Assembly (NCBI GenBank): GCA_963758525.1
Contig: CAVWVQ010000003.1
Coordinates: 2,208,001 to 2,272,000, forward strand
Direction of reading: 5' to 3'
DNA: 64,000 nt
Source of the DNA: an uncultured Phycisphaerales bacterium
Lineage (GTDB): Bacteria > Planctomycetota > Phycisphaerae > Tepidisphaerales > Tepidisphaeraceae
The notes beneath the pieces are model-generated. The model saw nothing but the letters and a program-made list of their open reading frames with translations. It did not search any database and was not told the DNA's origin. The position numbers were made by a program, and so were the translations under genes. Within the stretch, counting starts at the first letter, position 1; each line of letters opens with the position of its first letter. Of this stretch, positions 1 to 64,000 are shown piece by piece.

Positions 1-101
1 GGGAAATGCGGCAGGGCGGAATTTTGCGCGATCGGACGTACTTTTCCGGTGTTTGCCGCTAGCATGGCAGGGCGCCTGTTGGTACCGGCGCAAAGTTTCA
101 C

Positions 102-1009
102 ATGTCATCTGCGAATTTGAAGATCGGTGTGGTCGCGGGGGCGCTCACGGCAGACGTGCGCAAGTCGCGCGAGTGGCGCGGCAGATGGGCTTCGCGGGCC
201 TTGCGATCGATGCGGTTTCGTCATCGCTGGATGTCACGTCTCTTGCCGCCAGCGGTCGGCGCGAGCTTCGCCATCTCTTCGCTTCCGAATCGCAGCATCT
301 GATTGGGCTGCGGGTTGATCTGGGCGCCAACGGCCTGACGCCCGGCGCCGATATCGATCACATTCTCAGCCGTCTCGAAGCGATCATGGAAGCCGCGGCC
401 GGACTGGCGGCGCCGCTGCTCTGTCTTGATGTTGGCTTGCTTCCGGAGCCTGCCCGGATCATCCCACCCAAACCGGCCATCGCGGCCGAGCAGGCGGGAC
501 TGATTTTGATTCCCGCGCCAGCTCAAGATCCTGCACCCTCGCATGAGGAGGAGGCGCCCCCCGATTCCGCGCATGTTTCGCTGGTTCATTCCGCTCTCGA
601 TGAACTCGGCCGCCGCGCCGACCGCTTCAGCGTCACCGTCGCGCTGCGTTCGGGTCTCTCGTCGTTTGCATCGCTTCATGCGGTTTTGCGGTCTGCCAAC
701 TGTCCCTGGTTTGGTTTGGATCTGGACCCGGCCGCAGTGATCGCCGATCGATGGACGGTGGATGAGATTTTCTCCGCCTTGGCCGCGGAGATTCGCCATG
801 TCCGCGCCCGCGACGCACTTCGCGGCACCGATCATCGCACGCGGCCGGTTGTGATTGGCTCGGGAGCCACCGACTGGCCCGCCCTGCTCGCCTCCCTCGA
901 CGCCGCCGGTTTTCACGGCTGGCTGACGATCGACCCCACCGACCTGTCCGACCGTCCCGGCGCCGCGGCAGAAGGAAGCGCGTACCTTCGAAGGGTCATT
1001 GCGCGGTAA
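102..1009 (+). CDS. Xylose isomerase-like/AP endonuclease 2 TIM-barrel protein (sugar phosphate isomerase/epimerase family), apparent frameshift near 165
   Basis: N-terminus MSSANLKIGVVAGAL (ORF 102) joins the 53..1009 frame: ARQMGFAGLAID, LDLDPA, HVRARDA, GSGATDWPALL, GFHGWLTID. Confidence 0.7.
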
Positions 1010-1059
1010 ACGGGAATTCGCGTTCGGAGGCGGTGGGGAAGGCGCGAGCACTGCGATGC

Positions 1060-1130
1060 GAAATCCGAATGACGAAACCAGAAGCCGGAATCAATTTGAT
1101 TCGGAATTCGGGTTTCGTCATTCGGGTTTC
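1060..1130. repeat. Inverted repeat of the GAATGACGAA family between convergent genes
   Basis: GAAATCCGAATGACGAAACC (1060-1079) pairs with GGTTTCGTCATTCGGGTTTC (1111-1130); same words at 3771-4047, 6803-6993 and 26516-26740. Confidence 0.85.
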
Positions 1131-1137
1131 CCGAACC

Positions 1138-2138
1138 TCAAAGAAGTCTCTCCCCAATCTGGACCGCATTGGTCGCCGCTCCCTTGCGAATCTGGTCTCC
1201 GCTGACAAACATCTCGATGCCGCGGCCGTCTTCCCGGCTGATATCCTGACGGATACGCCCGACCAGCACGTCGTCCTGGTGGCTCGCCTCGAGCGGCATG
1301 GGGAAATGATTCTTCTCGCGATCGTCGACGATCGTGACGCCGGGCGCCTTGCCGAGGATGTCGCGGACCTGCTGCGGCGACATCGGGCGCTCGAATTCGA
1401 GATTGATCGCCTCGCAATGGGCCCGTGGAATCGGCACGCGGACGCAAGTCGCGGTCACCATGATTTTCGAGTCGCCGAAAATCTTCCGCGTCTCGTTCAC
1501 CATCTTGTTCTCTTCTTCGTTGTATCCGTTCTCCGCGATTCTGGTGTTGTGGCTGAAAAGATTGTTCACGATTTGATGCGGAAAGAGCGATCGCTCGATC
1601 GACGATCCGCTCGCGTATGCCTTGATCTGCCGCTCCAATTCATGGAGTCCCTGCGCGCCGCGCCGCTGACAGCCTGGTACGTGCTCACGATGATGCGCTT
1701 GACGCGATTGGCCTTGTGCAACGGCCAGACCGGAACATTCATGATGATCGTCGAGCAGTTCGGATTGGCGATCAGTCCGACGTGCTTTGCTATTTGCTCC
1801 GGATTCACCTCGGGGATCACCAGCGGGATGCCCTCTTTCATGCGGAAGGCGCTGGTATTGTCGATTACGACCGCCCCCGCGGCTACTGCCGCCGGCGCGA
1901 ACTCCCGGCTGATGCTCCCGCCGGCACTGAAAAATGCGATTTGCACGCCCTTAAACGAGTCTTTTGTGAGTTCTTCGACGGTATACGTCTTGCCTGCAAA
2001 GTCGATCGTCTTGCCCGCACTGCGCGCGCTGGCCAGCAGCTTCAGGGAGCGCATGGGGAACTTGCGCTCCGCCAGGACGGTGAGAAATTCCTGTCCAACG
2101 GCGCCGGTGGCGCCGACAATCGCAACATGCACGGACAT
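1138..2138 (-). CDS. asd: Aspartate-semialdehyde dehydrogenase, apparent frameshift near 1650
   Basis: VAIVGATGAVG, IANPNCST, STYQAVSGA in ORF 1566..2138; GYNEEENKMVNETRKI, ATCVRVPI, GDQIRKGAATNAVQI in ORF 1138..1638. Confidence 0.95.
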
Positions 2139-2232
2139 CGCAAAAACTCCGCAAAATCAAGGTTTGGGAAACGAATAGCATCTTACGGGCGCGCAGCGCG
2201 TATTGTCACGCGTTGTGCGTCCCGGCGTCCGA

Positions 2233-3655
2233 CTATCGCCGCCGCTTGTGTCGGCGATTGATCGGAATTTTGCTCCCGATCGTGCGAGGCGGAGCTTGCA
2301 GCGTGATCGGTGCTGGCTGACCCTCGGCCGCAGGGGCGCTGGGAGCGCCAAAGGAGCCGTAGGGGCGCTCGAAGCGGCTGACGACCGGAGTCGAGGGCGC
2401 GTTTGGCGTCATCCCCGGCTTGTCCACCGTCCAATCCGCCGGCGCGGGCCGCGGTTCAAAACCCGGAACCGTCGCAAGCGGAATCACCATGTTGATCAGC
2501 GATTCCACTTTTGTCAGCTCATCGCCCTGCTGTGGGGTGACGATCGTGAACGCCTTGCCGGCCGCGCCCATGCGTGCCGTGCGCCCGATGCGATGCACAT
2601 ACGCTTCAGGATCGTCCGGGATGTCGTAGTTGATGATGTGGCTTATATCCGCCACGTCGATGCCGCGGCTGGCCAGATCGGTTGCGACCAGCACGTCGAA
2701 TTTCCCCCCGCGAAAGCTTTTCATCACGCGCTCTCGCTTGTTCTGGGCAAGATTGCCGTGAATCTCCCGGCACTCGATGCCGTCGGCATGCAGCCGCTTG
2801 GCGATTTTCTCGGCGCCGCGCTTGGTCCGCGTGAAGACGATCGCCAAATCGGGGTTTTGTTCCTCGAGCAGCGCCCGCAGCAGACGATATTTGTCCCATT
2901 CGCCGCAGGAGAGGTAATACTGCTCGACGTTCTCCACCGTCGGCTTGTCGTCGGCGCCGGGCGCGATCAGCTTCTCGATCGGCTCGCGCATGTACTGGCG
3001 GCTGAGTTTTTCGATTTCCGGGCTGATCGTCGCCGAGACGAAGATCGTCTGATGTGATCGCTGTGCGGGCGCATCCTGCCCGTCTGTATCATTATCATTC
3101 TCCGCATTGTCACGATCGTTGCGCATTCCGCTGACGCCCTTGACGCGCGAGAGGATATTGCGAATGTCGTCGCGAAATCCGATGTCGAGCATGCGATCCA
3201 CTTCGTCGAGAATGACGAAGCGGACGTTGCGGAAATCGATGATGCGCCGATCCAGCAGGTCGATGACGCGGCCCGGCGTGCCGATCAGAATCTCGGGGCT
3301 GTGCTTCAGGAATTTCATCTGGGCGACGATTTTCTGCCCGCCGTAGACGGCAACCGAACGAATCGGCGTGTACTGCCCGAGCCGTTTCACTTCCTCGTCG
3401 ACCTGCACCGCCAATTCGCGCGTGGGGACGAGCATGATCGCCTGCGTGGCCAGCCCCTTGGTGACCTGCGAGAGAACCGGGATGGCAAACGCCGCGGTTT
3501 TGCCCGTGCCGGTGCGCGCCTGGCCGAGCAGATCGACCCCTGCCAGCGCGCGGAATCAGCAGCGCCTGGATTTCCGACGGTACCGTGAATTTTGCTTCGG
3601 CCAGCGCACGAAGGATGGACGGACGAACGCCCAAAGCGGCAAACGCATCGGGCAT
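2233..3655 (-). CDS. DEAD/DEAH-box RNA helicase, apparent frameshift near 3555
   Basis: Q motif (FAALGV...PSEIQ), GTGKT, PTRELA, GTPGRV, LDEVDRMLDIGF, SAT, ATDLASRGID, YVHRIGRTAR. Confidence 0.93.
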
Positions 3656-3770
3656 CGGGGCATGTTCAGTTTTGTCGCTCAAGAATCTCCTGGAGTTACC
3701 CTGAAAAAGAGGCGGGATTGTAGCGGCTGCCGCCATCGCTTTCCAATATGCGACGGGGGCTGTCGATGGC

Positions 3771-4047
3771 GGAAATCCGAATTGCGAAACCAGAACGACG
3801 AATCAAGCCCGAATGACCAAACCAGAATCCCCGAATCAAAGAATCAAATCAGAATGACGAATGACTGAATGGGGAGATGTAGCACCGCCGCCCTCGGCAG
3901 TGCGAGCTTCAAATCAGCACGACGGCGACTGCCCGCCATAGTCTTCATTCGGTCATTCGTCATTCTGGTTTGATTCTTTGATTCTGGTTTCTGATTTCGT
4001 CATTCGGGTTGCGGCTGGGGAATCGAGCTTCGTCATTCGAATTTCCC
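3771..4047. repeat. Large imperfect hairpin of the GAATGACGAA family with a REP-like arm in its loop
   Basis: 3833-3871 pairs with 3946-3984 (39 nt, two G-T mismatches), outer arms more degenerate; loop contains GTAGCACCGCCGCCCTCGGCAGTG at 3879, resembling the element at 41516. Confidence 0.85.
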
Positions 4048-4056
4048 CGCAACCCC

Positions 4057-6195
4057 CTACCGCTCCGTCCCATGCAACTGCCCCTCATACAGTTGCTCGT
4101 AAATCTCGCAGGTTCGCAGCAGCTCTTCATGGCTTCCCTGGCCGACGATTCGGCCGCGATCCATCACGACGATCCAATCGGCACTCTTGATGGTGCTGAA
4201 GCGATGGGCGATGACAAACGTCGTGCGCTCGTGCAGCATGCCGTCGATGGCTTTCTGAATAAGCTGTTCGCTCTCGGCATCCACCTGGCTGGTCGCTTCA
4301 TCCAGGATCAGAATCGGAGCTTTGCGAAAGATGGCGCGGGCGATGCAAAGCCGCTGCTTTTGGCCGCCGGAGAGCTGGCCGCCGAGGCCTCCGAGCGAAA
4401 ATGCATAGCCAGCCGGTTTTTGGAGGATGAAATCGTGCGCGAAGGCGCGCGTCGCGGCATTGTGAATGTCGGCTTCGGCTGCAAGAGGGCTTCCGTATGC
4501 GATGTTTTGCGCGATCGTCCCCGGGAAGATGACGGAGTCTTGCGTGACGATGCTGATCTGACGCCGCAGCGATCGCAGGGCGGCGTCGCGAATGTCGATC
4601 CCATCGATGAGGATGCGCCCCTCCTGCGGATCGTAGAAACGCGGGAGCAGCGCCAACAGCGTGGTCTTGCCGCTGCCGTTGCGACCGACGACGGCGATGC
4701 ATTTTCCCTTGGGGACCACGAGACTGACATCATCCAGCGCCGGGCTGCTCGCGCCGGGATAGGTGAACGTGACGTTTTCGAACCGCACTTCCCGCTGCAA
4801 CGGCGGAAGCTTCACGAAGCGAGACGGAGCGTGCAGCCCATTGCCGTTGGTGGACGGCAGCGGCGCCTCCAGATCGCGCGTCCGTTCGATCGGCAGCGAA
4901 ATGATCTCAAAAATGCGCCCAGCCGCGGCGCTGGCCTTCTGGACGGTGTTGTTCACTTTACTGACGCGGCGGAGCGAATCGCCCATGCTGGCGAGACACG
5001 CCATCACCACGATGAAGCTTGCGATCGACAGCGTCTGTGACACGCAGACCATGTAGGACGCGAAAATCACCACGATGCAGACCACGAAAAATGTCAGCGT
5101 CTCCAACGACGGGCCGGTAAACGAGTCGATCCGGCTCATGCGCAGCTGCTGTTTGACCAGTTCGTCCATGATGCGCGTGTAGCGCCGCCGTTCAAATCGC
5201 TCGGCCGTGGCCCCTTTGACCACGCGAATGCCGTGCAGCGACGCCTCGATCTGCCCGAGCATGGACGCGGAATTCATCAGCGCCTTCTTGCTCGCGCGCC
5301 GCATCTTCTTTCCCATCTTTTTAATCACGGCCAGCATCAGCGGCGCGAAGAGCACGACGAAGATGGTCAGCTTCCAGCTCACCGTTACCGCAACGGCAAA
5401 CGCCATCACCGCCTTGATCGGCTCCTGCACGGTCTGGCCGAGGATCGTCTTGTATCCCTCCTGCAACCCCTGCGCGTCCTGCACGAGCCGGCTGGTAACG
5501 TCGCTGGTGCCGCTCAGGTTGAAGTGACTCAACGGCACATGCAGGATGTGATCGTAGAGCCGGCGCCGGATGTCATTAACGGCAAGAATCGCCACCTTGT
5601 CGGAGAAATATTCCTGAAAGAAATCGACGAAGTTGGCCACGACGGACAGGCACGCCAGCAGCCCGAGGACCAGGGCGATGGCCTTGACCGGATGCGTTGG
5701 AAATCGCATGGCGATGTGCCGCGCAGCTACGAGATAACCCGGGAGCGGCGGAAGCGCCAGCGCCACGTCACCTCGGTTGAAAACCTCCACAGTTGCCGTC
5801 GCCTGCGCCGGATCAGAGAGCGCGGCGAGCGATGCGGTTGGCAGCTTCGGACCATCGCCGGGAAGACTCAGGACATCGAATTTGTGCAGCCCCGCGCGTT
5901 CCGCGGCGCCGCCGGGCGTGAGCTTGACGATTCGCAGTTCGTTGACGTCGTCGCTGAAGCGCACGCCCAGCCGGTGGGCGGCTATCTCGCGCTGTGCCCA
6001 CGTCGGAACGGTATCCCCTTTGAACAGCACATTGCAGATCGGCAGAAGCGTCCCCAGTCCGCTGGTCGCGGCCGCCGCGCAGAAGAAGGCGCAGACAATT
6101 GAGACGACCATCAGCCGCCAGTAGGGCGTGATGAATCGCATCGCCCGCCAGAAGTCAGCTGTGCTCTTTTTTTTGCGAACACCGTCAGAAGCCAT
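4057..6195 (-). CDS. MsbA-like ABC exporter (fused TMD+NBD) with a PDZ-like insert
   Basis: GRNGSGKT, LSGGQKQRL, ILILDEATS, IAHR; TM segments; RLGVRF...IVKLTPGGAAERAGLHKFDVL after TM1; start placed at MASDG (6195). Confidence 0.9.
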   Translation of the reverse strand: MASDGVRKKKSTADFWRAMRFITPYWRLMVVSIVCAFFCAAAATSGLGTLLPICNVLFKGDTVPTWAQREIAAHRLGVRFSDDVNELRIVKLTPGGAAERAGLHKFDVLSLPGDGPKLPTASLAALSDPAQATATVEVFNRGDVALALPPLPGYLVAARHIAMRFPTHPVKAIALVLGLLACLSVVANFVDFFQEYFSDKVAILAVNDIRRRLYDHILHVPLSHFNLSGTSDVTSRLVQDAQGLQEGYKTILGQTVQEPIKAVMAFAVAVTVSWKLTIFVVLFAPLMLAVIKKMGKKMRRASKKALMNSASMLGQIEASLHGIRVVKGATAERFERRRYTRIMDELVKQQLRMSRIDSFTGPSLETLTFFVVCIVVIFASYMVCVSQTLSIASFIVVMACLASMGDSLRRVSKVNNTVQKASAAAGRIFEIISLPIERTRDLEAPLPSTNGNGLHAPSRFVKLPPLQREVRFENVTFTYPGASSPALDDVSLVVPKGKCIAVVGRNGSGKTTLLALLPRFYDPQEGRILIDGIDIRDAALRSLRRQISIVTQDSVIFPGTIAQNIAYGSPLAAEADIHNAATRAFAHDFILQKPAGYAFSLGGLGGQLSGGQKQRLCIARAIFRKAPILILDEATSQVDAESEQLIQKAIDGMLHERTTFVIAHRFSTIKSADWIVVMDRGRIVGQGSHEELLRTCEIYEQLYEGQLHGTER

Positions 6196-6205
6196 ATTTC
6201 GTACC

Positions 6206-6348
6206 GTACCACGGGTTTCCAACCCGTGCGACCCGCGCCAGTTGAACGCTCCGGTTATCATTGACAAAAAAAGTGGAGTTGAAATCTCTGCAGCAAAGGT
6301 CACCTTAAAAGCCGGCGCCGCTTGCACGGGTTGGGAAACCCGTGGTAC
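6206..6348. repeat. REP-like inverted doublet filling the divergent intergenic region
   Basis: GTACCACGGGTTTCCAACCCGTG (6206-6228) and CACGGGTTGGGAAACCCGTGGTAC (6325-6348); each arm is itself a hairpin. Confidence 0.85.
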
Positions 6349-6357
6349 ATTTCGGCG

Positions 6358-6783
6358 ATGAACGTGCTTCCCTTTTTGGCTGATGGCAACGCCGACCCGC
6401 GTTCGAGCTGGGCGCCGGTGGTGTTGCTTCTGGTGATCGCGATCGGCTTCGCGGTGACGAATCTGGCGCTGTCGCTGATCGTCGGCCCGTCGCGCACCGG
6501 CCCGGGCAAGGAGAGCACTTACGAAAGCGGCATGGTCCCCATCGGCGATGCCCGCCGGCGGTTTAACGTTCGCTTCTACATCGTCGCGATGATCTTCCTC
6601 GTCTTCGATGTGGAAATCGTCTTCATGTACCCATGGGCGACAATCTACGCCTACAGCACCCGCAGCGAAGGGATCGGCGGACTCGACAGCGGCCTGCTGC
6701 TGCTGGAAATCATCGTATTCATTGCGATTTTGCTGCTCGCCTACTTCTACGCGTGGGGCAAGGGCGTCTTCCGGTGGGACTGA
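6358..6783 (+). CDS. nuoA: NADH-quinone oxidoreductase subunit A
   Basis: KESTYESGMVP, RFNVRFYIVAMIFLVFDVEIVFMYPWA, YAWGKGVFRWD. Confidence 0.95.
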   Translation: MNVLPFLADGNADPRSSWAPVVLLLVIAIGFAVTNLALSLIVGPSRTGPGKESTYESGMVPIGDARRRFNVRFYIVAMIFLVFDVEIVFMYPWATIYAYSTRSEGIGGLDSGLLLLEIIVFIAILLLAYFYAWGKGVFRWD

Positions 6784-6802
6784 CGCGACGCTCTCGCGTC
6801 GC

Positions 6803-6993
6803 GGAAACCAGAAACCCGAAACCCGAATGACGAATCAAATAATCAAATCCTAATTCTCGAATGAGAGCGCGTCACTTGGGTCTCTCACTGGCACGGCGTC
6901 AATTAAACAAATGTCGTGGGATACGCACGGCGTTTCATTCGGATTTCGTCATTCGGGCTTGATTCTGGTTTCGGATTTCGTCATTCGGGTTTC
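6803..6993. repeat. Imperfect hairpin of the GAATGACGAA family downstream of nuoA
   Basis: GAAACCCGAATGACGAATCAA on the left; TTTCGTCATTCGGG twice on the right. Confidence 0.8.
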
Positions 6994-7051
6994 AGCGGAA
7001 GGGGCCAAAGCTTCAACATTCGAATCTTCGCGCAGCACTTCAAGGCACAAG

Positions 7052-7156
7052 TCACCGCAGATATATAACTCCCGCCCCCAGCGCCGCGGCGGCGGCGAAG
7101 AAGACACCGAGCTCAGCACACTGCGACACAACTTGGACCAGACGGGCACGGAACAT
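7052..7156 (-). CDS. Putative 34-aa small membrane protein
   Basis: AAGGGAGC Shine-Dalgarno-like site 4 nt before ATG; MFRARLVQVVSQCAELGVFFAAAAALGAGVIYLR has one hydrophobic helix. Confidence 0.4.
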   Translation of the reverse strand: MFRARLVQVVSQCAELGVFFAAAAALGAGVIYLR

Positions 7157-7321
7157 GAACGCTCCCTTACAGGCAAAGCTCCATATCACCCGGCTGCTCC
7201 GCAGCCTGTCGCCCGATGATCCGTGGGTTCGGTGAACTACTCTGTCCATCGTCACGACTGAACTGAATTCTTCGCGGATTCCGCAGCGCTGAAAGTGATT
7301 TCACATTTCTTGGCGACATTG

Positions 7322-7352
7322 GCAAGTTTGATGCTGTCTTTGCCAAACTTGC
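7322..7352. promoter_or_regulatory. Possible operator: GCAAGTTTG-N13-CAAACTTGC inverted repeat
   Basis: Perfect 9-bp arms in an AT-richer intergenic stretch upstream of the small ORF. Confidence 0.3.
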
Positions 7353-7463
7353 ATCCCCTGACGCGCGGCTATGGGACCGCAAATTGTGAATCTGTATGGC
7401 TGATGCGGCGCAAGCGTTTCCCCGCGGCCCCCGGACTTCCAACGGGCATCACCAACTGACTTC

Positions 7464-8534
7464 TCAGCCGCCCCGCACGACCGTGCGAAGCCCGGCGACG
7501 TACGGAGCCGTGACAATCCCGTTTTCCGTGATGATTGCGCTGACCAGCTCGCTGGGCGTCACGTCGAAAGCCGGGTTGTAGACATCGACGCCTGGGGGGG
7601 CGGTGACGCGGCCAAGCCCGCGTGTCACTTCGGCGGGGTCGCGCTGTTCGATGGGAATTTCCCGGCCGCTGGGAAGAGACAGGTCGATGCTGCTGGTCGG
7701 CGCGGCGACGTAGAAGGGGATCCCGAAATGTTTGGCAAGAATCGCGACCGACAGCGTGCCGATCTTATTGGCCACGTCGCCGTTGGCAGCGACGCGATCG
7801 GTTCCGACGATGACCGCCTTGATCTTTCCCTGCTGCATGACCGCCGCCGCCATGCTGTCGCACAGGACGGTGACGGGGATGCCGCTGGCGTGCAGCTCGT
7901 ACGCGGTGATTCGGCTTCCCTGCAGCAGCGGGCGCGTTTCATCGGCAAAGACATGAAACTGCACGCCGCGCTCGGCGCCCACGTAGATCGGCGCCAGCGC
8001 AGTGCCGTAGGCGACCGTTGCCAGGCTTCCGGCGTTGCAATGCGTGAGGACCGGCACGATTCCCTGGTCGTTGGCGAGTTTCTGCAGGAGCGACAAGCCG
8101 TGCTCGCCGATCGCGCGGCAAACGGCGCGGTCCTCCTGGTGCATGGCGATGGCTTCATCGAGCATGCGCTGCTTGATCATCGGAAGCAGTTGCCCGCGAC
8201 GCTTCGCATCTTGTGCGACGCGCGCGACTCGATCCACCGCCCACGCGAGGTTCACCGCTGTCGGCCGGCTCGATTTCAGGTAGTTGCCGACTTCTTCCAG
8301 ACGGCCGAAGAAGGTATCGATGTCGCCCGGATCGCCGCCCGAATCGCACACTCCCAGAAAAAGTCCGAACGCGGCGGCCACGCCGATCGCCGGCGCACCG
8401 CGCACGACGAGCCGCTTGATCGCGTCCCACATTTCCCGTTCGTCGCGAATCTCGACGTAGATGGTCTCCGCCGGCAAGCGCGTCTGATCGAGCAGACGAA
8501 CAACCGTTCCTGTCCATGCGATGGTTTCGAGCAT
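7464..8534 (-). CDS. mtnA: S-methyl-5-thioribose-1-phosphate isomerase
   Basis: LDQTRLP, VRGAPAIG, SRPTAVNL, LTHCNAGSLAT, ETRPLLQGSRITAYEL, ANKIGT, NPAFDVTP. Confidence 0.95.
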   Translation of the reverse strand: MLETIAWTGTVVRLLDQTRLPAETIYVEIRDEREMWDAIKRLVVRGAPAIGVAAAFGLFLGVCDSGGDPGDIDTFFGRLEEVGNYLKSSRPTAVNLAWAVDRVARVAQDAKRRGQLLPMIKQRMLDEAIAMHQEDRAVCRAIGEHGLSLLQKLANDQGIVPVLTHCNAGSLATVAYGTALAPIYVGAERGVQFHVFADETRPLLQGSRITAYELHASGIPVTVLCDSMAAAVMQQGKIKAVIVGTDRVAANGDVANKIGTLSVAILAKHFGIPFYVAAPTSSIDLSLPSGREIPIEQRDPAEVTRGLGRVTAPPGVDVYNPAFDVTPSELVSAIITENGIVTAPYVAGLRTVVRGG

Positions 8535-8535
8535 A

Positions 8536-10173
8536 TTACTTGCCGGCGCCTTCCTTGAGCTGGCTCAAATTGACCACGCCGCCGGCAATATCCAGCTTGA
8601 CGATAAAATTGCGGAGGAAAGGGCCGCCGAGCAGGCACTCGGCCTTCACTTCGGGCGGCAGGACGACGCACTCGACATTCTCAACGGAAAACTCCCCAAG
8701 GCGGACGCTGCGAAGCGATTCCACGAATGCGGTGCTGTGCTTCCCATCGGCGGCCACGAATTCCTCCTTGGGGGTTTCGGGCCCGGGAACGATGCCGAGC
8801 TTCTTTGCCACGTCGGCGGTGAGCAGAATGCTGGCCGCTCCGCTGTCGAGAATCATCCGGGTGGTCACTTCACCATTCAGCAACACGTCGACGGCCGGCA
8901 CGCCCCCTTCGAGCTGGAACGGGATTGCCTGTGATTTCATCCATTGCGTCTGCGCACGCGTCCAGGCCAGCGCCTCTTTAAACGGGGCGGAAGGGCCGAG
9001 CTTTTGTGCCGTCGCGGATTTGACGTTCAGCGCGGACAACGCGGAGGCAACCTCCGGGTCCTTTGCAAGAGTATCGTATTGTTGCTGTGCGGCTTCGAGG
9101 GTGTTGCTGAAGGTGACCAGCGCGTCAGTGTATTTATTACGGGTATCCAGCATTGCAGCCAGGGCGGCTTCACGATCCTTCAGATACGCATCCGCCTTTT
9201 CCCATCGCTCCAACTGAGCATTCATCTTGTCGACCTGCTGGTTGTAAGTGGCATATGCCTTGGGCATGCTCTTGAGCTGCGTTTCCATCTGGCTCCAGGC
9301 CGCGTGCTGCGTCTCGACATCCGCCTTGGCGGCTTTCACCTGTCTCTGAAGCTGGACCCGGCGTGCATTGTCCGCCTCCATGTGATTGCGCTCGATGCGA
9401 ACCGCTCGCTGCGTATCGGCCAGCTTGAGGTCGGCATCCAGCAGATACAGAAAGCCGGACTTGTTGAGGCCTTTGGATTTGAGCGTGTCTTCGGGAGGCA
9501 GGACGCTGGCGGGCTTGGCTGGGGGGGCAACGGCGGTGTCGACCGCGGCAGACTGGCGAATCTGCGCCAAGCGCGCATTTCCCCGGGTGACCTGGTCCGG
9601 GTCGGAAATCTCGGCGATGCGAATGAAACACCGGCAGATCTGCTCGGCAACGTCGTATCGCTCGGCCACCATGGCGTCGTCGATCGCCGACCAGGCGATG
9701 CCCAGGAAATGAGTGCGGTCGGCGGCGGCGTGGAGCGTTTTGCTCACGGCAAGAGTGGCCTGGGCCTTGAGCGCCGGTCCATCGACCGCGAAGGCGCCGT
9801 TGAGCGCATCGATCGCCCCATAGGCGGCGGAGAGATCGCCGGCCTCGACAGCGATGTCACGCGCAATCGTCAGAATCGCGTAATGCTTTGCGTTGTCCGG
9901 TTCATCGGCCGCGACCGTCACCAGTTTCGACGCGAGCGCCGCTTTCTGCGCAGGCAGGCCCGCGGCAGCGCGGTCGTGTGCGATGGTGCTTGAGACCGAG
10001 GTCGTGGCTGCTTTCAGGGACGTCGCGTCCGGGACGGGCAGCCGTGAATCCGGCGTGGGGTCTGCCGCGGTACAGCGAAATGTGGGTCCGCCCAATGCAA
10101 GGAGCGCGACGATCAACGTTCCCGCAGGCGCACGGCGAAGACATTTGCGTACTGACCGGGAAAACAGTTCCAT
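8536..10173 (-). CDS. Secreted helical/coiled-coil protein with C-terminal retropepsin-like (clan AA) aspartic protease
   Basis: N-terminal hydrophobic segment; long heptad-like region; MILDSGAASILL, AADG, CLLGGPFL. Confidence 0.8.
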   Translation of the reverse strand: MELFSRSVRKCLRRAPAGTLIVALLALGGPTFRCTAADPTPDSRLPVPDATSLKAATTSVSSTIAHDRAAAGLPAQKAALASKLVTVAADEPDNAKHYAILTIARDIAVEAGDLSAAYGAIDALNGAFAVDGPALKAQATLAVSKTLHAAADRTHFLGIAWSAIDDAMVAERYDVAEQICRCFIRIAEISDPDQVTRGNARLAQIRQSAAVDTAVAPPAKPASVLPPEDTLKSKGLNKSGFLYLLDADLKLADTQRAVRIERNHMEADNARRVQLQRQVKAAKADVETQHAAWSQMETQLKSMPKAYATYNQQVDKMNAQLERWEKADAYLKDREAALAAMLDTRNKYTDALVTFSNTLEAAQQQYDTLAKDPEVASALSALNVKSATAQKLGPSAPFKEALAWTRAQTQWMKSQAIPFQLEGGVPAVDVLLNGEVTTRMILDSGAASILLTADVAKKLGIVPGPETPKEEFVAADGKHSTAFVESLRSVRLGEFSVENVECVVLPPEVKAECLLGGPFLRNFIVKLDIAGGVVNLSQLKEGAGK

Positions 10174-10264
10174 TTTCAGTCCACCCTTGGCAAGGATTCA
10201 CACGATGGGACTATGAAATGATAGCGGGGCCGCAAAAAAGCGGAAAGCCTCGGGGGGCGCCTAC

Positions 10265-10380
10265 AGAAATGTCCAAGGCCCAATGGCCAACAAAGCACCA
10301 GACCACAATGCCCAGGGCTGGTTATCGCATTGGTCATTGCGGCTTGGGATTTTGTTGGCCATTGGGCATTGGCCATTTCT
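10265..10380. repeat. Imperfect hairpin of the AATGGCCAA/TTGGTCATT family
   Basis: AGAAATGTCCAAGGCCCAATGGCCAACAAA pairs with TTTGTTGGCCATTGGGCATTGGCCATTTCT; right arm 10330-10380 nearly identical to 43125-43174. Confidence 0.85.
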
Positions 10381-10388
10381 GTCGTGTT

Positions 10389-12049
10389 CTACTGCTGGGC
10401 GCTCACGACGGCCGGCGTGGGCGATGATTCCTGGATTTGCGTCGCCAGGTGGGCGCGGGCGCTGAGCGCGTTGGCGGCGGGGATATAGAGGAAGAAGGCA
10501 AGCGTCGCGGCGACGGAGAGAGCAACGCCCCAGGCGGCGGGAGTTGCAAACAGTGCGGTGCCGACGGGATCGGCTTGAGCGGCCTGGCGCTGCGGCTCGG
10601 GCTCGGACGGCCGAAGGAACATCGCGGCGACAATGCGCAGATAGTAGGCCGCGGACACGGCAGCGTTGACCATGAGGATCACCACGAGCCAGCCCATGTG
10701 CGAGGAGATCGCGGGATTGGTGGTCGATTGCGCGATCGCCCATGCGGGCTTCACGAGGAAGTATTTTCCGAGGAATCCGACGGTGAAGGGGATGCCGGTC
10801 AGGCTGAGGCAGCAGACGGCCATCGCCAGGCCCAGACCGAGGTGACGATGCGCCTGGCCGGCGATGTCGTCGTAGGTCTCGGCAGCGCCGCTGGTGGGCG
10901 GAGTTGGAACCGCAGCGTTCGATTGGCGGGAGGGGAGCATCTGCAGCACGCCGAATGCGCCCGCATTCATGATGCCATAGGCCGCGAGATAGAAGAGGAC
11001 GCCGGCGAGAGCGTCGGATTGAATATCCGGGTGGCTGTGCGCGGCCAGCAGCGTCGTGAGGCCGACGAGCATGTAGCCGCTGTGCGCGACGGAGCTGTAC
11101 GCGAGCACGCGTTTGATGTTGAACTGGAGCAGGGCGAGCACATTGCCGAATGACATCGTGAGGATCGCCAGCACCCAGAGCAGCTTGAAGAGCACTTCTG
11201 GCGCAACCCAGGTTCCGCCGGTGATGGCGTAGAGAACCTTGATGATCGCGACCATGCCGCTGGTTTTGGGGACGAACGCGAGAAACGCCGTCACCGGGGT
11301 GGCGGCGCCCTGATAAACGTCGCCGGCGTAGGCGTGCAGCGGAACCGCCGCGATCTTAAACGCGAAACCCGCCAGAAGCAGACAGACGGCCAGGAGCTGC
11401 CAGGAGGTCATGCCGGCGACGCCCTGCGACGCAAAGAGACGCGCGATCGCGTCGAGCTTGGTCAGGCCGGTGGTTCCGTAGAGATAGCTGAACCCAAAGA
11501 GCATGAGGGCGGCGGACATTGCGCCGAGGAAGAAGTACTTCACGCCGGCTTCCTGCGCGACCGGGAGCGGGCGGGAGATCGAAACCATGATGTAGGTCGG
11601 GATGCTGGCCAGCTCAATGCCGAGAAAGAGGAGGATGATGTCATTGGCTCCGGCGACGAGAAACACGCCGGTGATGGAAAGCAGCATCAGGCCGAAGAAT
11701 TCGCCGGCATCGTGCCCGAATTCCAGTGAAGCGTTGCCGGTCGCTTCCTCACCGACAGGCCAGGCGAGGAAAACCAGCAGCACGCCGACGCCGGCGGCGA
11801 TCATTTTGATGTAGAGGGCGAAATGGAAGATATAGACCGTCGGGGAACTGGTGTTGGGAATCGAATCCCACAGGGCGCCGTTCTGGTCGGCCATGACGAT
11901 GCCGAAGAAGACCACGACCAGCGCGCCTGCCGCCAGAATCGGCGCGCGCGGCGGGAATTGGCGCTGCGGGACAATCCGAGCAAAAACAGGGCGCTGGCGG
12001 TCAACGCCAGGAGCAGCTCAGGCCAGAGGACGGGGAACAGAGAAATCAT
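10389..12049 (-). CDS. nuoN: NADH-quinone oxidoreductase subunit N, apparent frameshift near 11945
   Basis: WPELLL N-terminus; ELASIPTY, EAGVKYFFLG, FKIAAVPLH, KRVLAYSSVAHSGY. Confidence 0.95.
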
Positions 12050-13665
12050 AGTTGCTCTTGATGGCTCGACTGTTGTTGGCTGGGTTTCTGCGCGGTCAAC
12101 GCCTGCGGGCCCGTGAGAACCGGCACGGACGCGATGCCGATCGACCTCTGGCTATGCACATTCATGATGCGTTCCAACGGATTGCGGATCGGGCCCACAA
12201 TGAGATTTGGGCAGACGCCCAGCACGACGACCGCGATCGCCAGCGGAATGAGGATTCCGATTTCGCGAGGGTTCAGATCGCCGCTGACATGATCCGCCTT
12301 GGCATGCGCGGGATGGGCGGCGTCGTGTCCGTCTCCGGGAAACTTCAACGGCCCGAAGATCACGCGGGCGGCCATGTGCAGCATGTAGACCGCGCCGAGA
12401 ATCACGCCCAGTGCGGCGAAGACTCCGTAGCCGATTCCCAGATGCTGAGAGGTAAAGGCGCCCAGGATCGTCAGAAATTCGCTCCAAAACCCGTTCAGCC
12501 CGGGAAGCCCGATGCTGGCGAGCGTGAAGAAGATAAAGAAGAAGGCGAAGATCGGCATTTTCTTGCCGAGCCCTGAGAGCTGGTTGATGTCGCGCGTGTG
12601 AAACCGCTCGTAGACCATGCCGATCACCAGGAACATCGCCCCGGTCGAGAGGCCGTGATTGATCATGTAGAGAACCGAGCCCTGCATGCCGATGTCGTTG
12701 AGCGCCAGCAGGCCGAGAATGCAAAAACCAAGGTGAGAAACGGAGCTGTAGGCGACCAGCTTCTTGATGTCCTGCTGCACCCAGGCGACCAGGGCGCCAT
12801 AGATAACGCCGATCACGCACAGTGCGCCCAGAAAGTGAATCAGTGCGGGGAAGACAGCCGCGCCATCGGAGGCGACGAGCCCGATCGGCAGCGCCAGGCG
12901 AAGCAGCCCGTAGGTGCCGAGCTTCAACAAAACTCCGGCCAAAATCACAGAGCCGGCCGTCGGCGCTTCGGTGTGCGCCAGCGGAAGCCAGGTATGGACG
13001 GGGAAGAGCGGGATCTTCACCGCGAACCCGGCGAGCAGCCCGAGAACGAGCCACCAGCGGGCGTGCGGGCCAATTTGCGTCTGAGCGACATGAACGATGG
13101 TATCGATATCGAAGCTTCCGGCCTTGGTGCCGAGGTAGATTGTCGCGGCAAGCGTGAAGACGCCGCCGGCGAAGGTGAAGAGGAAGAATTTTCCCGCCGC
13201 GTGGCGGCGCTCCGGGCCGCCCCAGATTCCGATGATAAAGAACATCGGCACCAGCGTCAGCTCAAAGAAGACGTAGAAGAGAAGCAGGTCGCGGGCGATG
13301 AAGACGCCGAGCATGACCACCAGCAGGGCGAGCATCCATGCGTAATATTCGCGCGTGCGATCGGTGATCGAAGTAAAGCTGGCGGCGATCGCCAGAGGGG
13401 TCAGAAAGGTTGTCAGGAGCATCAGGCAGACGCTGATGGCATCGACGCCGAGGTGGAAGCTGGCGCCGGTGCCGGCGATTTGATCGCTCGTGAATTCGGG
13501 GGCGGGGCCGTCACAGAACTGCAGCGCGACCACGCAGGAAACCAGGAAAGTGGCGACGGAGACGAACAGCGCCCACTTGCGCGCCACTTCGGGCTGGAGA
13601 ACCATCGTCACCACTGATCCGATCAGCGGCACCGCCAGAAGCATGATGAGCCAGAGATTGGACAT
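12046..13665 (-). CDS. nuoM: NADH-quinone oxidoreductase subunit M
   Basis: FFELTLVPMFFII, KIPLFPVHTWLPLAHTEAPTAGS, KKLVAYSSVSH. Confidence 0.96.
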   Translation of the reverse strand: MSNLWLIMLLAVPLIGSVVTMVLQPEVARKWALFVSVATFLVSCVVALQFCDGPAPEFTSDQIAGTGASFHLGVDAISVCLMLLTTFLTPLAIAASFTSITDRTREYYAWMLALLVVMLGVFIARDLLLFYVFFELTLVPMFFIIGIWGGPERRHAAGKFFLFTFAGGVFTLAATIYLGTKAGSFDIDTIVHVAQTQIGPHARWWLVLGLLAGFAVKIPLFPVHTWLPLAHTEAPTAGSVILAGVLLKLGTYGLLRLALPIGLVASDGAAVFPALIHFLGALCVIGVIYGALVAWVQQDIKKLVAYSSVSHLGFCILGLLALNDIGMQGSVLYMINHGLSTGAMFLVIGMVYERFHTRDINQLSGLGKKMPIFAFFFIFFTLASIGLPGLNGFWSEFLTILGAFTSQHLGIGYGVFAALGVILGAVYMLHMAARVIFGPLKFPGDGHDAAHPAHAKADHVSGDLNPREIGILIPLAIAVVVLGVCPNLIVGPIRNPLERIMNVHSQRSIGIASVPVLTGPQALTAQKPSQQQSSHQEQL

Positions 13666-13675
13666 GATTCGGGGG

Positions 13676-15880
13676 TTACCTCATGAAGATCAGAATGAGA
13701 ATGACGGCGACGCCCAGAAGCATTGCGGCGGCGTATCCCTGCAGATAGCCGCGCTGCACTGTCTGGCTGAGAAGAAAGCCGAAGACCTGCGGCACATATC
13801 CCACGATGCGGACGATGCCGTCGACCACGGTGCGATCGATCACGAAGAGAATTCGTCCCAGAAGCCGCAACGGCTCAACGATCATCGACTGATAGATTTC
13901 GTCAACGAAGAACTTGTTCTCAATCAGGCCGGTGAGCGGTTGCAAGCCCGCGGCGATGCGTTCGGCCGCGAGGCGATCCCGCAGATGAAGCATGTATGCC
14001 AGGGCGATTCCCACGAGCGAAATGATTCCGCTGAGGATCATGAGGCCGTGGTTTGAAGCGTGTTCCAAGCCTTCCGTTTCCACATGACCAAAATTGGCGG
14101 CTGGCATCGTCGTCAGCTTCCAGGCGAGATCGAACGAGGGGCTGCGGCCCAGGAAATTGCCCAGGGCGTCATGCATGTTGAAGAAGCCGCCCAAGGCCGC
14201 GCCCAGGGCGAGAATGATCAAGGGAAGAATCATGACCCAGGGCTCGTGGTTGTGATGATGATCATCGTGACCATGAGCCGGCGCGTGGGTGGTCTGGCCG
14301 GCGTCGACGCCGGAGGCTGGAGCAGTGCCGGTTGCGATTGCGGAATGGCTGGCCGCGCCGTGCTCGTGGGATTCATGGCCATGCCCGTGGGCGGGAGCGG
14401 GAGCGGCAGGAACGATCAGCGGCCCCTGAAACACGCGGAAGTAGAGACGGAACGTGTAGTACGCGGTGAGAAATGCCGTGAACAACAGCAGGCCGCCCAG
14501 AATCGGACTGCGGGCGAAGGCCGCGGCGACGATTTCATCCTTGGAGAAGAAGCCGCTCGTGAACGGGAAGCCGGCCAAAGCCGCGCAACCGATGAGGATG
14601 ACAATGTTGGTGATCGGCAGCACTTTCCTGACGCCGCTCATTTTCCGCATGTCCAGTTCGCCGGCCATCGCGTGCATGACAACGCCGGAGGAAAGGAACA
14701 GGAGGGCTTTGAAAAAGGCGTGCGTCACCAGATGAAACACGCCGGCCACCGGGGCGAGGCATCCGACCGCGACAAACATGAATCCGAGCTGGCTGATCGT
14801 GGAATAGGCGAAAACTTTCTTCAAATCGAATTGCCGCAGGGCAATCGTCGCGGCGAGCAGCGCGGTAAAGCATCCGATGACCGCGATGGTCGTCATTGCC
14901 GCGGAATTGGTGACGAAGAGCGTTCCGCAGCGTGCGATCATGTAGACGCCGGCGGTCACCATCGTGGCGGCATGGATCAATGCGCTGACGGGCGTGGGGC
15001 CTTCCATCGCGTCGGGAAGCCAGACGTAGAGGGGAAACTGTGCCGACTTGCCAAACGCGCCGACCATCAGCAGGAACGGGATCCAGTGCATCGCGAGGGT
15101 TTGAAATCCGGTGGTGGCTTTGCTGCCGATGGCAAGTTCGAGCAGGCCGGTATGGGTTCCAACGCCCTGGCCGAAATAGCTGACCGTGCCGAAGGCCAGG
15201 AAGCTGAGCATGATGCCCAGGCCGAATCCGAAGTCGCCGATCCTGTTGACGAGAAAGGCTTTTTTCGCGGCCTCGCGCGCGGCAGGCTTTTCGTAGTAGT
15301 AGCCGATCAGCAGATACGAGCAGAGACCGACGCCTTCCCATCCGAGATAGAGCATGATGAGGTTGTCGCCCATCACCAGGATCGTCATCGCGAATATGAA
15401 CAAACCGAGGTAGGCGAAGAATCGCCAATACCCGCTCTCGCCGGTCATGTACCCCTTGGCGAAGACCGTAATGAGAAAGCCGATGCAGGTGATCACGCAG
15501 AGCATGATCGCGGTGAGCGGATCGATGAAGCAGCCGGCTGCAACATGCAGGCTCGCGGTCGGATTGCCGATCACCACCTGCGGATGAGTGCGCGTTCCCT
15601 CGTTGTTCGCATCGCCGGCCTGGATCCACGTGAACCATTCAACGCTCGTTGCCAGCGGATAAGCAGAGGACCGACTGTCGGCGATGGTCGAATCAGCCCG
15701 CATGGTCATGCCGCAGAGCAGCGACAGCGACAACAGTGCGCTCAAGCCGACGCCGATCCAGATGGGCCAGTGTGAATCTTCTTTGAGCTGATGTGCGCCA
15801 AACAGCCCGGCGACGCATGCGCCGATCAGCGGCAGCAGCGGAATCAGCCAGGCATGTTGGACGGGAAAAAGATGGTCCAT
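13676..15880 (-). CDS. nuoL: NADH-quinone oxidoreductase subunit L
   Basis: GWEGVGLCSYLLIG, KAFLVNRIGD, GKSAQFPLYVWLPDAMEGPTPVSALIHAATMV; His-rich loop. Confidence 0.96.
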   Translation of the reverse strand: MDHLFPVQHAWLIPLLPLIGACVAGLFGAHQLKEDSHWPIWIGVGLSALLSLSLLCGMTMRADSTIADSRSSAYPLATSVEWFTWIQAGDANNEGTRTHPQVVIGNPTASLHVAAGCFIDPLTAIMLCVITCIGFLITVFAKGYMTGESGYWRFFAYLGLFIFAMTILVMGDNLIMLYLGWEGVGLCSYLLIGYYYEKPAAREAAKKAFLVNRIGDFGFGLGIMLSFLAFGTVSYFGQGVGTHTGLLELAIGSKATTGFQTLAMHWIPFLLMVGAFGKSAQFPLYVWLPDAMEGPTPVSALIHAATMVTAGVYMIARCGTLFVTNSAAMTTIAVIGCFTALLAATIALRQFDLKKVFAYSTISQLGFMFVAVGCLAPVAGVFHLVTHAFFKALLFLSSGVVMHAMAGELDMRKMSGVRKVLPITNIVILIGCAALAGFPFTSGFFSKDEIVAAAFARSPILGGLLLFTAFLTAYYTFRLYFRVFQGPLIVPAAPAPAHGHGHESHEHGAASHSAIATGTAPASGVDAGQTTHAPAHGHDDHHHNHEPWVMILPLIILALGAALGGFFNMHDALGNFLGRSPSFDLAWKLTTMPAANFGHVETEGLEHASNHGLMILSGIISLVGIALAYMLHLRDRLAAERIAAGLQPLTGLIENKFFVDEIYQSMIVEPLRLLGRILFVIDRTVVDGIVRIVGYVPQVFGFLLSQTVQRGYLQGYAAAMLLGVAVILILIFMR

Positions 15881-15881
15881 T

Positions 15882-16190
15882 CTACCCTTTCAAATCCCGC
15901 CAGGCGTCGGCGTCGAGCGTGTTGCGTTGACGGAACAGCAGAATGACCAGTCCGAGCGCCAACGATGCCTCAGAGGCTGCGATCACCAATACAAAGATGA
16001 CAAATGCCTGTCCGGCCAGATTCCCGTGATAATGCCCGAAAGCAATCAGATTGATGGCAACGCCTTGAAACATGAGTTCCGTGCAGAGGAACATGACGAT
16101 GAGGTTTCGCCGGGTCATGAAGCCGATCAGCCCGATCGCAAACATGATCGCGCCGACGGCCAGAAAATGTTCGAGTGTGAGAGGAGTCAT
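15882..16190 (-). CDS. nuoK: NADH-quinone oxidoreductase subunit K
   Basis: RRNLIVMFLCTELM, VIAASEASLAL. Confidence 0.95.
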   Translation of the reverse strand: MTPLTLEHFLAVGAIMFAIGLIGFMTRRNLIVMFLCTELMFQGVAINLIAFGHYHGNLAGQAFVIFVLVIAASEASLALGLVILLFRQRNTLDADAWRDLKG

Positions 16191-16240
16191 TGGCGAAATC
16201 CGCCGGTGCTTTGCCAAACGAAGCGTTTGGAACCGCGGTC

Positions 16241-17212
16241 TTAGGTTTCGGGATATTCCTTTTGTCTGGGATTCATCGTTCCATAAACAGGAATGCTGTG
16301 CGGATCGTCATTGATCGGCGTGGCACTGGCCGTCACCATTTCCGGCTCGGTCGCGGGCAGCGGCTCAGCAAGATAAATCCGTCGGCGTGCGATCAAAATC
16401 GCCCCGACCATACTGACGGTGAGGATCATTCCCGCCAGTTCAAGATTTACCAGTTGATCGCGGAACAAATAAACCCCCAGCTCTTGTGTGTTGCCCGCGT
16501 TCAGAATCCCGCCGATGTCCTTCGCGCTGGCAGGTTCGCCCGCAGCGACATGACCCGCCCGGTCGAGGGGCGGAATCAGCCCGTTTGCCCGATCGAATAT
16601 CACGAACAGCAACATGCCCATGATTGCAAAGCCAACCGCACAAGCCACGAGCGGCTCACGACTTACGGCATCGTACTCGGTCATGCGGGCGGCGGCGGAC
16701 TCGCCGGGGGCACTGGCCTGCGAGGCGAGCATAATGACAAAGACGTACGTCACCAGAATCGCCCCGGCGTAGATCAATACTAATGCCGCTGCCATGAATT
16801 CGGCCCACAGCAGGATGAACAGTCCGGAGGTCGCGAAAACCGTCAATACAAAGTAGAGGGCCGAGTAGACCGGCCGGGGATGAGTGACGACGCGGGCGGC
16901 GCCGAAAAGTGCAATGATCGAGAAAATCCAGAAGTACAGGTTCATGTACTGGCCGTCGGCGGCGCCGACGCGGACGAGCAGCACGGCGAAAATCAAACCG
17001 CAGGTCAGCAGCGCGGCTCCGCCTAACCGGCGAAGCGAAACGTCACGACCCGGCAACAACAAAACCGTCGCGATGCCCGCGATGACGCACAGAGCAAGAA
17101 TAATTCCCGGAGAGACGGGGAGATCCGTGCCGACGACCGCGAGTGGCGCGACCGACGATCCAGTCGGGGACGGCAAGGCGAGGCCGGCGGCGAGTGAGAT
17201 CGAACCGAGCAT
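16241..17212 (-). CDS. nuoJ: NADH-quinone oxidoreductase subunit J with N-terminal hydrophobic extension
   Basis: PVYSALYF, AEFMAAALVLIYAGAILVTYVFVIML, GNTQELG..LF, ELAGMILTVSMVGAI; start uncertain. Confidence 0.9.
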   Translation of the reverse strand: MLGSISLAAGLALPSPTGSSVAPLAVVGTDLPVSPGIILALCVIAGIATVLLLPGRDVSLRRLGGAALLTCGLIFAVLLVRVGAADGQYMNLYFWIFSIIALFGAARVVTHPRPVYSALYFVLTVFATSGLFILLWAEFMAAALVLIYAGAILVTYVFVIMLASQASAPGESAAARMTEYDAVSREPLVACAVGFAIMGMLLFVIFDRANGLIPPLDRAGHVAAGEPASAKDIGGILNAGNTQELGVYLFRDQLVNLELAGMILTVSMVGAILIARRRIYLAEPLPATEPEMVTASATPINDDPHSIPVYGTMNPRQKEYPET

Positions 17213-17298
17213 GATTTTCACAGCGGACCGGGCGGCTGGAGTCGAAAGAGCACCGACCCACCCGGGCCGAGAGCTGCATCCGCCGATGAACGCGGCAG

Positions 17299-17327
17299 AG
17301 TCTAAAAGCGTCTGGTGGGGTTTGCAA
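17299..17327 (-). promoter_or_regulatory. Sigma70-like promoter for nuoJKLMN
   Basis: TTGCAA-N17-TAGACT on the minus strand, about 85 nt upstream of the nuoJ ATG. Confidence 0.5.
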
Positions 17328-17427
17328 GAAGCGAGGGGTGTTTTCAATCAGCAGCGAAATCACAAGCCCGTCTTAAACTGCTGACACGAGGCAGCGACAG
17401 ACGGCGCAATTCGATATGACGCGGCGG

Positions 17428-18498
17428 CTACGCTGGGATGACTGGGTTCTCCACGGCGCGCTTCGCCCTGATCGCGGGCGCGATCTGCATCGCTGGCGGC
17501 GGAATCTCCACGTCCAGGGCCGTGCTCACCAATACGCGGTTTGCCGGACGGAGAACATACTTCTTGAGCAGCTTGACCGGCCGATAGCTCCTCTTCGTCC
17601 AGGCGAGCGTCGGCAGGCCCCAATCGTCGCCCACATTCACCAGGGGTCGGCTGCTCCAGCAATCGCGGCAAAACTCGCTGAAAATAAACTGGGCGAGCCC
17701 CTTGGTCTGCAGATCGGTTTTCTCGATCGTGATGCTGCTCTGATGGGCGCCCAGCGGTTCGCCGAAGGTGAAGCCGCGCAGGGACCAGGGGTTGTCCGAG
17801 CCGGGCTCGCGGACGTAGATGACCAGGCCGGCGAGGCCCAGTTGCTCCGCATGACGCAAGCAGAGGCTCGTTGCGATCGATTCCTTGTCGCGCTTCACCG
17901 AGGCAATGCCGGGGTCCTCCAGATGCTGCGCGTCCTGGTGAATCTTCCAGTCATCCAGCAGTGCGTCACAACCGATCAGGTGATCTGCCGCGCGGTAGGG
18001 CTCGACGCGATGATCGTAGAGGCGCAGAAAGCGATTCTTCGCCTGTCGCTTGCTCGCAAGGTCGCTGCCGGCCAGGTCGATCATGCGGTCAACGTCGTAG
18101 ACATAATCCGCGCCCATCGGCTCGACGACCAGCTTGCGTTGATCGAAGCGGGCCAGCAGTTCTTCACTGGCGTATTCGACGCGCGTGCGATGCGGCACGC
18201 CGCGGGCGACGTTGTACTGATCCATCAGTTGCACGGCCTGCCCGAGCGCGGCATCTCCGCCGGTGTCACCGATGGGAGGCATCAGGAGCGTGAGATCGCC
18301 GCAGCCGTTGGCAAAGACGCACAGATGCCCGTCCATCTGCTTCCAGAGGATGCGCAGCGAATTGCGCCAGGTGAAGAGTTGCGAGAATGTGTAGTCCGAG
18401 AGGGGCTGGGAGAGAGAGGCGAAGAACGGATCAAGCACAGCCCGATCGGCCAGTTCCACCGGCCGCAGGCCCCAACCCGAATAAGGGTCATCGTCCAT
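17428..18498 (-). CDS. DUF2156 / phosphatidylglycerol lysyltransferase C-terminal-like domain protein (soluble)
   Basis: SDYTFSQLFTW, DYVYDVDRMIDLAGSDLASKR...NRF, GFTFGE, IEKTD...GLAQFI, VNVGDDWGLPTLAWTKRSYRP. Confidence 0.85.
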   Translation of the reverse strand: MDDDPYSGWGLRPVELADRAVLDPFFASLSQPLSDYTFSQLFTWRNSLRILWKQMDGHLCVFANGCGDLTLLMPPIGDTGGDAALGQAVQLMDQYNVARGVPHRTRVEYASEELLARFDQRKLVVEPMGADYVYDVDRMIDLAGSDLASKRQAKNRFLRLYDHRVEPYRAADHLIGCDALLDDWKIHQDAQHLEDPGIASVKRDKESIATSLCLRHAEQLGLAGLVIYVREPGSDNPWSLRGFTFGEPLGAHQSSITIEKTDLQTKGLAQFIFSEFCRDCWSSRPLVNVGDDWGLPTLAWTKRSYRPVKLLKKYVLRPANRVLVSTALDVEIPPPAMQIAPAIRAKRAVENPVIPA

Positions 18499-20308
18499 AA
18501 AATTGACGGATTCCTCCAGATGAACCGTGCTGCATGGCGGCAGTTGCCATTGGTGAGCCGCCGCCTGCAAGTCGCATTTCCGCTTCCATGGGGTTAGTTA
18601 TCGGGTAGGTCGTGTTCGCATCGTGAGCAGGAGTGTCCAAGTCCCTGCGGACAAACAAGATCGCGTCCCCCGAATGGCAACTTTCCCGCCAGTCCTTCGA
18701 CATCTTCACGCGCGGCAGCAGAGCGGAGTGGTAGGTCATGTCCAGGAGAAGGTAATGAACGTTATAGCGATCCAGCACCTGCCGCCATCGGGGATCTCCC
18801 GATGTTATCTCGCAGTAGTCGCGCCACGCCTGTTCGGAAGCGAGTTCGATATGGCCGTCGATGAAAAGACGCCGCCGAGGTCCGATGCGCCAGTCGAGAT
18901 ACTGGCACCACTCCATTCGAGAAAAGATGACGCCGCTGCTGTTCGGCCTCGAAGCAAGCCCGGCGCGCGCTATCGTCTCTAAATCAGTTTCCGTACGATG
19001 CGGTGAGCGAACCGTCATAAACAGGGGATTGATCCGCTCGAAGCACGGAAGACTCCAGACGCAGAGGATCAGCAGCACCGCGCAAGTCGAGCTGCTCATC
19101 CAACCGCCCACAGCTGATAGTCCTTGCTCAAAGTCGGGTTCAACTGAATCGATCAGCGATGCGACGATCGGGGCGGCGATGATCCCCCACCAGATCACCA
19201 TGCGGGCAGAATGAAAGGCCAGCGGGAGAAAGACGAGGATCAGCAGCGCGTCGCGGGTTGTCGGTCGGCGACGCTTGGAACAATAGAGCCCGCCGACGAG
19301 CAATGCCGACAGTGCGAGCGCTTGCCCGATCCACTGATCCATGCGCGGCGGCATCCATTCCTCAACGTGACGCGGCATCACAATCGCGGTCAGCGAAAAC
19401 GCATATTGATAGACTCGCCAGCCGTAGGGATTGATGAGCGTTGCGAGAGTGCTGAGCACGAGACTGACAACGAGCAATTGCGCAGCGTTCGCGACGGCAC
19501 GACCTCTGAAGACGTCAACCAACGCGGCAACCGCGAACACGCCAATCAGCGCCAGCCCGATGACGAATCCGCCGTGGAGATTCGCCCAGAGCAGTAGAAT
19601 GAGAGGTGGGTAGATCAGCAGCGGTGTGTGGATCGCGTTGATGATCGCTTGGCGAGACGGGTTGAGGACGCCGGGTGACTTACCCCCTCTCCCGGTACTC
19701 CGGGAGAGGGCGGGGGTGAGGGTGATTTGGATCGTCGTGCGCACTTGGTGCTCGAAATCACCCTCACCCCGGCCCTCTCCCGGTGTACGGGGTGAGGGGG
19801 TAAGAGAGTGGTGCTTCAAATCAGTCGTGCGTTCGTTTCTGAGAATGCCGTAGAGAAGCACAAAGAGAAGCATGGAAAACGTCTGCGGGCGAATCAGGAA
19901 CGTTTGCCAGGCGACGAGAAACGTAAAGACTCCGCCAGCAGCGGCGCTGCGCCATGACGTTCCGCCGCGATAACAAAGCCTGACCAGCAGCCACAACGCG
20001 GCTGCCAGCGCCAGAGCGTTTAATGTCTGCACAAGCGATAGGCCGCCCCAGGCGAAGAGGCGAGAATAAACGACTTGGCTGATCCAATTCGCGTCGAGGA
20101 CGTTTGCGCCGGCGATGGTGAAATGGTCGGCGGTGATGATGCGGCCGGTGCGAATGATCTCTTCGCCGCGGGCGAGATGCATCCAGAAGTCGGTTTGGAA
20201 CTGCCGGTCCAGGCAGGCAACGATGAACACCAGCGCCGGCGCGAGGAGTTGCCGGACGGTCTGCTGCGTGGGGAGCCAGCACCGAAGTTGATCGTGAGGC
20301 TGATTCAT
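18488..20308 (-). CDS. Polytopic membrane protein, probable GT-C-type glycosyltransferase, with in-frame palindrome insert
   Basis: TDFWMHLARGEEI, RPQTFS, LWANLHGGF, LINPYG, EEWMPP, FIDG; ATGA overlap with upstream gene at 20305-20308. Confidence 0.7.
   Translation of the reverse strand: MNQPHDQLRCWLPTQQTVRQLLAPALVFIVACLDRQFQTDFWMHLARGEEIIRTGRIITADHFTIAGANVLDANWISQVVYSRLFAWGGLSLVQTLNALALAAALWLLVRLCYRGGTSWRSAAAGGVFTFLVAWQTFLIRPQTFSMLLFVLLYGILRNERTTDLKHHSLTPSPRTPGEGRGEGDFEHQVRTTIQITLTPALSRSTGRGGKSPGVLNPSRQAIINAIHTPLLIYPPLILLLWANLHGGFVIGLALIGVFAVAALVDVFRGRAVANAAQLLVVSLVLSTLATLINPYGWRVYQYAFSLTAIVMPRHVEEWMPPRMDQWIGQALALSALLVGGLYCSKRRRPTTRDALLILVFLPLAFHSARMVIWWGIIAAPIVASLIDSVEPDFEQGLSAVGGWMSSSTCAVLLILCVWSLPCFERINPLFMTVRSPHRTETDLETIARAGLASRPNSSGVIFSRMEWCQYLDWRIGPRRRLFIDGHIELASEQAWRDYCEITSGDPRWRQVLDRYNVHYLLLDMTYHSALLPRVKMSKDWRESCHSGDAILFVRRDLDTPAHDANTTYPITNPMEAEMRLAGGGSPMATAAMQHGSSGGIRQFYGR
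19679..19804. repeat. CCCTCACCCCGGCCCTCTCCC-type palindromic element inside a CDS
   Basis: About 50-nt arms 19679-19728 and 19756-19804; 126 nt = 42 codons; reads LTPSPRTPGEGRGEG...ITLTPALSRSTGRGGK. Confidence 0.9.
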
Positions 20309-21655
20309 GCGGCCAGTGCCGACGATGGCAGTACTGTATTGCCGCAGCGTTGCGCCGGCGTCTCGTCCGCTTTCCAACAACGGGTGATACTGATGATCGA
20401 CAGCGCGGCAAGGATTGGAACGCCGAGATTGAATCGCGTCTGACCGGCGAGCCCCGGATTGAGCTGGGTTTCAAAGAACAGCGCGATCCAGATGGCGAGC
20501 TGCCAGCGATCGAGGGGCGTTGCCCGTGGTGTTTGACGCTCGAGCCAGTCGCGGGCGAAGAAAACCGCTGGCACCGAAAGCAGCAGCAGGTCGTAATCCA
20601 TGTAATAAGGCATCAGCAGCGGCATCGAGACGATAGCCGCCCCCATAAGATTCCGCAGGCGCGGGATGGTCGAGTAAGCCGCGAACGCGCATCACGTTGA
20701 GTGCGGTTGCACCAAACGACACTGCAATGCCCGCAGCGCTGACCCCGATCAGTATTGCCGGCAATAGCGGCAGAGGCCCATTTGAATGTCCCTCGCACAA
20801 GAGCCGCCAGAAACTTTGCAATGTCACCTGTCTGCCCCAGTTGTAACTGGGGGCGTATTGGAGGGCATGCAGAATTGGCGGAAGCTTGACCAGGTAATCG
20901 CCCAACGTCCCGGGAAGCGCTAAGAGCGTCACAGCGACCAGAGCTGAGTTTGTCAGCAGAATTCCCGCGACCGCTCGCCGGCCGCCCGTGATAACCAGAA
21001 CGACCGCCAACGCCAGGGCCAACTGTGGCTTGAAGAATAGAAGGCCCGAGACGGCTCCGGTGATAAACATCGCGTTCCTCGACCAGAATGTGATCGCCAG
21101 CGACAGCAAAAAAAGGGATATGAACGTGTTTTGCTGATGCGTCATCGCCTGCCAAAAGGGCATTGACGTGCACATGAGCAGCGGCAGCAATACCGTGCGC
21201 CAGCCGAGCACCGGCAGTTGCTTGCGGAGAAGCCAAATCGATCCGGACAGCAGCGTCAGGTTGATGGCGAGAAACACTGCCGCCGCCTGGCGGTATGGGA
21301 GGGCCGAGAGTGGCGCAAAGAAAAGCGCAAAAAATGGCGGATTCAGCCAGGGGCCTCCCTGTTTCACGAGCAGCAGATCGGCGGACTTTACAATGCGCGC
21401 CTCCTCACGGTGGACCGCGTCGATGTCATACATGTCCCGCGGTCGACCCTCGTGGACAAAGGTTCCAGCAACGTAGGACGGCAGCAGGTCGTGCCCCAAC
21501 GCCAGCTTATGATCGGTTTGGTGAACCGCGACTCGTTCGATGCAGACGACGCCGATAATCATGCTTGCCATGCAAATGCCGCCGACCAGCAGCCGCTTGG
21601 CAAGACGGCCGGGCGGCGGGGCGAGTCCGAGAGCCTTTGGCTGCTGTGAGGTCAT
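20305..21655 (-). CDS. Glycosyltransferase family 87 (DUF2029-like) membrane protein, apparent frameshift near 20650
   Basis: GHDLLPSYVAG, WLNPPFFA, HQQNT, FKPQLA; C-terminus PLLMPYYMDYDLLLL in ORF 20305..20646. Confidence 0.85.
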
Positions 21656-21664
21656 GAAGATGAC

Positions 21665-23060
21665 TCAGGCGGCTATCCTGCGGCCTGGCGGCTCCCGCAC
21701 TTTGTCGACGTCCAGCAGCAATGCGGTGGTCGCCTGCATCGCCCGCCCGATGAGCATCAGGGACACGGCGCTCAGCAGCACCACGGTTCCGTTGAAACGC
21801 GTCAGCGAGGCGACGTCGGGGTTGATCATGAGCCAGCCATACCAGATCGACCAGATTCCGATCACCATGGAACGGCGCAGTTGGAGCGGCAGGACTTGCC
21901 CGCGCGGCTCATGCTGCTCGAGAACTTCGATCGCGAAGAGAACCGCGGGAATCGCCAGGAGAAGCTGGTCGTAGTCGAAATAGAAAGGCATCAGCAGCGG
22001 CGTGCTGACGATCGTTGCAGCGATCAGCCGGTCGAACCGCCTGCCGTTGCGAATCAAATGGGCTGGCGCCGCGCGCGTCCGCAATGCCGCCGAGAAGAGA
22101 AATGCCCCCAACCCGATGCTGCAGACAGATGCGGCGATCCACGTCACAAGTGAGGATTCTCCCGTCGCGTATCCTTGAAAGAGCAGGCGCCAGAACGCGC
22201 GGAACGTAACATGCCGATCCCATAGATACGGAGTTTCCAGCAGGACGAAATGAAGATTGATCGGCAGACGGTGCTGGTAGTCGCCAATGGTTCCCGGCAG
22301 CGTCCATACGTTGACCGCCAGGAGCGAAGCCCCGGTGATCGCCAGTCCCGCAAGAACACGCCAGCCCAGGCAGATCGTCATCACGACTGCCACCAGCGCC
22401 ACGAGCTGCGGTTTGTATGCCAGCGCTCCGAGCAACAGCCCCGCCAGCAATGGACGTTCATTTCGCCAGGCGGCGACGACCAGAGTCAGCAGAAGAAGAG
22501 ATGTACACGTGTTTTGGGCGTGGGTCAGCGACTGGATGAACGGCGTCGATATTGCGATCAGCACGGGCACCAGCGCCCACGTCGCGGGGCCGCTGCGCGA
22601 CGCCCGCCTGACCCAGCTCACGAGGATGGTCACGGCAATCGCAGCACAAACCAGATCGAAGCCGAGCCAGAGCTTTAGCGCGGCCAGATAGGAAAACTTC
22701 GCCAGCGGGACAAACAGCCATGCATAGTAAGGCGGGTTCCACCACGGGCCGATTGCCTGCCCGAGGTCATCGCCGTTCTGCTGAGCCAGCGCGTGCTGGT
22801 ATTGTGCGATGGCGTGCAGATCGTAGAGGCTGCGCGCGCGGCCCTCGCTGACGAACACGCCGGCCGTGTAGAAGGCGATAAAGTCCGTGCCGACGCTTCC
22901 TTCACGGTGATGCGGTCCGGCCGGCATGAAGGCATAGATGCCCGCCAGGGAGACAATGAAGAGCGTGACGCAGGCGGCGCCGACCCAGAGCCGGCGCTGC
23001 AGGGAGCCGCGGGCGATGACGGAGAATGGGCGTGGGATTCGAATAGTGAAGAGAATATCG
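21665..23060 (-). CDS. Glycosyltransferase family 87 (DUF2029-like) membrane protein; start uncertain
   Basis: GTDFIAFYTAG, WWNPPYYA, HAQNT, YKPQL, PLLMPFYFDYDQLLL; frame stays open upstream of ATG 22927 through a TM helix (RRLWVGAACVTLFIVSLAGIYAF) but has no canonical start there. Confidence 0.85.
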
Positions 23061-23146
23061 ACTGCGGCCCGGCATCAGGTTGCGTGGAAGTATCTGGCTC
23101 GTAGAAAGACCGATCCCGTTGCGAGGCAGTCGCGCCAGCGTATCGA

Positions 23147-23662
23147 TTATTGGCCGCGGGCGGGTAATTGCTCCAGCAAACGGTCGATAACTGCAACGGC
23201 GCTCAGGTCGTTGCGGACAGCCGAGTCTCGGTTCCATTGCACGTTCTCGTTGGGAACGTTGCGCGGAAAGGAAAAATTCGTCGCGATATGGTCCAGCCGG
23301 GACTGACGTTCAGACAGCAGCGCAGACCGCACGGCGCTGACGGCGGCGGGATCCAACGCCGAATCGGCCTGGTGCTCGAGCGCCTTGAGCGTATCGGGAA
23401 CGCCGTCGGCGCCCGCATCGGACGGACCGGCCAGCAGATCGAGGAGATAGCCCGCCCTCCGCACCGGGTCCGCCAGTCGCTCGCGCACCGCTTGCAGACG
23501 CTGGCGCAGCTCCGCGGCGTGATCGCCGCCGCTTGCGGAAATCTCGTTCGACACGCGCGCTACGGCCGTGTCAAGCCGGACCGCATCCAACTGAAACTCG
23601 CGGTTCAAACCGAGCAGTGCAAAATCGTCAGGGGCGTTTTGAAGATCTTCTGCTGCGCTCAT
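23147..23662 (-). CDS. HscB-like co-chaperone homolog lacking the HPD motif
   Basis: DDFALLGLNREFQLDAVRL and RLADPVRRAGYLLDL resemble the HscB J-domain ends. Confidence 0.55.
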   Translation of the reverse strand: MSAAEDLQNAPDDFALLGLNREFQLDAVRLDTAVARVSNEISASGGDHAAELRQRLQAVRERLADPVRRAGYLLDLLAGPSDAGADGVPDTLKALEHQADSALDPAAVSAVRSALLSERQSRLDHIATNFSFPRNVPNENVQWNRDSAVRNDLSAVAVIDRLLEQLPARGQ

Positions 23663-23903
23663 GATGCGGCCCTTGCGGCTCATGCCGGAAAGTGTTGGCG
23701 CTTCGTGGTCGCGTACATGATATCGCTTGACGCGCATCGCGGGAAGCCTAACGATGGCCGCGTAAATGCAGAAGAAATCACGAGCCGTGAGTCATAGAGA
23801 CGCGCAGCGCTGCGAGCCGCAGAGCTGAAAAGCTAAGAAGGCGCAAGACGGTCGCCATGGCGACTAAACTGCGACAGACGCGAACGAAGAGGGAGCGCCG
23901 AGA

Positions 23904-25448
23904 ATGCGTGGAGCACAGAATCTTGCTGCAAAAATAAGGGACGGCGCCACATCACCGATGGAGCAGGCAAACACATTTTCCCCGTGGCATGGGCGTCCCG
24001 CCCATGTGGGCGGCGTGGAACTCAAGAAACATCTCGATATCAAAGGTTCTGCTGCTGCTGCGCCGCCAGCATGGGCGGGACGCTCATGCCACGGGGAAGC
24101 TCTTCGCGTTTTCCTTCGCGCCTTTGCGCCTTCGCGGCTCTTTTTTTTGTTCGTATTATGCACGCTGGCATGTGGCGCGGTCTCCGCAGCCGCACCCATG
24201 GACGACAACTCGCCGATCCGCATCTCCATCATCACGATGGGCCCCGGCGATGCATCGTGGGAGAAGTTCGGGCATATTGCACTGCGCATCCAGGACGTGC
24301 GAGCGCGTTATCCGGACGTGCTCTTCAACTGGGGAATCTTTGATTTCGATCAGAAGAACTTTTATCTGAATTTCCTGCAGGGCCGGATGATCTACACGAC
24401 GGCGGCCGAGGACGGCCCGCCAACGATTGAAGAATACCGCAACAGCGGGCGTACGGTGTGGGAGCAGGTGCTTGGCCTGTCCGAAAACCAGAAAATCGAT
24501 ATCGAGGATCGCTGCATCGCGGCGATCGATCCGCAAAATCGGGATTACCGGTACGATTATTATCGTGATAACTGCTCGACGCGGGTGCGCGATCTCATCG
24601 ATGCCGCGCTGGGCCACCAGATCAGGCAGCAGATTGAGTCGAAGCCGAGCGGCGTGACGGATCGCTGGCACACACGCCGGCTGCTGCGGGACGACATCCC
24701 GCTGTATGTCGCGCTGCAGGCCGTCCTCGGACACCCGGTGGACGAGCCGATTTCACAATGGCAGGAGACGTTTTTGCCGGAGAAGCTGCGCGAACGGCTG
24801 CGCGAGATCAGAATTGTCGGCGCCGACGGCCGGAGCGCGCCGCTGCTGGAAAGTGAAAGCGTTCTCAGCCCGGGCAATAAGCCCCCGGAAGCGTCCGCCC
24901 CACCGAACTCGCTTCCGCCGATGCTGATCGCCGGCGTCCTGATCGCCGGCGGGTTCGTCGGCCTCACGACCCTGATCGTACGCGGTCAGCGCGGTGCGCG
25001 GATCGCCTTGATCGTGTTTGCAATGGCATGGCTGCTGCTGATCGGCGTGGGCGGTGCAATCGCGACGTGGGGCTGGTTCGCGACGGATCACGTCGTCTGC
25101 AGGTACAACGAGAATCTCCTGCAGGTCAGCCCGCTGGCGCTGTTCCTTCTAGTATTGCTGCCCAAAGCCTCGGGCGGCGGGAGGCGGCTCGCGTTTGTCG
25201 TATCGGCAATTATTGCCGGTCTTTCAATCCTCGGGTTGGCGCTGAAAGCTTCACCATTTTTCTTCCAGGTGAATGGCGATATGATCTCACTTTGTCTACC
25301 GATTCATCTCGCGCTCTGCTGGTCGATGTGGCGGCTGTGGAAAATGCCGCCAAAGCCCAGGACGGAATCGCTCGACCGGAAGCGCGGGCCGGCAGACAGT
25401 GCCGATTTCCGCAGCTCGCGCCGGCGGACGCGAGCGGCAACGCAATGA
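23904..25448 (+). CDS. DUF4105 / Lnb-like protein with C-terminal TM helices; start uncertain
   Basis: ITMGPG, KFGHIALRI, FNWGIFDF, YRYDYYRDNCSTRVRD, FLPE, NENLL. Confidence 0.85.
   Translation: MRGAQNLAAKIRDGATSPMEQANTFSPWHGRPAHVGGVELKKHLDIKGSAAAAPPAWAGRSCHGEALRVFLRAFAPSRLFFLFVLCTLACGAVSAAAPMDDNSPIRISIITMGPGDASWEKFGHIALRIQDVRARYPDVLFNWGIFDFDQKNFYLNFLQGRMIYTTAAEDGPPTIEEYRNSGRTVWEQVLGLSENQKIDIEDRCIAAIDPQNRDYRYDYYRDNCSTRVRDLIDAALGHQIRQQIESKPSGVTDRWHTRRLLRDDIPLYVALQAVLGHPVDEPISQWQETFLPEKLRERLREIRIVGADGRSAPLLESESVLSPGNKPPEASAPPNSLPPMLIAGVLIAGGFVGLTTLIVRGQRGARIALIVFAMAWLLLIGVGGAIATWGWFATDHVVCRYNENLLQVSPLALFLLVLLPKASGGGRRLAFVVSAIIAGLSILGLALKASPFFFQVNGDMISLCLPIHLALCWSMWRLWKMPPKPRTESLDRKRGPADSADFRSSRRRTRAATQ
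23980..24137. repeat. REP-like doublet followed by CTTCGCG-type oligomer repeats, inside the open 5' frame of the DUF4105 gene
   Basis: CCCCGTGGCATGGGCGTCCCGCCCATG (23980-24006) pairs with CATGGGCGGGACGCTCATGCCACGGGG (24070-24096); then CTTCGCGTTTTCCTTCGCGCCTTTGCGCCTTCGCGG. Confidence 0.85.
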
Positions 25449-26488
25449 ACCCGCAGCCCTCTCAGTCAAAATCAACCATGCGCTACTTCCATGCATCAAT
25501 CGTATTGAGCCTCTGCGGTTATCTCGTCGCCGGATGCGGCGGAAAAACGCAAGATCCCAACGCCAAGGTCCTGCCCGCCCCGCCGCGCATCACCGCGGCG
25601 CCGCCGGTGAAAAATGTACCGCTCGACCCTGCGCTCGCGGAGGCCGCGCACGAGCAGATCACCCGCTCGCTGAACTCCAACAGCTCTTCTCCCACGCCGC
25701 GGGTGCATGCGCTGGAAGCGGTGAAGGATTTGGGAGAGGTTGAGCATGCGCCGGAGGTCATTGCAGCCTTGTCCGCCCCTGAGCCGATCGTCCGCTTTGC
25801 CGCGGCGATGACCGCCGGCGGATTGAAGCTTGAAGCCGCGCACCAGCCGCTGCTGGCAATCGCCAGCGATCCGGATGCAAACGTGCGTGTGGCGGTGCGT
25901 TACGCACTGCACCGCCTCGGCGATGCCCGCCTGAGTCATGATCTGGAAAAGTACGCCCGCGATCCCCGCAAGGAAGTGCGCGGCAATACCGCGATGGTTC
26001 TCGGCATGCTCAGCGAGCCCAGCGCGCTGAAAGTGCTGAGCGTTCTTCGCAAGGATCCCGAGCCGTCCGTCCGCCAGCAGGCGGCCGAAGCGATGTGGCG
26101 GCTGGGTGACGAGTCGGGAATGGAGGCGCTGGTTGGCATGACCGTCAGCCGCTACCCCGACGACCAGATGCTGGCGTTGCTCGCGCTGGCCGAGCCGCGC
26201 GATCAACGGGTGGGGCGGACGGTGGAGGCGGGCCTCAGCGTCGACTACATCGAAGTCAATCTGGTCGCAGCCCGGGCTTTGGGAATGCTGGGAACCGATG
26301 AGGGATACACCGTCGCGCTCCGCGGCGCCGCCAGCTCCGACCCCCGACAGCGTTTCATGGCCGCCCTCGCCCTGGGCGCCATCGGGCGGGCTGATGCGCA
26401 GGACACGCTGCGAAAGCTGCTTGCCGACGACTATGAAAGTGTGCGGATCGCGGCGGCGGAGGCGATTCTGCAGCTTCACGGAACGTGA
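25445..26488 (+). CDS. HEAT/PBS-lyase repeat lipoprotein
   Basis: Lipobox LVAG|C; repeats VRFAAA, DPDANVRVAVRYAL, DPEPSVRQQAAEAMWRLG, VRIAAAEAIL; ATGA overlap with upstream gene. Confidence 0.85.
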   Translation: MNPQPSQSKSTMRYFHASIVLSLCGYLVAGCGGKTQDPNAKVLPAPPRITAAPPVKNVPLDPALAEAAHEQITRSLNSNSSSPTPRVHALEAVKDLGEVEHAPEVIAALSAPEPIVRFAAAMTAGGLKLEAAHQPLLAIASDPDANVRVAVRYALHRLGDARLSHDLEKYARDPRKEVRGNTAMVLGMLSEPSALKVLSVLRKDPEPSVRQQAAEAMWRLGDESGMEALVGMTVSRYPDDQMLALLALAEPRDQRVGRTVEAGLSVDYIEVNLVAARALGMLGTDEGYTVALRGAASSDPRQRFMAALALGAIGRADAQDTLRKLLADDYESVRIAAAEAILQLHGT

Positions 26489-26490
26489 TT

Positions 26491-26764
26491 AGGATTCAGG
26501 GTTCAGGGCTCAGGACAAATTCGAATAACGAAGCTCGAATCCTCGAATGAAGCTCGATTGTCGAATGACCGAATGTCGAAACCGCGAGTAGTGCGTCCTT
26601 TTCGCGGATGTCTGCCTGCGCGGCCTTCGTAGTCCCACGATGAAGCAGGCGGAATCAGGTTCACCCGCGCGTTTAATTCGAGTTTCGACATTCGGGCTTC
26701 GGATTTGATTCTGGTTTCGAGCTTCGTCATTCGGATTTCCGCGACGGCTCACGCCCTGAACCCT
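26491..26764. repeat. Large imperfect hairpin of the GAATGACGAA family with outer TCAGGG heptamer arms
   Basis: TTCAGGGTTCAGGGCTCAGG ... CGAATGACCGAATGTCGAAAC ... GTTTCGACATTCGG ... CTTCGTCATTCGGATTTC ... CCCTGAACCCT. Confidence 0.8.
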
Positions 26765-26825
26765 CCCCAGTCCCATAACGTATGTAATAGTCGGCGGCTG
26801 CGCCTGTCTGGAACCCGGAAATTCC

Positions 26826-26853
26826 TTGACACTCCACCGTGCGAGATTAGGAT
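26826..26853 (+). promoter_or_regulatory. Sigma70-like promoter
   Basis: TTGACA-N16-TAGGAT about 85 nt upstream of TTG 26938. Confidence 0.4.
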
Positions 26854-26937
26854 ATTGATTGGCGGTTTCAGACTTGCCGATGCCGGATTGTCCTTGCCGA
26901 CCACCACTGCCAGCTAACTTCGTCTGAGGAGCACACC

Positions 26938-27801
26938 TTGAGCGCACTCACCAAGACTTTCGTCGTTCTGCACGTGATTCTGTCCATGGTTCTGGTCTCG
27001 GCCCTGGTTGTCTTCGTCAATCGAACCGAAGATTTCCGCGCCTTGAACAAGGCCGCCACGGACAAATACAACGCGGCGAAGAACGACGCGACCCAGGCAG
27101 CAATTGAAACCGCCAGCGTGAAGGCCGCGCTGCAGCAACAGCTCAATTCCAAGGATGCGTCGCTGACGGCCCAGCGCAAAGCGCTCGCCGCCGACCAAAC
27201 CACGATCGGCGGCCTTAATACGCAGGTCGCCGACCTGACCAGCAAGGTCGCGATGGCGCTGAGCGCGCAGACCGCCACGACCGCCGCCCTCCAGGTCGCC
27301 CAACAGCAGAACGCGACCATTGAGACCAACTTTGCGAATCTGCGCAAGCAGCAGGACGCCCTGCAACAGCAGTACACCGAAGCGAGCCTGCATATCACCG
27401 ATCTGCAGAACAAGCTGGATGTGACGGAGAAGCAGCGGCGGTATCTGGCTGAGCAGGTCACGCAGCTCACCGCCCAGAACGCGCAGCAGGCAGACCTCAT
27501 TCATAAAAACATTCCCGCCATCGAAGACCGCCAGGGCGCAATACTGAATCCAAACCCCACGATCGCCCTCGACGGAGTTGTGCGGGACAAGACGGTCATT
27601 GCCGGCGTCCCCTACGCCACCATCTCGATCGGCAGCGCCGATCAGGTCGAGAAGAACATGCAGTTTAAGGTGATCGACCATGACAGGTTTCTCGGCTACC
27701 TGACCGTCGACACGGTGGAGCCGCACGAAGCGACCGGCCGACTTGAAGGGCCGCACGTCGAAGACGTGAAGAGCGGCGTGGAAGTGAAAACCCAACTTTA
27801 A
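26938..27801 (+). CDS. Membrane-anchored coiled-coil protein with C-terminal beta domain
   Basis: AGGAG RBS before TTG; N-terminal TM; long Q/A/L-rich heptads; ISIGSADQVEKNMQFKV. Confidence 0.8.
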   Translation: MSALTKTFVVLHVILSMVLVSALVVFVNRTEDFRALNKAATDKYNAAKNDATQAAIETASVKAALQQQLNSKDASLTAQRKALAADQTTIGGLNTQVADLTSKVAMALSAQTATTAALQVAQQQNATIETNFANLRKQQDALQQQYTEASLHITDLQNKLDVTEKQRRYLAEQVTQLTAQNAQQADLIHKNIPAIEDRQGAILNPNPTIALDGVVRDKTVIAGVPYATISIGSADQVEKNMQFKVIDHDRFLGYLTVDTVEPHEATGRLEGPHVEDVKSGVEVKTQL

Positions 27802-27835
27802 TGAACGGGCGCGGGTTCGCGCACGTGCGAAAGAC

Positions 27836-27863
27836 GCCGCTGCCCTCGGGGCAGCCGCTAAAC
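27836..27863. repeat. Short REP-like hairpin ending GCTAAAC
   Basis: GCTGCCCTCGGGGCAGC hairpin followed by GCTAAAC, like the ends of elements at 50575 and 51778. Confidence 0.4.
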
Positions 27864-27937
27864 GAACTTGGGAAGCGCGTAATTGCGCAAGTTATCTAAA
27901 TCGCTGATCCTTCAGGGATGCGCAGCCGGAGCAAAAC

Positions 27938-28096
27938 ATGAGTCGATTGGGAAATACTGGCGCAATCGTGGTGAAGCCAGCCAGCAATATCTACACGGTG
28001 CTGGTGGCGGCCGCGATCGTTGTTGAAGTCGTCGGATTGGTCTACATCTGGATGCAGGCGGTCGTTTTGCACGGCAAACCGCTCTTCGCCATGTAG
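27938..28096 (+). CDS. 52-aa single-TM protein (below ORF track cutoff)
   Basis: GGAG RBS; MSRLGNTGAIVVKPASNIYTVLVAAAIVVEVVGLVYIWMQAVVLHGKPLFAM; stop overlaps next start. Confidence 0.7.
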   Translation: MSRLGNTGAIVVKPASNIYTVLVAAAIVVEVVGLVYIWMQAVVLHGKPLFAM

Positions 28097-28714
28097 TGGC
28101 AGATTTGTTCGGCCACGCGTTTCAATTCCTCGAACCCGGACCGCTGCGCGACGGCGAGCTTGAGCTGGTCGAGCCCCAGACCAAGTGGGTGGATGACTTC
28201 CTCGCAGCCTGCGGCGATCCCCTCACCCGCCGTGACGCATTCGGCCTCTCCTGCGTCACACGCCATCAACTCAATCAGTTCTGCAGCATCTCCCCGCGCG
28301 GTCGCGAGCCCGGCGAGCCGCTCCTGGGCCGCCTCCCGACGTATCACTACTGGATGTTGTGGCACGACTCGCCGGGCGGCGCTCGCCCGCCGCTGCGCAT
28401 GGCCGGCGGCATCAGCCTGCGGATCGGCATGACCCGTGCGATCGAACTTTACTACGGCAACTTCGGCTACCACGTCTATCCCGCCGCCCGAGGCCATCAT
28501 TTTGCCGAGCGGTCCTGCCGACTGCTGCTGCCGCTCGCCCGCGCATGGCATGAAGACGATCTGGATCACCTGCAATCCCGATAATTACGCGTCGCGCCGC
28601 ACCTGTCAGCGACTGGGGACAACGCTCGTTGACATTGTTCCGGTGCCGCCCGCCGACCCGCTGTACGCGCGCGGGGATCATGAGAAGTGCCGGTTTAGAT
28701 TGGATCTGCGATAA
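28096..28714 (+). CDS. GNAT family N-acetyltransferase, apparent frameshift near 28545
   Basis: AGGISLRIG, GNFGYHVYPAARGHHFA, then IWITCNPDNYASRRTCQRLG in the second frame. Confidence 0.85.
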
Positions 28715-28724
28715 ACGGCGATCC

Positions 28725-28917
28725 CTACCCAGTTTTGCGATTGCCGCCATGTTTGGGCAGGACCGCCGTAAGACCGCGAGCGATGAGTTCGGCTCGGCTG
28801 ATGCCTTGGCGGCGGGCGTAGCCATCGGCCTTGAGGAGCAAGCTCGGAACGATCGTCACCAGCACGCGGGCGGCCTTTTCGGCAGCGGGCTTCCGAGGCC
28901 GACCCTGCCAGCGTCAC
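28725..28917 (-). pseudogene. Ribbon-helix-helix (CopG-like) protein lacking an in-frame start (remnant or indel error)
   Basis: Manual translation: GRPRKPAAEKAARVLVTIVPSLLLKADGYARRQGISRAELIARGLTAVL; in-frame TGA at 28916-28914, GTG at 28917 one base out of frame. Confidence 0.5.
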
Positions 28918-28992
28918 TGATGTCAGTATGTACCGAAAATCAGTGCGAACAGGAAGCGGTGATGGAGCACGCCCGTCGCAAGGTTCCGAAAA

Positions 28993-30466
28993 ATGCGACG
29001 ATTACGCGTTTCGGCTACACTTCCCCGCCGATTGCGCTCCGATACCACCATCCGCCGGGACATTGCCAGCGCGTACCTTGCGGCCGGCTCGCGCGTCGTC
29101 AGTTGGGTCGTCGTCTCGGCGTTCGTCTATCGGCGCAGCGGGCCGGGCGCATTTGCCATGCTCGCGCTGGTGCGCGCCACGCTGGGGTTGCTGAACTACG
29201 CCACGGTCGGGCTGGCGCCGGCGATGATTCACTTTCTCCCGGCACGTTCGCGGCCGGGACAGCAACCGGCGATGCCCCTGGTCGAAGGCGCCGGCCTGCC
29301 GACGCTCGATTACGCGCCCGCTGAAACAACTGATCTGAACTACAGCCCTGATGTGCTCTACTGCAACGGCGTGGCGCTCGCCTGGACCGCGGCGCTCGTG
29401 GCCGGCGTCGCGCTGATCCTGTACGAGATCTGGTTCAAGTTTGATCACTATCACGGCACGATCCACGGCGTAACGCCATCGATCGTGCCGCTGTTTGTCA
29501 TGACCATGGGCGCGGGGACGATTCTGCGGCTCGCCAGCGACCCGGCGAGCGCACTGCTGCAGGTGCGCGGCAAGCTCGCCCTGGACAATACTCTTCTGGC
29601 CGGCGCCGAATTGCTGTGGATGACCGCTGCTTTGACCGCAGGCGCAACGATTCAGGCCGTCGGCATCAGCTTCATGATCGCCGGCGGCGCTTTATGGGTG
29701 GCACGAAGCCTGTGGGGTTTTCGCCTGACGGGCGTGCTGCTGCCGACCCGCTACGCGATCCGCCCGGCCATCGTGCGCGCGCTGCTTGCCTTTGGAGCCG
29801 TGGTCACACTGGCGCAGGTCGCGGACTTTCTGTACGCGCCGATGGATTACATTCTGATCGACCGGCTGCTGCGGCCGATCGACATCGCCGCCTACGCTCC
29901 GGCGGTGCAGATCGACGGCGGGCTGCTGCTGCTGGCCATGGCACTCGCGTCGGTGCTGCTGCCACGGGCTGCCAGGGCGCACGCTGACAACGATCGCGCG
30001 GCGCTGCGGCGTTATTACCTGCAAGGCACGGCAACCAGCGCTGCGCTGCTCGCGGTTGCCGCGATCCTGATCTGGCTGATCTCCCCCTGGCTGCTTCGCA
30101 ACTGGCTCGGGAATTCGATGCCCGCCACCCGCGCTGCTCCCCCTGGTGCTTGTGAATAGCGTGATCGGGGGAAGCAGCGCAGTCGGACGATCCATTCTGC
30201 TGGGGGCGGGACGGGTGCGCCCGCTGGCGGCGGCGTCGCTGGCAGGTGGCGCGACAAACGTGGCATGCAGTTACGCCTTTGTTCATTTCGCTGCCGCGGG
30301 CCTGCGTGGAATCGTGCTGGGAACGAGCGTGGCGCTGGTCGGACGATGCGCTCTTTGGATGCCGTGGTATGTGCTAAAGACACTGCGATCGCCGCAGACC
30401 GCGAACCCTCCGGGAGAGAATCTTCCTCTGACTGAGGGCCGCGCACGAATCACTGGCTGGAGATAA
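28993..30466 (+). CDS. Wzx/MATE-like (MOP superfamily) polysaccharide flippase, apparent frameshift near 30130
   Basis: Many TM segments; DYILIDRLL..IAAYAPAVQID, WLG, then RSILLGAGRVR...ATNVACS in the second frame. Confidence 0.75.
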
Positions 30467-30490
30467 TGAGATGCCGTTTCCGCTGCGGTC

Positions 30491-31456
30491 TCAATGCAGC
30501 ACGAAGTTAAACGCCTTGACGACGCTCATCCCGGCGTAGGCGCGGTCGAAGTGAGCCTGACTCATCGCGTCGATCGCCGATCGGGTCAGTCGCGGATAGG
30601 GCGGAGCCGAGAGAACCTGGATCTGCCCGACGCTTCCATCGCTGCGGACGCTGCAGGATAACTTTACGGTTCCCTCTTCACCCCGGCGGCGGGACTCTTC
30701 GGGATAGACAGGGGCGGGCAAGGTCGGATCGGGCGTCCCGCTGGGAACACCGGCCTGGCCGCCGTTGAGTTGCCCATTGCCGGCGCCGATGCTTTTGCCG
30801 TGTCCGGTTCCTCCGCCCTGCTGCGCAGGCGGCGACTTCGCGCCCGATGATGCCGGATGGTTACTGCGACGCACCATCGGCGAGCCCGCCAGATCAGAAC
30901 TGCCGCGGCTCGGGCCAACCGGCGGCGGCGGGCCCCATAGCAGCTTCGGACCGACGTACGATGACGCCGTCGCGCTCATCGTCGGGTCGGTCTGCTCCTG
31001 GGTCTCCAGCTTGTTCATCACAGCCGCCATCGAATCGGCCGATGGCGTCCGCGGGGCATCGAGATCAGGAATTTGCGGCATTCCGGTTCCGCCTGGCGTC
31101 TGCTCCCTCCACATCACGCCGACCGCATTGGCGCCGCCATCTCCCAACGCAAGTTCGAGCTTGGGCGGACGAACCAAATGTTTGTAGAGCGCCACGCCGG
31201 CCCAGATCAGGGCGGCGTGGACCAGAATCGAAGTGACCCAGGAGACCCCGCCGATCGGCAGTGGAACGCCGAGAATTCTCACGCGCTGTTTGGATGTGAC
31301 GCGCACAGCCGATCGATGCTGCGCGGCGGCCAGCGCGAGTGATTCGTCGAGCTTGACCGCCGCATGCCCTTCGGGCGTATTGGACTCCTCCTCCTCGCCG
31401 GCGGGTTCCGCCGCCGGCGCGTCTTCAGCCATATTTGCAGATTCAATTTCGTCCAT
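30491..31456 (-). CDS. TonB family protein
   Basis: SILVHAALI anchor; Pro/Gly-rich linker; PVYPEESRRRGEEGTV...DGSV...FNFVL. Confidence 0.85.
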   Translation of the reverse strand: MDEIESANMAEDAPAAEPAGEEEESNTPEGHAAVKLDESLALAAAQHRSAVRVTSKQRVRILGVPLPIGGVSWVTSILVHAALIWAGVALYKHLVRPPKLELALGDGGANAVGVMWREQTPGGTGMPQIPDLDAPRTPSADSMAAVMNKLETQEQTDPTMSATASSYVGPKLLWGPPPPVGPSRGSSDLAGSPMVRRSNHPASSGAKSPPAQQGGGTGHGKSIGAGNGQLNGGQAGVPSGTPDPTLPAPVYPEESRRRGEEGTVKLSCSVRSDGSVGQIQVLSAPPYPRLTRSAIDAMSQAHFDRAYAGMSVVKAFNFVLH

Positions 31457-31623
31457 GGTAAAAAAATGCAACAAACCACGGGCTCATGCATGCTTGACTA
31501 AGTTACCTCTTCCGCATACTCATCAACGCCCGCTTGCCACAGTGGTAGCCCAAAGGCAGGCGGCGCGGGGAGGGCGGATGCGGCGGCATCCCAGGTGCCG
31601 CGGGCACGCGGAGGATTTTAGCA

Positions 31624-32601
31624 GTGATCTCGGTTTCCAGGTTAACGAAAATTTACGGCCAGGTATTGGCGGTAGACGGAATCAGCTTTGAGGTGCCCAA
31701 GGGGCAGATTGTTGGATTCCTCGGGCCCAACGGCGCGGGAAAGTCCACCACGCTCCGCATGCTCACCTGCTATCTCCCGCCCACCAGCGGCGGAGCGACC
31801 GTCAACGGATTTGACATCTTCCACGAATCCGAAAAGGTCCGCGAACACCTCGGCTACCTTCCGGAAAACGTTCCGCTCTATACGGAGATGCGCGTCGAGG
31901 AATATCTCGATTTTCGCGGCCGGCTCCGAAAGATGGACCGCCCCAGCCGCAGGTCGCGAATCGACTACGTCATTGAGCGCTGCTGGCTCGGCAGCGTGCG
32001 CAAGCGACTGATCGGGCATCTCTCCAAGGGATATCGCCAGCGCGTCGGACTGGCCGATTCGCTGCTGCACAATCCCGCCGTGCTCATTCTCGACGAGCCG
32101 ACCGTCGGTCTGGACCCAACGCAAATTCGCGAGACGCGCAAACTGATCAAAGACCTTGGCGGCCAGCACACGCTGCTGCTTTCGACGCATATTCTGCCGG
32201 AGGTCGAGGCGGTCTGCGATCGCGCGATCATCATCGCCGGCGGGCGCATCGTCGCGCAGGGCTCGCCCGACGAACTGCGCGCCAGCCGCCGGCTGACCGC
32301 CCGCGTGCTGGTCGAATGCCGCGGGCCGGCCGAGCAGGTCAAAAGCGCACTCTCGCACGTGAGCGGAGTCAGCAAGGTGGATATCACCGAAGCCGACGGC
32401 CACTCGCCGGACAAGTTTGTCACCCTCGCCCTGCGATCGAAGGATTCGTACGACGTGCGCGAGGAAGTGGCCCGGACGGTCATTCAGAACGGCTGGCCGC
32501 TCCGCGAGATTCGGCTGGAGCATGCGACGCTGGAGGAATTTTTCGTGCAGGTCACCGCAAATCAGGCTGCCGCCCGCGCGGAGCCGGGGAGCGAAGCATG
32601 A
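31624..32601 (+). CDS. ABC transporter ATP-binding protein (GldA-like)
   Basis: GPNGAGKST, LSKGYRQRVGLA, ILDEPTVGLDP, STHILPEV. Confidence 0.93.
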   Translation: MISVSRLTKIYGQVLAVDGISFEVPKGQIVGFLGPNGAGKSTTLRMLTCYLPPTSGGATVNGFDIFHESEKVREHLGYLPENVPLYTEMRVEEYLDFRGRLRKMDRPSRRSRIDYVIERCWLGSVRKRLIGHLSKGYRQRVGLADSLLHNPAVLILDEPTVGLDPTQIRETRKLIKDLGGQHTLLLSTHILPEVEAVCDRAIIIAGGRIVAQGSPDELRASRRLTARVLVECRGPAEQVKSALSHVSGVSKVDITEADGHSPDKFVTLALRSKDSYDVREEVARTVIQNGWPLREIRLEHATLEEFFVQVTANQAAARAEPGSEA

Positions 32602-33314
32602 GTCGCGCCAAAGTCATCGCCCGCCGGGAATTCGCCAGCTACTTTCACAGCCCCATCGCTTACGTGGCAATGACGCTGTTCCTCGTCGCCAGCGGCATCT
32701 CGTTTCTCAACGATTTTGAGCCGGGCCAGCCGGCGGCGTTGCGATCCATCTTCGACTGGATGATCTGGTTCCTCGTGCTGATCGTCCCCATCCTGAGCAT
32801 GGGATTGCTCTCGCAGGAATGGGCAACCGGCACCATCGAAACACTCATGACAGCGCCGGTCGGCGAGACGGATGTTGTCGTCGGCAAGTTCCTTGGCTCG
32901 TTCGGCCTGCTGGTGGTGATGCTGCTCCCCACGCTCCTCTACGTGGTGATGCTTCGCATCTACGGACACCCCGATGCCGGGCCGATCGTCAGCGGCTATC
33001 TGGGAATTCTGCTCGTCGGTGCGCTGTTCATCTCGGTCGGTTTGTTCTGCTCGTCCCTGACGCGCAGCCAGATCGTTGCCGCGGTGGCCTCTGCTTCGAT
33101 GCTGGTGCTCATCACGATCATTCCCTGGTTTGTCGGAAGCAAGGCGGCGCTGCCGAAGTTCTGGCGCACCGTGGTCGATCAGGCGGTCTTCAAGCGCTAC
33201 ACCGATTTCAGCAAGGGCGTGCTGGATCTGGGCAATGTCGTTTTCTTCGTGCTGACCACCGCCGTTTTCCTGTTTGTTACGGTGAAGGTTCTTGAATCGA
33301 GGCGATGGAAATGA
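32598..33314 (+). CDS. ABC-2 permease (GldF-like)
   Basis: RREFASYFHSPIAYV, EWATGTIETLMTAPV, GKFLG, SQIVAA, LESRRWK. Confidence 0.9.
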   Translation: MSRAKVIARREFASYFHSPIAYVAMTLFLVASGISFLNDFEPGQPAALRSIFDWMIWFLVLIVPILSMGLLSQEWATGTIETLMTAPVGETDVVVGKFLGSFGLLVVMLLPTLLYVVMLRIYGHPDAGPIVSGYLGILLVGALFISVGLFCSSLTRSQIVAAVASASMLVLITIIPWFVGSKAALPKFWRTVVDQAVFKRYTDFSKGVLDLGNVVFFVLTTAVFLFVTVKVLESRRWK

Positions 33315-35528
33315 GCGAGCAGTCCACCAGCGAGCAGCCGCCCGCGCCACAGTCCGAATCCCGCGCGTTCGAGACACAATCCGAGCGCCGGCTCAAGTAT
33401 GGAGTCAATGTTGCCGTGGCCGTGATCGCGGCGATCGTCGCCACCGGCGTGATCGTCAGCATCGTCCAGAGTCACGACCACCGGCTCGACACGACCGCGG
33501 CCGGCGAGTTCTCCCTCAAGCCGCAGACGCTGAACGTGATCGATAATCTGAAGAGTAAAATCACGCTCGTCAGCCTCTACACGCACACCAAGCCAACCAC
33601 TCCCGACAGCGACACAACGGACCAAAAGACGGCCGCCCCCACGACAGACAATGCCCAGGTCGTCGCGGATCTGCTCGACGAATACAAGCGTGACGGGAAA
33701 AACATTGACGTTCAGGTCATCGACCCGAACACCGAGAAGGACAAGCTCTCCAAGCTGCACGATCAGTTGGTCGAAACCTACGGCAGCCAGATTCAGGGCT
33801 ACAAGGATTTCCTGGCCGAATGGGATAAGCAGTACAAAACCTTCGAACAACTCACCACTGCCGAGGCTGCGGCAATGACCGCCGTCACCGGCGGCGCCAC
33901 GCTCGACGACAGCGACGACACCAAATCCAACACCGGCTTCCGGCCCGATCTGGTCCGCACGATCAAATCCCTTCCGCGCAGCCTGGCGACGGTGAAGGAT
34001 GACATCAATGCGGAGCGCTCGCAGAAATATCCGGACTGGAAAAAGGCCGCCAACGGCGTGAAGGACTTTCTTCAGCAGTTGTCCGATCTGTCGGGATCGC
34101 TTGCGACGAACTTTGCCAAGCTCAAGGACGAAAAGGACGTTCCCGAAAACGTCCGCAAGTATATGACCGAGAGCCAGCCGCGGTTTGAGCAGATCAAGAC
34201 CAGCGCCGACGCGCTGATCGCGCAGGCGTCGAAGCTCGGGGAGCTGAAGCTCGATCAGCTCGAGGACGCGCTCAAGGTCGAGAACCCGATTCTGGTCCTC
34301 GGGCCCGATGACTGGCGCGTTTTGGCGTTCCGCCAGATCTGGCCGGAAGACAAGACGATGCGCGACTCCAACGGCGTGAAGATCCAGCCGCGGTTCGCCG
34401 GCGAGCAGCAGGTGACCGCGGCGATCTATTCGCTGACCACCAACACCAAGCCAAAGCTTTGCTTCGTTCGTCCCGGCGGCCCGCCGTTGACGGCGGCAGG
34501 ATTCCCTCCGTTCATTCCGTCTGGAATTCTCTCGGAAATTGCCGAGCGGATGAAGCTCTACAACTTCCAGATCCAGGAGAAGGATCTTTCGGGTCAGTGG
34601 GCGATGCAGTCGCAGATGCAGCAGCAGATGCCGTCTGCGCCCGAGCCCAGCGATGAAGAGATCAAAGACTCGATCTGGGTCGTCCTGGATATGGGCCGCG
34701 AGTTCAATTCCAGCCAGGAGGGCGCCCGCCGGCGCCGATCGCACCCAAGATCAAGGAGCATCTTGACCAGGGCGGCTCGGCGCTGATTGTTTTTGGGCGC
34801 AGGACGATGACTTGAGCAGCGCGCTGGATAGCTGGGGAATCAAGCTGCATCCCGACACGCTGGTGGTGCATGAGCCGATTCATCTCGATCCCGGCTCGCA
34901 GCCGGATATCGTCGAGCAGTTCAAGAGCCATCCGACGGACTTCGTCATCAATTCGTACGGCGATCACGAAATCACGAAACCGGTGCAGAGCCTCGATTCA
35001 GTCTGGGTCCCGACGATGGCCGTGACTACGGAGAAGGTTGCCGACGCGACGGCGACATCGCTGGTGCCGATGGACGACGCCTTCCCCGGGCTGAAAGTCT
35101 GGGGCGAGACGAACCTCGATTCGATGCGCGACAACTCGGTGCCCACTTTTGATCCGGCCAAGGATATGGCAGGGCCGATCTTCGGAATGGCCGTCTCGCA
35201 AAAGAAATCAGGCGCGCGCGTGGTGGCGATGGGGTCGCCGCTCATGTTTAACGGGCGCATCAATATTCCCGATCCGGTGATCGCCGAGACGCAGAATCGG
35301 TACGTTTCGCGGTTCCCCGGCAACGGCGAGCTGACCGCCAACAGCCTGTTCTGGCTCGCGCATCTCGATCCGATGATCGCCATCAGCCCCGAAGCGATGG
35401 ACGTGAGTCGAATCAGCCCCATCAGTCATGGCGCGCTGCAGTTTTGGCGCTATGGCGTGCTGCTGACCCTTCTGCCGGGCGCGGTGATCGCCGCCGGCCT
35501 GTTCGTTTACGCCGGCCGGCGCGATTGA
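33311..35528 (+). CDS. GldG-like ABC auxiliary component, apparent frameshift near 34725
   Basis: RLDTTAAGEFSL..QT, LLDEY, FAGEQQVTAAI; second part HEITKP, GNGELTANSLFWL, C-terminal TM and RRD. Confidence 0.8.
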
Positions 35529-35555
35529 TCCCGGCCCAAAGCCTCGGTTTGAAAG

Positions 35556-37067
35556 ATGAACTTCAAGACCACCATCGCATTGCTCGTTCTTCTCGCCGGT
35601 CTGGGCGTCTACCTATTTGTGAGTCACTCGCCTTCTTCGAGCGACAGCACCGCTCCCAAGCCGACGGAAACGAAGAAGCTTCTGGACGTCACGCCGGAGG
35701 ATGTGACGAAGATCTCCATCACCCCCGCCGATGGGAAAACGACGACCTTTGTCAAAACCGGAGTCGATTGGCAGATTACCGAGCCACTGAATACGCCGGC
35801 CGATAATTCGATGGTGGATCAACTGGTCCGCGACATCACCGGATTGTCGTCGCAGGGTCAGCTCGATGCGTCGCAGAAGTCATCCAATGGGCTGGATCAT
35901 CCAAGCTTTACCGTGGAGCTGACCGCCAGGGACAAGACCACGAAGCTGCTCGTCGGCGACAAGTCGCTGGGGAACACCCTGGCGGTTCTGCTCGGCGGAC
36001 ACGATCAGCCCGACGTGGTGGACGTTTCACTCTACGCGTCGCTGGACAAGAAAGCCTCGTCGTATCGCAGGACACGGCTGATTACGACAGGCACCGAGAA
36101 CATTCGCCAGGTGGAAATCACGCGCGGCAAGGAAACCGTTCGATTGGAGAAGAACGGGACCGATTGGAAGATTACATCTCCCGTGCAAATGCCGGCCGAT
36201 TCGTCGGCCGTCGATTCCATCCTTTTTGCGATCACCGGCCTGAACGCCACCGGCTTTGACGACATCGACACGCCCGCCGAGGCCGGGCTCACCAAGCCGA
36301 GAATTGCTGTCTGGTTCAGCACCGCACCTCCCCAGGCGCAGCCGGCCACCGCACCGGCGTCGCAGCCGACCAGCGCGCCGGCCACCCGCCCGGCAGGCAC
36401 GACGATCAAACTCGGCGGCTACGAAAACGTAAGCCAGAAAAACGTCCTCGCCAGCGTCGATGACGGGCCGATCGTGACCGTGCCCGCCTCGACGATCGAC
36501 AGCTTTCGCAAGACCGCCCTTGACCTTCGCGAGAAGGTGGTGCTCACCATCGATCCCGACCGCGTGGAAAGTCTGACGCTGGCAGTCACGCCCCCGCCCG
36601 CAACGCAGCCCGCCGCAACCGAGCCCGCCGCGACCCGCCCCGCTTCCGCCATCGCCGCGGCCCACAGCTACGAGATCGAACGCCGCAAGCAGAATCGCAT
36701 GCTCGGCCCGGTCCTGCCTTCGACGGACCCGACCTCGGCGCCCTCGACTCAGCCGTCTTCGACCTGGGCATTCAAAGCCGGCGGCGACGCGGACGATGCA
36801 CAAGTGAAAGCACTTTTGGATGCGCTGCACCCGCTACGTGCCGAGAGCTTCATCGCCCATCCGACGCCGACGACACAACCGACGGCAACATACTCGCTGA
36901 CGATCCACGCCGGCCCCAGCGCCGGCTCGCCGCCGCAGGACTACACCCTGCAGATCACCGACCCCGGCGGCGAACAGAAGCTCATCGGCTCCTACGACGG
37001 CCTCACCTTCAATCTGGAGCGGGCCATCGCCACTAATCTTCAGTCCGACTTCAAGCCCAAGAAGTAG
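35556..37067 (+). CDS. DUF4340 domain protein
   Basis: MNFKTT + TM; repeated W-I-x-x-P..AD...V modules; typical position after GldG-like gene. Confidence 0.8.
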   Translation: MNFKTTIALLVLLAGLGVYLFVSHSPSSSDSTAPKPTETKKLLDVTPEDVTKISITPADGKTTTFVKTGVDWQITEPLNTPADNSMVDQLVRDITGLSSQGQLDASQKSSNGLDHPSFTVELTARDKTTKLLVGDKSLGNTLAVLLGGHDQPDVVDVSLYASLDKKASSYRRTRLITTGTENIRQVEITRGKETVRLEKNGTDWKITSPVQMPADSSAVDSILFAITGLNATGFDDIDTPAEAGLTKPRIAVWFSTAPPQAQPATAPASQPTSAPATRPAGTTIKLGGYENVSQKNVLASVDDGPIVTVPASTIDSFRKTALDLREKVVLTIDPDRVESLTLAVTPPPATQPAATEPAATRPASAIAAAHSYEIERRKQNRMLGPVLPSTDPTSAPSTQPSSTWAFKAGGDADDAQVKALLDALHPLRAESFIAHPTPTTQPTATYSLTIHAGPSAGSPPQDYTLQITDPGGEQKLIGSYDGLTFNLERAIATNLQSDFKPKK

Positions 37068-37215
37068 AACGATTTCCCGCCAGCGGTGAAGGTGTCTCGA
37101 TTGCTGGAACAGCGCAGTCGATAGATCGTCGATGGCGTACCGGACGACCTGAGATCGAGGCCACTGGTTCGGAGAAAGATTCAGCGGCCCGCGGCGAGGA
37201 GGTGCCGCGAAGTTG

Positions 37216-38241
37216 CTATCCCACGGTCCAGGTCTCTTCACCCGTCACGAGACTCTGCAGGTCTCCGTTGCCCAGGCGTGCGACGGCTTGATCGTTCTGC
37301 CGGCGAACCAGGTCGCCGTAGCGATCGTGATCGACGGCGCGTAGCACACCGAGGGGCTCGGGAAAATCCGGGTAGCGCATCCGGCTCAGCAGGAACGCGA
37401 GGCTCGGCTCGGGGGCTTTTTCGTCGTGAATCAGCAGATCGTCGGGGCTGACGGACTTGGTATCCACCACTTCGGGAGTCAGGCCATTGAGGCGGATGCC
37501 CTTGGAGCCGTCCTTGCCGAAGATTAATGGCTTGCCATGCTCCAGATAGAGCGTGGTGTCGCCCTTGGTGGTCTTGTCGGTCGCGTAGCTGAATGCACCG
37601 TCGTTGAAGATGTTGCAGTTCTGGTAGATCTCGACGAATGCCGCGCCGACGTGTTTGGCGGCTCGTTCGAGCACGTATTCCAAATGCTTGACGTCGACAT
37701 CGATCGCGCGGGCGGCGAAGGACGCCTCAGCGCCGATGGCAATGCTGATCGGGCGGATGGGGTATTCGGGAGAGCCCATCGGGGTGCTCTTGGTTTTCTT
37801 CCCCTGCTCGCTGGTGGGGGAATACTGGCCCTTGGTCAGGCCGTAGATGCGGTTGTTGAAGAGCAGGATTTTGATATCGACGTTTCGCCGGATGACGTGC
37901 ATCAGGTGGTTGCCGCCGATGGAGAGGCCGTCGCCGTCGCCGGTGACCATCCAGACATTCAGCTCGGGGCGGGCCAGTTTCAATCCGGTCGCGAAGGTGG
38001 GCGCGCGCCCGTGGATGGAGTGGAACCCGTAGGTGTTCATGTAGTACGGAAATCGGCTGGAGCAGCCGATGCCGGAGATGAAGACGGTTTTGCTGCGATC
38101 CATGCCGAGCTTGGCGCAGACCTTCTTCATCTGGGCGAGAATCGAGTAGTCGCCGCAGCCGGGGCACCAGCGCACGTCCTGGTCGGTGGCGTAGTCGGAA
38201 GGCTTGAGAACGGCGAGAGGTTGGGAGGGGATTACGCTCAT
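37216..38241 (-). CDS. 2-oxoacid:ferredoxin oxidoreductase beta subunit
   Basis: WCPGCGD, SGIGCSSR, HGRA, GDGD, NNRIYGLTKGQYSPT. Confidence 0.95.
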   Translation of the reverse strand: MSVIPSQPLAVLKPSDYATDQDVRWCPGCGDYSILAQMKKVCAKLGMDRSKTVFISGIGCSSRFPYYMNTYGFHSIHGRAPTFATGLKLARPELNVWMVTGDGDGLSIGGNHLMHVIRRNVDIKILLFNNRIYGLTKGQYSPTSEQGKKTKSTPMGSPEYPIRPISIAIGAEASFAARAIDVDVKHLEYVLERAAKHVGAAFVEIYQNCNIFNDGAFSYATDKTTKGDTTLYLEHGKPLIFGKDGSKGIRLNGLTPEVVDTKSVSPDDLLIHDEKAPEPSLAFLLSRMRYPDFPEPLGVLRAVDHDRYGDLVRRQNDQAVARLGNGDLQSLVTGEETWTVG

Positions 38242-38260
38242 GTTCAATTCGTGGTACCGC

Positions 38261-38323
38261 AGAAGGCACGAAGGGGGCAACGGGAAGAGGCACGAAGGCA
38301 CGCAGGCACGCAGGCACGAAGGG
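38261..38323. repeat. GGCACGAA octamer repeat tract
   Basis: GGCACGAAGGCACGCAGGCACGCAGGCACGAAGGG; same unit at 46881 and 53271. Confidence 0.8.
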
Positions 38324-38381
38324 AAGGAAATGGGACAGATGGAGTGGGCATAGGAGCTCTAATGTCGAAGATCCCGTTCGT

Positions 38382-40349
38382 TCATCCGCCGGCCGGCTCG
38401 CCGGCGACGTTGGTCTGGGGCTGCGAGTCGCTTTCCATCGGAACCTCGTGGTCTCCGGCTTTTCCCGCAATGATGTCCTGCACGCCCTGGACGATCTCGT
38501 GGATCGTGAAAGGCTGGCCCTTTACCTTGTTCAATCCCTTCGCATCCACCAGGAAGCGATTGCGAAGCAGCGAGCGGAGTTGGCCGAGATTCATCTCGGG
38601 AATCAGCACGTGCTTGAACTGCTTCATCAAACTGCCAATCCGATTGGGAAGCGGATTCATGTAGCGAATATGGCACGCGGAAACCGCAATGCCCGCCTTG
38701 CGGAGATCGATGGTGGCGGCCTTGATCGCGCCGAACGTGCTGCCCCATCCGACGATCAATACGTCGCCGGTTTCGGGGCCGGTCCAGAGCAGATCGGGAC
38801 CAGCGGGCTTGATATTCGCCACTTTGGCGGCGCGGATGCGGACCATCTTCTCGTGATTGGCCGGCTCGTAGTTCACGTTGCCGGTCACGTCTTGTTTTTC
38901 GATCCCGCCCAGGCGGTGTTCCAGGCCGGGCGTCCCGGGAAACGCCCAGGGGCGAACGAGATTTTCGTCGCGTTTGTAGGGCATGTAGCCGCGCGGATCG
39001 TTCGCCTGCGTGGGATGTTCGACGACGATCTTTTCGAGCTTGCTCACGTCGGGAACCAGCCACGGCTCGGCTCCGTTGGCGAGGTAGCCGTCACTGAGGA
39101 AAAAGACCGGCGTCATGTACTTCACGGCAATCGTGAATGCCTCGATGACCGCGGCGAAGCAGTCGGAGGGCGACGATGCCGCGATGACCGGAACCGGGCA
39201 TTCGCCGTTGCGGCCGTGGATGACTTGCAGGAGATCGGCCTGCTCGGTTTTGGTGGGCAGCCCGGTGCTGGGCCCGCCGCGCTGCACGTCGATGATGACG
39301 ACCGGAAGCTCGGTCATGACGGCCAGGCCGATGGCTTCGGCCTTGAGGGCGATACCGGGGCCGCTGGTGCCGGTCGAGCCCAGCGCTCCGCCGAAGCTGG
39401 CGCCGATCGCGGCGCCGATCGCGGCGATTTCGTCCTCGGCCTGGAACGTGATGACGCCAAAGTTCTTCTCGCGCGACAGCGCGTGAAGAATGTCGCTGGC
39501 GGGCGTAATCGGATAACTGGCGTAGACCAGTTGCTTCCCGGCAAGCTGCGCCGCGGCGATCATGCCGATCGCGGTGGCTTCGTTGCCGGTGATTTTGCGG
39601 TAGGTTCCGGCAGGAAGCTTGGCTTTGGGCACCTGATACTGCTCGACGAACAGCTCGGTGGTTTCGCCGTAGTGGTAGCCGGCTTTGAGCGTCAGCGCAT
39701 TGGCGGCGGCCACGACGGGCTTTTTCCCGAACTTTGCTTCGATGTAGCGCAGCGTGGATTCAATCGGCCGGCCGTAGAGCCAGTAGACCAGGCCCAGCGC
39801 GAACATGTTTTTGCAGCGATCGACGTCCTTCGCCCCCAGGCCGGTTTCCCTGGTGGCGGCAGAGTTGAGCTTGTCGATCGGAACGCGGATCAGCCGGTAT
39901 TTATTGAGCGTCGCGTCTTCCAGCGGATTGACTTCGTACCCCGCTTTTTTCAAGTCGCCGGCGGCAAACGCGTCTTCATTGACGATAACGATCCCGCCAT
40001 CGCGCACCGAGCGAATGTTGGTCTTCAACGCCGCGGGGTTCATCGCGACCAGCGCATCGACCGCGTCGCCCGGCGTGAAAATCTCCGTGCTGGAAAAGTG
40101 AATCTGATATCCGCTGACCCCCGCGAGCGTGCCGGCGGGGGCGCGAATTTCGGCGGGAAAATCCGGGAGCGTGCTGATGTCGTTCCCGACCATCGCGGAG
40201 GTGTCGGTGAACTGCGTCCCGGCAAGCTGCATTCCGTCGCCGCTGTCACCGGCGAACCGGATCGTGGCCGAGGGAAGCGCGTGCACAGGCTTGGCCGCGA
40301 CTGACGCGGCGGAACGATCGACTAATCCATCTTCAGTGACAAGACTCAT
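38382..40349 (-). CDS. 2-oxoacid:ferredoxin oxidoreductase alpha subunit (gamma-alpha fusion)
   Basis: RFAGDSGDGMQL, FPAEIRAPAGT, YPITPAS, QAEDEIAA, QRGGPSTGLPTKTEQAD, EMNLGQL. Confidence 0.95.
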   Translation of the reverse strand: MSLVTEDGLVDRSAASVAAKPVHALPSATIRFAGDSGDGMQLAGTQFTDTSAMVGNDISTLPDFPAEIRAPAGTLAGVSGYQIHFSSTEIFTPGDAVDALVAMNPAALKTNIRSVRDGGIVIVNEDAFAAGDLKKAGYEVNPLEDATLNKYRLIRVPIDKLNSAATRETGLGAKDVDRCKNMFALGLVYWLYGRPIESTLRYIEAKFGKKPVVAAANALTLKAGYHYGETTELFVEQYQVPKAKLPAGTYRKITGNEATAIGMIAAAQLAGKQLVYASYPITPASDILHALSREKNFGVITFQAEDEIAAIGAAIGASFGGALGSTGTSGPGIALKAEAIGLAVMTELPVVIIDVQRGGPSTGLPTKTEQADLLQVIHGRNGECPVPVIAASSPSDCFAAVIEAFTIAVKYMTPVFFLSDGYLANGAEPWLVPDVSKLEKIVVEHPTQANDPRGYMPYKRDENLVRPWAFPGTPGLEHRLGGIEKQDVTGNVNYEPANHEKMVRIRAAKVANIKPAGPDLLWTGPETGDVLIVGWGSTFGAIKAATIDLRKAGIAVSACHIRYMNPLPNRIGSLMKQFKHVLIPEMNLGQLRSLLRNRFLVDAKGLNKVKGQPFTIHEIVQGVQDIIAGKAGDHEVPMESDSQPQTNVAGEPAGG

Positions 40350-40367
40350 CTGGCTGATTCATTTCTG

Positions 40368-40839
40368 TCAGGCGCCCTCGCGCGCCAATTGATGCTCGGC
40401 GGGAGTGGGAGGAAGGTTGTATACCTTTGCGGGGAAGTATTCCACCATGTAATGCACGACGTCCTTGACCGAAAGCACGCCAATGGGCTGGCGATCTTCC
40501 TTGATGACGGGCAGGTGGCGGTAGCCGCCTTTCTCCATCATCTCGACGGCGGCCATCACGGTTGCGTGCGAATCGATCATCTTCGGCTCGGTGGTCATCA
40601 CTTCATGGACGGGTCGCGCGGGATCGACGGACTTGGCCACCACGCGATTGAGAAAATCGCGCTCGGTGAAAATCCCGACGAGGGTGTTGCCGTCCATGAT
40701 CAGCGCGCAGCCGGTTCGGCGCTGCACCATTGCGCACGACGTCCTGAATCGACGTAACGAGCCCGACGCTGCAAATTTCACGCAGGCGCAAATTTCCGAC
40801 GCGGTTGGATCGAAGGTTCTGAGAAAGCGAAGTCGACAT
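40368..40839 (-). CDS. Tandem CBS domain protein, apparent frameshift near 40735
   Basis: AAAGGA RBS; LVGIFTERD, GYRHLPV, IGVLSVKD. Confidence 0.85.
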
Positions 40840-41171
40840 ATATCCTTTCAAAGCCTTGCGGCAAGGCGTCGGGAAATCGTATGGCCGGACGAATCCCCGG
40901 TCCAGTAAATATGAATCGGCAGAACGTGGGCGGTTTCAAGAGTGGATTGCATCAGAGTTTAACGTCGTGCGGCCGGCGCCCTTTCGAGCATCGTGCGCTG
41001 GCCCCAGTTGCGGGGTAAACTGGACGAGGCGCGATCGCTTCTGATCGGTTTCTCCTCGGTAACAGTCCCTGCGATCCATCACACTCAATATGCGGTTGCA
41101 ATGCTCTATGCGCAAGAGATTCGCGAGATTTTCTTGACGGAGGAGGTTCAAGCTGGGCAAAATAATCCGTT

Positions 41172-41432
41172 ATGAAACAGCGATACCACACGATCATCAA
41201 GGCAGACACGAACGGGTGGTTCGTCGGATGGGTAGAGGAAATTCCCGGGACGATCACTCAGGGAAGGTCTCTCAACGAGTGCCGGCAGAACCTGCGGGAC
41301 GCTTTGCAGCTCATGATCGAGACGCATCGCGACGAGGCCCGCATGGGCCTGGACGCGTCGTGCATTCAGGAAGCGATTGAAATCGACGTCGGCGATCCGG
41401 GGAACAGCGGGCCGCACGCATCCGCTTCGTGA
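41172..41432 (+). CDS. HicB-like antitoxin
   Basis: WFVGWVEEIPGTITQGRSLNECRQNLRDALQL. Confidence 0.85.
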   Translation: MKQRYHTIIKADTNGWFVGWVEEIPGTITQGRSLNECRQNLRDALQLMIETHRDEARMGLDASCIQEAIEIDVGDPGNSGPHASAS

Positions 41433-41515
41433 AGGGAAGTTGCCAAGAACTGGGGGGACAACCACGTGGTGCGCGCGCACCGATTACAGGAGCAAGTTGC
41501 AGGGGACGCAATTAC

Positions 41516-41570
41516 GTAGCACGGCAGTCTCGGCTGTGGCCGCAAATCACAGCCGAGACGGCTGTGCTGC
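41516..41570. repeat. REP-like doublet beginning GTAG
   Basis: GTAGCACGGCAGTCTCGGCTGTG ... CACAGCCGAGACGGCTGTGCTGC. Confidence 0.8.
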
Positions 41571-41629
41571 AGGGGAGCCGCCGTCCGCTCGCTTCGAAAT
41601 AATGTCAGCAACTGAATCCGTGTGGGTTT

Positions 41630-42973
41630 CTATCGTGCCGCCGGCTGCGAGGCGGGTGATGCTGGCGGATCCCCTGCCGGGGCAATGACGGGCATTCCGT
41701 CGACGTCGATGATCTTCTGAATGCCCGTGTACTTGGCGACCGGCAGCTTCTGCAGGGCGAGCTTCGCATCGCGGCGTAATCCTTCTTCCTGCGCCACGCG
41801 AGCGGCCCGCTCGGCCTGAAGCGAATTGAGATCTTTCGCCACGTCGTAGTAGCGCTGCGGATAGGGAAGACGAACCGTTTTGCCCGACGAGTCGGTCACA
41901 AGGGTTTCGGCGTCGATCTGACGCAACTCGTTCTGATCTTCGGAAATCGTCCGATCGATCGCGTTGATGCGGGCCTGCAGCGCGTCAAAGTCCTTGGACA
42001 TCTGATCGATCTGCCCGCGAATTTCCTTCTCCTGTGCCGCGAGCTGATCGGCCTGGGCCTGCGTGACCCAGGTCGCGCCCCAGCGCGTCATGCCGCGCTC
42101 GGCCATCTTCTTCTGCAGATCGTCGTCCTGCTCCTTGAAGTGCCGCACGACCTTGGCAACCACCGGACCTTTGCGCTGGCTTTCGGGCAGCGCATTGAGG
42201 GCTTCGGCGACGTTGTCCAGAATCTCCCGGCTGGCGGGCGCGGCGAGCATTGCGGCGTCATAATCGTTAAGCGCGGCGGTCATCGCGTTCTGCCGCCAGA
42301 GGATGACCGCCAGGTTGTTGAGCGTGGGGGCGTGATCCGACGCCTGGGCACAGACGGCTTCAAATGCCTTGCGGGAAACCGGGAGCTGCTCCTGCCGATA
42401 AAAGAGAACCCCGCGAAGATACAGCAGCGAGACGTTTTGCGGATCGTCGGCCAGCGCCCGATCGAGCACGGTTGCAGCTTCCTTCAGACGGCCCTGCTTC
42501 ATCGTTTGCCGCAGCGCGTCCGCGACGCCGCCCATGCGCCGCTGGATATCGGCCTGCTCCTCGACGGTCATCCATTTGGACCCGACCTTGACCAGGCCGC
42601 GCGCCTGGCGATCCTGCCAGACGTCGACGTCCGCCTGAGCCTGCGTGGCCGCGGGAGTGCCGGGGTTTTGCTGGATGAAGTTCGCGTACCGCTCCAGTAT
42701 TGTTTTGATGTCGGGAATATTCTCGACCGCGCGCCGCAGCGAACCGAGGCGCTGCATCGACGCTTCGGGCGTCGAGGCGGGCTTCAGCTCGATCGAAGCG
42801 ACATTCTCCAGCGGAACCTGCGTCGTGTCGCCATCCGCCGTGTGAACGCGATACCCGTCCGGCCCCTTCTTGATCTCCCCCTCCAACTGCGTCCCGTCCT
42901 TGAGATGAATAATGTCCCCGGCGGTCCATGACCCCAGCAGGCCGATGAGCATCAGCGGCAACAGGCGTTTCAT
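41630..42973 (-). CDS. Secreted TPR-repeat protein with coiled-coil C-terminus
   Basis: Signal peptide; DIIHLKDG..LEG; LYLRGV, TLNNLAVIL TPR-like repeats. Confidence 0.8.
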   Translation of the reverse strand: MKRLLPLMLIGLLGSWTAGDIIHLKDGTQLEGEIKKGPDGYRVHTADGDTTQVPLENVASIELKPASTPEASMQRLGSLRRAVENIPDIKTILERYANFIQQNPGTPAATQAQADVDVWQDRQARGLVKVGSKWMTVEEQADIQRRMGGVADALRQTMKQGRLKEAATVLDRALADDPQNVSLLYLRGVLFYRQEQLPVSRKAFEAVCAQASDHAPTLNNLAVILWRQNAMTAALNDYDAAMLAAPASREILDNVAEALNALPESQRKGPVVAKVVRHFKEQDDDLQKKMAERGMTRWGATWVTQAQADQLAAQEKEIRGQIDQMSKDFDALQARINAIDRTISEDQNELRQIDAETLVTDSSGKTVRLPYPQRYYDVAKDLNSLQAERAARVAQEEGLRRDAKLALQKLPVAKYTGIQKIIDVDGMPVIAPAGDPPASPASQPAAR

Positions 42974-43080
42974 TCCACAGCTCCGCGGCAGTGCGCCCCT
43001 CGTTCCTTAGGACAATTTTAGCCGATCAATGTTGGTCAGGAAATGATTTTGTGAACAATTGCGGACCCCCCCGCGGCGTG

Positions 43081-43174
43081 GACAACGGCAACGCACCAAT
43101 CCCGGGGCCGGGTTGGTTCCCGCTTTGGTCATTGCGGCTTGGGATTTGTCGGCCATTGGGCGTTGGCCATTTCT
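43081..43174. repeat. Second copy of the TTGGTCATT-family element (right arm conserved)
   Basis: 43125-43174 TTGGTCATTGCGGCTTGGGATTTGTCGGCCATTGGGCGTTGGCCATTTCT closely matches 10330-10380. Confidence 0.85.
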
Positions 43175-43184
43175 TCGTCTCTCT

Positions 43185-44849
43185 CTACTTCGAGCGAAGA
43201 AACAGAATCGACCCATCGGCGCTGGTCTCAATGTCAAACCACCCCAAATTCAGCAGATTGGCCAGTTCCATCTCCAGGAGGCGCGGGCCGATGTCCGGCG
43301 GTGACTGGGGGACGCGATGAGCGAAGGAGAGCAGCATCGACCGGACGGCAACTTCCAGTTGGCCGTCGGTGCGCTGATGAACGAGTTCGATTTCGTTTTT
43401 GGGGCCTGCCAGATTTGCCAGCAGCGCGCGGAGGGCGCAGCGCATTGGCGCGTATTGACGAGGGGGAACCGACTCATTTTCCCACTGCGCGACGACGGCT
43501 TTCATGAGCCATTCAATCCCCTCGGCTGTGGCCGGGGCCAGCAGGCGCGGCGACTCGTGAGAGAGGGGCCGGCTGGTCGGGCCGTGACGGCAAATCGTTG
43601 GGTGGGATTCGAAGAGAGCGGCGCCGCGACTGCCGACGTCGATACGCGACTGGCCGTCACCGGCGCCGAGCCGGCTGATGGCTTGCGAGGCATCGGCGGC
43701 GTTGGTGAGCCGGAGGAACGGTCGCACGGCGGTGGCGGGACGCTTGCTGCTGTCGTCGGCGAAGAGGATCGCCTTGCCGGCGGCGGCGCGGATGCGCGCG
43801 TCGAGCAGACGCGGGATCGAGGCGGACAAGCCGAGCAGATCCAGCGTCTGCTGCGACGGCATCTCGATCTCCATGTCCGTCGAGTAGGCAAAACAGTACT
43901 TGGCCAGTTGATCCGCGAGCTGAATCAGGTGGACCGCCTTGCGGATGGCAATGGGATCGTGCGGCTCAAATGCCTTGTCGGGCTGATGGTGCCAGCGGAT
44001 CGCCTGCGTGAGATCGGCAGGAAGCTTCCAGCGCAACGCCAGCGTGGCGCCCAGGACGGCGTGATCGGCGCCGAAGACGCGGCGTTCGCGATCCAGGCGC
44101 GATTCGGCGGGATCGGGCGTGGCGGCATGCAGCGAGGCGACGCGATCGGGAAACTGCGCGACGATCGCCAGCCGCCCGATGTCGTGCAGAAGGCCGAGCG
44201 TGGCAACGAATCCGCGGTCCACGTCGCCGATGCGCTCGGCAAGGGCGTCGGCAATGTAGGAGACGGCCAGCGAATGGATCCAGAGGTCCTCGGTTTCCAC
44301 CGCGGTCGCGGGATCGCGCGGCGGCATGACCTGTTCGAGACGCAGTTGCACGACGAGCGAGCGAACCACGCCAAAGCCCAGATAGCTGACCGCCTCGGCA
44401 ACGCTCGTCACCTTTCGCGAAAGACCCGATGCCGCTCCATTGACGGTTCGGAGCAGCGACGCGGCAAGCGACGGATCGTTGGCGGCGATATTCGCGACGC
44501 TCGCCGCGGTGGAGTTGGGATTCTGGATTTCACGCAACAGCTCGAGCACCACCATCGGAAGCGGCGGCAGCAAATTGAGTCCCTGACGCACTTCCGGCAG
44601 AACTTCGTCTACCGAATGGTCCAGATCGCCGGTGTGAGGGACCCGGATGTGGTAGCCGCCGGGCGCAACGACGAAGTCGCCTTCGACCTCCCCCGCGGTC
44701 GAGCGAGCGGAACCCTCAGGCGCGGCACTGGGCGCCGAGACGCTGCCACCGCCACCGAACAGACGTTTCAGCAGCGCGGCGAGCCATTGTGAAAAGCCCG
44801 CTGGCTGCGATTCGACGAAGTTTTCGGTGCCGGTCAGTTGTCCTGCCAT
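43185..44849 (-). CDS. HDOD domain protein with uncharacterised C-terminal domain
   Basis: LPPLP, DPSLAASLLRTVN, LWIHSL, GLLHDIGRL, DHAVLG...WKLP, IRWHH. Confidence 0.88.
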   Translation of the reverse strand: MAGQLTGTENFVESQPAGFSQWLAALLKRLFGGGGSVSAPSAAPEGSARSTAGEVEGDFVVAPGGYHIRVPHTGDLDHSVDEVLPEVRQGLNLLPPLPMVVLELLREIQNPNSTAASVANIAANDPSLAASLLRTVNGAASGLSRKVTSVAEAVSYLGFGVVRSLVVQLRLEQVMPPRDPATAVETEDLWIHSLAVSYIADALAERIGDVDRGFVATLGLLHDIGRLAIVAQFPDRVASLHAATPDPAESRLDRERRVFGADHAVLGATLALRWKLPADLTQAIRWHHQPDKAFEPHDPIAIRKAVHLIQLADQLAKYCFAYSTDMEIEMPSQQTLDLLGLSASIPRLLDARIRAAAGKAILFADDSSKRPATAVRPFLRLTNAADASQAISRLGAGDGQSRIDVGSRGAALFESHPTICRHGPTSRPLSHESPRLLAPATAEGIEWLMKAVVAQWENESVPPRQYAPMRCALRALLANLAGPKNEIELVHQRTDGQLEVAVRSMLLSFAHRVPQSPPDIGPRLLEMELANLLNLGWFDIETSADGSILFLRSK

Positions 44850-45038
44850 GGGTAGTCACCTGTGAGATTCGGCCGCGCGGGACGACTCCTCGCCGCAGTT
44901 CACGGTCCGCTATCACGTTTCTTCGGAAGTTTGTCCCGGTAAGTTTTGCCGAAAATGCGGATGAGGCGGCCGCGCAGACGCATGCCGCACGCTGCGGGTT
45001 AAACGCGGAACCTGCAGCGGCATGGGACGATCGCGTCG

Positions 45039-45359
45039 ATGACTGTTTATTATCGGCGGGTGAGCATGCGGCGAATATTCTGTTATCCTGCGGGAGAGGT
45101 CGGGTATGCTTCGACCTATTTTGTAACACTGGATGGGCGGTCAATGCGTGGTTTTGCATATGAGACTGTGACGGCAGCGTCGGCTGAGCGGAGCCTTGCA
45201 GGTTTTCTGATGACATGGTCGAACGCCTCCGATCCGGAGGTATACGAACAGGCACTTGAGCTTTGGAGCCAGCATCCCGGCGCCTTTGGTGCGCTCGAAT
45301 CGGAGCGGCGCGTGCGACCCGGACTTCCGCCCCACTATCCGCGTCGATCGATTGCCTAG
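45039..45359 (+). CDS. Hypothetical protein
   Basis: Protein-like composition and fills the gap before thiE; no motif recognised. Confidence 0.4.
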   Translation: MTVYYRRVSMRRIFCYPAGEVGYASTYFVTLDGRSMRGFAYETVTAASAERSLAGFLMTWSNASDPEVYEQALELWSQHPGAFGALESERRVRPGLPPHYPRRSIA

Positions 45360-45375
45360 ATTCCCAGAGCCGACG

Positions 45376-46476
45376 GTGTCAGGGCAACCTTCAAATCCAC
45401 TCTCGCCCCCTCCCTCTTCCACGGAGCCCTCGGCGGGAAGCGGCAACCCCCCCGAGCTGCGCGGTGTTGCGGCTGCTGGACGCCAACTGCAATCGTGCGC
45501 GTGAAGCACTCCGTGTGATGGAGGACTACGCGCGGTTTGTGCTTGACGATGGCGCTTTGAGCGGCCGGATCAAAGCCCTGCGCCACGATCTGGCGGCCTC
45601 AACGCGGGATTTGGCGGGTGAGGCGATTCTCTGCCGTGACACGCCCGGCGATGCGGGACGGGCAAATAAGACCGATTCGGAGATGCGGCGAAGCGACATC
45701 GCCGACGTGGTGACAGCCGCCGGCAAGCGGCTTGGCGAAGCATTGCGGGCGATCGAGGAATATCTCAAGGTGCAATCACCCGCACAGGCGGCGCTGGTCG
45801 AATCGATTCGCTATCGCTTTTACGACGTGGAACTGCAGATTGCGATCACGTTCCGCAATCCGGCGCGATTCGACGCCGTCCGACTCTATGTGTTGATCAC
45901 CGAATCGATCTGCGTGCGGCCCTGGCTGCAGACGGCCGAACTCGCGCTGCAGGGCGGCGCGGATTGCCTGCAGCTTCGCGAGAAGAGCCTGGATGACGGC
46001 GAACTGCTCCACCGGGCGCGCCAGCTTGTGAAGCTCTGTCGTCAATACGGTGCGCTGTGCATCATCAACGATCGACCCGACATTGCACTGCTGAGCAGCG
46101 CGGACGGCGTGCATCTGGGGCAAGACGACATCCCGGTTTCCGAGGCGCGGAAAATTCTGGGGCGATGGGCAATGATCGGCGTCAGCACGCACAATCTGGC
46201 ACAAGCGCACCGCGCCAAATCGACGGGGCCAACTATATCGGCGTCGGGCCGTGCTTCGTCAGTGGCACCAAGCCGCGCGGATTTGTCGCGGGCCTCGACT
46301 GGCTGCGCGAGATCGTGGACAACATTCAAATTCCCGCGGTTGCGATTGCGGGGATCACTGAGGCGAATGTCGATGAAGTGAAGAAGGCCGGCATCGGACG
46401 AATCGCTGTCACCGCGGCAGTCGCAGCCGCGGAAGATCCGCTCACCGCCGCGAAAACGCTCAAGGCGATGTTGTAA
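45376..46476 (+). CDS. thiE: Thiamine-phosphate synthase with N-terminal helical (ThiD2-like) domain; frameshift near 46215, start uncertain
   Basis: RLLDANCNRAREALRVMED, LQLREK, IINDRPD, GVHLGQDD, STH, then YIGVGP..S.TK, AIAGI. Confidence 0.9.
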
Positions 46477-46589
46477 TCAGGAACCCGGGATTCCCGGGCT
46501 CTATATTTGAAGCCGGCATCGCTGACGCCGGACCAGGAACCGCGAGTCGTCGGCTCCGCTGCCGTGATCGCAAAAACTCGGGGAAATGG

Positions 46590-48499
46590 ATGTCCACCGA
46601 AACCGCTGATATTGAACTTGCTGAGCGACCGAGGACCGCGAAGCCGCCGCGCTCATTTCTGGGTCACGCCAAGCTGATCGGCGGATTCACGTTTCTCAGC
46701 CGGATCATGGGCCTGGCGCGCGAAGTCGTGGCCGGGCATTACCTGGGCACCGGCCTGGTTGCGTCCGCGTTCACTGTCGCATTCACGATTCCCAATCTGT
46801 TTCGGAAACTCTTCGGCGAAGGAGCGCTATCGGCGGCGTTCATTCCGCTTTACGCGCAGGAGGTGAAGAGGGAAGAAGAAGGCACGAAGGCACCCGCCGC
46901 GGCGGGTAAACTGCGGCACGAAGGCACGAAGGGTGAGGAAGCCAGAAGCAGGAAGCAAGAAGCAAGAAGTCGGGAGGAGGAAGCCGAATCGGATAGCCTG
47001 CCACGTCAATCAGCCTCTTATCACGTTCCAATCACCAATCACCAGCCTCGCCAGTCGGCGAGCGACTTCGCCGCCGCGAGCGTCAACCTTCTCTGCGTGG
47101 TGCTGGTCGTCCTCACGCTTCTTGGCGAGGCGATCCTCTTCTTCTGCATGTGGCGCGACCCGGGGATGCGGCCGGATCGGCTGCTGATGTTCCGGCTCAC
47201 CGCGATCATGCTGCCTTATGTCGTGCTCATCTGCGGAACCGCATTCCTCGGAGCGATCCTGCAGGTGCACCATCGTTTTGCCGCACCGGCGGCAGCGCCG
47301 ATTCTGCTGAATGTCTGCCATATCCTCGTCGTCTTCATCGGTGCGCGGCTGCTGCATCTGCGGCACGGCACCGATCCGGCGCTGGTCGTCGGGCTCCAGA
47401 CAAAACTCGCCTATTGGCTTTCATGTTTCGTGCTGATCGCGGGCCTCCTGCAGTTCAGCATCCTGCTGCCGGGGCTGCGCGCCGTTGGATTCCGCTTCAA
47501 GCCGGTGCTGCATTTTTGGACCCCGGCGATTCGCAAGATGCTGCGGATGAGCGCGCCGGTGGCGATGGGGGCCGGCGTGCTGCAGCTTTCGGTTCTGCTG
47601 GATAAGGGCATTTCCGTCGTCCTCATGCGTGGCGTCGATTCGGCGGGCCATTCGATCGACTCCTTCACGCTGCTCGGCCATGTCGTCCGCTATCCCATGG
47701 AGATGGGCGCGCCGGCGCGGCTCAACCTCGCCCAATTTCTCTACCAGTTTCCGCTCGGCGTCTTCGCGATCGCCCTGGCGACCGCGATTTTTCCGGGGCT
47801 CAGCGCAGATGCACTGGACAAGGACCGCACGCGCTTCAAAGCGGTGATCCGCCAGGGTGTCGAGGCGACGCTTTGGGAGGGAATCCCCGCGAGCGTCGGC
47901 CTGATTCTCGTTCGCGGGCCCGCCGTTCGACTGCTGTTCCAACATGGTCTGGTCAGCGCGCACGATGCGGCGCTGATCGCGCAATCCGTGCTGTATTACT
48001 CGGCGCAATCTGGGCGTTCAGCCTGCTGCAGATTCTCAATCGCGCGTACTACGCAATGCACGACACGCTCACGCCGCTACTGATGTCGGTGTTGAACATC
48101 GTGCTGAACCTGATTGTCGAGCTGCCGATCATCTGGTGGCTCGGAGAAGCCGGGATGGCGGTGGGGACGCTGGTGAGCTTCGCGATTCAAGCCGTGCTCA
48201 CGCTCTATCTGCTGGATCGACGCGTCGGAGGTTTGGGACTCGGGAGGATCGCCAGGCCAGTGGCAAAGATGTGCGCGGCAACCGCGTTGATGTGGCTCGT
48301 CTGCGTCGGGATGCAGCGTCTGCCGATCTATCCGCATGCCAACGGGCGACTCATCTGGCTCACGCAACTCTGTGCCCTGATGATCGTCGGCGGCGGTGTC
48401 TATCTCCTCACCTGCAAATTGCTCGGAGTTGAGACCATGCAGCAACTGTTGCCCCATGGAGCGGACAGAAACCAATCGCGTCCGGCAGAACTCGATTGA
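46590..48499 (+). CDS. murJ: Lipid II flippase MurJ/MviN, apparent frameshift near 48005, with repeat-derived insert
   Basis: SRIMGLARE, AFTIPNLFRKLFGEGALSAAFIP, QFPLGVFAIALAT, RAYYAMHDTLTP. Confidence 0.93.
46881..47047. repeat. Composite repeat inside murJ: 53-bp GGCACGAA element plus heptamer tracts
   Basis: 46881-46933 is the reverse complement of 53271-53323 with one mismatch; followed by AGAAGCA-type and CCAATCA heptamers. Confidence 0.9.
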
Positions 48500-48710
48500 A
48501 AATTTGCAGTCGTCAGATGCACGCCGACAGGATTTTCCACTCAACCAGCCGCGACTGAATTCGGTCCATTGCCGCGGCACATTGCCGCCGGAGCACGACA
48601 TCATCGCAGCGGATGATTCCATTGATGCGTCGGCGCGGCTATGGATGCCCGCGCCTGGAAACTCCGGGATGATCTCGCGCTGGTTTCAGAAGAATGAAGG
48701 GCGAAGCCGT

Positions 48711-48725
48711 TGGCACCAGTTTTGA
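48711..48725 (+). promoter_or_regulatory. Near-consensus sigma54 promoter
   Basis: TGGCAC-N5-TTGA, one mismatch to TGGCAC-N5-TTGC. Confidence 0.35.
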
Positions 48726-48809
48726 ATGCGCTTGCGCCTGCAGCCCGCGTGTTACCGTCGCTTTCGAACGGCGGTTCGTGGGATGCTCCATTTTCTCAAG
48801 GAGATTGCA

Positions 48810-49049
48810 ATGCGAAGCATCATGGATCCAAGCCATAAGGAAGGCCCGGTCGCCCGGACAATCGAGCAGCAGACTGCCAAGCTCCCATCGGATCTTTTCC
48901 TCTGGCTCGCCGGCGCATCGATCGCCGGATCGCTGACTCTCAAGCTTTTTCGCCAGGATCACCACGCGCTTTTCGTCGGCCAATGGGCACCGACGTTCCT
49001 CCTGCTTGGCCTGTACAACAAGCTGGTGAAAATCGCAGGCTCTGACTAA
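48810..49049 (+). CDS. Small hypothetical membrane protein
   Basis: AAGGAG RBS; EGPVARTIEQQTAKLPSDLFLW...FVGQWAPTFLLLGLYNKLVK. Confidence 0.8.
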   Translation: MRSIMDPSHKEGPVARTIEQQTAKLPSDLFLWLAGASIAGSLTLKLFRQDHHALFVGQWAPTFLLLGLYNKLVKIAGSD

Positions 49050-49174
49050 AGGCGGGGCGCGGCTCGTCCACTTTTTCATCGATCAAAAACGAGACGCGAG
49101 GCACACGAGCTCGGCGTTGCTGTATCTTGCTTGACACCGTCGACCGAATCAGGAATTGCCGGCCCCCCGTACCG

Positions 49175-49189
49175 TGGCACCCACGTTGC
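49175..49189 (+). promoter_or_regulatory. Sigma54 (-24/-12) promoter
   Basis: Exact TGGCAC-CCACG-TTGC about 78 nt upstream of ATG 49267. Confidence 0.6.
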
Positions 49190-49266
49190 CTTACGACCGC
49201 TCCAGCCGCTAAGGCGACGAGGTGTCTCGGTGCAAAACGCGGCGAAGCTATTTTTTTGGAGGTGTC

Positions 49267-49851
49267 ATGCGTAAGCATTCTCACAAGATCGGCCGTTCAA
49301 TTGGCGCAGTTGCGCTCGCTGCCGGCAGTCTTATTTTTCTCGACATTCCCATCAGCCGGGGCAACGCTCCACGGGCAGCGGGGACAGGCAGTTCCCATAT
49401 GAGCATCGCTGCTCAGGTGAGCGGGTCAGGAACCGGGGGCGGCAGCAGCGGAAGTTCCGGCGGCGGGACGTCCGGGTCAGGCGCGGCAGGCTCAGGCGGC
49501 TCCGGAACGTCCGGCTCCGGAACGTCCGGGTCGGACAACGGTGCTGGCAGCAGCGGCAGCACGGGCTCCGGCAGCGGCACCGGTAACACCGGTTCAAACT
49601 CGGGCAATGGCGGCTCCGGAAGCGGCGGCGCCTCGAGTGGCAACGGTGGCACTGGCAGCGGGACCGGCGGCGCCGGCGGGAGCAGCTCCGGCAACAGCGG
49701 CACCGGCACTGGAGGATCGAGCGGCGGCGGCAGTGGGAGCGGAGCTACCGGATCAGGCGGAGCCGGAACGGGCGGAAGCGGTTCTGGAACCGGCGGCACC
49801 GGCGGCGCCACTGGTGGCGGCAGCGGAGCGGGAGGTGGAGCCGGCAAGTAA
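49267..49851 (+). CDS. Secreted Gly/Ser/Thr-rich low-complexity protein
   Basis: GGAGGT RBS; basic plus hydrophobic N-terminus, then mostly G/S/T/A/N. Confidence 0.75.
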   Translation: MRKHSHKIGRSIGAVALAAGSLIFLDIPISRGNAPRAAGTGSSHMSIAAQVSGSGTGGGSSGSSGGGTSGSGAAGSGGSGTSGSGTSGSDNGAGSSGSTGSGSGTGNTGSNSGNGGSGSGGASSGNGGTGSGTGGAGGSSSGNSGTGTGGSSGGGSGSGATGSGGAGTGGSGSGTGGTGGATGGGSGAGGGAGK

Positions 49852-49959
49852 TTCTGCCGACGACTCGCGTCAACAACGTCGTGGTGAGCTGCAACAAAAG
49901 GGGGCTCACCACTGCTTCGCCCCCTGCCACCCCTTCCCTTCCCCGGTTACCATCGGCTG

Positions 49960-51729
49960 ATGGTGCGTGCGAGGGTGCGGATGGGCGCGCTGCTGCTGGC
50001 GGCGCTGGGATTGTATCTGGTGGGAAATGCGTCGGTTCCCCTGATGGATCGCGATGAGCCGCGCTATGCGCAATGCTCGAGGCAGATGCTGCAGAGCGGC
50101 GACTGGGTGGTGCCGCGGCTGTTCGACGAAATCCGCGCAAAGAAGCCGCCGTTGATCTACTGGTGCCAGGCGTCCGTGATGTGGGCCATCGGAGACACGG
50201 CCTTTGCAGCGCGGCTGCCGTCGGTTCTCGCGATCTTCGCGTGCGCATGCCTGCTGGCGCACTTTGTGTGGCAACTGCGCGGGCCGGAACATGCGCTGTG
50301 GACAACGCTGATCTTTTGCTCCACTGCGCTGGTGATCGTCGCGGCCAAGTCTTCGATGACGGACGGAGTGCTGCTGCTCTGGACCGTCATCGGCCAGGCG
50401 TGTGTTTATGCCATTTGGCGGGGAAACCGCTCATGGATCGTCGTGCTGATCCTGGCAGTTGCGATCGCGCTCGGGCTGCTGACCAAGGGGCTGATCGTCG
50501 GAGTCTTGCTGACGACGATACTCGTGCTCTATGGCTTCGGAAGCAGCTTCAAAGCTTACGTCTGGCTTCGCCACCTGTTTAGCCGCGACGCGCAGCGGAC
50601 CGCGTCCAGCAGCGTATTTTGCGATTCAGGCGAGGTACGTCAGGAGGCGTCACTGGACGCGCTCCGCTCCGCGTCGCGGCTGAACAGCGACACGGCGCCG
50701 CCCGGCTGGCAGAACCGCCTCACCCCAACACAGATCGCTCAAGTCATCGTCGGTCTCCTAATCGTCATAGGCATCGTCGGCCCGTGGCTCTATATGGTGC
50801 ATCAGCGATCTCCTGAATTCTTAGGAGCAATGGCACATGAAGCCGAAGGGCATGCGTTCAAGGGGATGGAAGGGCACGGGGGGCCGCCGGGGATGCACGC
50901 GCTGTTCATCTGGGCGGACTTCCTGCCGTGGAGCTTGCTGCTGCCCGCGGCGATGGTCGTCGGCTGGCTGCATCGCGAGGAACCAACGACTCGATTCGCG
51001 CTGGCTGCCGTGATCGGACCATGGCTCATGGCGGAATTGACGATCAAAACAAAATTGCCGCAATACATGCTGCCGACAATGCCCGCCCTGGCGTTCCTGA
51101 CCGCTGACGCGATCGTTCGCGGTCTGCGCGAAAGGGCTTCGGCTTTTTCGTCGCCGCAGTTCGTCGGCGCGGCAACCATCTGGGCGGGGATCATGATGGT
51201 GATCGGGTGCCTGCCGTGGCTGGCGGCACTGCGTTTCCGTCCGCTGCCGTGGATGACGATGTCGATCATTTCCGCCGGCGCAGTGGGTTGGGGCGTTTGC
51301 GTGGTCGCGCTGCTGCGGCGCGGGGAGGAAGCCAAAGGTTTAGGCGCCATCGGAGTGGGGATGATCTGCGTGACGGGGCTTCTGTATGGCATCTACCTGC
51401 CGCGAGCGCAGTTCCTGCGGCTGTCGATCCTCGCTGCGGACGTGCTGCGTGCGAACGGCGTCACTCATCCGGGACAATCTCTGATGACCGATTACAAGGA
51501 GCCGAGCCTCGCCTTTTATCAGGGAGGAACGATTCGCGAAGCCCTCAGCCCGGTGATCGTCCGCGGCGAATACGATCGATGGAAGCCGTGGATGGTGATG
51601 ACCCGCGATGTTTGGAATCGCTCGCCGGACGCGGTGCGCGCTCGTTTGGAAGTCGTCGCGCACTTTCACGGGTTGGCGGTTGCGGACGCCATGCGCGACG
51701 TGGATGTCATGGTGGTCCGGACACGATGA
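49960..51729 (+). CDS. ArnT-like glycosyltransferase (GT39/GT83) with in-frame palindrome insert
   Basis: MDRDEPRYAQ...GDWVVP, KPPLIYW, ARLPS, LTKG, TKLPQYMLP. Confidence 0.9.
   Translation: MVRARVRMGALLLAALGLYLVGNASVPLMDRDEPRYAQCSRQMLQSGDWVVPRLFDEIRAKKPPLIYWCQASVMWAIGDTAFAARLPSVLAIFACACLLAHFVWQLRGPEHALWTTLIFCSTALVIVAAKSSMTDGVLLLWTVIGQACVYAIWRGNRSWIVVLILAVAIALGLLTKGLIVGVLLTTILVLYGFGSSFKAYVWLRHLFSRDAQRTASSSVFCDSGEVRQEASLDALRSASRLNSDTAPPGWQNRLTPTQIAQVIVGLLIVIGIVGPWLYMVHQRSPEFLGAMAHEAEGHAFKGMEGHGGPPGMHALFIWADFLPWSLLLPAAMVVGWLHREEPTTRFALAAVIGPWLMAELTIKTKLPQYMLPTMPALAFLTADAIVRGLRERASAFSSPQFVGAATIWAGIMMVIGCLPWLAALRFRPLPWMTMSIISAGAVGWGVCVVALLRRGEEAKGLGAIGVGMICVTGLLYGIYLPRAQFLRLSILAADVLRANGVTHPGQSLMTDYKEPSLAFYQGGTIREALSPVIVRGEYDRWKPWMVMTRDVWNRSPDAVRARLEVVAHFHGLAVADAMRDVDVMVVRTR
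50575..50687. repeat. TAGCCGCGACGCGCAGCGGA palindromic doublet inside the ArnT-like CDS
   Basis: CTGTTTAGCCGCGACGCGCAGCGGACCGCGTCCAG pairs with CTGGACGCGCTCCGCTCCGCGTCGCGGCTGAACAG. Confidence 0.9.
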
Positions 51730-51777
51730 TCTGATTGACAGCGATTGAGATGAGCTGCGGTGAAGACTTGCTCCCGA

Positions 51778-51882
51778 GGTTAGCCGCGACGCGCAGCGGA
51801 GCGCGTATTTTGGGAGTTGCCACTGGGCGACATAGCGTGCTTCTCGCTCGAATACGCGCTCCGCTGCGCGTCGCGGCTAACC
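51778..51882. repeat. Intergenic copy of the same doublet with perfect 32-bp inverted arms
   Basis: 51778-51809 is the exact reverse complement of 51851-51882. Confidence 0.92.
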
Positions 51883-51968
51883 CGGGGGAGGATGGGCGGT
51901 AATCCTTTAATCACAGCTGATCGCGTCTCCCGTCGAATCCCGTTCCGCGAATGCTATACTCGCATCCA

Positions 51969-53062
51969 ATGCAGACGGCTCAGCGTATTCTCGTGGTGCA
52001 GCCGAGCTGGGTCGGGGATGCCGTCATGGCAACCCCGACGTTGCGGGCGTTGCGCGGCGCGTTCCCGTCCGCGCATATCAGCTACCTGCTTCGCCGATAC
52101 GTCAAACCGCTCTATGCGGGAATGCCGTGGGCCGATCAGTTGATTACCTATCGAACGGGAAAGGGGCCGTCGAAAACGGGAAAAGGCCTCTTCGAAATTG
52201 CCGGCCGGCTGCGGGCGGGTAATTTTGATCTGGCGGTGCTCCTGCCCAATTCCTTCAAGACGGCGCTGCTCTGCAAGATGGCGATGATCCCGCGCGTGGT
52301 CGGCTACGACCGCGATGGACGGGGATTTTTGCTGACGGACAAGTTGCTGGCCGTCAAGGAAAAGGGGAGGTTCGTCCCGATGCCGCTGGTGAAGACGTAT
52401 CTTGGACTCGCCCACTACGTGGCGCAGCCGATCGCGATTTGCGCATGGAGTTGTTTGTCACAGAGAGTGAAGCGCGCAACGCGCGCGAAGTGCTGACGCG
52501 TTGCGGATTGCCCCCGGATCTGGAGCGGCCGGCGGCCGCGGGCGCGCCGCCGCTGGTTCTGCTGAACCCCGGCGCCCACTACGGCGCGGCCAAGTGCTGG
52601 CGGCCGGAATATTTCGCCGAGCTGGCAGATCGTCTGATCGATGAGATGCGGGCCACGGTGTTGATCAGCGCCGCGCCCAAAGAGCGACCCATCGTGGATG
52701 CGATCAAGCAGTACATGCGGCGCACTCCAATCGACCTGTCGCAACATGGCATGACGCTTGGGAGCCTCAAGGAGATCGTCCGACGGTGCGATTTGATGAT
52801 CACCAATGACACCGGCCCCAGGCACATTGCCGCGGCGCTGAATGTACCGGTCATCACGCTCTTTGGGCCGACGCATCCGGAGTGGACGGAGATTTATTAC
52901 GCACGGGAACGGCAATTGGCCGTCAAGGTATTCTGCGGCCCGTGCCAGAAAAAAGTCTGTCCGCTCGATCACCGATGCATGAAGCTGCTGACCCCGGCCA
53001 TGGTTTTCGACGCCGCCGGCCCGCTGCTAAACACCATACGTTCTTTGCCGATCATTACTTAG
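51969..53062 (+). CDS. waaF: LPS heptosyltransferase II (GT9), apparent frameshift near 52425
   Basis: PSWVGDAVMATP, LPNSFKTA, NPGAHYGAAKCW, TNDTGPRHIAAA, LFGPT. Confidence 0.88.
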
Positions 53063-53230
53063 CTCGCGCCTCAACCTCGTCTCGATCGTCGCTTCTATCC
53101 AAATCCTCGCACAACCTTCATCGGTTCTAAATGTTACGCCCGATGATTCCCCCGGATGCGAATTCGCTCGACGGCTGCGCGTCTCGAATCTTCTTCCCTC
53201 CATGTCCCAGAAAGGTCCCGGCGCGTCGGG

Positions 53231-54244
53231 ATGCCTTCGGGCGGTGGCGCCTTGGCTCCGGACTCTCCTTCCCTTCGTGCCTCCGTGCCGCAGTTTACCC
53301 GCCGCGGCGGGTGCCTTCGTGCCTCTCCCCACAACGCTTTCACCCTTGTCGAGCTTTTGGTTGTCATTGGTATTATCGCCCTGCTCATTGCAATTTTGTT
53401 GCCAGTGCTTGCCAAGGCGCGCGAAGCGGCCCGCGAGACCAGGTGTCAAAGCAATCTTCGGCAGCTTGGGATAGGTTTGCAGATGTACTGCGATGCGAAC
53501 AAAGGACTCATTCCGGCTGACAGCAACAGCGGCAGCAAGTCGAACCCCGTGGACGCCATCAACGGCCTTTATCTCAGTTGGAGCGGCCCAGAGATGTGGT
53601 TCAACGCGATTCCGCCGATGATCAACCTTCCCGCCTATTACGACTTGATCAGCGCTGCGCCACCCACAGGAGGAGCTCCGGTCCCGACGATTTCTGACAA
53701 TTCGGTCTTTATCTGCCCATCCTGCAATACACTGGCGATCGCCACCGGAGAGACAGCCAATGTCACCGTGAACAATAACAGCTATTTCCTGATTTTTGGC
53801 GATCCGCCCGCCAATCGCGGCAACTATGTGAAGGCGTCGACCGTGCAGCTTCCCACTTGCATGTGTTACGTCCCCAATTCCAAGATCCTGAGCGGCAAGA
53901 ATCCTCGGCCGAAGCTGAGCCAGATGATTCCGTCATCCAACGTGGCAGTGTTTGTTGAGAAGAGAATGTCGCCCGGCGAAATCAACCAGACGGATCTGCA
54001 GTATACGGCTCTCACCACCCCCGCCGCGACGTCGGTGCAGAGCACGGCATTGGGTCAGCTTTCCGCATCATGGACGCGATTCACCAGCCGCCACCGCAAC
54101 GGCGGATACATCTGCTTCGCGGACGGTCACGTCGGCTGGTATACGCTGGACCAGGTGAATTTCCCGCCCAACATCGTCGCCGGCATTGACGACTACAACG
54201 ATCCGGCGAATGTGATCTGGAATCCGTTCGGAACAGCGCCGTAG
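53231..54244 (+). CDS. DUF1559-type prepilin N-terminal cleavage/methylation protein with H-X9-DG motif; start 53156 or 53231
   Basis: [52 protein letters not shown]. Confidence 0.9.
53271..53323. repeat. 53-bp GGCACGAA element in the prepilin leader region
   Basis: Reverse complement of 46881-46933 with one mismatch; central CCCGCCGCGGCGGG palindrome. Confidence 0.9.
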
Positions 54245-54322
54245 CGCGGCAGGTTGTCGCCCCGCCTGGTGGTGACGGCACGCCAAATCAAGGCCCTGTT
54301 GAATGGCGAGTTGAGCCATGCA

Positions 54323-56022
54323 TCAATTTCCACTCGTCGACAATCTCTTTTCGTCCAGCATGCCTTGGTAAGCGTTCTCGACATTTCGCGCCAACCTGCG
54401 CCCGTCGGTCAGCGTTGACCGGCGGACGGTTTCCCGCAATGAGCCGCGAAGCGCCGCGAGGCGGTTCAAATCCTGGGTCTGCGTCACAGCGATCTGCGAG
54501 AATTCGCTTACCGAGGTGGCAATCCATTCCTTCATGTTCAATGCCGTCAGGACGTCGGCACCCGTGCGCGCCGCGAACGTCTGGCCGGCCAGGGTGATCA
54601 CCGGCACGCCCATCCACAGCGCGTGGCATGACGTGGGATGGGCCGCGACGGGAGTGGTGTCAAGAAAAACGTCGAATTGGCCGTGAGCCGCGAGATAGTC
54701 GGCAAAAGGCAGGCGCCGGCTGAAGCTGATTCGTCGCGGGTCGATGCCGGTAGCTTTGAAAGCATCGAGCACGCGCTGGTGGCCCGCGCCGAATTCATTG
54801 GGAGTGCCGAGCAGAAACAGCCGTGAGTCGCGAATCGCGCCAGAACGCCCGACCAGAGTTCCAGACATTCCGGCGAGATTTTTTCGAGCCGGGCGGCGGA
54901 CGCGAAGCTCAGATAGCCGCGTTGCGATGCCGGCAGGGGTGCAACCGGCGGAGCATCGAGCGGCGGCTGGTAGCAGGCGAAAGGCTCGGGAAGTCGCCAT
55001 AGTTGCTCAGTATAAAACCGGTCGCTTTGTCCCGGCGGATTCAAGACCTGGTCAGTCAGGCAATAATCGACGCTGGATAAGCCAGTGGTCGCCGGATATC
55101 CAAGGTAGGTCACCTGAACCGGCGCCAGGCGATGCGCGAAAATGGGCAGGCGATTCCCGGCGCTGTGTCCGGCAAGGTCGACCAGCACGTCCGGCGCGTC
55201 GTCGCTGATCGATTGGATTGCCTGTGCATCTGAGACTCCGCTGATGTCGCGCCATCGGTCACAATGGCCCCGCATCCGCGTGGTAACGTGATCCGCGTAG
55301 GTGCTGTTGCTGTAACAGATCACTTCAAACGAGTGCCGGTCGTGGTTGGCCAGCAGCGGCTCGATGAAGAACGCCGCGGCGTGCTGCCGCAGATCAGCCG
55401 AGACGTATCCGACGCGAATGCGCCCGGGCTGTCTTGTCGGGGGATGCACGAATGCCCGCTCGGCCGGCGGCGCGTGGGCGCTGGCCCAAGCGCGGTGTTC
55501 CTCGAACCGCTCGACATCGCCACGAGTGGAGTCGTACTGCAGGCTGAAGACGAAATTGCTGTGAGCCGTGGCGCTCCGGGGGCAAAGATCAACCGCGCGA
55601 CGAAATGCTGCCAACGCCTCGGGAACGAAACCCATTTCCAGCAGGGTTCTGCCCGCATTATTGAATGCCGGGGAAAAATCGCGGCGCAGTGCGATGGCGC
55701 GCTCGAAGCTGCGCAGCGACCCAGCCAGTTGGCCTTGCGAGCGGAGAACCTCACCAAGATTATTGAAAAAATCGGGAACAGTGGGATCCAGCGCAATCGA
55801 ACGCGACATCAGGCGAACGGCAGTGGGTCCATCCCCACGCTGATGCGCGATCAGCCCGAGGAAATGATTTGCGGCCGCATGATCCGGATCGCTTGCGAGA
55901 ATTGCGCGGTACGCCGTTTCGGCTTCGGTCAATCGACCGTTTCGGTGGCAGTCAGTGGCAGCGCCAATCTGATCCTCAACGTTTTGAGCAAGCCCGATAG
56001 CAGTGGCCTTGTGCTGACTCAT
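54323..56022 (-). CDS. TPR + GT41 (SPINDLY/OGT-like) protein glycosyltransferase, apparent frameshift near 54835
   Basis: TPR repeats; RVGYVSADLRQH, DLAGHS, APVQVTYLGYPATTG, LDT, ALWMGVPVITLAG. Confidence 0.88.
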
Positions 56023-56220
56023 CAGCGTTGCAGCATACCGCTCTTCGCCTTCGCCTCCTCTCTCTTAGCCCAATCCCGTTAAATCGTTCGCGTGAAATTA
56101 GCAATGCCTTCTTTCCAGCTTTATGTAACCGCCTATCCTGCGTCACCCTGTCATCCATCGCACTGGTGACATGTGGAGGCAGTCAATCGAAATCGAGTCA
56201 GGGAACTTGGAGAAACAATC

Positions 56221-59200
56221 ATGGGAAAACGATTCAAGAATAGGAAACCTTCCGCCCAAGCCAAAATTGCGTTAGCTGTTGCAGCAAGCAGCTTGGCAAT
56301 GCGGGCGGCACACGCAGCGTCGGTCTATGTTACCTACAGCGGCGGGACCTATGCGCCGTCGTTCAGCACTTTGCCATTTGGATCAACAGAAACCACCAGT
56401 TACACCACCACTACCGGCACGGCTTCGCTGGCGACGGAATACAACGTCTCCGCCCTGAACGGGTGGTACGGCAACTCGGGCAACGGAAAGTACGCGTCCG
56501 GGACGCCTAGCACGACCACGGGCGAAATCTTCAGCTTTGGCAGTTCGTCGAGCAATCAGTCCATCGGCGCGATCAGCACCAGCAGCACCGGAATTGAAAC
56601 CTTCGGCGTCGAACTGGAAAATAATACCGGCAACAGCCTGAACCAGGTCAGCATCAGCTTCACCGACACGCTGTGGTGGCAGAATAGCGGTTCGAAATAT
56701 TTGAAGTTTGGCCTCGCGCTCGACAATACCCCAGGGAACGTCACGGCCGATGCCATTCCGACTACCTTTAGCGCATCGCTGACATCCGGCAACATCGTCG
56801 AGCAGACCGCGCTCGAACACACGTTTGCCACCGGTGGAACAGGCGCCACTTTGCAGACATACCCGCAAAGCACTGACACCATCAGCCTGGCCAGTGATCC
56901 ATTGGTCGCGGGCGGATCCATTTGGCTGGTTTGGCAGACGAGTTCGAGTAGCGGGACGTCTCAGGGCGTGGGCGTCAACAATCTCTCGTTCTCAGCGGCA
57001 AACGTCAGCAGCACCAACACGGACACATGGACCGGCTCGGCAACTTCGCACTGGAACGCCTCGGACGCCAACTGGAACACCACCGCATCGGGAACCAAGT
57101 TCACCCAAAACGACGCGGTCATCTTTGCCGACACCGCCTCCCCGAGCTATTCCATCACCGTCGACACCGTCGCCGGCAGCGGAGTTGCTGCATCCAGCGT
57201 CTTGTTCTCCGCAAATTCAACCGCCTACAGCTTTTCCGGCGGATCCATCAACGACCCTACCACCGGCGGCTCAGCCATCGTCACGCTGTCCGGATCGGGA
57301 ACGGTAACCTTCGGTGCTTCCAATAGTTATAGCGGCGGCACAGTAATCAGCGCCGGCACGCTCGTCGCAAGCGGGGGCGACAATCGGCTTGGAGCCAGCG
57401 CCGGAGCCATTACGATTGCCGGGGGAACGCTCAAGACCGCTGCCTCTGGAATCACCTCCGCCCGGAATCTCACCGTAAACCCCGGCGCCGTCGCCGGAAC
57501 CGGCACCTTCAATACCAACAGCCTCGCATCCTCCACAAGCGGCACGACCACGATCAACGACACTTTCAACGTCACCGGAGGCGGAAGTCTCGCGCTCGAC
57601 GGCGCAGTCACCTTCGGCACGGGGACTTACACGGGAGCGGTGAGCATTGCGTCCGGTACGACCCTGACGTTCGGGCAGAGTGCCGGGACGATCAATCAAC
57701 CCTACGGCGGAACCAACCATGGCACGCTCGCGATCGGGGGGCCGATACAAGCGCAATTCGAAGGGATTTTCGCCGGCGCCGACGGCCAAATCCAGTTGCT
57801 GGCCAGCGGCGCCAACATCACGAACGTCAAGTCCACGCTCGCGTCGGCCAACGTGATCAATCAGGCGATTTCGCTCAACCCCGGCAACCTCGTCGGCGGC
57901 GGCGCGGGATCCGTCCAAAACGGCGGCGGATACGTGGCAGGCAACTTTATCGCCACCCTCGGCGGGACCACCGCCATTTCCGGCTCGACGATTTACGGTC
58001 TGACCGTCAACGGAAACATTACCGGCAACGCCGACCTGAACATCGGCAACGCCGCAGTGGGCGGCGGGAGCGGCTACCTCTATTTGAACGGCACAAATTC
58101 GTATGCCGGTGCCACAACAATTAATCTAAACAACGGCACCGTCGTTCTCGGTTCGAGCCAGGCGCTGCCATCCACCACCGACCTGGTCTTCGGGACCCTC
58201 GGCGGCGCCGTGATCGGCAAACCCTTCCTCGACCTCCACGGGTTCAACACGACTGTGAATTCGCTGTCCGACGGCGCGAACGTGATCGCCGGGACCGGCC
58301 TGACCATTACCAACACGGGCGGAGGCACCTCTCTGTTCACCGTCAGCGGGTCAACCACTCCCGCCAACGGATTCAGCGGCACTCTGGCCGACGGCGCCTC
58401 CAGCTCCGGCGTGCTCGCGCTGCAAAAAAGCGGCAGCAGCACGTTAAGCCTCACGGGAAGCAGTACATACAGCGGGAGCACCGTCGTCAGCGGGGGAACT
58501 CTGGCGTTGAACGGCGCCGGTCAGATCAATACCACCAGCGGCATCACCGTCAGCGGAAGCGGCGCGAAATTTGTTCAAAACAGCAGTGTCCCTGTTTCAC
58601 AACCCGTTGCTCTCAACACCGGCACCGTCGACGGCACAACGACAATCAATTCGACCGTAACCGTCGCGGATAGCGCAAATAACGTCATCGCGGCAGGCAA
58701 CGGCGGCGCGGGGACGCTGACGATCGCGAATCTGACTTTCAACGGGGCCGGAACCTTCCAGGTTGCAAGCAATCAACTCGTTTCCGTCACCGGCGCCCTC
58801 AGCGCGGGCGGCGCGGTGAAGCTCAATTCCTCCGCCACGGCATGGGCCAATGGGCAGTTCTACGACCTGGTCAACTACGGCAGCGTTGTAAATCTTGGCA
58901 ACATCACGCTGGGGACCGTCACCGGGACCAACAGCCGGCAGACTCCGTCACTGACTACCAGCAATTCGGGAGAGATTGGCATTACGATCAACGGCGACAG
59001 CCCGGCATGGACCGGCGCAACCAACGGCAACTGGGACACTGCGGCGTATAACTGGAAGCTCATTGCCGCGGGAACGGCCACACAATACATCAACAGTCCC
59101 GGAGACGCGGTTCTGTTTGACGACACTCATCTGGCGCCCGGTGGCGCCACCAACATTTCGATTCAGACCGGCGGCGTCACCCCCACCAGCGTCACATTCA

Positions 59201-61668
59201 ACAATTCAACCGCGACATACGCGTTTACGGATGCGGACGGCAGCAACGGCATCGGCGGAACAACCTCGGTCGTGATGACCGGCACCGGCATCGTGAGCTT
59301 CGGCGGATCAAACTCGTATACGGGCGGCACGTTCATCAGTGCCGGAACATTGCGACTGGGCGTCAGCAATGCCTTGCCAAACGGAGCAGTTTCCATTGCG
59401 AATGCCGCCGGCGCACTGCTCGATCTGAACGGCCACAATCAGGCCATTACCGAGCTCTTTGGCGGAGGAACGACCGGAGGCAACGTCGCCCTGGGCGGGG
59501 CAACGCTTACCGTCGGCGATTCCACTTCGCAGACGTTCTCCGGGGTCATCGCTGACGGAGGCGGCAACAGCAGCGGAACCGGCGGTTCCCTGGTCAAAAC
59601 CGGCTCTGGAACACTCACCTTGGGCGCGTCGGAATCGTATGGAGGCGCGACCAGCGTCAGCGGCGGAACGCTCGCATTGACCACCGGAAATGTCGGCCTG
59701 CTTCCCTCCACCACCAAGCTCACTCTGCTCAGCGGGACGACGTTTCTGCTCAACGCGAATCAGCAGCAAATCGCCGAGCTTTCCGACGGCGGAACCGCCG
59801 GCGGCCAGGTGAGCATCAACAACCCGGGAAACTCGACGGGCGCGACGCTTTTGGTTGGCGACTCGATTGCCGATTCCACCTTTGCCGGCAAGGTGTCCGG
59901 CTCGGGAAATCTGGTGAAAACCGGCAGCGACAATCTCACCTTGTCCGGAACAACTAGTTATAGCGGGACAACGACCGTCAGTGGCGGGACGCTGACCTTG
60001 TCCGGCCCTGGAACCGGCAACGGCACAAGCACTTACGCGGGAGTCTCGGTTCTGGGCGGAGGAAAAATCGTCTACTCGATGACCGGGCAAACGGCCCCAA
60101 CGATCAGCAGCCCCAGCATCGCCTCCGGCGGGACCGTGGTGCTCAACGAGAGCGGCAGTCCAACGGTTACGGTAAGCAACGCCACGATAGACGGTACACT
60201 CACCGTCAGCGCTCCGCTGCAGGTGACGGTCAGTGGAAACTATGCGGGCTCCGACGGCCAGATTCAGGTCACGGCAAGCGGCGCCAACATCACCAACGTC
60301 AAGTCGACGCTGGCGTCGGGCAATGTGATCAATCAGGCGATTTCGCTCAATCCTGGCGATGTCGTCAGCAACGGGGCGGGATCGGTCACCGATGGCGGGG
60401 GATACGTTCCCGGCAACCTCATTTTCACCATTGGCGGGACCTCCGCCGTTTCCGGCTCGTCGATCTATGGCCTGACCGTCAACGGCAGCATCACCGGCCA
60501 CGCCGACCTGAACATCGCCAACGCTGCTGTTGGCGGTGGAAGCGGCTACGTCTACTTGAACGCCTCAAATTCATATACCGGCGTAACCACGCTCAATATG
60601 AACAACGGGACGGTCGTGCTCGGCAACAGCGGCGCACTGGGAGGACGCGATTTGGTCTACGGCACCGTCACTGGTACGGGCAAGCAAATACTCGACCTCA
60701 GCGGGACCAACCCGACCATCGCGTCGCTCTCCGACGGTGCTTCCGTAACGCCCGGCACCAACGTACTGACCATCACCAACACGGGTGGCGGGAACTCCGT
60801 TCTGGCCATCAACGGCAGCAACACTCCCGCCAAAGCATTCAGCGGGATATTGGCTGACGGCGCGTCTAATTCTGGCACGCTCGGGCTCTATAAAGCGGGC
60901 TCGAGCACACTCACTCTGACTGGTTCCAGCAACACGTACAGCGGCGGAACTGAAATTTACGCAGGCGCCATCCGCGCCAACGGGAGCAACTCCCTGGGCA
61001 GCGGCACTGTCGCCGTCGACTCCGGGGCGACCCTGGGCGGCAGTGGCACGATCAACAACACAACCAACGCCATCACCATCAGCAGCGGCGGCACAATCAC
61101 CGCCGGCGCGGATGCGACTCATACTGCGGGCCTCACCACCGGCTCCCAGTCGTGGAACGGCGGCGGAACGTACGCGTGGAAAATCAACACCGACGCCGCT
61201 TCCGGCGGAGCCGCCGGCGCCAGCACTGGGTGGGACGAGCTCACGCTGAGCGCGTTGAACGTCACCTCGGCAGGACCACTATTCACCATCAACGTGCAAA
61301 GCTTTGGCAATAACGCGTCTGGCAGCCCCGTCGCCGGCTTCAACCACAGTGCCGACGACCGATGGACCATCGCCCAGATCAACGGACCGGTCGTCATCGG
61401 CGGGGTTCCGCAGAGCACGACGCAGGCGACGCAACTCACCAACACCGGCTCCGACATCTTCGCGTTGAACACCAACGGCTTTGCAACGGCCAACGGAGAC
61501 GGTCCCAGTTCGTTCTTCGTGCTCGAACTGGTCCCAACCGGCAGCGGCAACGACAGCCTGGTGCTTGAGTACAGCGCCACGCCCGAACCCGCGACGCTCG
61601 TGCTGGCAATGGGCGGCATCGTTCCGATGCTGCTCGGCCGCCGGCGGCGAAAAGCCAAAGCCATGTGA
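56221..61668 (+). CDS. Giant secreted autotransporter-associated beta-strand repeat protein with PEP-CTERM sorting signal
   Basis: GGAG RBS; signal peptide; repeated LxKxGxGTLTLxGxxxYxGxTxVxxGTL; C-terminal TPEPATLVLAMGGIVPMLLGRRRRK. Confidence 0.92.
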   Translation: MGKRFKNRKPSAQAKIALAVAASSLAMRAAHAASVYVTYSGGTYAPSFSTLPFGSTETTSYTTTTGTASLATEYNVSALNGWYGNSGNGKYASGTPSTTTGEIFSFGSSSSNQSIGAISTSSTGIETFGVELENNTGNSLNQVSISFTDTLWWQNSGSKYLKFGLALDNTPGNVTADAIPTTFSASLTSGNIVEQTALEHTFATGGTGATLQTYPQSTDTISLASDPLVAGGSIWLVWQTSSSSGTSQGVGVNNLSFSAANVSSTNTDTWTGSATSHWNASDANWNTTASGTKFTQNDAVIFADTASPSYSITVDTVAGSGVAASSVLFSANSTAYSFSGGSINDPTTGGSAIVTLSGSGTVTFGASNSYSGGTVISAGTLVASGGDNRLGASAGAITIAGGTLKTAASGITSARNLTVNPGAVAGTGTFNTNSLASSTSGTTTINDTFNVTGGGSLALDGAVTFGTGTYTGAVSIASGTTLTFGQSAGTINQPYGGTNHGTLAIGGPIQAQFEGIFAGADGQIQLLASGANITNVKSTLASANVINQAISLNPGNLVGGGAGSVQNGGGYVAGNFIATLGGTTAISGSTIYGLTVNGNITGNADLNIGNAAVGGGSGYLYLNGTNSYAGATTINLNNGTVVLGSSQALPSTTDLVFGTLGGAVIGKPFLDLHGFNTTVNSLSDGANVIAGTGLTITNTGGGTSLFTVSGSTTPANGFSGTLADGASSSGVLALQKSGSSTLSLTGSSTYSGSTVVSGGTLALNGAGQINTTSGITVSGSGAKFVQNSSVPVSQPVALNTGTVDGTTTINSTVTVADSANNVIAAGNGGAGTLTIANLTFNGAGTFQVASNQLVSVTGALSAGGAVKLNSSATAWANGQFYDLVNYGSVVNLGNITLGTVTGTNSRQTPSLTTSNSGEIGITINGDSPAWTGATNGNWDTAAYNWKLIAAGTATQYINSPGDAVLFDDTHLAPGGATNISIQTGGVTPTSVTFNNSTATYAFTDADGSNGIGGTTSVVMTGTGIVSFGGSNSYTGGTFISAGTLRLGVSNALPNGAVSIANAAGALLDLNGHNQAITELFGGGTTGGNVALGGATLTVGDSTSQTFSGVIADGGGNSSGTGGSLVKTGSGTLTLGASESYGGATSVSGGTLALTTGNVGLLPSTTKLTLLSGTTFLLNANQQQIAELSDGGTAGGQVSINNPGNSTGATLLVGDSIADSTFAGKVSGSGNLVKTGSDNLTLSGTTSYSGTTTVSGGTLTLSGPGTGNGTSTYAGVSVLGGGKIVYSMTGQTAPTISSPSIASGGTVVLNESGSPTVTVSNATIDGTLTVSAPLQVTVSGNYAGSDGQIQVTASGANITNVKSTLASGNVINQAISLNPGDVVSNGAGSVTDGGGYVPGNLIFTIGGTSAVSGSSIYGLTVNGSITGHADLNIANAAVGGGSGYVYLNASNSYTGVTTLNMNNGTVVLGNSGALGGRDLVYGTVTGTGKQILDLSGTNPTIASLSDGASVTPGTNVLTITNTGGGNSVLAINGSNTPAKAFSGILADGASNSGTLGLYKAGSSTLTLTGSSNTYSGGTEIYAGAIRANGSNSLGSGTVAVDSGATLGGSGTINNTTNAITISSGGTITAGADATHTAGLTTGSQSWNGGGTYAWKINTDAASGGAAGASTGWDELTLSALNVTSAGPLFTINVQSFGNNASGSPVAGFNHSADDRWTIAQINGPVVIGGVPQSTTQATQLTNTGSDIFALNTNGFATANGDGPSSFFVLELVPTGSGNDSLVLEYSATPEPATLVLAMGGIVPMLLGRRRRKAKAM

Positions 61669-61701
61669 GGTGACCGCTCTCAGAACGGCGGATGTTGATG
61701 A

Positions 61702-62604
61702 TCAGCGGTTTACGTTGGGAATGTCGCTCCACTGCAGCGGCATGCGTGGATTGCGGGTTGCAATGGTTGCCGTCGTACTGGGAGGAGTGGTCTGCTTCAT
61801 CCAGACCTCGTCGCCCGAGGAGTCGAGGTACTCTGCCTGCCAGCTCGGAACGGGCGTAGCGGGACTGCCAGTCAGTGCCTTGGGCGAGACTTTTTCCAGG
61901 GGCAGCGTCTCGGATTCTGCATGCCCATCGACGAAGAGAACGTTGCACGCGCCGCGATGGCGCAACATGGGGCACGACGCCACGCCGAGCGTGAGTCCAT
62001 TGGGATCCACTGACATCGCCTTGCTTTGAGTCTGGCTGCCGACGCCCGTGATATCCATCGAAATACCGTCTGCCATCAGCACGAAATTGCTGGAGTTCGG
62101 CAGTTGCACCTGCTTGACCTGGACGAAAGTGCCGCCGCTGCCGTAATGCCGCAGGCAACTATTCATCTTGTAACTGTGGGTCAACTCGCTGTCAGTTTCG
62201 GTCGAACTGGTTTGGCTGTCATTTGAGTTGCTGGTGAGGCTGAGCAAGTTGTTGACAAGAGGGCATTGCTTGTATTCGCTGTAAGCGCGGTTATTCACTG
62301 CGGCACTCGATGTTGAGCTGCGATTGTTGTTCGCGATCGAGTTCAGATACTGGTCAATGACGCTGAACCACAGAACGCGATCTCCGTAGGTTGTCTCCGG
62401 GAACGGCAGATATCCCTTGTGCTCGTCGGCATACATCTCAAACGCCTGGCCGCAGGTGCGCAGGTTTGCAAGACATTTGAGCGTGATCGCCTGCTCTCTG
62501 GCGCGTGCCAGCACAGGCAGCAGAATCGCAATCAGCAGCGCGATAATGCCGATGACCACCAATAGTTCGATCAACGTAAATGCTTTGCATCTCGGTCTGT
62601 TCAT
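61702..62604 (-). CDS. DUF1559-type prepilin protein with H-X9-DG motif
   Basis: [46 protein letters not shown]. Confidence 0.9.
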   Translation of the reverse strand: MNRPRCKAFTLIELLVVIGIIALLIAILLPVLARAREQAITLKCLANLRTCGQAFEMYADEHKGYLPFPETTYGDRVLWFSVIDQYLNSIANNNRSSTSSAAVNNRAYSEYKQCPLVNNLLSLTSNSNDSQTSSTETDSELTHSYKMNSCLRHYGSGGTFVQVKQVQLPNSSNFVLMADGISMDITGVGSQTQSKAMSVDPNGLTLGVASCPMLRHRGACNVLFVDGHAESETLPLEKVSPKALTGSPATPVPSWQAEYLDSSGDEVWMKQTTPPSTTATIATRNPRMPLQWSDIPNVNR

Positions 62605-62928
62605 TGCGTCTTACTTCCGGCTCGATCGGACAAATCGCTGGGCCGCAGGGAGGCGGGATGACGGCGCGGCGGCAACCCTCGTGGTGCCCCCCTATTTTGT
62701 TCACGGCAGCTTAGGGAGTGACATTCAGAAACGATTATGCTTCGCAGTGATTCAGGTTCAGACTTTGTGAAGCTAAGCGGTGTGGTCATTCAAGCAGCTG
62801 GTGCGAACGCTCGTATCAAGCGTGCGTCAGGCTCCGTGCGGTTGGCGGATTCGAGATTTGACGCCGCTTCCGCTCCGGACAAGCCGACGCCGATGGGAAC
62901 GCCCCTCCGAAGGTGGTAAGATGACATC

Positions 62929-63939
62929 ATGCAAATGAACGCCTTCCTCCCTCGCTGCGCCCTGACGCTCCTGGCTGCAATTCTCTTGATTTCCGCCCCT
63001 GCTTTTGGCTGGATCGACACCGGCCACGAAATCATCGCATCGATCGCCTATGACGAATTGACGCCCGCCGCACGTTCGGCAGCAAACGATTTGCTCAAGC
63101 AGCATCCCCGTTACGAGAAAGACTTACTGCCCGGGAAGCCAGATGGGTTTGATGAGAATCGATACGCGTTCATGATTGCCGCGACTTGGCCGGATATCGT
63201 CCGGTCGCAGACCCATCCGATGCATTTCGTCGCCAACCATCCGGCGTGGCATTACATTGACATCCCGATCGTTCAGCCGGGTTTTGCTGCGCCTGCTTCC
63301 CAACCCGCTGCGAACAGCCCTCCGACGGATCCAACCAACGTCGTCGAAGCGCTCGACAAGGTCACGGCCCAGGTTCACGATCCTGCCGTCGCTCCCGGCG
63401 ATCGTGCGATCGCTTTATGCTGGATCCTGCATCTGGTCGGCGATATCCATCAGCCCTTGCACGCGACGACTCACTTCTCACCCCAATATCCCGAGGGAGA
63501 CCGTGGCGGAAATCTCGCGATGGTTCTCCGCACGCCCAATCAGTGGTACAGCCAGATCAATTTGCATCTGCTCTGGGACGAAATGCTCGGGACCTATCGT
63601 GCCCCGGAAATGATCGGGTATGTCGCGTCTGGATTGCGCGGCGACCCGCGTTTCGCGCGAGATAAGCTGCCGGAGTTGAAAGCGCATGACTTTGCCGGAT
63701 GGGCGAGGGAGAGCCATGACCTTGCGGTAACGGCGGTCTACCTCAACGGGCAGCTTCAAACCGCCAATCAGAACGCCGTGCGCGCCGACCACGACCGGCA
63801 GGTGAAGATTCCGCCGCTGCCGGCGGATTACTGCGCCAAGGGGGAAGAAGTCGCCTCGCGCCGGGCGATACTCGCGGGGTATCGGATTGCCGATCTGCTG
63901 AACTCACTGCTCACGCCATCTGCGCAACCGAGCAAATGA
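62929..63939 (+). CDS. Secreted S1/P1 nuclease
   Basis: Signal peptide then WIDTGH, ATWPD, WHYID, HLVGDIHQPLH, DRGGN, NLHLLWD, AGYRIA. Confidence 0.93.
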   Translation: MQMNAFLPRCALTLLAAILLISAPAFGWIDTGHEIIASIAYDELTPAARSAANDLLKQHPRYEKDLLPGKPDGFDENRYAFMIAATWPDIVRSQTHPMHFVANHPAWHYIDIPIVQPGFAAPASQPAANSPPTDPTNVVEALDKVTAQVHDPAVAPGDRAIALCWILHLVGDIHQPLHATTHFSPQYPEGDRGGNLAMVLRTPNQWYSQINLHLLWDEMLGTYRAPEMIGYVASGLRGDPRFARDKLPELKAHDFAGWARESHDLAVTAVYLNGQLQTANQNAVRADHDRQVKIPPLPADYCAKGEEVASRRAILAGYRIADLLNSLLTPSAQPSK

Positions 63940-64000
63940 GCCTGCGCGCCGCCAACTGCTGTATTGCTACAAAACGTCGAGTCGCGTCGAAAAAGCCGCG

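What the first reader, a model, noticed from the sequence alone, without database searches (positions are those of the whole stretch)
19679..53323. Several unrelated palindromic repeat families are inserted in frame into protein-coding genes
Seen: repeat elements lie within open frames of the GT-C protein (19679-19804), DUF4105 5' end (23980-24137), murJ (46881-47047), ArnT (50575-50687) and a prepilin leader (53271-53323). The ArnT and murJ/prepilin families have siblings elsewhere in the window (51778-51882; 38261-38323). Established: Rickettsia palindromic elements are a precedent for repeats adding peptide segments to proteins. Inference: here several different families do this in one 64-kb window, mostly in loops or leaders of envelope proteins, suggesting an active repeat-driven route to protein diversification.
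Basis: partly seen in the sequence, partly recalled or inferred. Interest (0 to 1): 0.8.

Follow-up and report, generated by a model that had tools for sequence, protein, structure and literature searches.

The report
Repeat debris translated in protein loops
In a repeat-rich planctomycete, about 3 in 100 copies of many small DNA repeat families sit in frame inside genes, including single-copy housekeeping genes, where they likely survive as tolerated extra loops; several of these families match the arms of tiny gene cassettes that may be what spreads them.

Summary
The repeats are real. Three of the five sites (the GT-C-like gene, murJ, the ArnT-like gene) are internal, in-frame segments that most orthologs lack. 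The other two (Lnb/DUF4105, prepilin) lie in leaders that are likely cleaved or not translated. Not all are palindromes: the murJ and prepilin copies are 7–8-nt tandem arrays.

Genome-wide, 50 of 1,459 repeat loci lie in frame inside genes, against 645 of 1,500 random positions. Hosts are not envelope-enriched (9 of 50 with ≥3 hydrophobic helices; baseline 13.5%) and include single-copy PheS, ValS, IleS, TsaD, CarB, PurL and UvrA. Families with stop-free frames dominate (38/489 against 8/686). Relatives carry different repeat families in the same MurJ, ArnT and PheS loops. This fits passive tolerance in permissive loops, not envelope-directed diversification.

The GT-C repeat is a BoxC/triplex-type motif whose arms flank DUF559 nuclease genes (26 of 28 loci). 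Other families flank four-helix-bundle or GxxExxY genes. In-frame repeats are known from Rickettsia and Opitutus; I found no paper on the cassette link. Translation and mobility are inferred, not shown.

The parts
19679..19804 (.). Family A head-to-head dimer (BoxC/triplex-motif-type arms, 38-nt spacer by the core-motif count), in frame in the minus-strand GT-C-like gene; 42 aa of a net 65-66 aa extra segment
   Evidence: 138 loci genome-wide
18488..20380 (-). Host: polytopic membrane protein next to two GT87 genes (likely start ATG 20305); no Pfam hit
23978..24098 (.). Family B REP-like hairpin dimer in the 5' region of the lnb/DUF4105 gene; likely in the leader or untranslated
24099..24140 (.). 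Tandem-type repeat (family that flanks a GxxExxY gene elsewhere), overlapping the start of the predicted signal peptide
23904..25448 (+). Host: Lnb (PF13387, ex-DUF4105); true start uncertain
46880..46933 (+). Octamer-array family copy with a nested 25-nt hairpin core; first part of the MurJ loop insert
46934..46975 (+). Degenerate heptamer array; second part of the MurJ loop insert (only 5 loci by blastn; resembles by eye the family flanking a four-helix-bundle gene)
47020..47047 (+). Third repeat family in the MurJ loop (approximate start); the same family flanks a four-helix-bundle gene at C3:86416
46590..48083 (+). Host: murJ, only copy found; frameshift near 48000 that looks like a homopolymer assembly error, and the gene continues in another frame
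50575..50687 (.). Family D hairpin dimer in frame in a variable loop of the ArnT-like protein
   Evidence: right junction bridged by a contig of run X1
49960..51729 (+). Host: ArnT/PMT-family glycosyltransferase
51773..51887 (.). Intergenic sibling of family D between the ArnT-like stop and a GT9 gene
53271..53324 (-). Near-identical inverted copy (98%) of the murJ octamer element, in the prepilin leader upstream of the N-methylation motif
53156..54244 (+). Host: DUF1559 prepilin-type protein
38261..38329 (.). Sibling of the octamer family between the 2-oxoacid oxidoreductase alpha and beta genes; likely intergenic

Best explanation
Copies of many unrelated small repeat families lie in frame inside about 50 genes of this genome, where they are likely translated as extra surface loops and likely persist because they are tolerated rather than selected. 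The families are of two builds, hairpin dimers and 7-9-nt tandem arrays. Several match the inverted arms that bracket small DUF559, four-helix-bundle or GxxExxY genes in the same genome, so the dispersed copies are likely 'empty' non-autonomous forms of those cassettes (inferred; mobility not shown). Copies that land in genes are mostly purged. Those that keep the frame, lack stop codons and fall in an already variable loop or a disposable leader survive, attract further repeats (three families are stacked in the MurJ loop) and then decay into ordinary-looking loop sequence.
For: Shown. (a) More than 50 repeat families, 1,459 merged loci. (b) In frame and internal: 30 of 1,459 against 566 of 1,500 random (strict); 50 of 1,459 against 645 of 1,500 (relaxed). 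(c) Families with >=50% stop-free frames give 38 of 489 in-frame copies, the others 8 of 686 (20 families, three doubtful loci dropped; Fisher p=1e-8; Spearman 0.47, p=0.036). (d) Hosts include PheS, ValS, IleS, Mfd (Pfam domains of typed stretches; exact names partly from recalled motifs) and TsaD, CarB, PurL, UvrA, NadA, RadA, RarA (NCBIfam on G034 orthologs). 13 of 15 tested host sequences have no second locus at E<1e-20, so the insert-bearing copy is the only one found. (e) Same loop, other families in relatives: MurJ 2 of 26 loops (G001 heptamer dimer, G008 octamer arrays) plus a GTAG-type hairpin seen by eye in G002; ArnT 2 of 22 (G021 family B, G033 family A). The PheS loop is 12-13 aa in the Clostridia and gammaproteobacterial records shown, 13-45 aa in the 22 closest relatives, one of which (L242) holds its own heptamer dimer. 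(f) G034 has a decayed copy of the same family at the same CarB site. (g) MurJ fold intact around a low-confidence insert; the insert maps just after the first stretch aligned to solved MurJ. (h) Family A arms bracket DUF559: 26 of 28 loci with an inverted score >=16 (50 control pairs, maximum 11), and the hairpin on both sides in 24 of 28. Of 49 family A dimers in G000 most have 36-40-nt spacers and one has a 397-nt spacer that is a DUF559 gene. 5 of 7 four-helix-bundle and 3 of 4 GxxExxY genes examined in G000 have family repeats beside them.
Against: No RNA or protein data. No cognate gene was found for families B and D or for the murJ octamer family itself (a related octamer family has one). 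10 of 32 genomes with >=5 family A copies have no DUF559 match at E<=1e-15, and 7 of 29 with fewer copies have one (my tally; 22 of 32 against 7 of 29; kin not independent). In 4 of 12 pairwise alignments with G034 (RarA, RadA, PurL C-part, DinG) the ortholog has an equally long or longer unrelated loop, so these are replacements rather than clean insertions. 9 of 27 loci with both flanks on one G034 frame are frameshifted or stopped (not curated for shadow frames). About 20% of sampled genes (31 of 152) look frameshifted, so single frame calls are fallible. No target-site duplication was detected, and no empty/filled pair from close strains was available.
Confidence: 0.75

Rival explanations
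1. Adaptive, envelope-directed protein diversification: repeats are selected for adding new surface peptides to envelope proteins.
For: Three in-frame inserts in membrane proteins in this window; a second ArnT-like gene elsewhere also has an insert; repeated use of the same loops.
Against: No membrane enrichment (9/50 against 13.5%, p=0.40); about 13-fold depletion in genes; unrelated peptides occupy the same loop in different species; two window cases are in leaders.
Confidence: 0.07
2. The hairpins are removed or skipped at the RNA level (like rRNA intervening sequences or ribosome bypass), so the proteins are made without the extra peptide.
For: Very stable hairpin dimers; four-helix-bundle genes belong to the 23S rRNA intervening-sequence family (PF05635).
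Against: Frame and stop-free reading are kept, and family success follows stop-free frames, which skipping would not require; the tandem-array inserts form no hairpin.
Confidence: 0.05
3. The repeats spread by host processes (slippage, gene conversion, repair at structured DNA) or by RAYT/Y1 transposases, and the DUF559, four-helix-bundle and GxxExxY genes are passengers between repeat pairs, not mobilisers.
For: 23 Y1_Tnp matches in G000; repeat-rich genomes without a DUF559 hit; Holder et al. found no mobile element beside the E. coli motif (PMC4666352, passages); four-helix-bundle proteins have no known catalytic activity (recalled).
Against: Gene family and arm family are paired specifically; the ten window repeat queries hit near only 2 of the 23 Y1 matches, one at about 850 nt.
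Confidence: 0.3
4. Assembly artefact or decayed genes: the inserts are long-read errors or sit in pseudogenes.
For: Indel-prone assembly (31 of 152 sampled genes in more than one frame); murJ, valS and purL hosts are split or shifted.
Against: A contig of run X1 (184 letters, 5 differences, depth 3) spans the right arm of the ArnT insert and 125 nt of gene (may be the source sample). Relatives from other assemblies have repeats in the same loops. Hosts are single-copy and conserved on both sides, including beyond the murJ shift.
Confidence: 0.04

Closest known systems
Rickettsia palindromic elements (RPE; Ogata et al. 2000/2002, as summarised in PMC10969869 and PMC3184786, passages read; originals not read)
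   Same: Dispersed repeats in frame in unrelated genes; more than one family does so in one genome (three of ten RPE families).
   Different: Nearly half of the RPEs of those families are in ORFs; here about 3%. Here half of the contributing families are tandem arrays, peptides are not conserved between families, and the host is a 6.5-Mb planctomycete. Sequence homology to RPEs was not tested.
Intragenic GTAG/CGTC REPs (Di Nocera et al. 2013, PMC3733652, passages read)
   Same: A minority of copies inside genes, often dimers, uvrA among hosts, highest GTAG count in the PVC member Opitutus terrae; the authors argue for neutrality in loops and warn that N-terminal cases may be extragenic.
   Different: Here the GTAG-type family is rarely in frame (2 of 162); most in-frame copies come from non-REP families tied to DUF559 and four-helix-bundle genes, not to RAYTs.
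BoxC / PIT / TM-ECO intrastrand triplex motif (Holder et al. 2015, PMC4666352, passages and Table 1 read)
   Same: Family A has the same hairpin plus third G-rich tract and the same head-to-head dimers.
   Different: Loop of 8 nt (0 strict matches with a 3-6-nt loop, 77 with 3-10). Always intergenic and not linked to a mobile gene in E. coli K-12; here in frame in genes and flanking DUF559.
REPIN/RAYT (REPtron) and MITE systems (PMC3733652, PMC10969869, passages)
   Same: A gene bracketed by inverted repeats, plus many gene-less dimers of fixed spacing.
   Different: The bracketed genes are a Vsr-like nuclease fold, a four-helix bundle or a PD-(D/E)XK protein, not a Y1 or DDE transposase; no target duplication seen.

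Membership tests
RPE-like intragenic repeats | Multi-copy dispersed repeat | tested here: met
RPE-like intragenic repeats | In frame inside unrelated genes and absent from most orthologs | tested here: met
   3 of 5 window sites; 8 of 12 genome-wide pairs show extra sequence in G000
RPE-like intragenic repeats | Palindromic, hairpin-forming | tested here: inconclusive
   met for families A, B, D; not met for the murJ/prepilin arrays
RPE-like intragenic repeats | Peptide present in the expressed protein | not testable with these tools
   no RNA run listed; no proteomics
Rickettsia RPE families proper | Sequence homology to RPE-1..10; high coding fraction | tested here: not met
   coding fraction about 3% against nearly half; homology itself not tested
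BoxC/TM-ECO | CCCTC-N-CCC hairpin followed by a third GGG-N-GAGGG tract | tested here: met
   both arms at 19679-19804 match with an 8-nt loop
BoxC/TM-ECO | Intrastrand triplex formation | not testable with these tools
   needs CD/NMR or footprinting
BoxC/TM-ECO | Intergenic location (as in E. coli K-12) | tested here: inconclusive
   mostly intergenic; 7 of 102 and 10 of 87 loci of the two variants are in frame
REP/RAYT (REPtron) | Repeat family flanks a Y1/RAYT transposase gene | tested here: not met
   window families do not bracket any of 23 Y1 matches
MITE | Terminal inverted repeats | tested here: met
   families A, B, D dimers
MITE | Target-site duplication | tested here: not met
   49 family A dimers, flank matches no longer than in shuffled pairs; other families not tested
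MITE | Cognate transposase shown to mobilise it | not testable with these tools
   only an association with DUF559

The most novel reading that the evidence does not exclude
DUF559, four-helix-bundle and GxxExxY genes head three undescribed classes of tiny selfish cassettes. Their empty arms seed BoxC-type hairpins and heptamer/octamer arrays across genomes and, by landing again and again in the same permissive loops, have built the long variable loops of Tepidisphaerales proteins (PheS 12 to 13-45 aa, MurJ about 14 to 71 aa). Such loops would be fossils of successive insertions.
Probability: 0.35. Interest if true: 0.75.

Novelty: new member of a known kind. Interest (0 to 1): 0.42.

Why it matters
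In-frame repeat insertion is known, but this genome allows it to be counted. It shows strong depletion in genes, a stop-codon filter, repeated use of the same loops by different families in related species, and a decayed copy kept across genera: a neutral route by which non-coding DNA becomes lasting protein loop. It also names candidate partner proteins for two long-unexplained repeat classes (BoxC/triplex motifs, heptamer arrays), which can be tested by simple binding and cleavage assays. In practice these repeats inflate predicted N-termini and create spurious shared peptides in planctomycete annotations.

Tried and rejected
No RNA holder listed for the murJ region; this is no evidence either way. 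Run X1 laid on 17000-27000 listed no piece bridging the GT-C or Lnb repeats. Rfam: 0 matches in the window at gathering thresholds. RAYT/Y1 as the partner of the window families: not supported. Target-site duplication for family A: none (my first pattern was faulty and was redone). Prepilin ortholog comparison was uninformative: one G002 hit aligns from residue 56, and its leader was not seen; 30% of 23 G000 prepilin paralogs also have 30 or more codons to the nearest ATG, so leader length alone proves nothing. A weak alignment suggesting that G001 has the family B repeat upstream of lnb was checked and rejected. Three of the 50 in-frame calls (a DUF559-prepilin junction and two ~19-nt chance matches) were dropped for the family test; others may also be false, and random controls show the classifier misses about half of true internal sites. 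Only the first 2.4 Mb of G034 (49%) was available for ortholog tests. Literature: nine searches showed no paper linking DUF559, four-helix-bundle or GxxExxY genes to these repeats, or describing this in Tepidisphaerales; most subscription journals are not covered. PMC4679880 (passages) was not relevant; Ogata 2002 was not held. The supplementary list of intragenic REPs in PMC3733652 was not opened and may contain planctomycete cases.
Full report
Setting. The window is G000:C3:2208001-2272000 of a 6.47-Mb, 61% GC assembly. The closest named pheS relatives are Tepidisphaerales/Phycisphaerae, phylum Planctomycetota, so I place it there by inference. The assembly is indel-prone: 31 of 152 sampled orthologous frames are split across reading frames, and murJ shifts frame at a G-run while staying close to the G001 ortholog beyond it.

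The observation. All named stretches exist and belong to families with 45-138 loci, except one sub-part of the murJ insert with 5. The GT-C, Lnb and ArnT elements are strong hairpin dimers (z -15.5, -11.7, -7.7). The murJ and prepilin elements and the 38261 sibling are tandem arrays with no folding signal. Against orthologs, the GT-C-like protein has 109 aa where 3 of 3 relatives have 43-44; MurJ has 91 where most have 33-47; ArnT has 109 where most have 61-75, in a loop that is long in several other relatives too. The MurJ insert stacks three families, and AlphaFold models it as a low-confidence stretch on an intact fold. The Lnb and prepilin cases are N-terminal. Lnb orthologs start about 40 aa before the domain, and a run of 8 T leaves the upstream frame uncertain. 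The prepilin repeat precedes the N-methylation motif and would be cut off (established knowledge). Di Nocera et al. give the same caution for N-terminal REPs (PMC3733652, passages).

Genome-wide test. De novo k-mer clustering gave more than 50 families, merged to 1,459 loci. A dicodon model called 30 (strict) or 50 (relaxed) as internal and in frame, against 566 and 645 of 1,500 random placements: about 3%, a 13-fold depletion. The true number may be nearer double, as the classifier misses about half of random internal sites. The window is one of 3 of 78 bins with three such inserts. Hosts are not envelope-biased: 9 of 50 against 13.5%. Of the 50 hosts, 19 were scanned through G034 orthologs (15 named) and 20 as typed stretches (19 with a Pfam hit). 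They include RarA, PurL, UvrA, DinG, CarB, RadA, NadA, TsaD, two class I tRNA synthetases (ValS and IleS by recalled motifs), PheS, Mfd, HypF and a PHP-domain polymerase. 13 of 15 tested sequences have no second locus, which is indirect evidence that the insert-bearing copy is the working one. Families whose frames are mostly stop-free give 38 of 489 in-frame copies, the rest 8 of 686, as expected from a passive filter.

Recurrence and decay. Other repeat families occupy the same MurJ loop in 2 of 26 relatives (plus a small GTAG hairpin seen by eye in G002, so three species of one genus carry three different repeats) and the same ArnT loop in 2 of 22. The PheS loop is 12-13 aa in the Clostridia and gammaproteobacterial records, 13-45 aa in the 22 closest relatives and 41 aa in G000; one relative has its own heptamer dimer there, but the others show no recognisable G000 repeat. 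In CarB, G034 has a decayed copy of the same family at the same site as G000: either one old insertion or two. Of 12 pairwise alignments, 8 show extra sequence in G000 and 4 show an unrelated loop of equal or greater length. No tree was built, so independence is argued only from family identity.

Where the repeats come from. G000 has DUF559, four-helix-bundle and GxxExxY genes. Family A and its variant bracket two DUF559 genes as inverted arms; 5 of 7 four-helix-bundle genes and 3 of 4 GxxExxY genes examined have their own array family beside them, including the third family of the MurJ insert and the tandem repeat at the Lnb leader. Among 49 family A dimers, most have 36-40-nt spacers and one has the DUF559 gene as spacer. 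In relatives, 26 of 28 usable DUF559 loci (30 fetched, 2 at contig ends; includes one G000 locus) have inverted arms, against none of 50 control pairs. The family A pattern occurs in 37 of 61 family genomes at 1-279 copies (36 of 60 without unpublished G004, on which no claim rests). Against a strict dependence, 10 repeat-rich genomes lack a DUF559 hit, and families B and D have no partner gene found. Four-helix-bundle genes occur in 26 of 31 genomes, but their flanks in relatives were not seen. Earlier scan notes pointed me to BoxC/TM-ECO. Table 1 of PMC4666352 and a motif test confirm the match, with a longer loop; in E. coli K-12 the motif is always intergenic and was not linked to a mobile element.

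Mechanism. Shown: location, frame, depletion, family bias, recurrence, and pairing of arms with genes. Inferred: translation; mobility; that dispersed copies are empty cassette forms; that the bracketed proteins act on their arms; neutrality.

Comparison and novelty. In-frame repeats, several families per genome and the neutral-loop argument are in print for Rickettsia and Opitutus (PMC10969869, PMC3733652, PMC3184786; passages only). Earlier scan notes report the same behaviour in many other genomes (unchecked AI notes, not support). The finding as given is therefore a new member of a known kind. The part I could not find in print, in nine searches, is the link to DUF559, four-helix-bundle and GxxExxY cassettes; I saw it before reading similar notes. 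Interest 0.42.

Noticed in passing
window 46891-46915 and 26 other loci of G000: A 25-nt hairpin-bearing core is nested inside the octamer arrays at 27 loci: a repeat within a repeat.
   Followed up: partly
G000:C3:1210797-1211269: Frameshifted DUF559 cassette with family A arms; its right arm reads in frame into a downstream prepilin-like gene.
   Followed up: partly
window 1060-1131, 3800-4010, 6816-6993, 10264-10372, 26531-26739, 41527-41568: Further intergenic repeat dimers of other families, one of which flanks a four-helix-bundle gene at C3:3373190.
   Followed up: partly
   Followed up: no
window ~48000, 51951-53062, 54323-56022: Apparent frameshifts in murJ, the GT9 gene and probably the GT41/TPR gene; consistent with a background of about 20% split genes.
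   Followed up: partly
G000, 23 Y1_Tnp matches (L031-L053): Mostly near-identical ~230-aa Y1 proteins in two or three groups, some in tandem; the one at C3:4371390 has GTAG-type REP-like repeats on both sides.
   Followed up: partly
G000:C2:365055-368392: The valS-like gene carries two separate inserts of different families, one about 100 aa with internal tandem expansion.
   Followed up: no
window 19679 region and L062 (G033 ArnT): Both family A inserts are followed by a similar short peptide (RQAIIN) in unrelated proteins; chance or a longer element end, not resolved.
   Followed up: no
G000:C3:960184-962106: A second ArnT-like gene has a repeat of yet another family in frame.
   Followed up: no
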